DNA from: Blasia pusilla
Lineage: Eukaryota
Direction: 5' to 3'
Assembly (NCBI GenBank): GCA_050084515.1
Contig: CM114271.1
Coordinates: 47,120,001-47,184,000 of the forward strand
DNA: 64,000 nucleotides
The translations under genes were made by a program, and so were the position numbers. A model generated the notes under the pieces. It did not search any database. It saw only the letters and a list, made by a program, of their open reading frames with translations, and was not told the DNA's origin. Positions 1 to 64,000 of this stretch are shown here, in pieces; positions within the stretch are counted from its first letter, which is position 1, and each line of letters starts with the position of its first letter.

Positions 1-309
1 AGACTCAACCGCAGACACAATCTACCAATCGAGAGCTCTCATCCAAGAGCACAAAAGTAAGGCAGCATGAGCCACAAGGGAGCACGGCCAAGAATCCCAA
101 GTCGCGGAACCTGCACGAGCACGCTGCACCATGAGCAACTTTCAAACGGCACGGCAAAAGCACGAGAATGGAGAAAAAACAAGCACGGGCATGGAAAGAG
201 TGAGCACGAGCACGAGCCGGAGAGGGAGAGCGGAGCGGAGGGCATCGCCGCGGCTGCGTGAAGCGAGTGTAATCTCCTCCTACTTAGGATGTAATCTCCT
301 CCCACTTTT

Positions 310-3300
310 TGATGACTACTTCTTGATGATTACATCAACCTTATTACCTGGTCAATCAACTACGGATCGACCAAATCTGGTTGTGCAGGTTTTTGAGAAG
401 ATAAAGGAGTTGTTACTTATCATTGAGAAGAAAATCTTGGGTCGAGTTGTAGGATGCATCCATGTTGTGGAATTTCAAAAAATAGGTCTCCTGCACATGC
501 ACGTCCTTATTATTTTAGATCATGAGGATAAACCACGAAATCCTTGATCAATCTACCCATCCAAGATTATATTCTACTGTCGCTAATTGCATGCTTCACG
601 GACCATGTAGAGCATTAAATCCAAATGCACCATGTATGGACAAGGAAACAAAAAAATGTACCAAAGGCTATCCTAATCCTTTTGCAGTGAGTACCACACA
701 GCCGGAAGATGGTTACCCAATCTATCATTGTTAAGAAACTTTTCCTCTTGGCTTATTTTTATGACTATAAGGGTTATGACGTCAATGTGATGATTTCATG
801 CTTTGTAATTGTGTTTTTGTAGATTGGAGAATGGAAGGGCGATACTTAAGTGCGAACATTCATTGGATAATTGTTGGGTTGTGCCCTACAATCCTATATT
901 GTGCGTCCTCTTTGATTGTCACACTAATTTGGAGATTACAAGTAGTGTTTCTGCCGTCAATATTTATACAAATATGTATATAAGGGGTCTGATGTTGTAT
1001 CATTTAAGTTGTCAAAGGATATATCTAACGCAATCAACACTATTGACAAGACAACGTCATATCTTGATGCAAGGTAAGATTGTGTTATTTGATTATTGTG
1101 TTGCATGATATTTTATTTCTCGACTTTACTTCATGATCTTTACTTGAATACTTGGAATTATTATTTTTCCAGATATATATCTTTTTCAAAGGCGTGTTGG
1201 CGACTCTTCAAGTTTAGTCTACATGCTGAACTTCCAAGTATTGTACGATTACCAGTTCATCTTCCACAAAAAAAAATTATCTACTTCAATGATGTTGATG
1301 CTCCTCAAGAGGTTTTGCAACTAAGTAGGGAGACGACTTTGACACAATTTTTTGCAACCAATCTATCTGATTGCACTGCCCAATAGAATCTATATATAGA
1401 TTTCCCATCATGTTATCGTTGGAGTAACAAGACATGGATTCGTCGGATACAAAAAAGAAATGGTTGTGGTCATCCTATTGGCCCCTTATACCTTACTCAT
1501 CCAGGTGAGTACTCAACATTTATTGTGTACGCTTGCTTTTACTTTCCACCATCTAAAGTGATGTGTTTATCTTAGGATGAACTAATTTTTTTCACTTCTT
1601 CATAGGTGAAGGAGAACGCCATTGGTTGAGATTACTTCTCCATCATATTCGAGGAGCAACAACATATGAATGCTTGAAAACTATCAATGGAATATTATGT
1701 CCAACATTTAAGGAGGCTGCTATCCAATTGGGACTTCTTGAGGATGATAGGGAAGTGTTCTCTTGCTTACAAGAAGCTTCTACAATCCTTATAGGTTCTT
1801 CACTTTGGCATCTATTTGCAATTATTCTAGCGTACAACACACTTGCTCAACCTACAACCTTATGGAGTCAATTCTTGGTTCTACTAGTAGAAGATCTCAT
1901 ATATGAACGACGTCAGGTAAGCATTCATTATTGTCATTCCTTACATCATTAGTTTTAATTCTTCTTTTGAGCATGCAAGAAACTAACCATGATTTGGACC
2001 TTTTCCAGAATATTCCATTGTAGTAAACAAGAATTCTTAAGCTTCCTATTGATGATGATATCATTAATAATGCATTTTTGGAAGTTCATCATTATTTACA
2101 AGATCAAGGAGGGAGACTATCTGACTTTCCTCACATGCCCCAAGTTAATTTCCAAAGCCTTCATTCACATTCATATTTGGAGGAACAAGAATTATTCTAT
2201 GATATAGAAGAATTATTTGAGCAAGTATAATCGGGAGAAGCGTGTCTAAATGAAGGACAACGTGTTATTTGGGTTGCTATACATGATGAGCTTGATCAAA
2301 TATGTTGAAATGCTCCACCATCTTCAAAAGTATTTTTCATCGACGGTCCAAATGGAACGGGAAAGACATTTCTATATAATCTTCTCTTTGCAAGGGTAAG
2401 GAGTGCAAGAGGTACAACATTATCCGTAGCATCATCTAGAATAGCTCCTTTATTGTTAGACGGAGGACGTACTACACATTCGCGTATCAAGATCCCCATC
2501 AATCTTCATGAGAGCTATACTTGCAAGTAAGTGTCATTAACCACTTTACATGCACTTCTCTTGATACACAAAGTTTCATTAGTCCAATTATAATTATTAC
2601 AACTTCTAATCTATTTTCCTTTTTCATTTATAGTTTATCAGTCAATAGTGATGGAGCACTCTTAATCCGTGCGGCAATGCTGATTATATGGGACGAAGAA
2701 CCTATGACTCATCTTCATGCATTCGAGGCTGTAAATTTCTCGTTACAAGATATAGTGGGAGTTTTTTTTTATTATCTACGAAAATTACCATTTGGCGGAA
2801 AACTTATGATATTTAGTGATGACTTTCGTTAAGTGTTGCTTGTTGTTCGTCATGGGGATCGGCCACAAATCATCCAAGATACCATAAAGAGATCACGTAT
2901 TTGGTCTAATGTAAATGTCATGAAATTGACAACAAACATGCGAGTTCAAAGGCTGGAAGGTCATTTGGGTGCTGAACAACAAGGTTTTGCTGATTAGTTA
3001 TTAGAAGTAGGAAGGGGTCGTGAACCTTTGCATCCTTATTTGGGAGAAGATTTCATACAATTACCATTTGAAATTTTTACTGATAGTAATAAGATATATG
3101 ATCTATGGCGATTCTTCTAGCCAATTCTAAGACATTGGTTTCTTGAGAGATACGGCTATTCTAACTCCAAGAAGTAGAGATGTTGATGACATAAATGCAG
3201 ATGTTATGTCTTGGTTTCCTGGACAGGTAATCTTTTAACCTCGGATACATCTTCTACATGGATTTTTTCTTTTAGGGTTTAGGATTGTTTTACTAGATTA

Positions 3301-3904
3301 TTTTTCTCACGAATTCATCACGCATTGTGTATAGGAGCATATTTACCTCAGCGTCAACTCTATTCCAAAGGAGGGAATGAATCATATCTATCCAACATAA
3401 TTTTTGAACACATGTTTTCCTTCTAGACTACCTCCGCATCGTTTAAATTTGAAGATTGGTGCATCAATCATGCTCTTACGAAACATGAATGGGTCGCACG
3501 CTTAAGGACAAGCAAATGGGACAAGATTGGTGATTCGTGGATTTATGCAACATTGCATAGATGCTGAAATCATCATCGGGAAGAATATTGGAGATCGGGT
3601 TTTTATTCCACGTATCCCATTGATTGCATTGGATTCTGGTTTGCCATTTGATTTACGTAGGTTTCAATTCTCTATTCGCCTAGATTTTGCTATGATTATT
3701 AATAAGTCTCAAGGTCAAACCTTGCAAAAGGTTGGCATTTACTTGCTTACTCATGTATCCTCAATTTCTTATGGTCAATTGTATGTAGCATTATCTAGAG
3801 TAGGGAAGAGAAGTTCCATCCACATTACTATTGGAAGTGATGAACATTCAAATAAGGGAGGTGACTACACACGAAATGTAGTATATAAAGAAATCCTTGG
3901 ATGA
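310..3904 (+). mobile_element. Canonical Helitron RepHel (HUH Rep + PIF1-like helicase), degenerate, intron-containing
   Basis: Rep motifs RPNLVVQVF, IHVVEFQKIGLLHMHVLIIL (HUH), MLHGPC, CTKGYP, WVVPYNP; helicase motifs FFIDGPNGTGKTFLY, IIWDEEPM, PFGGK, FAMIINKSQGQTL, GQLYVALSRV. Several GT-AG introns (about 1074-1172, 1505-1605, others). In-frame stops and frameshifts. Termini not found. Confidence 0.93.
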
Positions 3905-6900
3905 AATAAATTTTGCAAATGTTACGGGCAGCGAGAAAAAAGTTTGAATTTGTGTACAACATCATTAAGCTCTTCCCTTCAGGACTATATTAACAAAAAC
4001 TCTTCAAACACTTTTTTATCAGGTAATGAAATATAATATCATTCTTGTATTATGTTATGAATTGATATGTTATGAAAATCACAATATATTGGAAACTATG
4101 CAACACGTATTTATATCCCACTTTGGAGCTGAAAAAGAAGCCCAAGGACTCTTTATGAGGGCTTAGGATTTTTACCAAGTTACCGATAACTTTCATAGAT
4201 ATAGGACACATGAGGTATGTAAGGGGTGCATTCCAAGGTAAGGTAGAGGTTTGGAAGGCTTTTGTATTTGAGCCTTCTATGCACAAGGTTTCTTCAACTA
4301 TAATCTTGTTTATATTAAAGAACCTTTTGATTATAGAATGGATTTAGTTTCACTAACAATTATTATAATCAAGAAGGTAAAAGACACATATTTCTTTATT
4401 TCTTTTCTTTTTGCTCATCCCATGTTAAACTTTAAAGGTTCATTTATGGCACTTTTTCATTCGACAAGATCACTCAAATTAGACATGAAAAAAAGATATT
4501 GTTATATTCAGGTCTCCATAAATTACCTCGTTCAGAAGGGGAGTCTGTGACCCCTAACCCAGGTTGCCGAGAAGACCTTAAACAAAGATACATTGAGCCA
4601 ACATTGGATACAATCCTTCTTCAGATGGAGTTCCTGTCATCAAAAGTAATTTTTTGAAATAATCCAAAACAATTTCATCCAAAGTATTTACTTCTCTCGT
4701 AAGAAATTTGATGTCTCCTTTCTATAATCAAAATTTTTCACTTTTCAAAGTTATTAATTAGGAAGTGATTCTAGTATGAAAAAAGAAGGATAATGCAGCT
4801 TATGAGTTCCCATTCTTGAATTTCTTCCATCAATATCAACTTTATTATAAAAACAAAATTCAAAAGAGGAAATAATATTCCAAGAAGGAAGGAGGCAAGA
4901 AATGTTAAAAAAATGGCAAAAAAACAACTCAATAAAACATGCAATTAATAATTTGAAACAAACCTAACACGAACACTAGTTGTTGGACAACAAGAGAAGT
5001 GGCCACCAACCACTTTGGTTTGACTTATCAACACCAATGCTTGTGGACATTGTACACAATGAAAAGAGGAGGATTACGAGAAGGGGCAAGTTGATGACGA
5101 GAGGATGGTGAACACATGTATTCAAGAAATATCTAAAAACCTATATAACTATTAAAAACATCGAGTGCAAGACAAATAAATTCATTGATCTCATACCTAA
5201 TCAATATGAACATGATTATATGAAGAGAAAATCTCTCCTTTTTTCACCTCTCAACTTTTGCAGAGATAGGAGTATAAGGATCGCCCGTCATCTCATGTTA
5301 GAATCTTGAGAGCATCTATAAGGGGGTCATCCCATGGATATTGTATTTTGGCAAATTACACTAAGATATTCCTTAGCAATAGCCTCCAAAAACTTGGACT
5401 TGCCGCAGGAGATAGGGGGAATCTTAAGTAGATTTATAAACTAGAAGTGGCCATCAATGTGTGAGAACATGCTAGAAAGTGGCCCCGCGAGAGAGTAGAG
5501 AGTATTGTTGCGAGCTTGGGGTGTGAGCATTTCAGGTTGGCTCCATCAATCAGTAATGCCCATCAAGGTTACTCCTGCAGAAAGAGTTCAAAAAGTGTGA
5601 AGTATTGCTAAATGCCACGGGGAACTGACTTGGAAACGTGCTCCAGATTCATCCCTGTTTGTCTCTGCCTGTTGAAAAGAGTGCTGTGTTGCAACCGTAT
5701 GCACCACACAAAAATTCCGTAACGCCCAACATGATGAAAACAAGATCTACAGAAGAAACTCCCATGAGATGAGGAACATTTCAGCATTCAATCTGGAGAG
5801 TGGGGGATGCTTCCTCAAGCATCAGTTAAAACAAAATGAAAGAGTTTGCCTTGAGCATGAGCACAAAAACATAGGACAAGGCCACCAAAATATAAAGAAA
5901 AGCAACCATCACCTGCACCAAATGATCAACTGGAGAAAGTTGGGTTTCACATAACCCAGGGTGTAGCTCTTTCTTTGTCAGCTTGGAGAAACATCAGTTT
6001 CAGTGTCATCTAGGATACGAGGCAACACTTTCAGGGTGGCACTCTTCCGAGTGCTCGACCTTGCATTCATTACTTGTCAACCAATTTGAAATGATATCAA
6101 GGATACAAAGGATGAATTCACCATGCAAGGATGCACTCACAATGTCATACACTTTGTGGAAAAGGGTGTGACGTATTATGCAAAATCAAGATCTTGTTTG
6201 AACTCAAATTCAGTTTCCACATGGTCCTGTGTGTTCAACTACAAATCTGTTTTGAACTGACTTGGTACAGTACGGACACCAGAAATCCCAATGGTAGCAG
6301 CTTACAGCATCATCACAAAAAGTGGTATGTTCGTATTTTGCTAGAAACCCAGTATCATCCATCTTTTCTTTCTTCACTGCTTGAAGGTCTTGTTCACATG
6401 ATTGACTGCATGGACCACATTTGACTCCATGACAGTTTCTTTCGGGCTTCAGATTTACTATTTCTAAAATTCTTGGTATACCTCAATGCTACTGGGGCAG
6501 TTGTACTCTTGCCTATGTAAGCACTAATGATCATATTGACAAAGAGGTACCAGTTGTAATTCGGTAAGTGCTTCTTGAAGAATGAAAGAAGAGATGTTCT
6601 TCTCTAGCCTTGATGAACACGCACTTTCTTGATCTTCACAGTTTCCTTCATCGAGAGCAAAAAAGGACAGACCTATCTTCAAAGTGGACAACGTTGCACG
6701 CGGTTTGTGTTGCAACCAACATTTGCATGGGACTTCATCCATAATGAAGCAGCTGCAGCTTCTCCCATTCCAAAGTACCGCGGTCAGCCCCACCACATTG
6801 CCTGGATTTCTTCAATTTCACTGCAAAAAACAAAAGTCCACAGTAAGCAGATGACCTGAGAGTCCGGGGTGGGACATGACTTAATCAATGCCTTGTGTTA

Positions 6901-6942
6901 ACATCGACCATATACCTAAAAGACATCATTTGCCTTCAATAG

Positions 6943-7285
6943 TGAATGGTATCAGTGTTTGCATTACAGTGAAGAGGTAACCCAGAAAAAGAAATTGGAC
7001 CTGCCAAGGTTTTCATGAGGTGGGTATGCGAAGACATTGACATTTCAAGCCAGATTCCTGGTTCTAGAGATCAGGCAAGCAGGAAGTCATAGTCCTAAAG
7101 GAACAACCTGAATGGTATCAGTGTTCGCATTACAGTGAAGAGGTAACCCAGAAAAAGAAATTGGATCTGCCAAGGTTTTCATGAGGTGGGTATGCGAAGA
7201 CATTGGGGCAATCGCTACATTTCAAGCCAGATTCCTGGTTCTAGAGATCAGGCAAGCATGAAGTCATAGTCCTAAAGGAACAACC
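6943..7285. repeat. Two-copy tandem duplication (~166 and ~177 bp)
   Basis: TGAATGGTATCAGTGTT...GGAACAACC at 6943-7108 and 7109-7285, nearly identical; first copy lacks an 11-bp segment. Confidence 0.92.
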
Positions 7286-9929
7286 ACTCTGGCAGACTCA
7301 GCTCTTAGGGAAAGCGGGTACTAGAACTTACCTTCACCTTAGGGAAAGGGTACACTAGAGATCCTTGTAGTGTGATTGCGACAGGTGTCACTAAACCCAG
7401 TCACAACATTGCGATTCCTATTTCGGTAACTACTTTGTAGTACTAACAAATCAAACTTACTTTGTAAACTTCCGATACAACATTTATTTCTTTGTGCGAT
7501 AATTTTGTTGTAAGGATTTTTTCAAACTCAGCCTCCCTCCCCATCTACACATGTCACCAAAAACACACCCTCCTTATGCCCTTTAGGGAACTTTTGTAGG
7601 TCCTTCTATCATATGCATTCCACTTGAATTCAGCTCCCATACCTACCCTACCTCTCCAGTTGCAAAGTTTGCACTCTGCCTTTGAAAGGCTTAAGCTGTA
7701 TCAGTCCCACCAAAAATTACAGACCTAAACCTCCAGTGAAACCTACTTGGAAATGTCATAATACAAAGTTGCTCTCATTGTGGTAGAGATGATCAGAAAT
7801 GGGAAACTAAGACTCAATCTTCCTCCCCATCTACAAAAGTGACAGAAAAAGTATCCTGCCTTAGGTACCATTTAGAGAACTTTGGCAACTCCTTGTCCCT
7901 TGGGAGATCTCGACTTTAAACTCCCGTACCTACCCTTCCTCCCGACGAAAGAGTCGCCAACCAGCTGAACCACTTCTAACAAAAGGCCTCTCTGTTTGGT
8001 GATGGATCCCCAAGAATATGCAGTATGATTTGATGATTCTATTGATATAGAGGATAATTGGACAAATCATCTTTTCTGGAAAGGTAAACTTACACATGGA
8101 TACGCCTGTCCTGTAGAAGAAGACAAGAGCCCTGCACGTCTTCTCACAGATTTTCTCTTGGCTCCTCCTTGACAGCAAGAATGGATGCAGGCAGTGAAAA
8201 CTCCTCTTCCTGACCTAGCAGCTCCATTTCTTCATCATCTGGCTTCTGCAAAATTGATGGCATTCCCTTCCACATTTAATGACCAATGAGACTACTTGGA
8301 ACAGAATTCTCTCTCCAGATGACTTAAAGTAGGTATGGACCTCTATATGAAACTTACTACCTCTCCTCCACACTAACCAGGACTAAAATTAGCCCACCTC
8401 ACGAGATGCAAACTCGCAGCACATATAATAGTACAATATCATATGTGGTAAGAAAGCATAGGTCAGCACCTACCAGCAGTTCCAGATTATAGAAACGATC
8501 GAGGAGTTCAAGAATCTCATTGGCTGTGAAGTGGTGATTGAGCCTGCAGATCAGAAAGAATTCCAACGGTAAGTCCCAAGTAGTGACTAGACCAGAACCT
8601 AGGTTAAGACTCTCAATATTGACACCTCAGACAAGGATCATTTTGTTTCCAACCCGAAGATCTGACTCCCTAACTAGTTCAAAACACATCTCTGCACAAA
8701 GCAATAGAGTCAGGCAACATGCCTGAACGGTGAATATCGCCTAGAGTGTGGTAGCCTAGAAGCGAAAAGTAACTTGGTCTTCAGAACTTCCAGGTATCCT
8801 GTGTGACACGCTACTGGACTCTCGAAAGACGAGCTTACAAACCAGGCACACTCACAACAAAATCGAGGACATATACGACCAGAAGTATAATCACGTTCAT
8901 TACCGTCTCTCCAAATACTCCATCAAACCATAGAGGATAAAGTGGCGATGCATGCCTGGAAAAACAGTTCACGATTCTCAGTCAACAAAACACACCCAGT
9001 GCACCTGTTTTCATATGAACTGCTTCTTATTAGCTTTAAGGAGTGAAGTATCATAGTTTTCAAGGTGAGAATTACAATTGTAAGGTAACAATCCTTCAGA
9101 AAAATTATCACCAACCACACTTTCCAATTCCACGATAGCAATGCAGTACAAGAAACCAAGCGAAAATTAACGACCTTGCAGTTTCGCTGGGTGATAGATC
9201 TCCAAGGCTTCAAGAAGCCGCAACTCAACCTCCACTTGTTGCATTTCCTGCGTTCAAAATGCACCGGTCAGTTCACAGTTGGCAGTGGCATTGACCTCGC
9301 AACAATTTGAGTTGCGGCCCCTTCATGCATCATACAAGAAAATCCTCCCACACATTCAGGCATGTAAACTCTCATACAGGCGGATGACTCACTACTCAAT
9401 CGGAGCCCCCAGTAAAATTCAAGAGATGAACGTAATGACAGAAAGTGCAGAGTATTTAATTACAAAAAAAGATCCCTCCCGCTACTCACGGACAGACTTT
9501 GAAGTTACCGTAGGCTACACTCAATCACTCATGCGACCGTACATCTGGGATCTTAGTGACTCCATCCTCAATCCACATGACAAGTCCCCCAAAAGTTACT
9601 CCAACTCGTTCAGAATAGTGGATGCCCAAGTGTACCCATACCCACACAACGAGAAAGAGGATGCGCACCGAGCCGGTCACCAAAGTCGCATTCAATCGGT
9701 GGAACCGAGATGTGAGGCAGAGTCTGCGCAGAAGGAGAAAGGGACAGATGACGAGGATTGCCTCGGACACGGGAGATACTCCATCAGGAGAGGCACATAG
9801 AAGACCTGGAAGATTAGAAAAAGTTTCCGTGGAAGGGAAAGAAGAGGATCCGCCGGGAGTGACAGAAACTCCACCCGAAGAAACAGCCTAAGACAGTTAG
9901 CAATAACGCACTCAATTTATATAACGGGA

Positions 9930-10700
9930 GAATGAGGCACAGTTTGCACAGAAGGAGCAGATGACGATCGGGTTGGGCATGTCAGAAACTGTGGAAGAAG
10001 ACTGGTTCATTAGCAGAACTACGTTCGATTCGTAACACGACGGTGAGGCACAGCTAGCGCGGAAGGAGAAGTAGAAGAGTATTGCCTTAGACATGGCAGA
10101 AACTACAGCTGCAGACCGATCCAGTTAGCAAAGCCAAATTCGATTCGCGTGACGGGACGATGAGGCACAGTTTGCACGGAAGGAGAAGATGATGATGATC
10201 GCCTTGGACGTGGCAGACGCTGCAGCGGCAGATCGATCCAATTAGCAAAGCCACATTGGATTCATAGAACGAGACGATGAGGTACAGGTTGCGCGGAAGG
10301 AGAAGAAGATAATCGCCTCGGACAGGGCAGAAACTGCAGCGGCAGACTCATCCAGTTAGAAAATCCGAATTCGATTCGTACAACGGGACGCTGAGGCACA
10401 GTTTGCGCGGACGAAGGACAAGATGACAATCGCCTTGAGCCTAGCAGAAACTGCACCAGCGGACTGATCCAGTTAGCCAAACCGCATTCAAGTCGTATGA
10501 CGCGACCACGCGACTCAGTTTGCGCGGAAGGACAAGAAGAAGTTGATGATGATGATCGCCTAGGACACGGCAGAATTTCCGGCCACGGACCGATCCGGTT
10601 AGCAAAACCACACTAGATTTGCACAACGGCTCGACTAGGCACAGTTTGCACGGAAGGAGAAGCAGACGATTGCCTTGAAACTGGCAGAAACGGCCGCAGC
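9930..10700. repeat. Diverged tandem repeat, ~7 units of ~115-125 bp
   Basis: Core GAGGCACAGTTTGCRCGGAAGGAGAAG...GGCAGAAAC...GATCCAGTTAGCAAA recurs near 9933, 10046, 10163, 10279, 10393, 10510 and 10637. Confidence 0.85.
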
Positions 10701-10804
10701 AGCGGCAACGGCAGCAGGAGCAGCAGGTCGCATAGATAGTGGACCCGAGAGGTCCGCTCGCGCGCCATCTTGCCCTTCCACGAGCGACGGAGACGCGGCG
10801 TCCT

Positions 10805-10920
10805 TCTTTCGCTCGTCTTCGTCCTCCGGATCCTGTTCTTCGTCTTCCTCGTCCTCGTCCTCGTCCTCTCCTTCCTCGTCCTCGTCCTCTTCCTCTTCTT
10901 CCTCGTCCTCCTCCTCTTGT
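10805..10920. repeat. Low-complexity (TCC/TCG/TCT)n tract; poly-Glu/Asp on the minus strand
   Basis: Trinucleotide-periodic pyrimidine tract; minus-strand ORF 10635-11000 reads EEEDEEEEEEDEDEE. Confidence 0.8.
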
Positions 10921-11312
10921 TCCATCGCTCCCGCTGCGTCGTCCGCCATAGCCTGCGCGATCCGACTCTTCTTCCGCTGCCCCGCCCAAATGCGTCTCAT
11001 CGTAACCAGCCTTCCTACTGCGCCATTTCTTCCTGTCAGTTTCTTTCTTTCACTGTCTGTCTGTTTCTTTTCTTGCTCTCGCGCTCGTCTTTCTTCTCGG
11101 CCAGGCGGGGCCCATCTCGCCTTTTTCTTTTCGCTCGGGCAGTTAGGTTACGAGGTGGGGTCCTTCACGAAGGCTACCGAGAGGTGATTTTCTACATCCG
11201 GGGCCATCCGTACTGGAGTAATGTACGATACTCTCAGCGCTCGCTCCCGTAGGAGAAACGGCGTCCGTTGACTGTACGGAATTTGCATAGAGGTTTTCGG
11301 AGATTAGGGTGT

Positions 11313-11353
11313 CAAAGCTCGGCCATAGAGAGTAACTCTATGGCCGAGCTTTG
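11313..11353. repeat. Perfect 18-bp inverted repeat (hairpin), possible Helitron-type 3' end
   Basis: CAAAGCTCGGCCATAGAG-agtaa-CTCTATGGCCGAGCTTTG, followed by TTATTAGT. Confidence 0.8.
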
Positions 11354-11538
11354 TTATTAGTCATCTTCCTATGTGTGTTAAGATGACCAAATTAAATTAT
11401 TCTACCGATGCAAACTTACTTGAATCTTGTATCCACGAGAAGTCCAATTGATTATCCTACAGTACTATTTTCCATCCCCATTACCAATCCTTGCCGTCGA
11501 TCTTTAAGCAACATTTATATGGTTAGTCAATTGTGTAG

Positions 11539-12309
11539 TGTCGTGCGCATATACATCGCTACACAACATACATCGATGTCATTGAACACACACACAAACA
11601 CACACGATCTCATACTAACTCATGGTATCCATCCACAGAGGCGAGAAGTACCAAAATATCTCCAATAAAGTAAGATCCAATCACTCTCTACACCATCTCA
11701 CACCATAGCTCTCAAAGGTGTGCACTCTCTCTGATGTCAAACCAAACCTATTCTCCTAATGAGGAGGCTTGGAGTACACTCACAAGGCAAGAGACCATAG
11801 CTCCGCCGCCTTCTGCCAAGAGGTTCAACAAACAGAGAATAAGCTCTCAAGCTCTCTCTCTTGGAGGTATACCCGCTTCCCTCTCCCAAGCCTTCTCAAC
11901 GATAACCTATGCTCGCAGGTCACCTCCTTGGCTCTTCACCTGCTGTACCAGGTTAAGGGCCACTTCCCAAAGTGGAAAGTAAACTATCCCTAATATGGAA
12001 ACTTACTCGAAATAGTAAGTTTCTCTATATGGCTCCAAATGAGCCGAAACGAAAGGGAAACCTTCTCTCTCAAGTTTCTCGGGGCTTCAACAGGTCATTC
12101 TCGACCTCATGGGCATGTCCTCCACTACTCGTGCAAACGCTCTATTAGATCCCACCGATCTATCCTAACAGTCGTGATAGTTGTAGTGCGCATACACATC
12201 GCTACACAACATACATCGTTGTCATCGAACACACACACAAACACACACGATCCCATGCTAACTCATGGCATCCATTAACACATGTGAGAAGTACCAAAAT
12301 ATCTCCAAT
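11539..12309 (-). repeat. 3' terminal A-B-A repeat block of copy 1
   Basis: ~128-bp A repeated at 11539-11666 and 12182-12309, flanking ~510-bp B that matches 20831-21342. Confidence 0.92.
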
Positions 12310-12496
12310 CGCCCCCGTAGCTGGTGGTTAGGTCCCTCTAACTCCAGACAGCCATCTATCCCTACCTACCATGACATACATCTCTAGGACGCTAAGAGCA
12401 GAAAGGCCGGGTGCTCATGAGGCCCCATCGTTAGTCGCCTTTCTATCATCCATGTCATAGAAAAATTTGGAATCGAAACCTTCCTAGTATTTCCTC

Positions 12497-12645
12497 TATG
12501 TACATCTAGGACACATCCATTGTCCTCAAGGAACCCTAGTGAGAGGTGGCGTTAGACATGCCATATGCCAACCTCTCAAACATCCATCACAAACTAGCAT
12601 CGTGGTCGCACCACGAGCAGAACCACACAACATACAACGCAAGTC
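12497..12645 (-). pseudogene. PHD finger at integrase C-terminus (copy 1)
   Basis: CMLCGSARGATTMLVCDGCLRGWHMACLTPPLTRVP*GQWMCPRC = C4HC3 spacing, one premature stop. Confidence 0.9.
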
Positions 12646-13610
12646 TGTAGAAACTACTGCTGAGCTTAGATCTACTGTACCATCAATGTTAGGAAGGTGA
12701 CATGGCGCACAATTACGCACATGGTCCTTCCATACCATACCATCGCATCCCTCCAGCAAGACAACACCGGATGGCAAAACGTCACGCACTCTCAGCATAG
12801 TGTGTCCTGCAGTCGCATCCAACGTCGTCGGTGCCGTCTGCTGCAAGTAGACATAATCTCCTTGATGAAACCTCCGGATAGTTGGTCGATAACCACCACC
12901 CCGAATAGTCACATACCTCAACATATCCCGATGTTGCGCAATCGCCAAGTTCTCAAACGCCATGGGCACCGCTCTCAGAAACAACTCAATCCTCTGAGAA
13001 CATGCTCGCATTCATACATCTGAGTTATTAAAGTCCAGCACCTCATCAGCATCTCGACAAATGGCAGCAGGTAAATCTGGCTCTTCGCCATAAAGTAGCA
13101 AGTACGGTGAAAAAGACGCTAAGGATGCTTGTCTGCTGAATCTGTATCCCATCGCCAACCACGGCAACTAGAGGTTCCAATCTCCTAGGTGACCTCTCTA
13201 CAAGCCATACTTGCGTAAACCACTCTTCACCGTATGCACAACTCTCTCCGCTAATCCATCCGCCTCTGGATGATCTCGCGAAGTCGTGCGATGGTCGATC
13301 AGCGCCTCATCATACAAGGCCTCGAACTCACCGCAAAACTTGGTACCCTGGTCTGTCAACACCTCAACCAGTATGTCAGTCTAAATGCCTGGCCACCAAT
13401 ACCGAATCTGGAGCAAGCTATACGTCCGCTTCATCCCAAAGTGACCCAACTCCTCGTGGGCATGCTGCACTAGTCGTGCTCTCTGCAAAGGATGCGGCAC
13501 TACGCGTACTCTACCATCCTCCCAAATCCTCAAAACATGTGTCCCCTTCCAACGGAATCGTCTGGCACGCTGTAGGATCCGAACCTGCTCTCTAGCACCC
13601 ACGGTGCTCT
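12646..13610 (-). pseudogene. DDE integrase (copy 1; internal deletion in core)
   Basis: HAHEELGHFG..YWW zinc-binding start, VLTDQGT, ADGLAERVV, SPYLLLYG. The segment seen in copy 2 at ~48775-49070 is missing near 13375. Confidence 0.88.
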
Positions 13611-13849
13611 CAACGCTCTACCAGTACAAAGGTACTCCAAGACTACTCCATCATAATGAATATCTTGGTCACCTGTCATCTCCTCACTGGCCTCGGGATC
13701 CAAGGACTCTCCATTAGACCTCGCCATCAAAGTCTCCACACTCTGGCTCTCCATAGCCAACATGCCTAAATAGGCTGACGCGTGCATCCTGGCACTGACT
13801 CCTCATCACTCTCTCCATGCCATCGAGCTCCAATCACATCTCGTTGACT

Positions 13850-15150
13850 CGGGCATGGATTACGACTCAACCCATCTGCATCCTGGTTGAGCGTCCCAGG
13901 TCTATGTTTCACCTGAAAAATCATACTTCTGCAACAACAGAGCCCATCTCGCAAGCTTTCCTGTAAGCTTGTCGGGCTCCATCAACCACTTTTGTGGTTG
14001 ATGATCAATGATGATGGTAAAGGGGTTGCCAAATAAGTAACACCTGAAATGCGTGACAGCCCATATTGCAGCCAAGCACTCACCCTCATACGAGTTGTGC
14101 TTTGCCTCTGCAGCGTTGTTCGAGCGGCTAGCGTAAGCCACCATGAACTCTCTACCCTCATCATCATGATGGGTGAGTACCGCTCCAAGCCCCAACATGC
14201 TCCAATCTGTGTGCAATTGGAAAGGACGCCCGTTGATCGGTCTCCTCAAGATGGGTACGGACGTCAACCTGTCCTTGAGTAACTGAAATGCTCGCTCTTG
14301 CTCATCCCCCCAATGCCACTCCTGATCCACCTTGGTCAGCAAGGTTAGCGGCTTTGCAATCAAACTGAATCCCTTGACGTACCGCCGATAGAAGTTCGCC
14401 AATCCCATGAATGCACGAACACAGCTCATATCTATAGGCCGTGGAATGTGTGAGATAGCCTCTACCTTCGTCTGCTGAACACCAAGGCCCCCTAGGTATA
14501 TCGTATGACCCAAGTTCTCAATCTGCAAGAAGAGAAGAACTTGCACTTGCCTGGATGTAATTGCAATCGTCAAAACACCTCCTCTAGATGTCGCTCATGC
14601 TCCTCAACCGTGGCGCTGAAGACTACTGTATCATCAATATAACACCTAGAAAAATCTAGAACAGCCAAGATCCTATCCATGACCCTCTGAAACTCTGAGG
14701 CGTTCTTTAACCCAAATGGTCAGAACCACCATTAATACAAACAATCCTTCCCGTGAGGATCGATGCCCCAAAATGCCGTCTTTCGCACTTTTGTCCTCCA
14801 ATCGATAATACCGATGGTATCCGGCTCACAAATCCAATGAACTGAAGACCTTTGCTTGACCAATTGCATCAAAGATCTCCTTAGGGGTGGGCATGGCATA
14901 CCTATTGGACTTCGTCTGTTGATGATAGGTTGGTAATCCCCACACATCCGCCTATCCTCTAGTTGTCATGCACATCCTTCTTGGCGGGCATGATACTGGT
15001 AGATGCATACTCCCCATGCGACATCTCCACTAGTCTTGCTCCAACCAAGTCTTGGCTCCTACTCTAAATCAGAGCCCTCTCCATATCATTGTACTTGTAG
15101 CATCGTCGGAAAATCGGCGTATCACTAGACAACTCAATGCGGATCCCCGG
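13850..15150 (-). pseudogene. Reverse transcriptase + RNase H (copy 1)
   Basis: MCGDY, KTAFWG, CYIDD, LGHTIY, FMGLANFYRRYVKGFSLIAKPL, FQLHTDWS..GLGAVL, VAYASR, YEGECLA, IIDHQP. Confidence 0.93.
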
Positions 15151-15639
15151 TCCCTTCAGTGTACCCAAATCCTCCATGCTAAATGCAAAGCAGCTCCTAT
15201 AACTCCTGAGGAACTGATGTATTCGGCGCCCCTCTCCTCCTGTCAACTTAGGGCCCATATCTAGCTACCAAGTCTCCATCGTGACTACGGTAGGACTCTC
15301 CGACGCGGATATCGCTGGTTGCTATGGTGCAACCCCGTCTCAAACAACAACACTCGGCCGCTCTCCTGCAACCAATTGCAAACTCTGATCTCCTCCACGA
15401 GGAGTGCGCGAAACCACGCTCGATGCTGTGGCTATCATCTCCTAGCGTACCTGCTAAAACATCCCAAGAAGTCCAAGGATGTCTCTCCCGATCTCCCCTA
15501 GTGTGTAGATCTCCTCGGGTCTCGCCCCAGCCACTACCTCCATCGTCTCGGTAGGCATGGGGCTCACCAACGCAACCACTGTAATCTGTCGCGATCTCAT
15601 ACGGTGTTGCTCAGCCACTCCCAAGCTGAGGATCCATGT

Positions 15640-16560
15640 CAAGCAATTCAGGTCCATCGCCTAACCCAAGACATGGCGTCGTGATGCCTCTTACACTGAC
15701 GGTACTTCCGTCACTCCTGTGGGAAATCCCATCGCTCGCTCTCTCTCGTCGGCGTCGGGCTCCACCAACCGCTGAACCTGGTCATCCCAAACCAAGCCAA
15801 GACCGGCCTCCTTGTATGCATAGGAAGCGGGAACGTGGGCAAGGCTGCCCGCTGCCTGCCTACCCTGTTGACCACAGTCAACGGTGGTCGATCATCGTGC
15901 CTCACTGCCTGTGATCGACGACCTGGATCCAAAATGGAATCCACTAACAAATGGGAGGGGCGCTCCACTCTCGCATACGTCCTGCGTAACACCGCATGGG
16001 GCACCAAGTTGGTCCACCATAGACGCGGGCGATGGGCTTTAGAACCTACACTCGCCGCATCCAAGAACACTGCTGGGCCGATCCAGGCACGCACCTACTG
16101 AGCACTCGTCACCACCCGTGACCTGGAGTCTCCTAAGATCGGCACATTCTCCATAATGTAGGCTGGAGAAAAAGAGTGGTGCTCTTGCAACTGCCGTAAG
16201 ACCCTCAACATCTCCCAAAACAACTTGGACCGAGTGTCATCCAACCCGGAGCCTCGTCCAACACTCGATTGGCCCTGACATGGCCAACTGGAAATGACCA
16301 AATCAATGGTCCCTACCCGCTCTAAGTCCTGTGCCCCCAGCAAGGAAATATCCCTCGGTAGGGAACTCTGGTACCCCTGTACGGCGGACGCAGATAATAA
16401 GTCGAGAAAATGTAGGCCTAACTGCGCCACATGTCGTAGTGAGACGCGCCTCGCAACATCATCACTCTCCACATACAGGTACTCCTGCACTCGCACTCTT
16501 GCTTGCAAAACAACAGCTAACCCGGTGCTAATCCCTCCAAAGAGATCTAATACTCGAATA
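15640..16560 (-). pseudogene. C5 cytosine DNA methyltransferase domain (DNMT3-like) inside pol (copy 1)
   Basis: Motif I VLDLFGGISTG, II YLYVE, III PRDI, IV IDLVISSWPCQGQS, SKLFWEMLRVL, VI YIMENV, VIII AHRPRLWWTN, IX ERERAMGFP, X VLG*AMD, in canonical order. Confidence 0.93.
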
Positions 16561-16759
16561 CCCTCCTTCGGGATACACCACACAATGGGTGTGGCATCCA
16601 AGGGTGTCATCGTAGCACTCCCTGCTACCTCGGGTTCTCAAGACCCGTCACGCTCCGGTGCAAACGCCTCGCTCTACTAAGGTCGCCTCCTCTCATGGTT
16701 GTCGCTCGATCATTGCATCTGTGAATTGAACGGGTAATGAGCTAAGGCGTCCATCACCT

Positions 16760-17180
16760 AACTACCATCCTGGTCTGTAGGATGCTGACTCCTCCAAGTA
16801 ATCCAGGGAAAACCCCATCGGGTATAACATTGCTCCACCAACCAAGACGTCGTAGGATTCTGCATCAATCACTATCGCCTTGGCTCGCACCATGGACTCA
16901 TCTGTAGGATGTCCAGGGCAAATCCTCACCACGACCTCCTGTCGGGTGATATACTGTGTGGTACTCGCTCGCTCCACCCAAGGATGTTTGTATCCGGAAT
17001 GGACAACGCTCCACATTGGCTCTTGTCAAGCCCAATCCTCTGAATGACGCTTTCCCCAACATCAGGGGTTGTGCTCTTGAATCCAACAAGACGCGTTGCA
17101 GACTAAAAGCTCTAGCTCCGAGACTCACCAACCGGAATACCTCTCCTCGGTTATCCAACAACACAACACCAGGAGAAGCC
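16760..17180 (-). pseudogene. Aspartic protease (copy 1)
   Basis: RVLLDSRAQPLML (DSG in copies 2 and 3) and YDVLVGGAML. Confidence 0.85.
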
Positions 17181-17779
17181 ATGGCACGCTCTATCGCGGG
17201 TCTAGCGGGCATCTCCGCCATCCTAGCAGTCGCAGCTTGCCATGAATTTGACGTGGACGGCCCGAGCATCTGCTCCAAGGGCAGGTCCATCACATCCTCT
17301 ACAATCACCTGTGAACGTGATACAGGAACTCCAACTCCGCGCTCACATAGTGAAGTGGCCAACCAAAAGCCTCGGTGAGCGTATCCCCCAACGTCATAAC
17401 AACAGAAGCAAAAAATAAAGGAGTGCGGTACACAACGGTGGCCGCCCCCAACAACGTGCTCGACACATGTCCCTCCTGAGCATCAACAATAGGAGTCGTC
17501 GCACTCGCTTCTCCCATCGCCCTTCATGCCTACACACCAACAACATCACCAACTCTCTAGGAACTTTGATGAGGATCCATCGATGGGGTCCTCATCGCTT
17601 TGGACAACGTGAAAGACTGAGGAAGCCTAGTCTATTTTCTGGCTTCCCCTCGTTGTGGATCCAACTCTACGGCTGCCCCACGCATCACAACTCGGGCGGC
17701 CTCCATCTGGGCAACCCCGCACATCCAACTAGGATCCTCCATATCTCTCGCTGCTCCATATGATATCGATGCCACGGAT

Positions 17780-19400
17780 CCGGCATCGGGTAACCTCAAT
17801 GCCATAGCGGCAATCTGCTCCTGTAGCTGCTGTATCTGAGGAGCTATCCCAACCTCACGTCCGACGTCTCCCTTGACGCGTCTGGGTGGTGGTACTCTAC
17901 CTCCTCCACGGGCACCTCCACCACCCTGTTGGGCAACTCTAGCTTCTCGTCCCCCAACGGGACCACCTTGTGCACGATCTCTAGGCCCACCTGGACCGGC
18001 TACTCGCTCTGGTGCCCTCTCTGGCCCTCAGTCCGGACGTAACTCAGGATGTAAACTGAAACACCTGGTGCATGTATGACCCTACCTCAGACAATAGTCA
18101 CACTGATAACCTCCAGGTGCAGCATAATCTCCTCCTCCATGTTGAGGCACACATCCATGACCCTGACGAGTGCAATCGCGGTGATGATGGGCTCCACCAC
18201 ATGACCAACAAGTAATAGTAGGCGGCTTCTGCTGAGTCTTGGAGTCCACGTTGCTGCACAAGTGGTGCAGCCAATCGTGACTGCTCTCGCCTAGAACCCA
18301 CGGTGGCTATGCTCTCCTCCTCCATATGGCGCTCAATGTTCTCGGCGGTCCTAAAAACATCTCTCAACGTAGGGGAGGTGTTCATAAGAAGCACTCTCCC
18401 TCCTGCACCCGTGTCTGCAAGGTCCGGTCCAACATCGCGTACCATGACTGGATAGCATGAGCCTTTGTCACCCCGTGAGTGACGTTGATCAACCGATGCA
18501 AGCGAGTGTAAGCCTCACGTAAACTCTCACCCGGGCGCCTCTAGAAGTCGTGGATGCTCCGCAACTTCTCCGTCCGTACCCCCTGGTAGCTCGCCCTCAA
18601 CTCAGCAAAGAACTCAACCACTCGGTTGAACCTGGGACGAACCCGACTAGACGGTGCAACTGCTCCAGTGCAAGTGACCCCACCTAAAAATGTCACTAGT
18701 GGAAGAGGAAGTAGCCTCTCCTGACTTCTCCTCCTCATCTGGGAACGGCTCCGTCCATGACACATAATGTGGGTCATAGTAGAGCCTCCACGCCTCGATC
18801 TCACGTACATATCTCTAAGAGAACTCATGGTAATCGTCCATGGGCGCCCCCTCTAAATGCTAGAACATACCGTTCCATGCTGTAAACGGGTTGAACTCTC
18901 TAGAGTTCCTGGCCTACTAGGAGTCGCACCAACTCCTAAACTCTGCTATAAAATCGTGCAACTCAATCGTGCCTACTACACCTGAAAACCTACGCGGTCC
19001 TCTGCCCCGGTCGTCCATCTCGTACGCCCAACTGGTAGGACCACTCACAATATGTGGCGATGTGCTCACAAACTCCTCTACACCCTCCCCTTGTCTGACG
19101 ATGACACACAAGGAGGTCAAGGTGGTCCCTCACGTGGAGACCCTCGAAACCTCGCGCGGAGACTCTTGGAACCTCGCGCCACTCCGCGTAAAACCTCTAG
19201 AGCTACTCTCGGGTTCACCACCTCGCCTCTCAAAGTCCCGAATGGATGCCGTGATGACCCTCATGCCCCTCTCACCCGATCACTCTCAACCTCGCGAGTA
19301 ATCCCTCAATCTCTCATCCCAAACATGCGGCACTCGATCTACACTCTCCCTCCCCGAGACATGTAACGTGCGACAACACGCGGCATGGTGCGGCAAATGA
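17780..19400 (-). pseudogene. Gag with CCHC zinc knuckle (copy 1)
   Basis: FFAELRASYQGVRTEKLRSIHDF.RRPGESLREAYTRL (Gag-like); CDYCLR*GHTCTRC = CX2CX4HX4C near 18059-18100. Start position approximate. Confidence 0.78.
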
Positions 19401-20830
19401 TCTAGGCTATCATCTCATTCACAACCTACTCTCAACTTCGGACATCCCACACAGGTCTATGTCCCCTAACCCGCATATATGAATGATGCTCTCTACATCC
19501 ACACAACCCAATATCCCCAAATAAACTACCAAAATCCCAGAATCCCTCACACATGTAGGGTAGAGGATCAAAATGGGTAACCTAAACACATGTCGATGTC
19601 GCTCCTCAGCAACTACAAATCTTGAACCCAACTCGGTCATGAAGACAACTCCTCCAATCAGCAAGTGGTACTCCTCTCATATTGACGCTGCTCAACCTCC
19701 TCGACGTGCGGTGCAGGTCGAGCGGTCCGGTGCGGCATTGGCGGCATGGAACGGCTACAAACAACACGGCACTCGGGAATGAGGTGCGGCACTCGACGGC
19801 ATATCCTCCTCAATCAGCAATTCACATGCTCTGCTCCTTAGTGAAGGAGCGGTTCCGTGATCGAGATGGTGCGGTGCGGCCATGAGCAGCACGGCGCAAC
19901 AATCGGCAGCGCGTTGCGGCTACGGGCGTCACGACACGGTACTCGATCTTTGTCGAGCGGCTACCAATCACAACATAGCAGTATGAAATCAAAACTCAAA
20001 CACCATAACTGAAGGTCATCTTCCATCACTGGTTGATGACAACACTGCGATGAAGGTGGCGGCCAAAACAAAGTACGTGGTGGCGACGCAAGTCAGAGAA
20101 TCAACGAAAGTCGTGGAAGACCCTCCACTCCGTAATGGCGGCAATAGCAACGAAAGGGTGGGCAACGGACAGTGGACCGTTGATAGTGACATTTGACTGT
20201 TGATGGTGATGATTGACCATCGATGTCAGACCGTTGACGGTGACTATGACGGTGACGGCCGGCGGCGGCGTGGTGGCTAGTTTAGGGTTTGAACAATTTA
20301 ACCCTAAAAATTACCTAGCAATGGCAGTTTTCCAAGATTGACCATAACTTTTTGCTCGCAACTCCAAATTGTGTATTGTTTTTTGCATAGCGTGCACAGC
20401 TTCATGGTCAACAAAAAAATCAAAAAATATTTAGAATCAGACATTCCAATAAAAATTGACAAGGACTCTTGTAAAGCCCAATGTCTCTTTCTCCTACAAA
20501 AAATTTGGCAACGCTTCCGCGCTGATTTCTCCCAAAAAAATGTAAAACCTGTAAAAATACAAATCAGCAAGCTACATGGTGCTCCCGAGAGCACCAGCAT
20601 GGGGCAACCCACCCCCATAATCAATCCCTATCAGAAATTGGGCAGCGCTTCCGCGCGCCACTCTTCCACACGAAAAATCGGCAAATGCAAAGAACAATCA
20701 AAGCAGCCCTTGCTCCGGTGAGCACTCCCATAAGCCGCTGAACAGGGAACACGGTCCGCAACCTGCAAAAACAGTGAGTGACGAGCGCGCTCCCCCATGA
20801 AGCTCTCTCATTCTTTCATTCTCTCTTTAT

Positions 20831-21342
20831 AAAGTAAGATCCAATCTCTCTCTACACCATCTCACACCATAGCTCTCAAAGGTGTGCACTCTCTCTCATG
20901 TCAAACCAAACCCACTCTCCTAATGAGAGGCTTGGGTTACACTCACAAGGCAAGGGATGATAGCTCCGCCGCCTTATGCCAAGAGGTTCAACAAAGAGAG
21001 AATGAGCTCTCAAGCTCTCTCTCTTGGAGGTATACCCCTTTCCCTCTCCCAAGCCCTCTCAACGGTAACCTATGCTCGCAGGTCACCTCCTTGGCTCTTG
21101 ACCTGCTGTAGCGGGTCAAGGGCCACTTCCTAAAGTGGAAAGTCAACTATTCCCAACATGGAAACTTACCAAAAATAGTAAGTTTTTCTATATGGATCCA
21201 AATGAGCCGAAACGAAGGGGAAACCCGCTCTCTCAGGTTTCCTGGGGCCTCAACAAGTCATCCTTGACCTCCTGGGCCTGTCCACCACTACTCGTGCAAA
21301 TGCTCTGCTAGATCCCACCGATCTATCCTAGCAGTCGTGACA
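20831..21342 (-). repeat. 5' terminal repeat B of copy 1
   Basis: Matches 11667-12179; element-sense start TGTCACGAC; no A segment adjoins it. Confidence 0.92.
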
Positions 21343-21360
21343 CCTTAAAATAAGAAAATA

Positions 21361-21529
21361 CTAGCCGGTGCTCGTGCGATGCACGAATGAAACCGGCGCC
21401 GTACCCCTTAACTTAACTATTAGCTCTTGTTAAACCCACCACATGTCTGCACGGGAAGGGCCTAAAATGCATACGTGTCATGCGGAGGAAGCCCAAGCCT
21501 AAAACCCCAGACTCTTTTAATAGTACAGA
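21361..21529 (-). mobile_element. Non-autonomous mini-Helitron (169 bp)
   Basis: Minus strand: A|TCTGTACTATTAAAAG ... TCGTGC-ATC-GCACGA hairpin, 7 nt, CTAG|T. Shows the 5'-TC, 3' hairpin+CTAG, A-T target and no TSD typical of Helitrons. Confidence 0.82.
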
Positions 21530-23471
21530 TAATTCACAGTAATGAGCATCATCACACAAAAATCCTTGAATCAATATACATAAGATAACATAAGGACTAG
21601 AATCGTATCGAAATATTGGAAAATTGCTTTTAGATCTTGCTTGAGGTCCTAATGATGTATGAGTCTGGCACCATAGTATTTTTGGATAAGTCGGTAATTA
21701 TCTCCATATGGTTAGAAGATTCTTGTACCATCAAAAAACAGAGAAAAATTAATACAAGAAAAATTCCCATTGAAGTGTGCATATGGCTCCATAAAGAAAG
21801 AAACAATAATTTTTTCTACATTACATAAAAATGTCAAAAAATGAAAATTTGAGTTTGAAAGTCTTTTTAATATCATCATTTTGACTCTAAGTACTAAACC
21901 AATGGATTTGTAATGAAAAAGATATGACTATTATAATTTCGCACACTCTCAAATCCAACATTTGATGAGAACCACCTTGAAAAAACAATGAAAATTTCCC
22001 TTTGGATTGTCACAAAGTGGGATACACAAAGCCTAAGTGGTTGTTAAACCTTAATTTAACCTCAACCCTTTTTTTTAATTTTTTTTAATGAAAGCCAAGC
22101 CTTCCGTCCTAGCTACCTCTGTTTGGATGGAGTCAAAATAGAACTCTTATATTTGGGCAATATGCCTTCATATAAATAGCCCAAAGGACTTGGTACGACC
22201 TCTATTTTTATTTTTTTCTTGGTTAGATATGTTACGCAATGTATCATCTTGTGATTAAATTGTATTTTGAGATGCATATTTTTTTTCATTTGCATGACAT
22301 AGGTTTGTGTGATTCCTCTTCATTCACTTCCTTCATGATACCTTTTTCTTCATGAACCAATAGTGGAAGGTAGAAAGTGTGAACTGATATTGGAATTATT
22401 CATACTTAAATGTTACCAATCCAATCTTTTTGCCTTTTCTTGATGATCCCTACTCCTTTTTTGAATTTTGTGTGGAGGCTATAGAGAGGCACACTATATA
22501 CAATCCTCTATACACAATACACCACATCAAACTAACACCATGATATTTTCACTACCCTTGGACTAAATTTGTGAATCTAAAATACCTTAATCTATATGAG
22601 TAAAAGAGGATGGGGTTAGAGAAAAACCTTCATGAGCTATTGATACATGTCTTTTCAACCCTCCTTTGGTGTTGACATGTGTAAGATTTAAGAGAATTAC
22701 TAAATTAATAAGGCCAAAGATTTGTTGGATGCCTTTCCCCTCACCACACTAAAGTAGTCTAATAGGCAACATATGCTAAGAAATCTTCGTCTCTCCATAT
22801 CATAGGCATTATCCTAGTGTTTAAAGTTATCGGTTGCATTACTAATCCAACCACTTCCACGACCTAATTGGACTAGTTAAAAATGAAAAGTACCTCCATA
22901 TGTGACCGTCCGAAATTTTTCCGCAAATGCTGATGAAATACTAAGAGCCGGGTCCCATGGGCAGGAGGTCACGACGACCATAGGGGTCGCCAATTACGGC
23001 GTCCAAAACTTTTGGGCACAAAAACCGTCCTCACAACCTTTAATACTGCATGTTTAACGAGTACTACAAATGACTCATGTATTTTCTTGGTTTGTCCGTC
23101 GCACATATAAATTGGGCGTAGAAATGAGGTCTACATAAGCACATGGGACCCGGCGTTACGGTAGTAGGACAAACGGACGGAAGGGTAAGGTTGGGCATGG
23201 ACGGATAGAGTCCAGTGAAGGATAGACGGACGGACGGAAAGGAGTGGATGGGCAGGGAATGTCATGGGGAGAGAGGGCGGACGGAGGGGAGGGTAAAAGA
23301 GGACGGAGGAGGGGAAAAGATGCCGTCGGGGAGACGGTGGGCAAGATGAGAGGGGATGTTTGTTCCTCGCTGCGCGATGGGACGGCCGCAAGAATGGAGA
23401 GGAATCATCCTTCTCGATCACCGGGCTTCACTGATTCGTGCTTCTTCTTGAAGATTGCTGAGCCGTTTTCT

Positions 23472-23584
23472 GTAAGTCCTCTCTCTCTCATTAATTCTGA
23501 CGTTTGCTTGATCGTTTTTTCTCTCTCGCATATTCATATCTGTCTATCTCTCTTCTGTCTCTTCATTCATTCTGTCGTTCGTTT

Positions 23585-23619
<35 letters not shown>

Positions 23620-23742
23620 TTCGGTGTTGAGAGATCGTAGCAGTCTTTTGACGATCTCTGTGTTGGGTCGGGGTCAGGAAGAGGGTGGCAGAAGTGGGGG
23701 AGAAGGGGGTGTGAGAGCGAGGGATGGAGAGGAGCTTTGCAG
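23472..23742 (+). other. Probable 5'-UTR intron of the golgin gene containing a (CT)n microsatellite
   Basis: GTAAGT at 23472, TTTGCAG ending 23742, (CT)n at ~23588-23616; no transcript evidence. Confidence 0.5.
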
Positions 23743-23883
23743 GCGTGGATGAGGGGAGGAGGGCGCTGCAGGAAGGGCAGCGGTAGGGCTGGAAGTGCAG
23801 GGAGCTTGCGGTGGAGCCGAATTGGTCGCGGCAGGGAGAATTGGAAAGGCTAGGGGCCATTGGTGGAGAAGGAGATCGGGAGA

Positions 23884-26451
23884 ATGGCCGGTTGGCTGAC
23901 ATCCCGACTGAAAGCGGCCGAGCAGCTGCTGCAACAGATCGATCAACAGGCCGCGGAGACGCTGAAGAAAGCGGAGACGAGCAGAGAGGACGTTTTCGGC
24001 ACCACCGAGGGAAAGACCTCCGAGAAGCGCTCTCACTCTCTTCGGAAGGAGAAAGAATTGTACGGTGGGACGTCAACTTCGGAGCCACTGCCCTCTTCGT
24101 CACGAGGGAGAGGACGGCTCTTCGATCGGCACTCGCACCCGACAAGACCCGGAGGTAAGAGCGATCCTGGTCAGCAGCAGGAGCAGCAGCAGTCAGGATA
24201 TGGAAGCCAGAAATCTGCCAAGGCTTCCTCATCCCAGCGTAAGCTTGCTAAAGAAGGACGGGAAGATTGGTCGGAATTGCTTGGGTCTCCTGACCTGCAG
24301 GTAAGTAGTTCCTCTAGCTCTCGATCCAGCAATGCGAGAAATGGCGATGTCGATGGGCACGGCACCTCGTTGAGAGGATCCCGAACCAAGTCTTCTCCCA
24401 GTCGGAAGAGTACCCACATCGGCCTCTCTCCAACCTCGAGAACCTCTTCCTATGGAGATGTCACGACAAGCAGTACCCAATCAAAAGCCATCTCAAAACT
24501 GTTGTCCCCCCCGGCACGAGATATTCCCAAGTCATCACTGGTTCTTTCTGATTCAAACTCGGAGAAGGACAATGCTGCTCGAGAATTGCAGGCCCACGTC
24601 GATGGGGAATCTCAGGGAGTGAAGACGGGATCGGAAGAAGAACCGATGACGAATGTTGCACTCCTCAATGGTGGGATTGTGATGGAGGCGACGCCAATCG
24701 AGTGCAGCGATCATCCTGTCGTCGCTCCCCACGGAGGAGGAGACAGGAATGACGACTTGCCTGGAGGTCAAAAAGAATTGGACGGGAGCACAGGCGAACC
24801 TTCTATGGAACCTTCAGCTGTATCCGGTCTTGAGGAGGTGGAGGAGAAGGTGCATGAAGGGCTGTCTGGTAATGGTGTCATTCAAATTGAGGCTCCCAAG
24901 ATTGAGTTGAGGAGTCAATCAGATTCTTTGGAAGTAGAAGGCGATAGCAAATTGTTGTCTGTAGGAGCAGAAGAATGGCTACTATCAGAACTTCCTTCTG
25001 GGATTCCGGAGGTGGAGAAATTGAAGGACTTGAATGGCGGTGATGTCGGCCTTGATGGTCCCCATACCGAGGATGATGAGCACCCTCCCTTAGCAATAGA
25101 GCTTTCAAATCGCCCACAAAACAGTGTGGAGGATCCAGCTACTGATATAGAGGAGTTATCCCAGGAGGAAAATGCAAGTATTTCAAACAGCGAAGATGAG
25201 AGCTCTGGCTCTGGTACAGATGGTGATACAGACTCTGACGATTCAGATTATGACGAGAAAAGGAGAGCCAAAAGGATGGCCTTGCGAAGGAAACAGGCAA
25301 AGCGCAGGGCTGAGGACAGGAGAGCAGCTGCAGAGGAGGCCGCAAAGGCCACTATTAGGGAGAGAGAGGATCTTGTGGAGAGATTGGAAAGAGAGAAAGG
25401 CACCCTAGAGGCCTTACTGGCAGAAGGTGAAGAACAGCATGTGAAGATGGCTACAGAGCTACGTGCAAGCATGAGTGAAGTGGTTCAACTTCTGGAGCAG
25501 GAAAAACAACAACATAACAACACCCGCAGGCAAGCTTTGGAGCTGGAAGTCAAACTGGAGGCAGAAAATTCAGAGCTTGCAAAATCACTGGCAGCCAGTC
25601 AGTGGGAACTTGAAGGAATCTTGTCACGAGTTTCGAAAGTACGAGGATTCGTGGAGTCAAAAGTTGACGCCTGCACAGATTTGGAAAGAGAAGCTGCTTT
25701 GTTGCGCATCAAACTTTCTCGACCGCACATATCCCAGAGAGCTCTTGATCTAGCTTATGCAGCTGAGTCTATGGAGGATGAGAAATCAAGGCTTATTTCA
25801 AAAATTGAACAGTATCGCCTGCAGAGTGAAGACCTCGAGGATAGTCGAAGGAGGTTGATGGACAGGCAGGTGGGACCAACCGATATCCAACTTGAGCTGG
25901 AGGCCCAGCTGGCCCAGATCACTGATAGCCTTATACATAAGCAGGCCCAGGTGGAAGAGCTTTCCACAGAAAAAGCAACTCTTATTTTCCGTGTGGAGGC
26001 AGTTTCAAACACTCTGCGAGAAGAAAAGTTAGCTCTTGTCTCTCGGTCTGCAAAACGTAATCCTAGCAAGGGTGTCTGGGCTGAGTGGTCCCACTTTGAC
26101 GAGGATGTGGAGTATGGATTGAGTAAAACCTACAGTTCAAAGGACAAGGCATGGGATATGGATGATCGGTATGATCACCTGATTGAGGGATCTAGTGGGC
26201 AGCCCTTTCACCGGTTGGTCCGGCAAGTGGATGGTCTTGTTACGGGTGCTGCCATCATCCTGCGGAGGCATGGAATGGCTAGAGCATTCGCTGGCCTCTA
26301 CTTATTGGCACTACATTGGTGGTTTGTTTTCATTCTCCTCTCACATCCTCCCACATTGCCCCAGGCCAATAGTGGTCGTGTAGATTCTGTCCTGTCCACC
26401 TTGAATGGAGCTCAGCTTTCTATCAATCAGACCTCAACTAGCTTCTTTTAG
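23884..26451 (+). CDS. Golgin-84 family / golgin candidate 2-like protein, single coding exon
   Basis: Uninterrupted ORF. N-terminus MAGWLTSRLKAAEQLLQQIDQQAAE is typical of plant golgin-84/GC2; long coiled coil; LIHKQAQVEELSTEKATLIFRVE; C-terminal hydrophobic TM segment ARAFAGLYLLALHWWFVFILL. Confidence 0.9.
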   Translation: MAGWLTSRLKAAEQLLQQIDQQAAETLKKAETSREDVFGTTEGKTSEKRSHSLRKEKELYGGTSTSEPLPSSSRGRGRLFDRHSHPTRPGGKSDPGQQQEQQQSGYGSQKSAKASSSQRKLAKEGREDWSELLGSPDLQVSSSSSSRSSNARNGDVDGHGTSLRGSRTKSSPSRKSTHIGLSPTSRTSSYGDVTTSSTQSKAISKLLSPPARDIPKSSLVLSDSNSEKDNAARELQAHVDGESQGVKTGSEEEPMTNVALLNGGIVMEATPIECSDHPVVAPHGGGDRNDDLPGGQKELDGSTGEPSMEPSAVSGLEEVEEKVHEGLSGNGVIQIEAPKIELRSQSDSLEVEGDSKLLSVGAEEWLLSELPSGIPEVEKLKDLNGGDVGLDGPHTEDDEHPPLAIELSNRPQNSVEDPATDIEELSQEENASISNSEDESSGSGTDGDTDSDDSDYDEKRRAKRMALRRKQAKRRAEDRRAAAEEAAKATIREREDLVERLEREKGTLEALLAEGEEQHVKMATELRASMSEVVQLLEQEKQQHNNTRRQALELEVKLEAENSELAKSLAASQWELEGILSRVSKVRGFVESKVDACTDLEREAALLRIKLSRPHISQRALDLAYAAESMEDEKSRLISKIEQYRLQSEDLEDSRRRLMDRQVGPTDIQLELEAQLAQITDSLIHKQAQVEELSTEKATLIFRVEAVSNTLREEKLALVSRSAKRNPSKGVWAEWSHFDEDVEYGLSKTYSSKDKAWDMDDRYDHLIEGSSGQPFHRLVRQVDGLVTGAAIILRRHGMARAFAGLYLLALHWWFVFILLSHPPTLPQANSGRVDSVLSTLNGAQLSINQTSTSFF

Positions 26452-27723
26452 GAGATGGTTCTCCTCTAGTGCTACGGAGCCCTTCCACTTGTCTGTTAGT
26501 ACTTCTCAGCATTTTTGGGTCATTGGACTAGGGTTGGCAAGTAAGGCAACAACTAGGGGTGTGGAATATTTCACCAATGGACCTCTTCTCCTGTGCAACC
26601 CTCGCGTCCTTGGAATGCTGGGATGGAAAATATTTGGTTGTGCTTTCTGAGAGTTTCTATATAATGAACTGGCCCTTATTCTCACAAGGAACGGGCCACC
26701 TTGTTGCAGTACCTGACAAGTGGGTATCCCTGACTCCCATTCCTGACAATCCCTTTACTGTAAATAATGCGCCATACCCACGAGAGTCTATTTAGCTATT
26801 TAAGCTGAGTTCAAGCAATTGTTCCTGGTGGGGTCACTCCGGGATATTTGAAGCACTTCGTCCCTACTTGGGGTATCTCCAAACAGCCACAAGGCAATCG
26901 CTATGGCTTTATCATCCTCCAAGCTGTAAGTTAAGGCAATGTTGATACTGAGCAGAATGTTGATAGTCTAGTGATGTAGTTATTGTTGTGAAAGATACGA
27001 TGCCATCTACTTGTGGAGGCGCTTGTCCATTTTCATGGCAGTTCAAGCATCAATTAATCGTGTGCCTACGGATTTCCTGAGAGATAAAGTAACTGGATCG
27101 CCCCGTAGTTGGACAGAAATGGTGAACTGAACTGACTCAAAGATGATGAAGCACAATTGCCTCACATAAGTGTTATTAAACAGTTTCAAATTTTGCAGTG
27201 TTGGTTGAATGGTGGTTCTCTGCTGTTTTGTAGTGTGGATGATGAAGTGGACTGGTTGTATTTGAAAATCCATTTTAATCTTTACCATGGTTGAACACAA
27301 CCCAATCCAATACACATGCGATGCCCTGTGCATGGAGAGGCAACCAAGAACGAAAGCTAATTATCACAGCATCTATGGAGAAAAATTGTCATGGTGTGCC
27401 AGCCCAGTCCTTCATTGTGGCAGCTGTTCTAGGAATCCTAGATATGAACGCCTAACAAATGAAGATGTAACCTTACTGTCTCGATGGTATGTACTCAAGA
27501 CATTTGTCAAGCACTGTACTCAGACATATGTCAAACTCAGTTCCTCACGGACACAATCGCTTTGTGTCCACATGCCAGACTCCTGAATGACATTCCATGC
27601 GAACATGAAATTCTACCACTGGGCAAGGCGTCCGTCCCGAAAAGAGGCCTTCACTGCCAATGCACAGGCGTAAGCCCGCATGCCTTACTTTACAACGGCT
27701 TTTCAGATGGATGTCGAGTAGTA

Positions 27724-29140
27724 TCACGGGTTCAGTTCTAAGCCCGAATTGAGGATGAGAGCGGAAAACTCTACAAAGTTCAAAAATCCGTCCTTGTCAA
27801 CATCAAACTCCTCCATGGTGGAGTGAACCATCTGAACACAAACGCAAATGAAAACACACTTTGTTAGAACACAAAATCAAGAAACTACGGACTATGTGAA
27901 AGTCAAGGTCCCCAGGAAGGGATATAAGATAAGGACTATTGAGATGACATGTGGACAAAGGAGAAAGGTCTCCAAATGCTTTGCACCCATGTGGTTGAAT
28001 GTGGATCCACTCCATATGGTTAGGGCCGTAGATGGTATGCGCTATGAACTCAAATTTCTCAACTGCTTTCTAGCCGCTCTGATTATGTAAGCCAGTGAGC
28101 ACATACCACATGGAAAAACCAACACACCTGATCAAGTTGGCTTGGAGGAAGTCCTTGACATGCTACTTGCATGGCATCACCTATTTCGGATGGTGAAATT
28201 TTACCGTCGTGATCTTGATCATAGAGGTTGAAGAGGACTGTCACAAACTCAGAGTCAGCACAAATCATCCATACCCTGAGCCATGGATGATAACGATGAA
28301 ATTCATCTAAGAAGGCCTGCTTTAATGATCTTTGCATGCGTATGAAAAATTACATCATCCCAAGAAAGTAGTACTCATGGGTTGATCATAGGGTCTTCTG
28401 TTTGGGTGCCGTGGCTGGCTTCAATGCATGGAGAAAATAGAAAAAACCCAACAATCACTTGACCAACATACCAAGGAGTTTGGCTTCAGGAGTCTTCATA
28501 GCCCTGTGAGCTTTAATTTCGTCACAAATTTCTTCATAACTAATGGATCCACTGCTATCTGCGTCCACATACTTAAATAGCAACTCTGCACATGGCTTTC
28601 CTGCTGCATCACGAGTTTCCCATCTCCAGTCAGTGGTACATTTTAAGGGCATTTCTTCTCGACTCATACAGAGTTCATTTCACACCCAAGAGAATAAACA
28701 AGCAACCTCACTCACCATGGCTGAATCATGGGCCAACGATTACCAAGTTCGCTTTGCAAAGCTGCAGAAGTTTCAAAAACCATCCTTTCTTAAATACTGA
28801 ATTTTATAGTCTGCTGTTACTTTGGTGGGAATGTTACTTCTTCATATTTGAAAGGGAGACTCTACATCAAGTGACGAGGGCGGGAACTTGGAAGTAAACA
28901 TTCCCTCAGATAGTAAATGATCTTAATGAGAGGAATGCAAAGGCCAATCATTGATCAGAAACTGGGAATACTGGGAGATATTAATGTGGGGCCACAACGA
29001 CGAGAAACAAGGATGGTGAGAGGGTGCTCACATGAACCAAGCAAGTTTTTGAATCGTTCTGGGGTGATCCCTTGTGCGCCTTCATCTATAACTTTACGAA
29101 ATCTATGTTTGACTCGCCATGCCTCATGTCCTGACAAGGC
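27724..29140 (-). CDS. Calcineurin B-like EF-hand calcium-binding protein (multi-exon; 5' end unresolved)
   Basis: In-phase GT-AG exons 28585-28472 (DADSSGSISYEE), 28237-28128 (DQDHDGKISPSE) and 27831-27724 (DVDKDGFLNFVEF...stop); probable upstream exon near 29030-29140. Confidence 0.82.
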
Positions 29141-32100
29141 TGCGGATATTCAACTGCGAATGAGTAGAAATCATCGTTTGAACAATGGATCAGGTTATCT
29201 ACCGTTCGTCTGTAAATGAGAAGCATACGAAGACGTACAAGCATGCAAATGCTGGCTATTGTTGCATGAAAAAAAAATCCCCAGATGAAATTGAGACATG
29301 AAAGACTCTTTTAAAGGATGCATAGTCCTTGTTTACACATAAGTCCTCTAATAATCTCTGCGTGTCCAAACGAAGTAAAGTCACTTACATCCTTCTTTCC
29401 CACGAATAAGGCTGATGATGTTACCCATTGTAAACTTCACGTTTACACAGGAAGTCATACCTCCAGCTCATAACCATTTCGGAGAAATTTGTGCATTTGC
29501 CTTAATTGTTAACCGACAGCTCACTGGAAAATCCCCAACTTTGTGGCCTCACCATTGTGCTCAGCTTTTGGACTCATGTCTAACAGCACAACTCATCCCT
29601 GTTACTGCACAAAACGATGGCCCTCATGAGCACCCGCATTCAAAATGTAAAAAATCTGCCTGACTCAAACTCAGCATCCTACATTCGACCACAGATATTG
29701 GAATCGCGTGTCTGAGGCGACCTCACTAGCATATACTAACATAGACAACTGAGATGGCCCAACACCCATTTGTATCCCACTCATGTCTAACAGCACAAAA
29801 CCCACCGTTGGACTGCACCAAAGTACTTTCTCGATCGGTGCCCTGACTCAGAACATGAAAAGTGATGCCTCATTCAAACTCAGCATCCTTGTTCAACGAA
29901 ATGAGTGGATGTACTGAAGCAATCTCAATATCATTTGCTAGCATCAAAGAATTGATAAGCCAGCAACACCACCTTCTTGACTTCCCATGTACTTCTCCAC
30001 CAATTCGAATCTCAGGAGGCACGCGCTTCAAAGCCGCCTACCCTTTTGTTATGTGACGTGCAGATTGAAAAGTATTTCTAGTGATCCATCAGAACATCCT
30101 AGTAGGAATCTACTCTGTAGGGTGAAGGAACAGAAATGCGTTGGTGGATCACTCACGAAATCTTCGTGTTTAGTGTACATGGAACTCTCTTCTTTGACAT
30201 CTACAAGTTCGTCAATAATCTAGTATGTTCTCGTAATTTAATTACCCTTAAATGATGCGCCTTAACAATAGAAAGGTCTTCAAAGGACATGTGTCTTCAA
30301 AGGACATGTGTCAACATTTGAGGAGGGTTTCTCTAACCCCATCCTCTCCGATGACCGAATTGTTATAATGACCAAGTGTGGCCAAGCTGTTATAATTAGC
30401 GAGTGCAGAATTATGGGTGAAGCTCTTTAAGATTTCCCCATGTAGGTAGGTTGTCCATGAAACGGGTCTTCCCTAACCTGGGCCTGGATAATCTCCCTCA
30501 TCCAAAGCAAGGGGAGGGCCTTTCCATCTCCCCTACTTAGGCATGGGATGATCCAAACTTTGAGAAACTGCGCTCACTGAGTAGGGTCTTGTCTCAGTGT
30601 TGTGGCCATAGACCCTTGGGTCAGAGTGCAGTTAGCTTTTTCGCTGTGGACGTTCGTTTCCCTACTGAAAATACGTGTGGTATTTGGACATTTAGTAGGG
30701 AAATGTATATTTTTCGCCCATGTTTTCCTAAACATTCAGTATTTGCAAGTAGTCTTTCGGTTCTGCTGGTTCAGGATACATATTCAAGATGGAAAGGTCT
30801 GGCTTTTACCTTGCTTTCTCCATGATGTGTTGTAATCTCACTGATTTGGTTCAAGTTTCCACAAAGTATTGCCCCTGATGGTCACACGGTTCGGGACCTG
30901 TGGGGAGCTTTGTTGAACTGAAACTCTGTTGGATTCTTTTCATTCAAGATCCGGCCGGTTCACTGGCCTCCTGTGGTCCTCACCAGCACTTGAAGGATAG
31001 CGATGGGGATCCATTTTTGGAATTGCTTCCAATATATCAACTTGGCGATATTCCGTCTTTCATCAAGTGGCTCCACACCAAATTCGGATCTCAGGCCAAC
31101 CTTGAGTTTAAGGTGTGGTTCCGTGGGCAGCAGGAAGTGTGCGGGCAGGCGACTCTGTCCATCTATGACTGACGACCTCGGAAGGTAACCACACAGTGAA
31201 CATCATTGCTCGCAGCAATGTCCGTGGCCCTCTCCCTGCGAATCTTTTACAATAGCCTCTCGTGATCTGGGGACGATTTCGATGGTCTCCTGATCAGTGA
31301 AGGAGATCCTGTGATTCCAAAAGACTTGGAGGAGTATCAGCCATCACCCCAAGAACCAGCTTTCAAGGGTCCACGCTCTCACGGAAGAGATTTTCTAGGG
31401 AGGATATGGATTTCCAAGGTTATGGTGAGGTCATAGCCAGAGATCACAAATGTTGGCAGAGCAATATTGTCTCTCAGAAGGATTGTAGCAGAGACCAGAG
31501 TTCACAAATGTTAGCACCACATTATTCATATTCTCTCACTGGCATTCTAGGGGGGCCTAGTCTAGACTAAGTCATACTTCAAGCTTTTGGACTCCTCTCC
31601 AAGGAGTTTACACATGTTAGGAACAAGGACATTGTGTCTCTAGAATGCGTCATCCATACCAGATAGCGTAGGCTGTTACAGACCTAGGCCAGATTTTCGT
31701 TTCCTGACTCTTCGAGAATCAAGCAAGATTTCAAGCTTCTAAACTCTTCATTGAGGAGAAGTTTTCGATGAAGATAGGCATTTTCAAGTGGGTAGCCAAA
31801 GTGCACATTTTTTGCACAAAAGCATCCTCTGCCCCTTTCTTGAGGTTCTTACCGCAGAACTGGAGAACTAGTTGCAGGAGATCCCTTGTTTGGGAACTCG
31901 GCACAAGAAGGGGACAGTCTCCTTGACCCACAAAAATTGCAGGATGGAAACAAACAAAATCCTGCTCCTTGTGCGATGATGGGGTTGAAACCTCGAGTCA
32001 TAAGGTGGTGGCCTGTGCGAAATTCTCAACAGAAAGAGCAACAGCATCTGCTGGAACCGCTAGGCTGGTAACACAAGATCTGTTCATTGCGTGCCGTAGT

Positions 32101-35100
32101 GTAGATTTACAGGCTTGAAGCTGACTCATCCATGGAGAGTGTCGACAAACGGGAAATTTTGTGAGGTGGGTAGAAACTTGGGGTGATGTTGGAGAATCTT
32201 GTCTCTGCACATGTATGGAAGGTTCCAATAGATCTAGGTGGCAGATTTCCATAGACTTGGCTTGTGGGAACCACCAGTCGCCTTCTAGATGTGAGAGCTT
32301 GAGGATTGCCTCCAAAGCTGATTTTAGTCCTGTCACGGACTTTGGTCTGGAATTTAGGTTTACCTCCCATCAACATTTCCACCGGATGAGAGGGTCACAT
32401 GAGAAAAACCCTTGCTGGGCTCAAAGGTTGGGGATTCATTTAGTGTCGTGGTGCCTTGAAAAATCTGCAGCGCCGCCATTGCCTTCTGATTCTTCTTGGA
32501 TTGCGCTCATCTCTGATCATAGATTTCCCTACGTTCACATCTAGTCCATCACATCTTCCACATCAACGCTGTTGTCTCCTGATCCTTCTTGGATTGCGCA
32601 ACATTTCTGTCCATAGACTTGCCTCCGCGATAACGAGCTACATTTGTGTATGGACACGGTCTATCAGATTCATCCGATCATCGATTCCATGAAAATGCGA
32701 TGTCATCTTCGGCATCTTTTGTAGAACTGCTTCGTTCTTACGATGAGCGCTGGTGACAACAACAGAGCCATTCTATTACTCTTGGTGCTCTGGCTGATAT
32801 CGTTCCTTCACATCGAGCAGCGCTACCTATCGCTTGAGACCTGTGCATCTGTCTTCTCTTCTTCTATGTGCCTTGCAGCCTCCTCGACATCTCTAACACA
32901 AATACCCTTCCAGCCCCGACAGACGAGAGACGATGAGAGAAACGATTTGGTGAGGAAACACGGACATACCGAGGCTTGAATGCAGAGTCCAGCGCTTTTG
33001 TGGAGAAGGAGACAACGTCCGCAAAGTGCATGTCTCGAGCTTCATAACGATTTTCTCATGTCTCGAGCTTGCATAAAATCAGGTGCATAATGTCATTAAA
33101 TCGATCCTCTCCTGCGATCCGAGTAGCCAGGAATAACCGCACCCGTCCACCACACGCGCTTCGCAGTGCACTCGCTTCAGATCATGGAAGAAGCTCTCGG
33201 AGGGAAGGGAAGGAAGGGAATGGAGGAAAACAGGAGCGAAGAGTGCGATTGGAATTCCTCGTGGCCCTTTGAAAGAGGAGTTGAAAGCGATGAGCAACGA
33301 AAGTGGGAGGAACACAACACGGAGAGGGTCCGTGAACGCGTGGACAGGCGCGCATTCGCAAGCTTTGCTGCCAACAAGGCGGGTTGCCACCTGCCATCCT
33401 CATCATCGATGATTTGGAACGCAAGAGCGCGAACTACCGTAACATGTCTGAATTGAAACACGCACACACTTTCGCTGCGAGAAATCATGCTACGATGATC
33501 CGATTGATCGTAACAGCGGCCGACCTATATCTATCTGCATTACTCTCCAGATATGGTGAGAGGTGAGTTTCGCTCTGGACTCTTCCTCCCTGGTTCACAC
33601 CTACCTCTGAACAGGTTCAGGGCGTCATCAGACCGATTCGTCCCTTCCATGTTCACACATCCTTTAGAGCGTGTGCAGAAAACGTTACTGAACCGATTCG
33701 TCATGGTTATTTTCAAATGTGGAATCCTTTATCCGAATGCTCTGTCTATTGCATCCCCAAGGACTACCATCCTTGTTTCCGGGCTTATGTAGAGTACGCG
33801 GCGAGGATCGGATCCAGGGACTCCCAAGCTTTCGCCATAGACATCTCTGCATGAACATCAGTTGACTCCGCATGGAGTTCTCGGTATGTCCTGAGTAAAG
33901 GGATCGAGGTACTCCCAATCTTTCGGCATACGCATCTCTGCAGCAGTCTCTACACAGAATTCACTAACCATCAATAAAGCCTATACGGTCGCGGCTGTTC
34001 CTATCTACGTTCAATTAACGCACCGAATTCACAGCAGCATCATTGTCCTAAAGCCTGCTGCAATCCGGAGGCCAAACTTCCATGTTCCGAGGATTCTGAA
34101 TCCAGAATTCGTAGCACCATCGTAATCCTAGAGTCTGATGCGATCCGGAGACCAAATTTCCTCGTTCCAGGCTCAGGTTGCGCAGCACTTGCACGGAACC
34201 GAAACGATCAGGTACTCTAAAGGTTCCACACCGAATCCACAGGAACAGGCGCCATCTCTCGGAATTCCGATGGATTCCGACGGTGAAATTTACGTGTCGC
34301 TCCACACTGGAGCAAAGAGCACCCACAAGATCTTTCAGTTATTTTATTTTATCTCTCATAACAAGTATTCGAAGAGTTAGGGTATAAGGGATTAATGATG
34401 CAGCACATAGGTTCAATTTTTTTTTCAAATACTTTCTTGCTCTCCGGTTTGCACATGTCAAGCATAGAGGTGTTGGCAAATCAAGGAGACACTCTCCCAT
34501 AATAATATGAATGAGGTGCCCGTGCGATGAAGGAAATAAAAAAGTGGTTGAAGAGCTATTGTATAGCTCTTCAAACACTTTTTTATGTTCCCCATAAATT
34601 CAAATCTTTTCTTGTTGCCCGTAGCATGTGAAACATTTTCTTGCTGCTCAATTGCCACGTGTCAAGCAGAGAGGTCTTTGCAAATCAAGAAGGTACTCTC
34701 CCATAAAAATATACATGTGTAGACCTAGTAACTCCGCGCGTGCTTAGAGTTGATCGGTGCGTCCGCGCTACTCCGAACTCCCAACCATCAAGCGTGGTTA
34801 CGCCTACGCTACTCTGAATTCTATACCACCAAGCGTGAGACATTATTCTCAGGCGTGGGATCCGAGTGCAAGTGCCACATGACTCCGATGGCGTTCGGAA
34901 TCTTGTGCCATGGCAAGTCGCTCAGGTCTGTAGCTCTTGAACATTCCCACGATGAGTCTTTTACGAGATCTCTGGACTACGCCGCTTGAAAATCTCTTGC
35001 ATGTTTCCTTTCCATCTGAGTTCTGAGGGAGCATTGTTGTATCCATGGTAGATCTTGTTTCATGCTCTCTAGAAGGTACTTTGCTCTCCTTATTTTTTCC

Positions 35101-35112
35101 TCAGCTCTTTAC

Positions 35113-35310
35113 TTTCACCTTTGCATGCTCCCAGTTTGTTCAACTGCCTTCGCTGTGTACCTCAATTCGGTATGGTCCCGATTCGTTCCAATACCTTGTA
35201 GTCTCGTTACTTTCGCCTTTGCATGCTCCCAGTTACTAGCTTGAACTGCCTTCATTGAGCACCTCATTTCGGTCTGTTCCCGATTCATTCCAATACCTTG
35301 CGGCCTCGCT
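35113..35310. repeat. Two-copy ~98-bp tandem repeat
   Basis: TTTCRCCTTTGCATGCTCCCAGTT...CCCGATTCRTTCCAATACCTTG repeated at ~35113 and ~35211. Confidence 0.75.
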
Positions 35311-37859
35311 GCCCTTCCTAGCGCACCTAATTTTTGCTTGGTCCCAATTTGTTCTGATATCTTGTACCTTCGCTGCCACAGCCAAACGCTAAAGTGTGTT
35401 CTTGTATGTTCTATGTTGTAGGTTTGATTCTGCGGATGCTTCTTCCGAGCTTCGACTACTGATTCTTGCGTCTTTGCTACCATGGTAGAAGTGTAGTTTC
35501 TCCCTAAACCCAATCTATTCGGATATCTTGCGGCTTCGCTGCCTCAACTTAGCTTGTAGGCTATTATTCTACTATACATCATCGTGGTAATTAGCTCTTT
35601 TTAATATGGGACGTGTGCAAACCTCAAAATATTGCCAAAATTCAAGCAGGCGACCTTTTAGGATAAGTATACTTGACGGTAGAGCTAGGATGAGTTCCAT
35701 CCGATTGTGGGTACTTATCATATTTTCTCGTCTCAAGAAGATGGCTTGCACATCCCAGTGCATGCATTGGGCATGTGCTACTTGTTTCTTAAAGAAATGG
35801 CAAGCTATATGCTCATCCTCTATGAAAAATATGCACTGTTGTGGTTATTGTGGATATGTGCTCTAGTGCAACCCTCATCCAAAGATGGCAGTTCTCGAGG
35901 ATGCATCAAACCCGCCCTATGCATTATGCAATGGGTTTATGAAGGATTATGTCATACCCAGACTATGCCACTATCATGTCTCCGATCTGTGCCTCTAATG
36001 GCCTTCAAACTCATGTCAATGTGTATATGACTCCTTCTTATATCAAGCCTTTACTTCCTTGTAACCCACTTCAACTCCAACTACTATCCATAGTTGACTC
36101 TAGAATTGGAGTTGAAAAGAAATTTAATGGGTTCCATTGAATTTTTTTTAGTTACATCATTCTTAGACTATCCTTTCCTTGGCTTTAACCTTACCAACAA
36201 TGTGGCAAAAATTGAAGCTTCAATGCTACCAAGTATGATGTTACGTCTTTTAGGATAGATCGGTGAGATCTAGTAGAGCGCCTTTGTGAGTAGTGGAGGA
36301 CAGACTCTGTAGGTCGAGGATGACCTGCTGAGGCCCGGGAAACGTGAGAGAGCAGGTTTCCCCTTCGTTTTGGCTCATTTGGAGCCATATTGAAGAACTT
36401 ACTATTTTAGGTAAATACCATTTTGAATATATGATCAATTTTATATTTTTGGTAAGTGCCCCTTGACCTCCTACATCAGGTCAAGAGCCAAGGAGGTGAC
36501 TTGGGAGCATAGGTTACCATGGAGAGAGCTTGGGAGAAGGGAGGAGTATACCTCGAGGAGAGAGAGCTTGAGAACTCATTCTGTCTTTGTTGAACCTCTT
36601 GGCATGAGGCGGCGGAGCTATGGTCTTGCTTGCCTTGTGTGTGTAACCCAAGCCTCTCATTAGGAGAGTGGGTTTGGTTTCACATTAAGAGAGATATGTG
36701 AGAGTGCACACATGTGAGAACTATGGTGTTGTGAGAGAGATTGGATCTTATTTTAAAAGAGAGATTGCCGCTATGGCATTGAGGTTACCCGATGTCGGAT
36801 CCGTGGCATCGACATCATATGGAGCAGCTAGAGATATGGAGGATCCTGGTTGGATGTGCGGGGTTGCCTAGATGGAGGCTGCCGTAGTTGTGACGCGTGG
36901 AGCAGCCACACAGTTGGATCCACAACGAGGGGAAGCCAGGAACAGACTAGGCTTCCTCAATCTTTCATGTTGTCCAAGGCGATAAGGACCCCATCGATAG
37001 GTCTTGATCAGAGTTCCTGGAGAGTTGGTGATGATTTTGGTGTGCCGGCACGGAGGGCGATGGGAGAAGCGAGTGCGACGAATCCTATTGTTGATGCTCA
37101 GGAGGGGCATGTGTCGAGCACGTTGTTGGGGGCGACCACCATTGTGTATCGCGCTCCTTTATTTTCTGCTTCTGATGTTATAATGTTGGAAGGTATGCCC
37201 GTCGAGGTTTTTTGGCTGGCCGCTATGCTATGTGAGCATGGAGTTGGAGTTCTTGCATCATATTCAGAGGTGATTGCAGAGGAGGTGATGGACCTACCCT
37301 TGGAGCGGATGCTCAGGCCCTCCACGTCAGATTCATGTCACGCTGCGGCTCCTAGGATGGCGAAGATGTCCGCTAGACCCGCGATAGAGCGTGCCATGGC
37401 TTCTCCTGGTGTTGTGTTGTTGGATAATTGAGGAGAGGTCTTCCAATTGGTGAGTCCCGGAGATAGAGCTTTTAGTCCGCAACGCGTCTTGTTGGATTCA
37501 GGAGCGCAACCCTTGATGTTGGGGAAAGCGTCATTCAGAGGATTGGGCTTGACGAGAGCCGATGTGGAGCGTTGTCCATTCTGGATACAGACATCCTTGG
37601 GTGGAGCGAGTGCCACACTGTATATCACCCGACAAGAGGTCGCATCAGTCCGCATCACGGCTGCATCAGTCCGTGGAGGAGAGGTGCCGCTTTGGGGCTC
37701 GACTGAGGAGCTTCGACGCTTAGCCACTGAGCATGTGCAGACCGCGTGGAGCGAGACCCTTGCACTAGAGTGTGACGGGTCAGAGAAACCCCAGGTTGAC
37801 AAGAGTGCTGCTATGACCCCTTTGGACACCACCCGATTGTGTGGTGCATCCCAGAGGAG

Positions 37860-40100
37860 GGTATTCAGATGTTGGATCTCTTTGGAGGGATCAGCAGTCG
37901 GCTAGCTGATGTTTTGCACGCTGGAGTGTGCGAGCAACAGTACCTATATGTGGAGATTGATGATGTTACAAGGCACGCTTTACTTCACCATGTGGCGCTG
38001 TTATGCCTCCGTTTTCCCGACTTGTTGTCTACGTCCGCCATTCAGGGTTATCACACTTCCCTACCGAGGGATATTTCATTGTTGGGGGCGCAAGACTTGG
38101 AGCGGGTAGGGACCATAGACTTGGTCATTGCTGGTTGGCTATGTCAGGGCCAATCGAGTGTTGGACAAGGTAGCGGGTTAGTTGACACTCGGTCCCGGTT
38201 GTTTTGGGAGATGATGCGGATCTTGCGACATTTACAGGAGCATCAGCCTCGTTCTCTAGCATGCATTTTGGAGAATGTGCCAATTTTGGGCAATTAGAGG
38301 TCCCGCGTGGTGACCAGTGCACATATGGTGCGCGCATGGATTGGCCCGGCAGTGCTGTTAGATGCGGCGAGTGTAGGTTCTAGAGCACACCGCCCGCGTC
38401 TTTGGTGGACCAACTTGGTACCACATGAGGTATTACGGAGGGCTTATGCGAGAGTGGAGCGTCCCTCCGATTTGTTGGTGGATTCTATATTGGATCCGGG
38501 CCATCGATCACAGGAAATGAGGCACGATGATCGACTGCCGTTGACCTTGGTCAACAGGATTGGCGTGCCACGAGCAGCCTTTCCCACATTGGTGAGTTTT
38601 CCCGCTTCCTATGCATTCAAGGATGCCGGACGTGGCTTGGTTTGGGAAGACCACGTACAGAGGTTGGTGGAGCCTAACGCCAATGAGCGAGAGCGAGAGC
38701 GAGCGATGAGATTCCCCAAAGGGGAATCCCATCTGCGTTTTCTTCATGTTTGTTGCAGATCAGATGTGGAGGCAGGAGGTGAAACCGTTTTCCCAGCATC
38801 GAAGGTTAATGGTTCGACCTTTCCCAACTGGAATGAGTTGTCAAAATGTGCTAAAGCAGGTCTTTCTGTGCAACCTCGAAAGGGAATGGCATTACTGTTT
38901 TGGAGTATGAATCTTGATACAACATTGGATTCTAAGAGTCTTCACGGTAAGTTCCTCGTCGTGTCATAGATGTCTGAGAAGATAGCCTCCTCAGGTGATA
39001 CCCTTTGTGTTCCTTCCAAAACTTGTCGGATGTTGTTAGTAATTGAATTAAATATCTGTGAAGTGGTTTTAGTTAGTGGGTATTAACTCCAGTTCTTCCA
39101 GTTGGGAGTTAGAGTGGTTTCATTTACAAACTTGCTTGTATCCATGAGTTCTTATAGTTTGTCAATGACCGGTCCATTATTCAGTGGTCCTTCATGAGCC
39201 ACTTATCTTAATTTAATGTCATTCTCGTTGTCTCTTCAGGTGGTTTCCCGGTCATTGAAGGAAATAAGTGGTCCGCCACTAAGTGGTTACATGTGAACAA
39301 GTATGCTATGCCCTCTTAAGTATTGCATCTTCTCACTCAAGCTATCTTGTTATCCAACAAAACCGTTGGTTGTAGAGGTTAGGAGGGAATGGCTGTCACC
39401 AGACGGCACTGCATTATAGGTTCTTAATGCTTAATGTCTACAAAGTTATTTTGCAACTATGACTAAGATATGTTATTGTGATTCATTGGGTAAATGATTA
39501 CATTAATCATGCCTCTAGTTCATTATCATTTGTAACTGAAATGCTGATATCTATGTGTTTTTTGCTTGGATTTATGCCCCAGAGTGAAGACGAACCTACC
39601 ATTGTGTAGTGTCTTATCTGACCATCCTTGCATCCAGCTTTGGTACTGCAATCCAATAGTTCAGTTTGTATGTAGCAGTAGGCTCTCTAAATGTATTGAT
39701 GCAGTAGTGTCCCCGTGGTGCCATCAGTACAAGATTCAATCTTATGCTAAGTATGATCAGGTTGTAATTTCCTAGCAGTTGGGATCTTTCCTAGGCAATG
39801 AATTAAGGAAGACCCATTCATACTTTGGAGAACTCTCTAGTTGAGGATGTAGTAAGCTGACCTTCCATGAATGTTATAGTTAGCCCATATATTCAGATTC
39901 ACCTAGGGTGGTTGGAGTTTGTAACTGCTGTTAGGAACATTGAATATAAGAGTCCAACTGTAAATAGGAAGTGATTCCAACGGAGTAAAGGGGACATTTC
40001 ACTTTACACGAAGGAGTCACGGTAGTACCTCACTATTGGAGGCATCACAACGTCATGTCTTGGGTCAAGCGATAGACTTGAACTGCTTGATATGGATTCT
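37860..40100 (+). pseudogene. C5 DNA methyltransferase domain (copy 3), interrupted between motifs IX and X
   Basis: MLDLFGGIS, IDLVIAGWLCQGQS, ILENV, AHRPRLWWTN, ERAMRFP, then 1.3-kb insert, then HVLGQAIDLNCL. Confidence 0.9.
38734..40011 (+). pseudogene. Captured 3' fragment of a plant prolyl 4-hydroxylase gene (two exons, intron, 3' flank)
   Basis: Exon 38759-38946 SDVEAGGETVFP...WNELSKC...ALLFWSM...SLHG; GT-AG intron 38947-39239; exon 39240-39319 GFPVIEGNKWSATKWLHV...stop. Confidence 0.9.
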
Positions 40101-40539
40101 CAGTGTAGGAGTAGCTGAGCAACGTCGTTTGAGGATGCAACTGATCACAAAATTTGCGTTGGTGAGCCCCATGCCTATCGAGACGGTTGAGGCAATGGCT
40201 GGGGGCGAGACCCAAGGAGATCGACACACCAGAGGTGATCGGGAGAGACACCCTTGGACTTGGGATGTTTTGCAGATACGCGAGGAGATGATAGCCACAA
40301 CATCGAGCGTGGTTCCGGGTACTGCACGTGGAGATGAGAGTTCTAGTGTTCGAGACGGGGTTGTACCATAGCAACCACCGACATCCGTGCCAAAGAGTCC
40401 TATCGTAGTCACGATGGAGATTTGGGAGCTAGATATGGGCCATAAGTTGACAGGAGGATAGCAACGTCGGATACACCACTTCCTTAGGAGTTATAAGAGC
40501 TGTTTTGCATTTAGTATGCATGATTTGGGTACGCTGAAG

Positions 40540-41478
40540 GATCCACGGATCCGCATTGAGTTGTCGAGTGACACGCCGATCTTCCAAAGATCCTACAAGT
40601 ACAGTGACATGGAGAGGGCTTTGATTCATAGTAGGAGCCAAGACTTGGTTGGAGTAGGACTAGTAGAGATGTCGCATGGAGAGTATGCATCTGCCAATGT
40701 CATGCCCGCCAAGAAGGATGTGCATGGCAACTGGACGGATAGGCAAATGTGTGGAGATTATCCACCTATCAATCGGCAGAAAAAGTTCGATAGGTATGCG
40801 ATGCCCACCCTTGAGGAGATCTCTGATGCGATTGGGCATGCAAAGGTCTTCAGTTCATTGGATTTGCGAGCCGGATACCATCAGCTGCCTATTAGATTGG
40901 AGGACAGGCAGAAGATGATATTTTGGGGCATCGATCCTCATAGGAAGGATTGTTTGTACTAGTGGCGGTTCTTACCATTCGGGTTAAAAAATGCCCCGGC
41001 TGCACGTCAAGGGTTTTAGTTTGATTGCAAAGCCGCTAACCTTGAAGACCAAGGTGGATCAGGAGTGGCATTGGGGGGATGAGCAAGAGAGAGCATTTCA
41101 AATGCTCAAGGATAGATTGACGTCCACGCCCATATTGAGGAGACCCATCAGGGGGCATCCTTTCCAGTTGCATACCGACTTGGAGCATGTTGGGGCTTAG
41201 AGCTGTGCTCACCCAACATGACAATGATGGTAGAGAGTTCGAGGTTGGCTTATGCTAATCGCTCGAACAACACTGCAGAGGCAAAGTATAGCTCGTATGA
41301 TGGTGAGTGCTTGGCCGTAGTGTGGGTTGTCACACATTTCAGATGTTATCTATTCGACAATCCCTTTACCATCATTAGTGATCATCAGCCACTTAAGTGG
41401 TTGATGGAGTCCGACAAGCTTACAGGGAAGCTTGCAAGATGGGCTCTTTTGTTGCAAGAGTATGACTTCCAGGTGGTG
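40540..41478 (+). pseudogene. RT (partly deleted) and RNase H fragments of copy 3
   Basis: VFSSLDLRAGYHQL, PFGLKNAP, then a jump near 41003 to VKGFSLIAKPL; ARWALLLQEYDF. Confidence 0.88.
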
Positions 41479-44400
41479 TAAATGAATAACCAAATGTGGA
41501 ATGTTGATTAGACACGCTTTCTACCCAATCAGCATATGTGAATCCCTATAATTGAAAACTCAGAGAAGGTTCAAATTGTAGCCCGAATTGAATAGAGAAT
41601 TTCACATACCGCATAATCCTCCTCACAGCATCAAGGTAAGGTTTTCGAGGTGCTTGCATAAACTAGCTCACTAGGCCAACATCATAACTCAAATATGGTG
41701 TGGTTATAGTTAGATAGATCAAACTTCTAACCATGCGCTTGTACATATTAGAATCTGGAAGAAACTCTCCTTCATCCACTCTTAGCTTCACACTCTACTC
41801 CAACCGTGTAGAGATTGGCTTACAAGCCGTTATACCATATTTTGAAAGCATATGAAGAGAATATTATCGTTGTAGTAACCACATGCTCTCTCCAACCTTG
41901 ATAAACTCAATACCAAGGAAGTACTTGAGTTCTCCCAAGTCTTTCATATCAAATTCTGCTTGTAACCTAAGCTTGACTTGTTGTACCATTTCTTTAGTAC
42001 TCCCAGTAATCAGGAGATCGTCAATATATAACACAATGAGAACCGTATGATCTTGTCCTCTCAAGACTTATACCGAGGAGTGAGAATCACATATCCTAAA
42101 ACCCAACTCTTGAAGGACGTATGTAATCTTGCCATACCAAACTCTTGGAGCTTGTTTGAGCTCGTATAGAGCTTTCTTCAATCTGCATACGTGAAATGGA
42201 AACTTGGGATGCTCGTATCCGGGTGGTTGAGTCATATATAACTTCTCGAATAGATCTCCATTCAAAAAGGCATTCTTGACGTCCATGTGATATAATCTCC
42301 ACTTCTTACTTACTATAACTGCAACCACTATTCTCATAGTCGCCATCTTTGCAACATGGCTAAATGTTTCCTCATAATCGATACTATATTGTTGTGCATA
42401 GCCCTTAGTCACCAATCTCGCTTTATATCTTTTAATTGTACCATCTTGATTGCGGTTGATTTTGTAAACCCATTTGCAACCAATAGCTTCCTTACCCGAA
42501 GGTATATCAGCCAGCTCCCTTGTTTGTTGATGTCTTAATGCAGCAAGCTCTTCCTCCATAGCTTCAATCCATTCGACTTTACTTGCAGCTTCTTCAAAAC
42601 AACTCGGCTCCTATTCTTGAAGGGTAGTCATCATATATGCATGATGTGTCGCAAGGAAACCTTCATTTATGAATCTATGAATTGGATGTGTAACTCTACT
42701 TGATCTACGAAGTTGTTGTTTAGAGGTAGATGCCTCTAACACTTGACTCGAGCTCTGACTAGTGTCAACAGATTGAATACGTACTCTTCCCATCCATGGA
42801 CTCACAGATTCAACTGATGAATCTAGAACCTCTCCTAATCTTGCACTAGTACTTGGGGAAGTTGAAGACAATGTCTGTTGGTTTACAATCATATTCTTCC
42901 CCTCACCAAACGAGTGTAGAGGTGGAATAGGCTCAGATGAAGCATACCATGACTTTAGCTCATCAAAGATAATATCCCAACTAATAATAGGCTGCCTAGA
43001 GGATGGAATGTAGCACTTATATCCCTTAGTTCCATCAGCATAGCCAATGAAGATACATCTTTCAGACTTGGGGTCTAATTTCTGACGTCTCTCAGAAGGA
43101 ACATGAACATAACAAATATAGCCAAGTACTTTTAAGAAGGAAAAATTGGGTTTATTTCCTATGAAGACTTCGGATGGAGTTTTATCATGAACTCTTGCTG
43201 TTGGAGTTCGGTTGATTAAGAAGACTGCACATGCTACAATCTGCCCAATACACCTTAGACATGTTCTTCTCATTCAACATAGCTCGTGCCGCTTCAGCAA
43301 TATGTCGATTCTTTCTCTCAGCCACTCCATTTTGTTGTGGAGTGTAACGGCAAGTCACTTGAAGCTGGATGCCATTCTCACGTAAATAGTCATCAAACTC
43401 TGTTGAAAGATGCTCTCCTCCTCCATCCCAACGCAATTTCATAATGTGTTCTCCTGTCTGCTTCTCTACTAGAATTTTGAATGTTTGGAACACAGAGAAT
43501 ACCTCTGACTTGGCTTTTAGAAAGTATACCCATATATACCTAGAGAAGTCATCAATAAATGAAATAAAATACTCGCAACCACTAAGGCTATGTTGTGATG
43601 TTGTCCACATATCATTGTGGATCAACTCCAATATCTTGGATGCTCTTCTACCTTGCTTTGGAAAAGGAAATCTAGCTTGTTTTCCAAATTGGCAAGCAGG
43701 ACATACCTCTAACGTAGTAGGACTCGCTAATTTAGGGAGTCCTATTACTATATTAGATGATGAAAGACTCTGTAATGTTTGAAGATTCATACGTCCAGTT
43801 CTTTTATGCCACACATTCAGATCTATGACTTGTTGGCTGCTTTGACCATACAGTGTTGTTTGAATCTCTAGCATAGAAACATCTAATTTGAAAATTCTGC
43901 CAGATCTAGTTCCTTTGGCTATCGTAGTCTGGTCGTCCATTGTTTCAATGAAACAACCATCTGCGTTAAACTTCGCTTGATAACCCTCTTCTACTATTTG
44001 TCCTATAGAGATCAGGTTTCTTGCAATGGTAGGAATATAGAAAACATTTCCAAGAGCACAAAGACCATCTGATGCTATTGGAACTTTACCGGTATGCGTG
44101 ATATGCTATTAAGTGTCATCTCCTCTAAGCACAATTGCAAGATCTTTCACCGGCTCCAAACTAGTGAACCATTTATCTTGTGAGATCATGTGATTTGATG
44201 CACCAGAGTCAATGTACCAATCTGCTGTCGAGTCTTTCTTGACCATTGCTCCCATATGATGAGTCATAACCAAGAGATGCTCCGTTTGTGAATGTTGTTG
44301 TTCTTGGTACTGCTCTTGGTGTTGTTGCTCCACATAGTTTTGTTGTTGTAAGGCTCTTGTTCTCATATCTACCTTCTTCTTGAAGCAAAACTTTGCATAG

Positions 44401-45739
44401 TGATCCTTTATCCCACAGTAATTGCAAGATCCAGAGATCCTCTACTATTGACCTCGACCCCAACGGTTTCCACGGTTTACCTTGTGATTGTGTCTGGTAC
44501 TAGTTCTTAGTTGATTGAGTGATGTTATATTGAGTGCCTCTTCCTCCATATGCTCGATATCCACCACGACCACGGAAGCTTCTACCACGACCCCTGCCTC
44601 TGTTTGATCCATGATCTGCAAATAGCGCACTCTCTTGCAGACTAGACGAGCAACCGCTGCCTACTAGGCGTATCTCTTCACTGATTAATAGAGTGACTAA
44701 CTCTTGAAAGGTTGGATACTTCTCTCTCATAGAGATAGAGGTCTCAAAGGACTTGTAATCCTTTGGAAGGCCTTGAAGAGTGAACAAGATCAGATCAACA
44801 TCTTATACTGTCACTCCAATGCTATTCAACTGATCAACAATATGTGTGATATTCAAAATATAATCAATGATGCTCTACAATCCTTTCCTCACTTTGTTCA
44901 ATTGCTGTTTCAATTGAAGCTTTCAGGCCTTTATAGATGTCTGGAACAGCTTTTCCAATGCATCCCAGGCTTCCTTTGGAGTATCAACATCTTGAATGTG
45001 ACCTATCATTGGCGAACTGATCGTTATTGAAATATGATGGATTACTTGCCTTGTGCATTTGTTCTAGGCGCGAACATTCAAGTTTGTTGAGTCACATTTT
45101 GGCTTGGCCTCATCACCTGTGACAAGCTCCCATAGTTCTTGACCCATGAGAAATTTTTTCATGCGAAACTTCTAGACATTGTAATTCTTCTTATCTAGCT
45201 TCTCGCTTATGATTGCTGTTGAGGAATACTCCATGACAAACGATTTCACTCAGAAAAACATAATTTCAGGCTCTCTATTGCTCCAATTGAAGCATAGACC
45301 ACTCATACACAGAAATTGATATGAAATTTTCCAAAATTGATCAATTGTATGAAAGAACTAGTTGAAATTGACGTGTAGAGAGCAAACTGCATAACTTTTC
45401 TTCACTAATTGTACTTTCCTACACTGAAATTGCTACTGCAGCAACTCAGAATGTCAAAATTGAGCAATTTTGGATGTGTTGGAAAGCTCTCGACAAGCTC
45501 TATCAGAAAGCTAGAACATGTTTTTGGTGACATTCTAACCGATGCGGATTTAGATGGCTTAATCGATCGGGAAAGCCCTAAACAATGCCTCCAAAGTTTT
45601 ATCACTATCAAAGCTCCACCTGAAATCTACACCCATTTAGCTCTGAAAAAAAATTTCCTTCTCCCAAACTGAAATTGTGCCTTCTCTTGCCTCTCTTCTC
45701 TCCTCAAACACCAAGAATTTCAAGTGATATTCTCTTATC

Positions 45740-45751
45740 GCTCTGATACCA
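45740..45751 (-). promoter_or_regulatory. Primer-binding site (initiator tRNA-Met) of the Copia element
   Basis: TGGTATCAGAGC on the minus strand directly after the LTR-terminal CA. Confidence 0.92.
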
Positions 45752-46260
45752 TGTGGAAAACTGCTAAACAAGCATAACTAGTGGAAAACGGCTCTCACAC
45801 ACACACACCACCATGGAGAACGAAATTTGCAATGAGAGAATGAGTGGAGGCTAGTTCCCTTCTCAATTATATAGGGTATGTACAAGCAACCCTAACCCTA
45901 ATCTTAACCATAGTCTCGAGTTAGACTAACTATGATTAACTAACCATAGTTAAGATAATCTTGCTTAAGTGACTAACCAAGATTAAGCTTCTCTACTTCG
46001 TGTGAGTACCAAATGTAACAGTTTAGGTATCTCATGAGCTTGACTATAACTCAATCTTCAATATGGCGCAAGTTGGTGATCGAATATTATACGGAAGTGG
46101 ATACGGTGGACATCCTTAGACGCATGGTCATCATGGCGTTGGATCCTCATAGCTTGCGCTTAACTCACTAACCAAGATTAAGCTTCCCTACTTCATATGA
46201 GTACCAAATATAGCAGTTCATGTGTCTTATGAGCTTGAGTGTAACTCAATCTTTAATACA
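45752..46260 (-). repeat. Copia 5' LTR with an internal ~87-bp direct repeat
   Basis: TG...CA boundaries; ACTAACCAAGATTAAGCTT...AACTCAATCTT at ~45972-46058 and ~46167-46253. Confidence 0.85.
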
Positions 46261-46559
46261 CTAGAGCTCGTTGGCATGGTGAGAGTAATGAGGAGTTGGT
46301 GCTAGGATGGCATGCGTCAGCCTATTTGGGCTTGTTGGCTATGGAGAGCTTGATTGCTGAGACTTCGATGGCGAGGTCTGATGGAGAGTCCTTAGATCCA
46401 GAGGTTGGTGAGGGACGACAGGTGGCCGAGACATTCACGACGATGGAGTGGTCTTGGAGTACCTGCGTACTAGCAGCGTCACAAGCACAGTGGGTGCTAG
46501 AGAGCGGGATCGAATCCTACAGCGAGCGAGACGGTTTTGATGGGGGGCACACATGTGTT

Positions 46560-47268
46560 GCGAGTGTGGGAGGATGCGTGTAGTGCCTCATCCTTCGCAG
46601 AGAGCACGTTTGGTGCGTCATGCCCACGAGGAGTTGGGTCCTTTTGGAGTGAAGCGGACGTACAACTTGGTCACTTGCATTCTTAATGGTATGAGGTATC
46701 CTTGATAAGAAAGGTAATTAACTTGCCTGTGGCACTTACTAGATTGTGATGATACACAGATTCAACATTGGTGGCGAGGCATGCAGACTAACGTTCAACA
46801 ATTTATTGCCAGATGCATGGTGTGTGATTGAGTCCGAGCATCGTTCAATGCTCCGACTCCACAGTTGTATCCACTTCTGATCATGGGTTTAGGTTATAGA
46901 TGGAGTTTGGATTTTGCAGAACATTTGCCTTTGACAAAATGCCATAGTCGTTATGTGCTGGTGATGGTCGAGCACTTCTCGAAGTAGATTGAGTTAGTTG
47001 CATTGCTTGATAAAGCAAGTGAGGGAGTAGCGTATGCCTTCCTAGATCGAGTGTTGAGTCATTACGGCGCACCAGCTAAGGTGTTGACAGATCAGGATAC
47101 AGAGTTCCGCGGAGAGTTTCAGCCCTTGTGTGATCAGGCACTGATCGACCATTGCACTACTTTGCCAGATCATCCTGAGGCAGATGGACTAGCAGAGCTG
47201 GTTGTGCAAACGGTTAAGAGAGGACTACACCATATGGCTTGTAGAGAGGTCACCTAGGAGATTGGGAC
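46560..47268 (+). pseudogene. Integrase zinc-binding and DDE core of copy 3
   Basis: HAHEELG, CMVCD, RWSLDFA, VLTDQDTEF, ADGLAELVVQTVKRGL; cut at 47268 by copy 2. Confidence 0.88.
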
Positions 47269-48399
47269 TGTCGTACGCATACACATTGCTACACAACATA
47301 CATTGCTGTCATCGAACACACACACAAACACGCACGATCCCATGCTAACTCATGGCATCCAAACAATGAGACAAGAAGTACTAAAATATCTCCAATAAAG
47401 TAAGATCTAATCTCTCTCTACACCATCTCACACCATAACTCTCAAAGGTGTGCACTCTCTCTCATGTCAAACCAAACCCACTCTCTTAATGAGAGGCTTG
47501 GTTACACTCACAAGGCAAGGGACCATAGCTCCACCGCCTCATGCCAAGAGGTTCAACAAAGAGAGAATGAGCTCTCACGCTCTCTCTCCTTGAGGTATAC
47601 CCCTCCCCTCTCCCAAGCTCTCTCCATGGTAACCTATTCTCCCAAGTCACCTCCTTGGTTCTTGACCTGATGTAAGAGGTCAAGGGCCACTTACCAAAAA
47701 TATAAAGTTGATCATATACTCAAAATGGTAATTACCTAAAATAGTAAGTTCCTCAATATGGCTCTAAATGAGCCAAAACAAAGAGGAAACGTGCTCTCTC
47801 AGGTTTCCCAGGGCCTCAGCAGGTCATCCTCGACCTACTGAGCGTGTCCTCCACTACTCACGAAGGCGCTCTACTAGATCTCACCAATCTATCCTAAAAG
47901 ACGTGACAACTGTTGTGCGCATACACATCGCTACACAACATACATCGTTGTCATCGAACACATACACAAACACGCACGATCCCATGCTAACTCATGTGAG
48001 AGGTGGCATGAGACATGCCATATGCAGAACCACACAACATACAACGCAAGCCTGTAGGAACTACTGCTAAGCTTGGATCTACTGTACCATCAATGTTAGG
48101 AAGGTGACATGACGCACAATTACGCACATGGTCCTTCCATACCATACCATCGTGTCCCTCCAGCAAGAGAACACCGGATGGCAAAACGTCACGCACTCTC
48201 AAGATAGTGCGCCATGCAGTCACATCCAACGTCGTCGGTGCCGTCTGCTGCAAGTAGACATAATCTCCTCGATGAAACTTCCGGATAGTTGGTCGATAAC
48301 CACCACCCAGAATAGTCACATACCTCAACGTATCTTGATGTTGCGCAATCGCCAAGTTCTCGAACATCATGGGCATCACTCTCTAAAACAACTCAACCC

Positions 48400-49160
48400 T
48401 CTGAGAACATGCTCGCACCCATACATCTGGGTCATCAAGGTCCACCACCTCACCAGCACCTCGACGAATGGCCGCAGGTAAATCTGGCTCTCGGCCATAA
48501 AGTAGCAAGTACGGTGAAAAAGACGCTAAGGATGCCTACCTGCTGAATCTGTATCCCATCGCCAACCATGGCAACTGGAGGTCCCAATCTCCTAGGTGAC
48601 CTCTCTGCAAGCCATACTTGTGTAAACCCCTCTTCATCGTCGGCACAACTCTCTTTGCTAACCCATCCGCCTTGAGATGATCTAGCGAAGTCGTGCGATG
48701 GTTGATCATCGCCTGATCACACAAGGCCTAGAACTCACCGCGAAACTCGGTACCTTGGTCTGTCAACACCTCAGCCGGTGCGCCATAATGACTCAGCACT
48801 GTGTCAAGGAAGGCATAAGCTACTCCCTCACTCGCTTTGTCAGGCAATGGAGCCAACTCGATCCACTTCGAGAAGTACTCGACCATCACCAACACATAAC
48901 AACTATGATGCTCCGTCAAAGGCAAAGGTCCTGCAAAATCCAAACTCCATCTATACCCTAAGCCCATGATTGGTAATGGATGCAACTGTGGAGTTGGAGC
49001 ATTGAACGATGCTCGGACCCGATCACACACCATGCATCTAGCAATAAACTGCTGAACGTCATTCTGCATGCCTCACCACCAATACTGAATCTGGAGCAAC
49101 CTCTACGTCCGCTTCACCCCAAAGTGACCCAACTCCTCGTGGGCATGCTGCACTAGTTGT
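48400..49160 (-). pseudogene. DDE integrase with HHCC domain (copy 2)
   Basis: HAHEELGH..CMVC; WSLDFAGPLP; VLTDQGTEF; DGLAKRV; WDLQLPWLAMGYR. Confidence 0.92.
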
Positions 49161-49539
49161 GCTCTCTACAAAGGATGCGGCACTACGCATACTCTACCAT
49201 CCTCCCAAACCCTCAAAACATGTGTCCCCTCCCAACGGAACCGTCTCGCCTACTGTAGAATCCGATCCCGCTCTCTAGCACCCACGGTGCTCGCAACGCT
49301 GCCAATACGAAGGTACTCCAAGACAACTCCATCATCATGAATATCTCGGCCATCTGTCGTCTCCACACTGGCCTTGGGATCCAAGGACTCTCCACTAGAC
49401 CTCGCCATCGAAGTCTCCACACTCTGGTTCCCCATAGCCAACATGCCTAAATAGGCTAACGCGTGCCATCCTGACACTGACTCCTCATCACTCTCTCCAT
49501 GCCATCGAGCACCAATCACATCTCGCTGACTCGGGCATG

Positions 49540-50830
49540 GGTTACGACTCAACCCATCAGTATCCTGGTTGAGCATCCCAGGTCTATGTACCACCTGAAA
49601 ATCATACTCCTGCAACAACAGAGCCCATCTTCCAAGCTTCCCTGTAAGCTTGTCGGACTTCATCAACCACTTCAGTGGTTGATGATCAGTGATGATGGTA
49701 AAGGGGTTGCCAAATAAGTAACACCTAAAATGCGTGATAGCCCACACTACAGCCAAGCACTCACCCTCATACGAGCTGTACTTTGCCTCTGCAGCGATGT
49801 TCAAGCGGCTAGCATAAGCCACCACAAACTCTCTACCCTCATCATCATGCTGGGTGAGCACCGCTCCAAGCCCTAACATGCTCCAATCTGTGTGCAACTG
49901 GAAAGGACGCCCCCTGATCGGTCTCCTCAAGATAGGCGCAGATAGCAACCTGTCCTTGAGCAACTGAATTGCTCACTCTTGCTCATCCCCCTAGTGCCAC
50001 TCGTGATCCACCTTGGTCAGCAAGGTCAACGTCTTTGCAATCGAACTGAATCCCTTGACATCGCCGATAGAAGTTCGCCAATCCCATGAATGCGTGAACA
50101 CGGCTCATATTTGTAGGGCATGGAATGCGTGAGATAGCCTCTACCTTTGTCTGTTGAACACCAAGGCCCCCTGGGTATATCGTATGACCCAAGTACTCAA
50201 TCTGGTCATAGAAGAACTTGCACTTGCCTAGATGTAGCTTCAGCCCATGTAATTGCAATTGTCGAAATACCTCCTCTAGTTGTCCCTTATGCGCCTCAAC
50301 TGTGGCGCTAAAGACTACGATGTCATCAATATAACACCTAGCAAAATCCAGACCAGCCAAGATCCTATCCATGACCCTCTGAAACTCAGCCAGGGCGTTC
50401 TTTAACCCATGGTAAGATCCGCCACTGGTACAAACAATCCTTCCCGTTAGGATTGATACCCCAAAATACCGTCTTCTGCATGTCCCCCAAATATGATAGG
50501 CAGCTGATGGTATCCGGCTCACAAATCCAATGAACTGAAAACCTTTGCATGACCAATCGCATCAAAGATCTCCTCAGGGGTGGGCATGGCATACCTATCA
50601 AACTTTGTCTACCAATTGATAGGTCGGTAATCTCCACACATCTGCCTATCTGTCCAGTTGCCATGCACATCCTTCTTGGCACGCATGACAATGGCAGATG
50701 CATACTCCCCATGCGACATCTCCACTAGTCCTGCTCCAACCAAGTCCTGGCTCCTACTTTGAATCAGAGCCCTCTCCATATCACTGTATCTGTAGGGTGG
50801 TCGGAAAATTGGCGTATCATCGACAACTCA
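49540..50830 (-). pseudogene. RT + RNase H (copy 2)
   Basis: GLKNALAEFQRVMD, CYIDDIVVFS, KCKFF, FQLHTDWS, ITDHQPLKWL, RWALLLQEYDF. Confidence 0.93.
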
Positions 50831-51329
50831 ATGCGGATCCCCGGTCCCTTCAACGTATCCAAATCCTCCATGCTAAATGCAAAGCAGCTCCTATAACTCA
50901 TGAGGAACTGATGTATTTGGCGCCGCTCTCCTCTTGTCAGCTTAGGGCCCATATTTGGCTCCCAAGTCTCCATCATGACTACGGTAGGACTCTCCGACGC
51001 AGATATCGGCGGTTGCTATGGTGCAACCCCGTCTCGAACAAAAACACTCGACCGCTCTCCTGCAGCCAAATGCAAACTCTGATCTCCTCCACATGCAGTG
51101 CCCGGAACCACGCTCGATGCTGTGGCTATCATCTCCTGGCGTACTTGCAAAACATCCCAAGAAGTCCAAGGGTGTCTCTCTCGATCTCCCCTAGTGTGTT
51201 GATCTCCTCGGGTCTCGCACCCAGCCACTGCCTCCACCGTCTCGGTAGGCATGGGGCTCACCAACGCAACCGCTGTGATCTGTCGCGATCTCATCCGATG
51301 CTACTCAACCACTCCCAAGCTAAAGATCC

Positions 51330-52265
51330 ATGTCAAGCAATTCAGGTTCATCGCGTGACCCAAGACATGGCGTCGTGATGCCTCTGATACTAACGGGACT
51401 GCCGTCACTCCAGGGGAAAATCCCATCGCCCGCTCTCTCTTGTTGGCATTGGGCTCCACCAACCTCTAAACCAGGTCATCCCAAACCAAGCCAGGATCGG
51501 CCTCCTTGTATGCATGGGAAGCGGGAAAACTCACAAACGTGGGAAAGGCTGCCCGCGGCTTGCCTACCCTGTTGACCATAGTCAACGGTGGTCGATCATT
51601 GTGCCTCATTGCTTGTGATCGCCGACCTGGATCCAGAATGGAATCCACTAACAAATGGGAGGGTCGCTCCACTCTTGCATACGCCCTCCGTAACACCGCA
51701 TGGGGCACCAAGTTGGTCCACCATAGACGTAGGCGATGGGCTCTAGAAACTACACTCGCCGCATCCAAGAACACTGCAGGGCCAATCCAACACACACCTG
51801 ATGAGCACTTGTCACCACTCGTGACCTAGAGTCTCCTAAGATGGGCACATTCTCCAGAATGTAGGCTGGAGAATGAGACTGATGCTCTTGCAACTGCCGT
51901 AAGACCCTCAACATCTCCCAAAACAACCTGGAACAAGTATCAGCCAACCCGCTGCCTCGTTGAGCACTCGATTGGCCCTAACATGGCCAACCAGAAATGA
52001 CCAAATCAATGGTCCCTACCCGCTCTAAGTCCTGCGCCCCCAACAACGAAATATCCCTCGGTAGGGAACTCTGGTATCCCTGTACTGCGGACGCAGACAA
52101 TAAGTCGGGAAAACGTAGGCGTAATTGCGCCACATGTCATAGTGAGACGCGCCTCGCAACATCATCACTCTCCATATACAGGTATTTTTGTACTTGCACT
52201 CCTGCCTGCAAAACATCAGCTAACCCGGTGCTAATCCCTCCAAAGAGATCAACACTCGAATACCC
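51330..52265 (-). pseudogene. C5 DNA methyltransferase domain (copy 2)
   Basis: DLFGGISTG, GWPC, SRLFWEMLRVL, YILENV, AHRLRLWWTN; stops and frameshifts. Confidence 0.9.
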
Positions 52266-53699
52266 TCCTCCGGGGTACACCACACAATGGGTGTGGTATC
52301 CAAGGGTGTCATTGTAGCACTCCCTGCTACCTCGGGTTCCTCAGACCCGTCATGCTCCGGTGCAAACGCCTCACTCCACGCGGTTTGCACGTGCTCATCT
52401 GCCAATCGTCGAGGCTCCTCAGTCGAGCCCCATAGCGGCACCTCTCCTCCACGGAATGATGCGGCTATCATAACACTCCTCTCCATAGAAATTTCAGGAA
52501 CATGAGTATCCTCTGCATGGACATGTTCCTCAATCAAATCACTAGGCCAAGTGATGGCACTGCTAAATGCTGCTAAGGTCGCCATCTCTCCTGGCCGTTG
52601 CTCGATCACTACACATATGAATCGAACCGGTAATGAGCTAAGGCGCCCATCACCTGACTGCCATCCTAGTCTGTAGGACGCTGACTCTTCCCACTAATCC
52701 AGGGAAATCCCCATCGGGTATAACACTGCCCCACCAACCAAGACGTCGTAGGACTCTGCATCAGCCACTATCGCCTTGGCTCGCACCATGGACTCATCTG
52801 TAGGATGTCCAGGCCCAATCCTCACCACGACCTCATGTCGGGTGACATACTATGTGGCACTCGCTCCACCCAAGGATGTCTGTATCCGGAATGGACAACA
52901 CTCCACATCGGCCCTCGTCAAGCCCAATCCTCTGAACGACGCTTTCCCCAACATCAGGGGTTGCGCTCCTGAATCCAACAAGACGCGTTGCGGACTAAAA
53001 GATCTACCTCCCGGACTCACCAAGTGGAAGAACTCTCCTCGGTTATCTAGCAACACAACACCAAGATAAGCCATGTCATGCTCTATCGCGGGTCTAGCGG
53101 GCATCTCCGCCATTCTAGCAGCCGCAGCCTGCCATGAATCTGACGTGGACGGCCCGAGCATCCGCTCCAAGGGCAGGTTCATCACCTCCTCCGCAATCAC
53201 CTCTGAACTTGTTGCAAGAACTCCAACTCCACGCTCACATAGCATAACGGCCAGCCAAAAAGACTCGGCGGCATACCCCCCAACGTCATAACATCGAAGC
53301 AGAAAATAAAGGAGCGCGGTACACAATGGTGGCCGCCCCCAACAACGTGCTCGACACATGCCCCTCCTGAGCATCAACAATAGGAGTCGTCGAACTCGCT
53401 TTTCCCATCGCCCTCCGTGCCTGCACACCAACAACGTCACCAACTCTCCAAGAACTCTGATCAAGATCCATCGATGGGATCCTCATCGCCTCAGACAACA
53501 TGAAAGACTGAGGAAGCCTAGTTTGTTTCCTGGCTTCCCCTCGCTATGGATCCAACTCTGCGGCTGCTCCACGAGTCACAACTGCGGCGGCCTCCATCTG
53601 GGCAACCCGGCACATCCAACCAAGATCCTCCATATCTCTAGCTACTCCCTATGATGTCGATGCCACGGATCCGGCATTGGATAATCTCAATGCCATAGC

Positions 53700-55400
53700 G
53701 GAAATCTGCTCCTGTAGCTGATGTATCTGAGCAGCCATCCTAGCCTCACGCCCGGCATCTCCCTTGACGCGTCTAGGTGGTAGGACTCTACCTCCTCCAC
53801 AGCCAGCTCCACCACCCTGTCGGGCAACTCCAGCTCTTCGTTCCCCAATGGGACCACTTGGTGCACGATGTCTACGCCCACCCGGACCGTCTACTCGCTC
53901 TGGTGCCCTCTCTAGTCCTCGGTCCGGACGTAACTCAGGATGTAAACTGAAACACCTGGCGCATGTATGACCATACCTCTGAAAATAGTCACACTGATAA
54001 CCTCCTGGTACAGCACCATCTCCTCTTCCATGCTAAGGCACACGTCCATGACTCTGACGAGTGCAATCGCGCTGATGATGGGCTCCACCACATGACCAAC
54101 AAGTAATAGTAGGCGTCTGCTGGTGAGTGGCATATGAAGACGCGGGTCTCTATGGCACAACCTCCCGGTATCCTCCCTGAGCTCGTGGTGCCATAGTCGA
54201 CCTATCTTGGAGTCCACGTTGCTGCACAAGTCGTGCAGACAACAATCTCGACTGCTCTCGCCAAGAACCCATGGTGGCTACGCTCTCCTCTGCCATGTTG
54301 CGCTCAATGTTCTCGGCGGTTCTAAAAAAATCTCTCAACGTAAGGGAGGTGTTCATAAGAAGCACCCCTTCCCGCACCCGTGTTCGCAAGGTCCGGTTCA
54401 GCATTGCGTACCATGACTGGATAGCCTGAGCCTCTGTCACCCCCTGAGTGATGTAGATCAACCGGCGCAAGCAAGTGTAAGCCTCACGCAAAATCTCACC
54501 CGGGCGCCTCTGGAAGTCGTGGATGCTCCGCAACTTCTTTGTCTGTACCCCTTGGTAGCTCGCCCTCAACTCAGCAAAGAACTCAACCACGGGGTTGAAC
54601 CTAGGACGAACCCGACTAGATGGTGCAACTGCTCCAATGCAAGTAACCCCTCCTAAAACATCACTAGTGGAAGACGAAGTAGCCTCTCCTAACTCCTCCT
54701 CCTCGTCTGGGAATGGCTCTGTCCATGATACGTAATGTGGGTCGTAGTAGAGTCGCCATGCCTCAATCTCCTAGGCATATCTGTAGGAGAACTCATGGTA
54801 ATCGTCCATGGGTGCCCCCTCTAAATGTTGGAACATACCGTTCCATGCTATAAACGGATTGAACTCTCTAGATTTCCTAGCCCACTGTGAGTCACATCAA
54901 CTCCTAAACTCCGCAATGAAGTCGTGTAGCTCTATGGTGCCGACAGTACCCGAAAACCAACGCGGTCCCCTTCCCCGGTCGTCCATCTCGTACGCCCAAC
55001 TAGTAGGACCACTCAATGTGTACGGTGGATCACCAACACACTCCTCTACATGCTGCCCCTCGTCTGAAGACGACACAAAAGGAGATCGAGGTGGTCTCTC
55101 ACGTGGAGACCCTCGAAACCTCGCACCACTCCGCATAACCCTCCAGAGCTACTCTCAGGTCCACTACCTCGCCTGAAAGGACGCCGTGAAAATCCGGAAA
55201 GGCCTTCGTGATGGCCTGAAAGGATGCCGTGATGGCCCTCGTGCCCCTCTCACACGATCACTCTCAACCTCGCGAGTAATCCCTCAATCACTCATCCCAA
55301 ATATGCGGCACTCGATCTACACTCTCCCTCCCCAAGACGTGTAACGTGCGGCAACAAGCGGCGTGGTGCGGCAAATCGACCAGGCTATCATCTCATCGAC
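53700..55400 (-). pseudogene. Gag (copy 2)
   Basis: Colinear with 17780-19400; degenerate zinc knuckle CDYFQRYGHTCARC near 53950-53992. Confidence 0.78.
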
Positions 55401-55906
55401 AACCTACCCTCAACTCCGGACATCCCACACAGGTCTCTCTACCCTAAACCACATACATAAATGATGCTCTCAACATCCACACAACCCAAGATCCCCAAAT
55501 AAACTACCCAAATCCCAGAATCCCTCATGCATGTAGGGTAAAGGACCACAATGGGTAACCTGAACACATGTTGATGTCGCTCCTCAACAACTGCAAATCT
55601 CAACCCCAACTCGGTCGTGGAGACAAACTCCTCAAACAAAAAAAACACAATCAGCTCCACAATGACGGTGCGGCTCCGCGATCGAGACGGTGCGGTGCGG
55701 CCAAGAGCGGCACGGCGCGGCAATCGGCGGTGCGTTGCGGTTACGGGCGTCACGTCATGGTACTCAATCTTCGTGGAACGGCTACCAACTCAAAACATAG
55801 TAATGCGGCTAGAAAACTTGGACCCCATAAATCACTGGGTCACACGTCGTCTAGAGTAGTACTCCACTCGGTCGACGGAAGCTTGACAGGTAATGGGCCA
55901 GTTGAC

Positions 55907-56233
55907 GGGTTGGAGGGCATGGCGAAGGGTTGACGTCTTGGCGAAGGGTTGATGGCCAGGCGAAGGGTTGACGGCTTGGCAAAGGGTTGACGGTCTCGCC
56001 GAAGGGTTAACAATCTGGCCGAAGGGTTGACGTCCTGGAGAAGGGTTGACGACATGGCGACAGGTTGACGTCGTGGAGACGGGTGGACGGCCTGGTGACG
56101 GGTTGACGTCCTGGCGACGGGTTGACGGCCTAGCGACGGGTTGACGGCCTGGTAACGGGTTGACGGCCTGGCCAAAGGGTTGACGTCTTGGCAACGGGTT
56201 GACGGCCTAGCGACGGGTTGGTGGTCTGGCCGA
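55907..56233. repeat. Minisatellite, ~17 copies of a 19-20-bp unit, in the leader of copy 2
   Basis: Consensus GGGTTGACGGCCTGGCGAA/C repeated head to tail. Confidence 0.93.
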
Positions 56234-57082
56234 TGGCGACGGCGACGGCACCGCCAATGGCGGCTGCTGCTTTAGGGTTTTGATTTTTACCCTAAAATTG
56301 GATGTTACAAAATTGGCTATAACTTTCTGCTCAAAATTCAAATTGTGCACTCTTTATTGCACAACGTGCACAGCTTCACGATCTACGATGGCGTCAAAAA
56401 ATATTTGGAATTGGACATTCCAATAAAAACTTACAAGGACTGTCGTAAAGCCCAATGTCTCTTTCTCCTACACAGAATTTAGCAGCGCTTCCGCGCTGAT
56501 TTCTCCCAACAAAAATGTAAAACCTGTAAAAATACAAAGTAACAAGCTACATGGTGCTCCCGAGAGCACCGGCATGGGGCAACCTTCCCCCATACTCAAT
56601 CCCTATCAAAAATTGGGCAGCGCTTCCGCGTGCCACTCTTCTACACGAGAAATCGGCAAATGCAAAGAACAATCAAAGCAGCCCTTGGTCCGGCGAGCAC
56701 TCCCATGAGCCGCTGAATGGGGAACACGGTCCCCAACCTGAAAAAACAACGAGTGACCAGCCAGCTCCCCCATGAAGCTCTCTCATTCTCTCATTCTCTC
56801 TTTGTAAAGCAAGATCCAATCTCCCTCTACACCATCTCACACTATAGCTCTCAAAGGTGTGCACTCTCTCTCATGTCAAACCAAACCCACTCTCCTAATG
56901 AGAGGCTTGGATTACACACAAGGCAAGCAAGACGATAGCTCCGACGCCTCATGCCAAGAGGTTCAACAAAGAGAGAATGAGCTCTCAAGCTCTCTCTCTC
57001 TCTCTCTCCTTGAGGTATACCCCTCCCCTCTCCCAAGCTCTCTCCAACCACCCGGATACGAGTATCCGGGTGGTTGAGTCCG

Positions 57083-57526
57083 GCGCAACATCAGGATATA
57101 TGGAGGTATGTGACTATTCGGGGAGGTGGTTATCGACCTACTATCCAGAGGTTTCATCATGGAGACTATGTCTACTTGCAGCAGACGGCACCCACAATGT
57201 TGGATGTAACTGCAGGGCGCACCATCTTGAGAGTGCGTGAGGTTTTGCCATCCGGTGTTCTCTTATTGAAGGGACAAGATGGTATGGTTTGGAAGGACCA
57301 TGCGCATAATTGTACGCCATGTCATCTTCTGAACATTGACGGTACAGCTGATTCGAGCTTAGCAATAGTTCATGCCAACTTGCGGTGTATGTTGTGTGGT
57401 TCCGCCCGTGGTGCAACCACTATGCTAGTCTGTGATGGAGGCTCGAGAGGATGGCATATGGCATGTTTGATGCCACCTCTCACTAGAGTTCCTCAAGGAC
57501 AATGGATGTGTCCTAGATGTAGATAG
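57083..57526 (+). pseudogene. Integrase C-terminus and PHD finger of copy 3
   Basis: FHHGDYVYL...LRCMLCGSARGATTMLVCDGGSRGWHMACLMPPLTRVPQGQWMCPRCR-stop. Confidence 0.9.
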
Positions 57527-57706
57527 AGTAGATAGTTCTACATTCCGACTTGTGTCTGTGACATGGATGACAAGAAGGTGACAAACGATGCGGCCACATG
57601 AGCACCCGACCTTCTTGCTCTTAACGTCCGAGAGATGTATGTCATGGTAGGTAGGGATAGATGGCTATCTGGAGTTAGAGGGACCTAACCACCAGCTAGG
57701 GGGTGG

Positions 57707-58447
57707 ATTGGAGATATTTTGGAACTTCTTGTCTCGTTGTTTGGATGCCATGTCGTGTGTGTTTTGTGTGTGTTCGATGACAGCGATGTATGTTGTGTAG
57801 CGACGTGTATGTGCACAAAAGCTCTCACGTCTTTTAGAATAGATCGGTGAGATCTAGTAAAGCGCCTTTGAGAATATTGGAGGACAGGCACAGTAGGTTG
57901 AGGATGACCTGCTGAGGCCCCGGGAAACCTGAGAGAGTAGGTTTCCCCTTCGTTTCGGCTCATTTGGAGTCATATTGAGAAACTTACTATTTTAGGTAAG
58001 TACTATTTTGAATATATGATCCGTTTTCTATTTTTGATAAGTATCCCTTGACCTCCTACATCATGTCAAGAGCCAAGGAGGTGACTTGGGAGCATAGGTT
58101 ACCGTGGAGAGAGCTGGGGAGAGGGGAGGAGTATACCTCAAGCAAAGAGAGCTTGAGAGCTCATTCTCTCTTTGTTGAACCTCTTGGCATGAGGCGGCGG
58201 AGCTATGGTCTTGTTTGCCTTGTGTGTGTAACCCAAACCTCTCATTAGGAGAGTGGGTTTGGTTTGACTTTGAGAGAGACATGTGAGAGTGCACACATGT
58301 GAGAACTATGGTGTTCTAAGAGAGATTGGATCTTATTTTGATTGTAGATATTTTGGTACTTCTTGTCTCGTTGTTTGGATGCCATGAGTTAGCATGGGTC
58401 ACTGTCACCGAACAGCAAGTTGTGTAGCAATGTGTATGCGCATGACA
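57707..58447 (+). repeat. 3' terminal A-B-A repeat block of copy 3
   Basis: A 57707-57820, B 57823-58340 (matches 36239-36754), A 58341-58447 with internal rearrangement; preceded by G-rich AGGGGGTGG. Confidence 0.9.
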
Positions 58448-58451
58448 ATGA

Positions 58452-61400
58452 AGAAATTGATGAAAATCAACCTTCGAGTTAATCCTTTGTACAGGGATTA
58501 TAAACATCTTATTGAATTGCCAAGTCCTACTTCTGGTCTGGTAGTCCTTCATCCTTCCTCAGTGCAAAGCATACTTAAATTTTCTCAGAAAAAGGCCAAG
58601 TACCTCATAGTATGAACCACAACCCTTACCACCTTGATTTTAACATCCTCCAAGATGTTGCCTATTCAATTCCTATTCAACTTCGAACCTCAATTAATAT
58701 TTTCAACAATAGTAGTATCTGCTTGCGTACTAATGCATTTTTCCGTAATAATCTTCTCACATATGTGTCATGTGCATCACTTGATCCACGTCTAACAATA
58801 GAGGCCGCCTCTTTCCCCTAATTATTCCCTTTCCATTGTGGTTTCTTCATAGGTTCATCCACTTTCTCTGACTATATGCGCTTGAGATCGAGCAAACTAT
58901 TCAATGCATTCTCTTTGTATAAGCCATATCTACTATTGATGTATCAACTATGTCAATCTATTGCATTGTGCTTTACTTCCCAAACGTTTATTCTAAATCA
59001 AGAACTAGACTGACTTCGTAAGAGTAAGCCACATTTATTTGATCAAGATTTATACCACCATTTATCGAAGTATTCGGTTAGTCCTCAACTTCTTGGCAGT
59101 CCATCCTTGCATAGACACTATCTTAAAGACCTGAAACCCATGGTACAAAAATGGGGCATGCCACATTTATTCCTCACCCTAACCTACGACAAAGTTTCTG
59201 CTAGTATGTGGATTGAGTTCAATAAGATAGAAAGAGTACTCTCTAGCTTCAATCCCAACTTCACTTGGTAGGACGTTCCAATCAAATGTGCACAACTATT
59301 TCATACTAGGCTTCATTCCTTCCTCTCTCTGTTTATCATGTTAGGTCCCTAGATCTTGGGTAAGGTTCAAGACTACTTCTTGCATTACGAGTTGCAATGC
59401 AAAGGTAGATTACATTGCCATAGGATTTTGTGGCTCAGTAATGATGTTGTTGAAGGTGTTGCATTTAAGATTTGCTCCTATATTCCAAACCCGAAGCTCA
59501 TTTCCACAAGAACAGTATCATATGCCAACGATATAGACGTAGATAACCTATTGTTGCAGTTGGTTCTACATAAACAATTGCATAGATGCAAAGAAGGCAT
59601 TTGCATTGATACAAAGAAAGACCAACGTTCATGTTGCCAGCTTCGTTTCCTTGCCCCAATGAACTTTACGCCTGAGCTATTCATCGACCCGCTTACTTTG
59701 AGCTACTATAGGCCTTCTGCACAATATCGTAATGTCATTCCATATCATCCTCTCCTATTACTGCTTTGGGAAGCCCATATGAACATTCAACGAGTTACAA
59801 ATGTGGACTCGTCATTTTATTTTCTGAAATATGCTTTGAAATCCAAGCCTACAGGATCATTAAATATCGATACACATTCAACTAAATCCCTCAGACTTGG
59901 TGGACAAGACAAGATTAAGTTACATTTAGTGTTAGGTGTTGTCTTAAATAGATATGTTTCTTCCATAGAGGTTGCACTACCTTCTTTGCAGATCCCAATT
60001 ATTTTTAGATCTCAGGTTGTTCACTATATTGATTGCAATCCACCATCTAGGAAAACATATCTTTACAAATGTGCCTCTATTCCTTGCATTCATCCAACCG
60101 TATTATACACTAATAGACCATTAAGCCTCAACCATCTTATTTTTTCACCTATTGGTCAAATTATGAGATAGTGAAGACATATTCTAAAGTTTCAAATGGT
60201 AGAATTGTCGGCTTGGATAATCTTGGTAATATAGTAAGCAAGACTGAATGGCTAGTTCGATTCACGAAATTTCACCCTTTCCTCCAGTGGAATGAATTTT
60301 CTACCTAGTTCTACTTGAGCATGTCCCATTTAGATTAGATAAATCTCTACAATCATCCATAATCAGCCGGTGGACCTATTTACATGAATCTCGTTTATAA
60401 GATCAGTACTTTGCATTCTGGATTGATTCATATCAAAGGAGCACTTGGTTGTGGCAAGTCTTTCTTCATAAATTTCATGTACAATTATTGGAGGTCCAAG
60501 AACATGTCACCCTTGCTGATAGCCACAATAGGTATTGCTACTGTACGTCTTTACCAAGATGCAACTACTATCCATTCAACTTTCCGTACACATGTACGCG
60601 GTGACCTACCTTCTATGCATGCAACCTTTGATGTATGTGCTAAGCTCAGGTCCGATAAAATAATCTTGGTCAATGAATGTTCTATGTTCACAACTAGGCT
60701 TCTGCAAATTGTGCTTATGCGTATAGATGAAGTTACAAGATGTAGTGCTCAAAATCTGCTTGGCAACAAACTTCTTGTTCTAGTTGGAGACCTCTGCCAG
60801 CTCCCCCCTGTCTCCAACCATAAAGTTTCTGATTTCTGTTGTGGTTGTCACATTAGCTCATCCATATTGTTGCACGATGCTGTATCTTATGAGTTAGTAA
60901 CCCTTGTCAAGCATGATGATCCTACATACTACCAGTTCCTAAGTTCCATAAGATCTACTCTATCTACCCAACATCAGATTGATGAATGCCTAGGACCTTG
61001 CTTCATTTCAGAAAATGAAGCTACAAACTTCATTACCTCAAGTACCATTATAATTTATACACATCGAGATGATGTTTCTTTATTCAATCTTCTCTCCCTT
61101 ATGAGGTTTTTTGGAGATGCTTTTATCGTTGAGGTGAACGTAATGTTTGATGCACCTCAATAACAAGAATTCAATGCTTGGATGAGCAATGATTCCTTCC
61201 ACCAACTTCCATATGTTGCACTCCATTGTCGCGTCATGATTACTTCTAATATCAATATTAGGTGTTAGGCGGCCAATGGCTCCCTTGCAATTGTATCCGA
61301 TCTTTTGTATGAGGATGATGAGCTAGTCTATATAATTTTCATACTTGAGTCTAATGGTGAATCTATTAGAGTAAGTAGGTCCAACTTTTCTACTCTCAAG

Positions 61401-61640
61401 TATGGCTCTAATCTTAAATATATGAAGAGAACATTCCGGCTTCTTTTAGGATATGCCATGACTGCCAATAAGAGTCAGGGTTCAATTGTAAGTGGCAATT
61501 GTCTTCTTGTTGCTATATCCATTTTTGCAATAGGATTAGCCTATGTAATGTTGTCCAGAGTTAAGACACATACCCAACTAAGAATACTAGATAGCCTAGG
61601 TCCCGCTAACTTTGCTCTTTTCGGGCGGACTAGCTCATAG
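58452..61640 (+). mobile_element. Divergent Helitron (Helitron2/Helentron-like) RepHel pseudogene
   Basis: NPLYRD, FP*LFP, GSP, WGMPHLFLTLT, YELQCKGRLHCHRILWL (HUH), PYHPLLLLLWEAHMNIQ, YFLKYALK; helicase GALGCGKS, GDLCQLPPV, YAMTANKSQG, YVMLSRV. Subgroup assignment is tentative. Confidence 0.85.
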
Positions 61641-64000
61641 ATTTTCTTCCACTTTGCCTGAACGAACTTGCAGTTCTCCTTCAAGCATGTCTTCATGAGG
61701 TACCTACAAAAGGGGTCGCGGTGCCAAGGCATCACCTTAGCAACCCTCAATTGGACAACTTCCATTGTATAAGCATGAGACGAATCCCATCAATATTAAT
61801 GATGCTCATTCCGCCAGGCAGCCCTAGCATGGAGATCAACCACCACCATAGGTTAATATTGCAATTTTATCTTTGATCATTTCCCCCTAATCTCTCTTTC
61901 CTGAGAGCTTATTTGCAAGTTCCCTCAATCTACATGGACTTTGCCAATATGATCTTGTCAAAATTTCAAGCTCAGTCCAACGAGTTCAAACCTCACTTCA
62001 TTTTCCCTACTGATTATCAGGTCAAGTACATTGACAACTTAGGTATGGTTCCAGCCTTTTGGGAATAGGGAGTTACAAGACGGAAAATTCAAACCCTTAT
62101 TAGCCCAGGTTAAATTTGGGACGCTAAGTTCGGTGGGCTCAACAAGGATGCCCAAGCTTCATGTGCATTTTTCAGCTTTTGCAGTCATTGTACATTATTT
62201 AGCATTTTTTGCATCCTACTTCTTACTTACATTTTGAAGTCATTGTACACCAGACATCCAGAAGGAGGTTCTCAAGTCCAAGAATCTTGATTTCAAAGAG
62301 ACTTCATTGATACAGAAGGATGCGTCTAGGATGTTCAACCTTGTGTCCGACGGCATTAGGCTTGATCAACTGCGTGTCTTAAGACACCAGATGCAGTTAC
62401 CACTCTCCATGTTGCTAGATTTAACTTCATCTAAATCAACTCATCTAATAGATCGCATGAAGTCAACACAAGATGTTGGCCAACAACCAGAATTTGATCC
62501 TCTCCCCATTGATGTTGACAATGCTAGCCATTTCCCTACTCTGCATGATTTCGATGATGTCCAGTGCTGCCATCTGATACTACAATTCATCCTACACCAT
62601 CTGGTGAACAGGTTGTCCATAATCTTACTGCTGTTAAACCAAACACAGATGTTGTTGATTTTGTTTCTACTCTATACTCTCCAAGCAAGAGGAAATGCAC
62701 ATGATCAAACAATGCATGGTATGTACAATTTCGCATTGTCATTTCTTATAATCATCTATGGATTTTTTTTTTCTATCTTGATCGCCACAACTCCTATTGA
62801 CTCTAATTTCTGCTTACTTTGCAAATCCACCTTCTGCCACAAACTCACCAAGCCCTCCTCTATCCCTTTAATTTTCATCTACCCCACAAGTTTTTCCGGC
62901 ATTTATGCACTCAATTATCTCCATTGCAACTATGAGATTTGATCCAAATTTTGTATTTGGATCTATTATCTACAATATAACTTCTTTCTGCCATATTTCT
63001 ATGCATTAATCTATTTGATCTCTTGATTTTTTGCTTACTCTGTTCACATGTGTATTGTTCTATTCATTAACTCCTATGGTGATTTTATTGACCTTTTTGC
63101 ATGTTGCCTTGTCTCTCCAACCAATTGGCTTCTGGATTTTTATTCTAGGTGAATCTTATTGCAATTCTCTTGTTATGATGAATTTTATGTTCATGCCAAT
63201 ATGCATTTCAGGCTACTCTTTATTCTTGAACCTTCATGAGTATTGCTTTCTTTCCTTCATTCTTATTTTTTTCCTGAGTTTTTCAATTCTTACTCGCTGA
63301 TCAATACTCTACCCAATTCTGAAATTTTGATGTAGGCTTGGGCAAATATTCACGATCCTCATTCAAATACTCAAACATACATTGGAGATGGTACCAGATG
63401 GGATCACCCCCTGCAAGATTCCCACGACGTGACTATGACTACATTCGTTCAACCTTACATAAGGCCGAAGAGTGCTCAATACATCTATCAACAGAAATTG
63501 TTGTACTCACAAATGTCCTACAACTTGAACAAGATGCCAATAAAGCACATATGGCTAAGTTGAACAATTTGAAAAAGCAACTAGTCGCTGCTAGGTCTTA
63601 GTTCAGAGACTTCTTAGATAGTGTTAAGGTCTATATTAAGAATGATCCCAAGCTTGATGTTCATGCATCTATCATTCAGTCACTTCTCCGATCTTAGTGT
63701 ATTTCAGCATCTGCTTCACCATTTTCCAAAGGCTGCCATTTGAGGATTTTTGGGGTTTGCTATTAACCAACCCCCTCTCCATACCAGAATTGCTTCTTTT
63801 CTAGTTCTCTTTCATTTCAAGCATGATAATGGCTTTTCTTGTATATCGAATATTGTCCTGCAAACAAAGTGTTTCTCCTCCGTCTATCTCCAATGCAATG
63901 TATATTGATGGCAACGCTCAATTAGCTGCTAACTTACTCTCTTATGAAACACAACGTACATCCAACCGTAGTCTTCCCAAGCAGTGGCTCTTATCATCAG

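Follow-up and report, generated by a model that had tools for sequence, protein, structure and literature searches.

Uptake of DNA methyltransferase (DNMT) domains by retrotransposons is recurrent according to the parts drawn on here of two reports (PMC5890265; bioRxiv 10.64898/2026.05.21.726589). The closest described system is KnitGypsy-Dnmt3 of Klebsormidium nitens (de Mendoza et al. 2018; PMC5890265). According to the parts of that paper drawn on here, its pol is that of an LTR Gypsy element and includes, within the Pol frame, a DNMT3-type domain that is intronless and unrearranged; the repeats are arranged A-coding-B-A-B, and the DNMT is under purifying selection. Fig. 4c is described in its legend as showing DIRS-like repeats and Gypsy domains. 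In the same parts K. nitens is the only green plant with Gypsy-Dnmt3, and neither Marchantia nor Physcomitrella is mentioned. In yeast, some retrotransposon DNMT3s are reported there to have de novo activity at CG, and the corresponding assay with the Klebsormidium domain is reported as inconclusive. A second system, SymbioDIRS-Dnmt3 of Symbiodinium, is a retrotransposon that likewise has split repeats and a DNMT3-type domain in its Pol; it has a DIRS backbone with a tyrosine recombinase, and CG de novo activity has been shown in yeast. Chromoviruses are related in another respect, as they join a Gypsy backbone to a chromatin-reader module C-terminal of the integrase. A 2026 preprint refers in the part drawn on here to "streptophytes (Gypsy-DNMT3)", citing de Mendoza et al. 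2018 (bioRxiv 10.64898/2026.05.21.726589). In Sarre et al. 2025 the occurrence of DNMT3 in retrotransposons is noted "as previously reported", and according to Morozov et al. 2019 land plants "such as tracheophytes" lack transposons of this sort. We found no published description of bryophyte DNMT-Gypsy elements; the supplements of PMC5890265 and PMC12344493 may list some.

Here we analyse a 64-kb window of the liverwort Blasia pusilla, the term window denoting the whole stretch of DNA. A preliminary description of this DNA had pointed to DNMT-bearing retrotransposons and had cited de Mendoza et al. 2018 as precedent, which is a real one as far as the parts of PMC5890265 drawn on here go. Self-BLAST and tblastn with intact Marchantia proteins reveal three copies of one retroelement family, A, B and C (Table 1). 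In all three, homology to the Marchantia proteins follows the order gag, protease (PR), C5 methyltransferase (C5-MTase), RT, RNase H (RH), integrase (INT). Our main reading, to which we assign a probability of about 0.8, is that the three copies, of which C is nested in B, are dead members of a ~9.8-kb Ty3/Gypsy-type family with the organisation gag(CCHC)-protease-DNMT3-like C5 methyltransferase-RT-RNase H-integrase(H2C2+rve)-PHD finger and with split repeats arranged A-coding-B-A-B.

Table 1. Features of the window, in positions of the 64-kb stretch
Feature	Position	Strand	Basis
Copy A, whole element, ~9.8 kb, ends TG...CA	11539..21342	-	self-BLAST, ends read
Copy A, 5' repeat A1	20829..21342	-	90.6% identity to 11665-12177 over 513 bp
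Copy A, leader ORFs	19419-20815
Copy A, gag with CCHC knuckle CWSCGGAHHHRDC	17365..19030	-	tblastn to Marchantia P0006; ORF text
Copy A, protease, active-site DSG decayed to DSR	16723..17395	-	tblastn
Copy A, DNMT3-like C5-MTase domain	15508..16628	-	PF00145, motifs
Copy A, RT and RNase H	13623..15285	-	tblastn; PF17917 2.2e-32
Copy A, integrase (H2C2 zinc domain and part of rve core)	13198..13617	-	PF17921 1.9e-10; tblastn to P0033
Copy A, C-terminal ORF, PHD finger at end	12526..13011	-	PF00628 2e-7
Copy A, repeat B1, G-rich purine run before it	12182..12309	-	90.6% identity to 11539-11666
Copy A, repeat A2	11665..12177	-	self-BLAST
Copy A, repeat B2, element 3' end (...ACGACA)	11539..11666	-	self-BLAST, ends read
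Copy B, 5' part, most of gag absent	36239..47268	+	tblastn, self-BLAST, Pfam
Copy B, DNMT	37818-38723 and 40024-40269	+
Copy B, foreign insert in DNMT	38724-40011
Copy B, RT/RH	40423-41478	+
Copy B, foreign insert, Ty1/Copia-type element	41479-46263	-	named by eye
Copy B, integrase	46412-47268	+
Copy B, 3' part (tail, then B-A-B)	57083..58447	+	self-BLAST, ends read
Copy B, target duplication ATGA	36235-36238 and 58448-58451		by eye
Copy C, nested in copy B integrase, 5' A repeat truncated	47269..57046	-
Copy C, DNMT	51151-52277	-
G-rich purine run just upstream of B1	12310-12325; 57695-57706
ORFs resembling a Helitron helicase-like domain and a PIF1-type helicase	71-3904		named by eye
Tandem array, period ~115-117 bp	9809-10707
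Golgin-84 homologue	23884-26451

The pol region shows the Ty3/Gypsy order PR-RT-RH-INT and a DDE integrase. By Pfam, RT_RNaseH was matched in copies A and C, rve in B and C and Integrase_H2C2 in A, and RVT_1 was borderline in copy B (29.4 bits against a cut-off of 29.6). Gag and protease of the window copies were assigned from homology and motifs alone; the leader ORFs of copy A and three gag pieces gave no Pfam match. The protease motif, LLDSGAQP in relatives, which carry Asp_protease_2, reads LLDSRAQP in copy A. A PHD finger closes the last ORF of copy A, and PF00628 is listed for most of 49 relatives. No Chromo match was obtained in the window ORFs at E 0.01, so that the PHD finger stands in the place of a chromodomain. 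The family differs from chromoviruses in this exchange of modules, in its additional DNMT and in having split repeats instead of plain LTRs. The preliminary description mentions neither the split repeats at the ends nor the PHD finger that follows the integrase, nor the nesting of copy C in copy B. Copy B is moreover interrupted by two foreign inserts. The shorter one, of 1.3 kb, may be a captured piece of a host gene; it opens with a frame which we take to resemble a fragment of a 2OG-Fe(II) prolyl 4-hydroxylase (GGETVFP...ALLFWS). The longer one, nested in the RNase H/integrase region, was named from its CCHC gag, DSGASNH protease, integrase and RT.

Relatives of the methyltransferase domain are numerous. 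An exhaustive HMMER search with the relative P0001 returned 4268 representatives at E <=1e-3 and 269 at <=1e-30, and the best 150 of the 4268 are mostly long polyproteins. Among 218 proteins mapped, ~58 have the layout PR-DNMT-RT(-RH-INT-PHD), ~97 the layout RT-RH-DNMT-INT-PHD and 61 the DNMT domain alone. In a FastTree phylogeny of the DNMT with 159 rows, a side of 47 rows (SH-like support 98) holds all 28 PR-DNMT-RT rows, the three window copies and 11 metagenome loci among others, and zero rows of the RH-DNMT-INT type. In a quick IQ-TREE analysis of 65 of these rows, for which 33 rows were taken from the 47 and 32 at random from the 89 with the other layout, the layout split had an SH-aLRT of 96. 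Since the two layouts lie on opposite sides of one branch, a single change of layout is needed; both trees are unrooted and imply no direction, gain or loss. The three window copies group together (support 99-100) inside a clade of 13-16 rows with Marchantia and Calypogeia (96-98). One distant relative among the 49 listed is from Cymbomonas tetramitiformis, and the nearest protein-atlas cluster is labelled Streptophyta. We show that the family is the land-plant branch of a large Gypsy-DNMT3 superfamily.

Within this superfamily the Blasia elements are probably kin to KnitGypsy-Dnmt3, a kinship read from shared features, the element of the alga being compared by its description. Three unusual traits are common to both: the Gypsy pol, the unrearranged DNMT3-type domain inside it and the DIRS-like split repeats. 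They differ in the host, which is here a land plant with relatives of the family in mosses, and in the PHD finger after the integrase, a term that does not occur in the parts of the 2018 text drawn on here (PMC5890265). An independent gain of the DNMT by the bryophyte elements, with convergent likeness to the Klebsormidium family, is favoured by the recurrence of such uptake and by the comparison being one of descriptions; we consider it unlikely in view of the three shared traits. The kind of element is already known, and it is extended here by a land-plant branch, a PHD finger, the existence of two layouts and the combination of an integrase with split repeats.

Identification of the C5-MTase relies on profile, motif and fold. 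PF00145 scored above its gathering cut-off of 22 bits in all three window copies: 45.4 bits in copy A (E 9.7e-12, in a 180-aa open frame at 16095-16637, minus strand) and, with stops read as X, 38.2 bits in copy B (1.4e-9) and 34.3 bits in copy C (2.2e-8). On the tblastn map the domain lies between protease and RT in each of them. The preliminary description, which had placed a C5-MTase at the same position of pol in all three copies, is thereby confirmed. The extent in copy A, ~15508-16628, is slightly wider than the 15640-16560 given there. Motifs I, IV (PC), VI (ENV), VIII (RxR), IX and X follow in the canonical order, as had been claimed, some of them hit by stops or substitutions in the window copies; the wording LGQA for motif X is valid in copy B only, copy A having LG*AM. 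The 180-aa frame of copy A contains motifs I (LFGGISTG), IV (PCQ) and VI (ENV). After one in-frame stop follows motif VIII (RPRLWWTN), and motif IX (ERERAMGF) lies beyond a frameshift.

None of the copies is intact. The MTase of copy A has three stops (16097, 15693, 15663) and two frameshifts, that of copy B one stop (38295), a change of the catalytic PCQ to LCQ and the 1.3-kb insert, and that of copy C four stops and two frameshifts. All three window copies are pseudogenes, as previously described.

Concerning the class of the enzyme, the 180-aa piece of copy A has DNMT3A as its best match among solved structures (6.4e-7). A family profile of 30 aligned members run against PDB ranked DNMT3A first (8.8e-25), followed by DNMT3B (1.7e-22), plant DRM (1e-17 to 1e-14), M.HhaI (3e-9) and DNMT2 (1.8e-6). 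The AlphaFold (AF2) model of the intact relative P0001 (368 aa), built on the 30-row alignment, reached a pLDDT of 90 and a pTM of 0.89 and replaced an earlier model from an 11-row alignment (pLDDT 46.9). With this model every top Foldseek match was DNMT3A, 3B or 3C, the best being 6w89_A (E 3.5e-19, target-normalised TM 0.83). The strength of the Pfam, PDB-sequence and fold matches argues against a chance assignment. The rankings by E-value and by predicted fold support a DNMT3-like enzyme, in agreement with the resemblance noted before. Set beside host DNMT3A/3B and plant DRM2, the element MTase has the fold and the motif order of DNMT3, the source of the best sequence and fold matches. It differs from them in having no PWWP or ADD domain and in sitting in a polyprotein; its canonical motif order is unlike that of the rearranged DRM, and its identity to human DNMT3 is ~20-23%.

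The domain could have been retained in another capacity, either as a silent DNA-binding or regulatory module comparable to DNMT3L or as an RNA methyltransferase comparable to DNMT2. Activity of the present family is a prediction, and no methylation by the Klebsormidium domain was seen in yeast according to the parts drawn on here of PMC5890265. The 30 aligned members, however, retain motifs I, IV (PC), VI (ENV) and VIII (RxR); none departs from the catalytic Cys or the Glu of ENV, and the arginines of RxR are almost invariant. DNMT3L has lost such catalytic motifs, which counts against a DNMT3L-like role, and DNMT2 is a far weaker match than DNMT3A. We therefore judge such a role distinctly improbable and retain a DNA methyltransferase of DNMT3 type as the preferred assignment.

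The ends of the element are organised as A1-coding-B1-A2-B2. By self-BLAST, a 513-bp repeat A opens the element at the 5' end and recurs close to the 3' end, where a 128-bp repeat B flanks A2 on both sides. All three window copies have the 3' B-A-B end; the 5' A with no B preceding it was legible in copies A and B, copy C having a truncated 5' A. The full A...B-A-B layout is seen in all three metagenome loci that span both ends (L040, L056, L073), and partial split-repeat forms occur in L006 and L036. Copies A and B are old insertions, since their A repeats are just 90.6% and 92.0% identical, respectively. At its outer ends the element begins with TG... in A1 and closes with ...ACA in B2. Inspection by eye of five elements (copies A and B, L040, L056, L073) revealed 4-bp target duplications in three, namely ATGA in copy B, CATA in L073 and TCTC in L040, and found none in copy A; the flanks of L056 were ambiguous. 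The internal B1-A2 junction resembles the joined element ends with about two extra bases. A plain two-LTR layout was not found: the repeats are A...B-A-B, a purine run precedes B1, and no TGG-type PBS follows A1. The purine run is G-rich (CTAGGGGG-like) and conserved just upstream of B1, not of A2, at two places in the window (Table 1) and in L040, L056 and L073. Its position before B1 could not be fitted to a plain LTR replication scheme.

Split direct repeats are a hallmark of PAT-like DIRS elements in the parts of PMC5890265 drawn on here, and the family might thus be a DIRS/PAT-like element with a tyrosine recombinase instead of a Gypsy element. We regard this as very improbable, since the DDE integrase (rve, H2C2) is present, the tyrosine recombinase PF00589 is listed for none of the 49 relatives and was absent from the scanned window ORFs, the RT_RNaseH domains are of Gypsy type, and the TG...CA ends occur with 4-bp target duplications. 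The DDE integrase, the Gypsy RT/RH and the target duplications equally set the family apart from SymbioDIRS-Dnmt3. For a Ty3/Gypsy-type element, the coexistence of split repeats with a DDE integrase poses a replication puzzle.

Distribution and selection both speak on whether the MTase belongs to the element. A word-indexed search found 34 longer proteins in Marchantia polymorpha, Calypogeia fissa, Sphagnum and others. Marchantia P0006 is an uninterrupted 1278-aa gag-PR-DNMT frame, and P0021 is a PR-DNMT-RT-RH protein. The layout PR-DNMT-RT is shared by proteins of Marchantia, Calypogeia and Sphagnum, and a search with the single protein P0001 retrieved 80 metagenome loci that have it too. Of these loci 78 are broken, and a stop-free DNMT is found only in L004 and L006. 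Most of the metagenome copies (L001-L080) have many in-frame stops (1-17) and few frameshifts in the DNMT domain.

Ratios of dN/dS were determined on codons aligned through the Marchantia proteins. They amounted to 0.21-0.28 for the DNMT and 0.29 for the RT in the pair A-B, to 0.23-0.25 and 0.28 in B-C, and to 0.41-0.50 and 0.53 in the closer pair A-C. A higher ratio in A-C is expected if much of the divergence of this pair is neutral decay after insertion. As the DNMT values are close to those of the RT, selection maintained the MTase no less strongly than the RT during the divergence of the sublineages. We show that the family inherits the MTase as a module of its own, which purifying selection preserved during the active period of the family. 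The earlier claim that the domain is part of the element and not a one-off capture holds, given its presence in all three copies, the same arrangement in other bryophytes and selection equal to that on the RT. A single capture of a host DNMT3 gene or fragment by one element with three local duplicates, suggested by the nesting of copies B and C, the distance of only 15 kb to copy A and the unrelated captured gene fragment in copy B, is refuted by the cross-species distribution of the layout, and is hardly credible also in view of the 10-20% DNA divergence of the window copies and of the selection on the domain.

Between copies A and C, CpG transitions account for 161 of 802 substitutions, and CpG o/e is ~0.75; a strong signal of methylation decay was not seen in this A versus C mutation pattern.

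The family is abundant, as indicated by 210,431 contig pieces of it in a DNA run. Three RNA runs from 2026 under the species label of the DNA run that best matches the window have ~3900-4300 reads each on copy A at a likeness of at least 88%, with a strand bias of 10-20 fold. The favoured strand is the sense strand of the element if the libraries are, as usual, first-mate-antisense. Most reads are 88-95% like copy A, and just 12, 1 and 6 reads reach 99%, so that the RNA comes from other members of the family and not from copy A. Joints at which the RNA "goes back" or "skips" were considered as circles or splicing and rejected, as they match the B1-A2 junction and the equivalence of A1 with A2 and of B1 with B2. 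RNA depth could not tell A1 from A2, and transcript ends were hence not placed. Separately, 9, 20 and 3 reads of the three runs skip 1054 bp in RT/RH (14099-15154) without GT..AG ends, which points to an expressed deletion derivative in the family.

The remainder of the window holds further features. A golgin-84 homologue consists of a single uninterrupted 855-aa frame, with best named matches in Riccia fluitans (53%, full length) and R. sorocarpa, then in mosses and ferns; this fits a land-plant host, most probably a liverwort at some distance from Riccia. An intronless golgin-84 would be unusual for this gene, and the frame may be a retrocopy. ORFs that resemble Helitron-like and PIF1-type helicases occupy the start of the window, and a tandem array adjoins a low-complexity, charge-rich ORF region (Table 1).

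In intact members the MTase would be made as part of Gag-Pol and may travel with the replication or integration complex. It could then methylate the new DNA of the element at cytosines and so set the epigenetic state of a new insertion. The role in release, packaging and methylation that the preliminary description had envisaged is the same inference as the proposal of the 2018 paper in the parts drawn on here (PMC5890265). By analogy with the chromodomains of chromoviruses, the PHD finger may read a histone tail and guide integration. The DDE integrase would insert linear DNA with TG...CA ends, and a copy of the two ends in joined form might be stored at the internal B-A junction, in the manner of DIRS/PAT-like elements. 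On a broader scale, and as a tentative, rather doubtful proposition, bryophytes may host an old, still active Gypsy lineage with a DNMT3 writer and a PHD reader, in which DIRS-like split-repeat replication is joined to DDE integration in a hybrid life cycle and in which the DNMT moved once within pol (PR-DNMT-RT versus RH-DNMT-INT); this lineage would possibly write part of the host methylome or have exchanged DNMT3 genes with its land-plant hosts. Marchantia polymorpha is a genetic model with annotated, partly intact relatives of the family. What a retrotransposon gains from a de novo methyltransferase would thus be testable in a tractable land plant.

Follow-up and report, generated by a model that had tools for sequence, protein, structure and literature searches.

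Repeat layout of a methyltransferase-bearing Gypsy element in Blasia pusilla: probable integration as a circular permutation of an LTR element

Results

We analyzed a window of 64,000 nt of the Blasia pusilla genome (contig CM114271.1), in which a preliminary description had noted three copies of a retroelement with repeats A and B arranged as B-ORFs-A-B-A. Self-blastn of the window and direct reading confirmed this arrangement in all three copies. Copy 1 (11539-21342, minus strand) is complete and has the permuted structure B-PBS-internal-PPT-A-AC-B-A, where PBS is the primer-binding site and PPT the polypurine tract. On the minus strand, its 5′ B (20831-21342) begins with TGTCACG and is followed by a degenerate coding region with many stops (12502-19006), an inner A (12182-12309), a 3′ B (11667-12179), and an outer A (11539-11666) that ends in ...CGACA and is joined precisely to B. 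Copy 1 falls outside the interval covered by the preliminary description.

The host copy (its copy 3; 36239-58447, plus strand) is an interrupted element. Its 5′ B (36239-36754, beginning with TGTTACG) is followed by a PBS remnant (36755-36764), with a 3-kb deletion right behind this B, and its 3′ end comprises an inner A (57707-57820) just preceded by the G-rich tract AGGGGGTGG, a 3′ B (57823-58339), and an outer A (about 58341-58447) ending in ...TGACA, all on the plus strand. Two insertions lie within it. One is a foreign Copia-type fragment (41478-46263, minus strand; RVT_2, rve, gag_pre-integrs, and SH3_retrovirus), whose borders are approximate, being set where homology to copy 1 stops. 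The other, in the integrase region of the host copy, is the nested copy (copy 2; 47269-57046, minus strand), with an outer A (47396-47269), a 3′ B (47908-47397), and, truncated as described earlier, an inner A (about 47996-47911) and a 5′ B (57046-56806). Where the truncated nested copy gives way to the host copy again, the joint is filled by an inverted repeat (57046-57075) whose 14-bp arms match perfectly around a 2-nt loop; the 5′ end of the nested copy and about 235 bp of the host copy are missing at this point. By self-blastn, the two B repeats are 90.6% identical in copy 1, 92.0% in the host copy, and 89.3% (over 244 bp) in the nested copy, and the two A repeats are 89.7% identical in copy 1 and 93.2% in the nested copy.

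The proteins encoded by the element follow the order gag, protease, DNMT3-like C5 methylase, reverse transcriptase, RNase H, integrase (zinc finger and rve core), and PHD finger. In copy 1, the methylase is found at 16098-16637 and onward, RNase H at 13905-14594, and the PHD finger at 12529-13011, all on the minus strand, and homologous polyproteins cover the copy without a break from 19006 to 12502. The cytosine methyltransferase domain had gone unmentioned in the preliminary description. The nearest named proteins come from the liverworts Calypogeia fissa and Marchantia polymorpha and from the moss Sphagnum fallax; no protein named as Klebsormidium appeared in the two lists of nearest proteins.

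The termini of the element read TGTC(A/G)TG...C(A/G)CGACA. The host copy starts with TGTT, ends with GACA, and is flanked on either side by ATGA (36235-36238 and 58448-58451, plus strand), as the earlier claim of a 4-bp target duplication held. Among 12 elements having both ends, the duplication was perfect in 8, matched at 3 of 4 positions in 3, and at none in 1, compared to 1/264 in shifted controls. Copy 1 shows no duplication, with AAGG and CTAC at the equivalent boundaries (0/4). These data support integration that generates a 4-bp duplication, as expected from a DDE integrase.

Tyrosine-recombinase elements are not known to produce a target duplication, and in split-direct-repeat elements the inner junction consists of the two outer termini brought together. 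The repeat geometry seen here is that of the split-direct-repeat elements (PMC8969392; PMC5890265, Fig. 4c legend), which raises the possibility of a cycle of the DIRS/PAT/Ngaro type, in which a tyrosine recombinase, encoded by other elements and acting in trans, inserts the closed circular cDNA while the DDE integrase stays idle. We consider this very improbable. DIRS elements are described as lacking a target duplication (PMC8969392), whereas a duplication is perfect or near-perfect in 11 of the 12 elements above; the termini are TG...CA inverted repeats; and a Pfam scan of 20 ORFs from the window and of 8 homologous proteins found no tyrosine recombinase (PF00589), in agreement with the preliminary description. 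Moreover, the integrase and PHD domains are kept across liverwort, moss, and metagenome relatives.

We also examined a diverged second family in metagenome contigs; 73 loci matched A or B, and 38 of these went into the layout count. B-int-A-B-A (int, internal region) was found at seven complete 3′ ends, four of which belong to full-length elements (L030, L040, L061, and L062); one further copy of this form is cut by a contig end, and nine loci carry the shorter form B-int-A. Between the two families, the B sequences gave no match and the A sequences are only ∼77% alike over their 3′ part. The two B repeats of the same element were reciprocal nearest neighbors in three of five elements, with B identities of 92.9% within and 89.2% between elements. 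This pattern fits the copying of both from one template in each cycle.

These observations bear on the possibility that the layout arose by a single rearrangement of an ordinary LTR element, spread through segmental duplication or by being copied passively, and plays no role in transposition. Every examined copy is indeed old and full of stops, with repeat identities of 89 to 94%. Against such an origin, the flanks differ from copy to copy at the same two termini, mostly with a 4-bp duplication of their own, one copy is nested within another, the layout is common to two families, and the B repeats of an element tend to be mutual nearest relatives. We therefore reject this explanation, to which we assign hardly any probability. 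The preliminary description had argued from recurrence against a chance rearrangement, and the independent flanks and the occurrence in two diverged families support the view that the mobile unit passes on its B...A-B-A layout.

The preliminary description had treated A and B as split direct repeats. We reject this reading, as a polypurine tract adjoins A and a self-priming site adjoins B: A-GC-B is one canonical LTR, bounded by the two. A conserved tract, AGGGGGG(C/T)G, directly precedes the inner A in both families (in copy 1, GGGGGCG at 12310-12316, minus strand). The 15 nt right behind the 5′ B can pair with a complementary stretch 173 to 176 nt upstream of the B end. The sequences involved are wholly different between the two families. 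In copy 1, the predicted PBS (20816-20830, minus strand) is the complement of B positions 338-352 at 14 of 15 nt, where the self-primer and R start are predicted (21005-20991), 175 nt ahead of the B end; in the nested copy, the PBS (56805-56791, minus strand) matches at 15/15. In the second family, complementarity was 10 to 15 of 15 in 10 of 16 5′ ends (at least 11 in 9, and complete in L046 and L062), and the self-primer stretch was deleted or mutated in the other 6. The two sides covary in L066, where TGTAG with CTACA replaces CATAG with CTATG. In most copies, a TATA-like motif lies 24 to 29 nt upstream of the self-primer stretch (about 21034-21031 in copy 1, minus strand). We predict that U3 consists of A, GC, and the first part of B with the TATA-like motif, and R-U5 of the last ∼175 nt of B, so that the inner A of copy 1 is the first part of U3 of its sole complete LTR.

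The inner junction invariably consists of the A end, 2 nt, and the B start. Its consensus, GACAGCTGTC, is a perfect palindrome, with variants that are mostly transitions, and its 10-bp core, GACA-GC-TGTC, is located inside U3. The window copies read AAAA-GC-TCTCACG in the host copy (57817-57829, plus strand), AACA-GT-TGTCACG in the nested copy (47914-47902, minus strand), and TACA-AC-TATCACG in copy 1 (12173-12185, minus strand), the last being a decayed form of this palindrome. In eight metagenome copies the spacer was GC in four and AT, AT, AC, and TC in the others.

Three raw-read RNA runs with the same species label each yielded 7112 to 7468 reads of at least 80% likeness; these were mapped at that likeness to an old copy, and reads from B or A were assigned to the best-fitting repeat copy. 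First-mate depth was greater on the plus than on the minus strand in nearly all bins, usually ∼tenfold, which indicates element-sense RNA provided that the libraries are of the usual stranded kind; the 344-nt bins are too coarse for placing the transcript start or poly(A) site. The junction of A end and B start was crossed by 8 to 12 reads per run (joint 21342 to 11544), and no reads were found at the five displayed joints of B end to A start.

Discussion

Since A-GC-B is a canonical LTR with its PPT and self-priming site in place, the integrated copies can be read as permutations opened at the palindrome. We thus consider it reasonably probable that this DNMT-bearing, bryophyte-type plant Gypsy element integrated as a circularly permuted version of a normal LTR element, opened at the U3 palindrome. 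Which cDNA forms arise, that integrase cuts them at this site, and what becomes of the two products are inferences. Transcription would start inside the 5′ B and end in the 3′ B. The minus strand would be self-primed in a Tf1-like manner, the 5′ end of the RNA folding onto the 15 to 17 nt directly after B, and the plus strand would begin at the G-rich tract immediately before A, giving the ordinary product [A-GC-B]-PBS-internal-PPT-[A-GC-B]. The tips of this cDNA would not be joined to the chromosome. Instead, integrase would take the 10-bp palindrome within U3 and nick 3′ of CA on both strands, leaving two recessed CA-3′OH ends that each carry a 2-nt 5′ overhang, just as retroviral ends look after normal processing; these ends would be inserted with a 4-bp stagger.

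Two products may follow. A 2-LTR junction, with the LTRs joined head to tail, would on opening at the PBS-proximal palindrome give B-int-A-GC-B-A, which retains one whole LTR and would remain replication competent. A 1-LTR circle, or linear cDNA trimmed at both palindromes, would give B-int-A, which, having no 3′ R, would be expected to be inactive from the outset. B-int-A could also come from B-int-A-B-A by recombination between the A repeats, so the shorter form is no independent proof of the 1-LTR or linear route.

Some observations speak against opening at the palindrome. A symmetric 2-LTR circle would be expected to give the mirror form B-A-B-int-A as well, but this was absent among 20 distinct metagenome and 2 window 5′ ends, and its rapid loss by recombination fits poorly, by a rough estimate, with 11 B-int-A-B-A and 9 B-int-A copies. 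The missing duplication in copy 1, the loss of the self-primer in 6 of 16 second-family 5′ ends, and the degenerate state of every copy examined also weigh against it. Alternatively, reverse transcription itself may yield linear DNA ending in GC-TGTC...GACA-GC, either by atypical priming or because the polymerase jumps among the A and B repeats, as in DIRS-like split-repeat models; integrase would then perform only ordinary 2-nt processing, and neither a circle nor internal cleavage would be needed. With a 2-nt GC beyond CA, such ends would be a canonical integrase substrate, and a single mirror layout arises more easily from a directional polymerase process than from cutting a symmetric circle. 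The joint of B to A is precise in six of seven metagenome copies, as from template switching, but the 18-nt filler in L040 and the variable fillers in DNA contigs of run X1 more closely resemble end joining. Furthermore, neither a purine-rich tract upstream of B nor complementarity of the primer-binding kind downstream of A was found, whereas the PPT before A and the covarying site after B sit exactly as in a canonical LTR element. We regard such a linear intermediate as unlikely.

In IS3-family "copy-out, paste-in" transposition, abutted inverted ends a few bp apart are cut and inserted by a DDE enzyme, giving a short duplication. These circle-junction elements are DNA only, with neither reverse transcription nor LTRs, and resemble the present element in logic alone. 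The retroviral integrases of foamy virus and HIV-1 cleave the palindromic LTR-LTR junctions of 2-LTR circles (PMC1905944, PMC1180852), so that, as proposed here, the substrate of a DDE integrase is an internal palindrome made of two abutted ends. In those circles, the palindrome arises only upon ligation of the tips, which stay the normal substrate; here, in contrast, it is fixed in U3, has a 2-nt rather than a 4-nt spacer, and is seemingly the only site used. Self-priming is known for Tf1/Sushi and predicted for the plant Tcn1 clade (PMC6317226), where, as here, the site directly following the LTR has its complement at the predicted transcript 5′ end and not in a tRNA. Tf1/Sushi and Tcn1 elements carry equal LTRs at both ends and, in most cases, a chromodomain, in contrast to a permuted copy with an integrase ending in a PHD finger. 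PAT, TOC1, and Ngaro of the DIRS order share the geometry A1-internal-B1-A2-B2 (PMC8969392), with the letters swapped here, and differ in having a tyrosine recombinase and no duplication, in place of a zinc-finger/rve integrase, TG...CA termini, and a 4-bp duplication.

The suggestion that the architecture is undescribed was too strong. KnitGypsy-Dnmt3 of Klebsormidium nitens is stated to combine Gypsy domains with a DIRS-type repeat layout (de Mendoza et al. 2018, PMC5890265, Fig. 4c legend), and the layout is thus already known on a DNMT-Gypsy element. Both elements carry a Dnmt3-type methylase inside pol of a Gypsy-type polyprotein; they differ in host, the nearest named proteins here being from liverworts and a moss, and are likened by domains and the described layout. 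Termini, duplication, PPT/PBS, and mechanism are absent from the main text of that paper, and its supplements may hold more; we found no mechanistic reading of this layout in print.

Taken together, our data partly support the earlier interpretation. That standard LTR finders would mis-bound such elements is supported. Of the proposed unusual replication architecture, what stands is an unusual opening point for integration: the permutation apparently arises because integrase uses a palindrome internal to the LTR and not the LTR tips. The oddity of this element lies in the site at which its DNA is opened before integration; its reverse transcription need not be unusual.

Layout of the element copies in the window

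Self-comparison of the window and direct reading of the ends identified three related elements. Copy 1 (11539-21342, minus strand) lies outside the coordinates of the preliminary description, whereas the other two are interleaved: the host copy (36239-58447, plus strand) is broken up by a Copia-type fragment and by the nested copy (47269-57046, minus strand) that interrupts it. In element orientation, each copy starts with repeat segment B alone (∼512 bp) and ends with A-B-A, where A is ∼108 to 128 bp, and the repeats inside one copy are 89 to 93% alike. Both the 5′ B and the inner A of the nested copy are truncated. The three-copy layout in the preliminary description, including these truncations, was thus confirmed, as was the ATGA reported on either side of the host copy. 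Copy 1 has no target duplication (AAGG versus CTAC), and all copies seen are degenerate.

Several other features lie in or around the copies. The Copia-type fragment (approximately 41478-46263, minus strand; RVT_2, rve, gag_pre-integrs, and SH3_retrovirus) sits in the RNase H region of the host copy. At 57046-57075, the joint that lacks the nested 5′ end and ∼235 bp of host, there is a perfect 14-bp inverted repeat with a 2-nt loop, which looks like a repair or excision footprint. A block of low-complexity open frames rich in Gly, Arg, Glu, and Ser and of imperfect tandem repeats (9915-11250) immediately follows copy 1 on its 3′ side and may bear on the missing target duplication of this copy. 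ORFs matching Helitron_like_N and PIF1-helicase (71-547 and 60363-61163) suggest Helitron remnants at both window ends, and an unbroken 865-amino-acid ORF with a Golgin_A5 match (23854-26451; E = 5.8e-13) may be a host gene between transposon copies.

Encoded proteins

ORFs of the window matched C5 DNA methylase (PF00145), RVT_1, RT_RNaseH, rve, and PHD in Pfam. Of two homologous proteins, P0030 matched RVT_1, RT_RNaseH, Integrase_H2C2, rve, and PHD, and in P0029 an aspartyl protease precedes the methylase; related database proteins carry aspartyl protease, methylase, RT, RNase H, Integrase_H2C2, rve, and PHD. The nearest named sources of homologous proteins were Calypogeia fissa, Marchantia polymorpha, and Sphagnum fallax. 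By tblastn, homologous proteins covered copy 1 from 19006 to 12502 without a gap, and the domain order was mapped by the same method. The Gypsy pol order of protease, RT, RNase H, and integrase is present, with an rve (DDE) core and a zinc-binding integrase N terminus. None of 20 window ORFs and 8 homologous proteins matched a tyrosine recombinase (PF00589) and, with the coding space of 19006-12502 accounted for, the earlier statement that no such enzyme is visible held.

Two further domains were located. A DNMT3-like C5 methyltransferase domain, unmentioned in the preliminary description, lies inside pol in the protease/RT interval (16098-16637 and 15714-16094, minus strand; 37800-38966, plus strand; 51469-51825, minus strand), and among solved structures it is nearest to DNMT3A, 3B, and 3C (lowest E value, 1.7e-08). 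At the integrase C terminus, Pfam searches of window ORFs and homologues found no chromodomain but instead a PHD finger (PF00628; 12529-13011, minus strand, and 57014-57526, plus strand), which is kept in many metagenome relatives. The 1.8-kb leader of copy 1 (19006-20816) has only two ORFs of at least 80 amino acids on the element strand, neither with a Pfam match. The 5′ leader of the nested copy holds a tandem array in a 19-bp register (55870-56250), which copy 1 lacks; two reading frames through it are open on the element strand.

A second family in metagenome contigs

Metagenome contigs were scanned with an alignment of the methylase, giving 73 loci. We compared the 32 loci of at least 9 kb with themselves and used A and B as queries against all 73. 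The 38 loci with matches constitute a second family, with a B of ∼338 bp and an A of 115 bp that is ∼77% like the A of the window in its 3′ part only. Four loci have full-length B-int-A-B-A, where int is the internal coding region (L030, L040, L061, and L062), three more have A-B-A 3′ ends (L015, L033, and L059), and one 3′ end reaches the contig end after A-B (L005). At nine distinct loci a single A is followed by unrelated sequence (L020, L026, L027 [L049 has the same 3′ flank], L028, L037, L041, L052, L066, and L070), and at one the last A is preceded by a partial B (L047). Neither A preceding B nor B-A-B was found at any of the 20 distinct metagenome 5′ ends. With the two window 5′ ends included, the 5′ end is B alone in 22 of 22 cases, and the 3′ end is A-B-A or A. 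The split layout noted in the preliminary description therefore recurs across the window and the metagenome family, and two equal LTRs at the ends of an integrated copy were not seen at any of these 22 5′ ends. Downstream of the methylase match in L051, 787-bp direct repeats that are 94% alike (1394-2180 and 8441-9225) look like the ordinary LTR pair of another, nested element.

The two B repeats of the same element were reciprocal nearest relatives in three of five elements, which fits both being copied afresh from one template. Identity between A repeats was 92.5% within elements versus 90.9% between them, the A copies (115 nt) being too short to resolve their kinship.

Termini and target duplication

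All 12 elements with both ends start with T(G/A)T(C/T)A(T/C)G and end with (G/A)ACA. The four flanking bases are identical in eight of them, agree at three of four positions in three, and agree at none in one, whereas a control in which the right flank was shifted by 4 to 25 bases gave 1 perfect match in 264. These counts bear out the 4-bp target site duplication proposed earlier. The duplicated words vary between copies, and such differing 4-bp duplications are characteristic of a DDE enzyme that makes staggered cuts. This argues against insertion by a tyrosine recombinase.

A-GC-B as a single LTR

The inner junction of A-B-A invariably consists of the end of A, 2 nt, and the start of B. These 2 nt are GC in four of eight metagenome copies and AT, AT, AC, and TC in the others; in the window they are AC, GC, and GT. 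The consensus, GACA-GC-TGTC, forms a perfect palindrome of 10 bp, from which the copies differ mostly by transitions. Since GC is in the majority and the variants are mostly transitions, we read the spacer as inherited. That it is made anew in each cycle was ruled out on the same GC majority, the transitions falling mostly at would-be CG/CHG cytosines of the palindrome.

In both families, a conserved G-rich tract, AGGGGGG(C/T)G, abuts the inner A on its 5′ side. At the other end, the 15 to 17 bases that immediately follow the 5′ B are complementary to a stretch of B located 173 to 176 nt before the B end, with a TATA-like motif 24 to 29 nt upstream in most copies. In the window, this complementarity is 15/15 in the nested copy and 14/15 in copy 1; in the metagenome, at least 10 of the 15 positions pair at this location in 10 of 16 5′ ends (at least 11 in nine), and all 15 do so in L046 and L062. 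The pairing sequences are unrelated between the two families, and L066 has paired changes. By eye, no tRNA-type primer-binding site (PBS) starting with TGG abuts B. The predicted PBS after B has the arrangement found in self-priming Gypsy elements; according to PMC6317226, Tf1/Sushi elements are known to be self-priming and the plant Tcn1 clade is predicted to be so.

With a plus-strand primer site at its left and a predicted minus-strand primer site at its right, A-GC-B reads as a canonical LTR with the predicted promoter and transcript start inside B. Three other delimitations were ruled out. An LTR consisting of B-A would place the internal region inside the 5′ LTR; an LTR of A alone, with B internal to a miniature element, leaves A without a TGG-type or complementary site after it; and an LTR of B alone conflicts with the outer A, which belongs to the mobile unit in every copy.

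Proposed integration of permuted cDNA through the internal palindrome

We consider it probable that the split layout arises from a canonical LTR element integrated through the palindrome in U3. Ordinary reverse transcription of an A-GC-B element would yield A-GC-B, PBS, internal region, polypurine tract (PPT), and A-GC-B, in that order. Were the LTRs joined head to tail and the molecule opened at the palindrome of the PBS-side LTR, B-int-A-GC-B-A would result, and a one-LTR circle, or linear cDNA cut at both palindromes, would give B-int-A. The latter form may be such a direct product or may reflect deletion between the two A copies. Nicks placed 3′ of CA on both strands of the palindrome would, given the 2-nt spacer, produce a pair of recessed CA ends, each with a 2-nt 5′ overhang, as is normal for processed retroviral ends. 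The 4-bp duplication is located at the palindrome and not at the LTR tips. The joint between the B end and the A start is exact in six of seven metagenome copies, with an 18-nt filler in L040; contigs of X1, a DNA run aligned to copy 1, have several different fillers at this joint, which is weak evidence given their short sides. Foamy virus and HIV-1 integrases are described as cleaving palindromic LTR-LTR junctions in the available text of PMC1180852 and PMC1905944.

The mirror form, B-A-B-int-A, was absent at all 5′ ends seen. Such an absence is not expected if a symmetric circle is cut at either palindrome, and we therefore keep as the main rival a route at the level of the polymerase that leads to permuted linear DNA, although we regard it as unlikely. 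For the broader form of palindrome-mediated integration, that a bryophyte-widespread Gypsy lineage with a DDE integrase has moved integration from the LTR tips to a fixed U3 palindrome and obligatorily inserts circularly permuted cDNA, we see an even chance.

Transcription

Raw reads of three RNA runs, which share their species label with the best-matching DNA runs, were aligned to 11300-21600 at 80% likeness. Between 7,112 and 7,468 reads per run aligned, most of them less than 95% alike and hence from other copies. In nearly every bin, first mates were deeper on the plus than on the minus strand, usually ∼10-fold, which means sense RNA given the usual stranded library. Depth climbed toward the 3′ end from ∼14 to ∼190. 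RNA reads spanned the junction between the A end and the B start, and the five displayed joints from B end to A start came from DNA contigs only. Within the limits of coarse bins and repeat ambiguity, the RNA agrees with a transcript that has A-GC-B as U3-R and does not run into the outer A.

Across the RT region, 3 to 23 RNA reads per run skip 1,054 nt (14099-15154), with no DNA contigs doing so among the displayed rows; these reads come either from transcripts of copies with a deletion or from a spliced or subgenomic RNA. In X1, summed contig depth, which is not a copy number, was ∼10-fold higher in B (20588-21275) than in the internal region, a hint that the genome contains many solo remnants with B.

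Relation to known elements and significance

Split direct repeats are shared with the DIRS order (DIRS1, PAT, Ngaro, and TOC1), but the present elements lack a tyrosine recombinase (PF00589) and have target duplications (perfect in 8 of 12). They may share self-priming with the Tf1/Sushi-Tcn1 group, given the site after B that is complementary to the predicted 5′ transcript end, the fixed distance of the complementary stretch from the end of B, the TATA-like motif, and covariation, and they differ from this group in having a PHD finger instead of a C-terminal chromodomain. In chromoviruses, likewise, a chromodomain stands at the integrase C terminus, where a PHD finger is found here. In both content and layout they are like KnitGypsy-Dnmt3 of Klebsormidium nitens, which also combines a Dnmt3-type C5 methylase in a Gypsy pol with a DIRS-like arrangement of repeats. 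Among the 32 and 58 homologous proteins of two lists, none was named as coming from Klebsormidium.

The preliminary description considered the architecture possibly undescribed, a suggestion that goes too far, as the split layout is noted for KnitGypsy-Dnmt3 in the legend to Fig. 4c of de Mendoza et al. 2018 (PMC5890265), the part of that paper on which this statement rests. In the literature searched, that element name appeared in no other paper, and searches on split-direct-repeat Gypsy or integrase elements, Marchantia DNMT3 Gypsy elements, and circularly permuted LTR retrotransposons returned no account of termini, duplication, PPT/PBS placement, or mechanism. The layout is thus known. New are the occurrence of the family in bryophyte-type genomes and our interpretation, inferred and in need of experimental proof, of a canonical LTR element that integrates through an internal palindrome.

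Textbook LTR retroelements have two equal LTRs whose tips are the substrate of integrase. Here, a family with a normal-looking PPT, PBS, and DDE integrase is never seen in the chromosome with that structure. LTR finders will mis-bound and mis-date such elements, since neither B...B nor A...A is an LTR pair. The family occurs commonly in data from liverworts and mosses, and the DNMT3-like methylase that it carries is relevant to work on plant epigenetics.

If integration through the palindrome is true, the use of an internal palindrome, until now observed as a side reaction on 2-LTR circles, can be routine for a retroviral-type integrase. Only products with an LTR-LTR junction would stay able to replicate, and about half of the insertions, those with B-int-A, would be explained as born dead. 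Such an integrase would have converged on the logic of tyrosine-recombinase retroelements and circle-junction insertion sequences, and the family would represent a stepping stone between LTR elements and split-repeat, DIRS-like elements.
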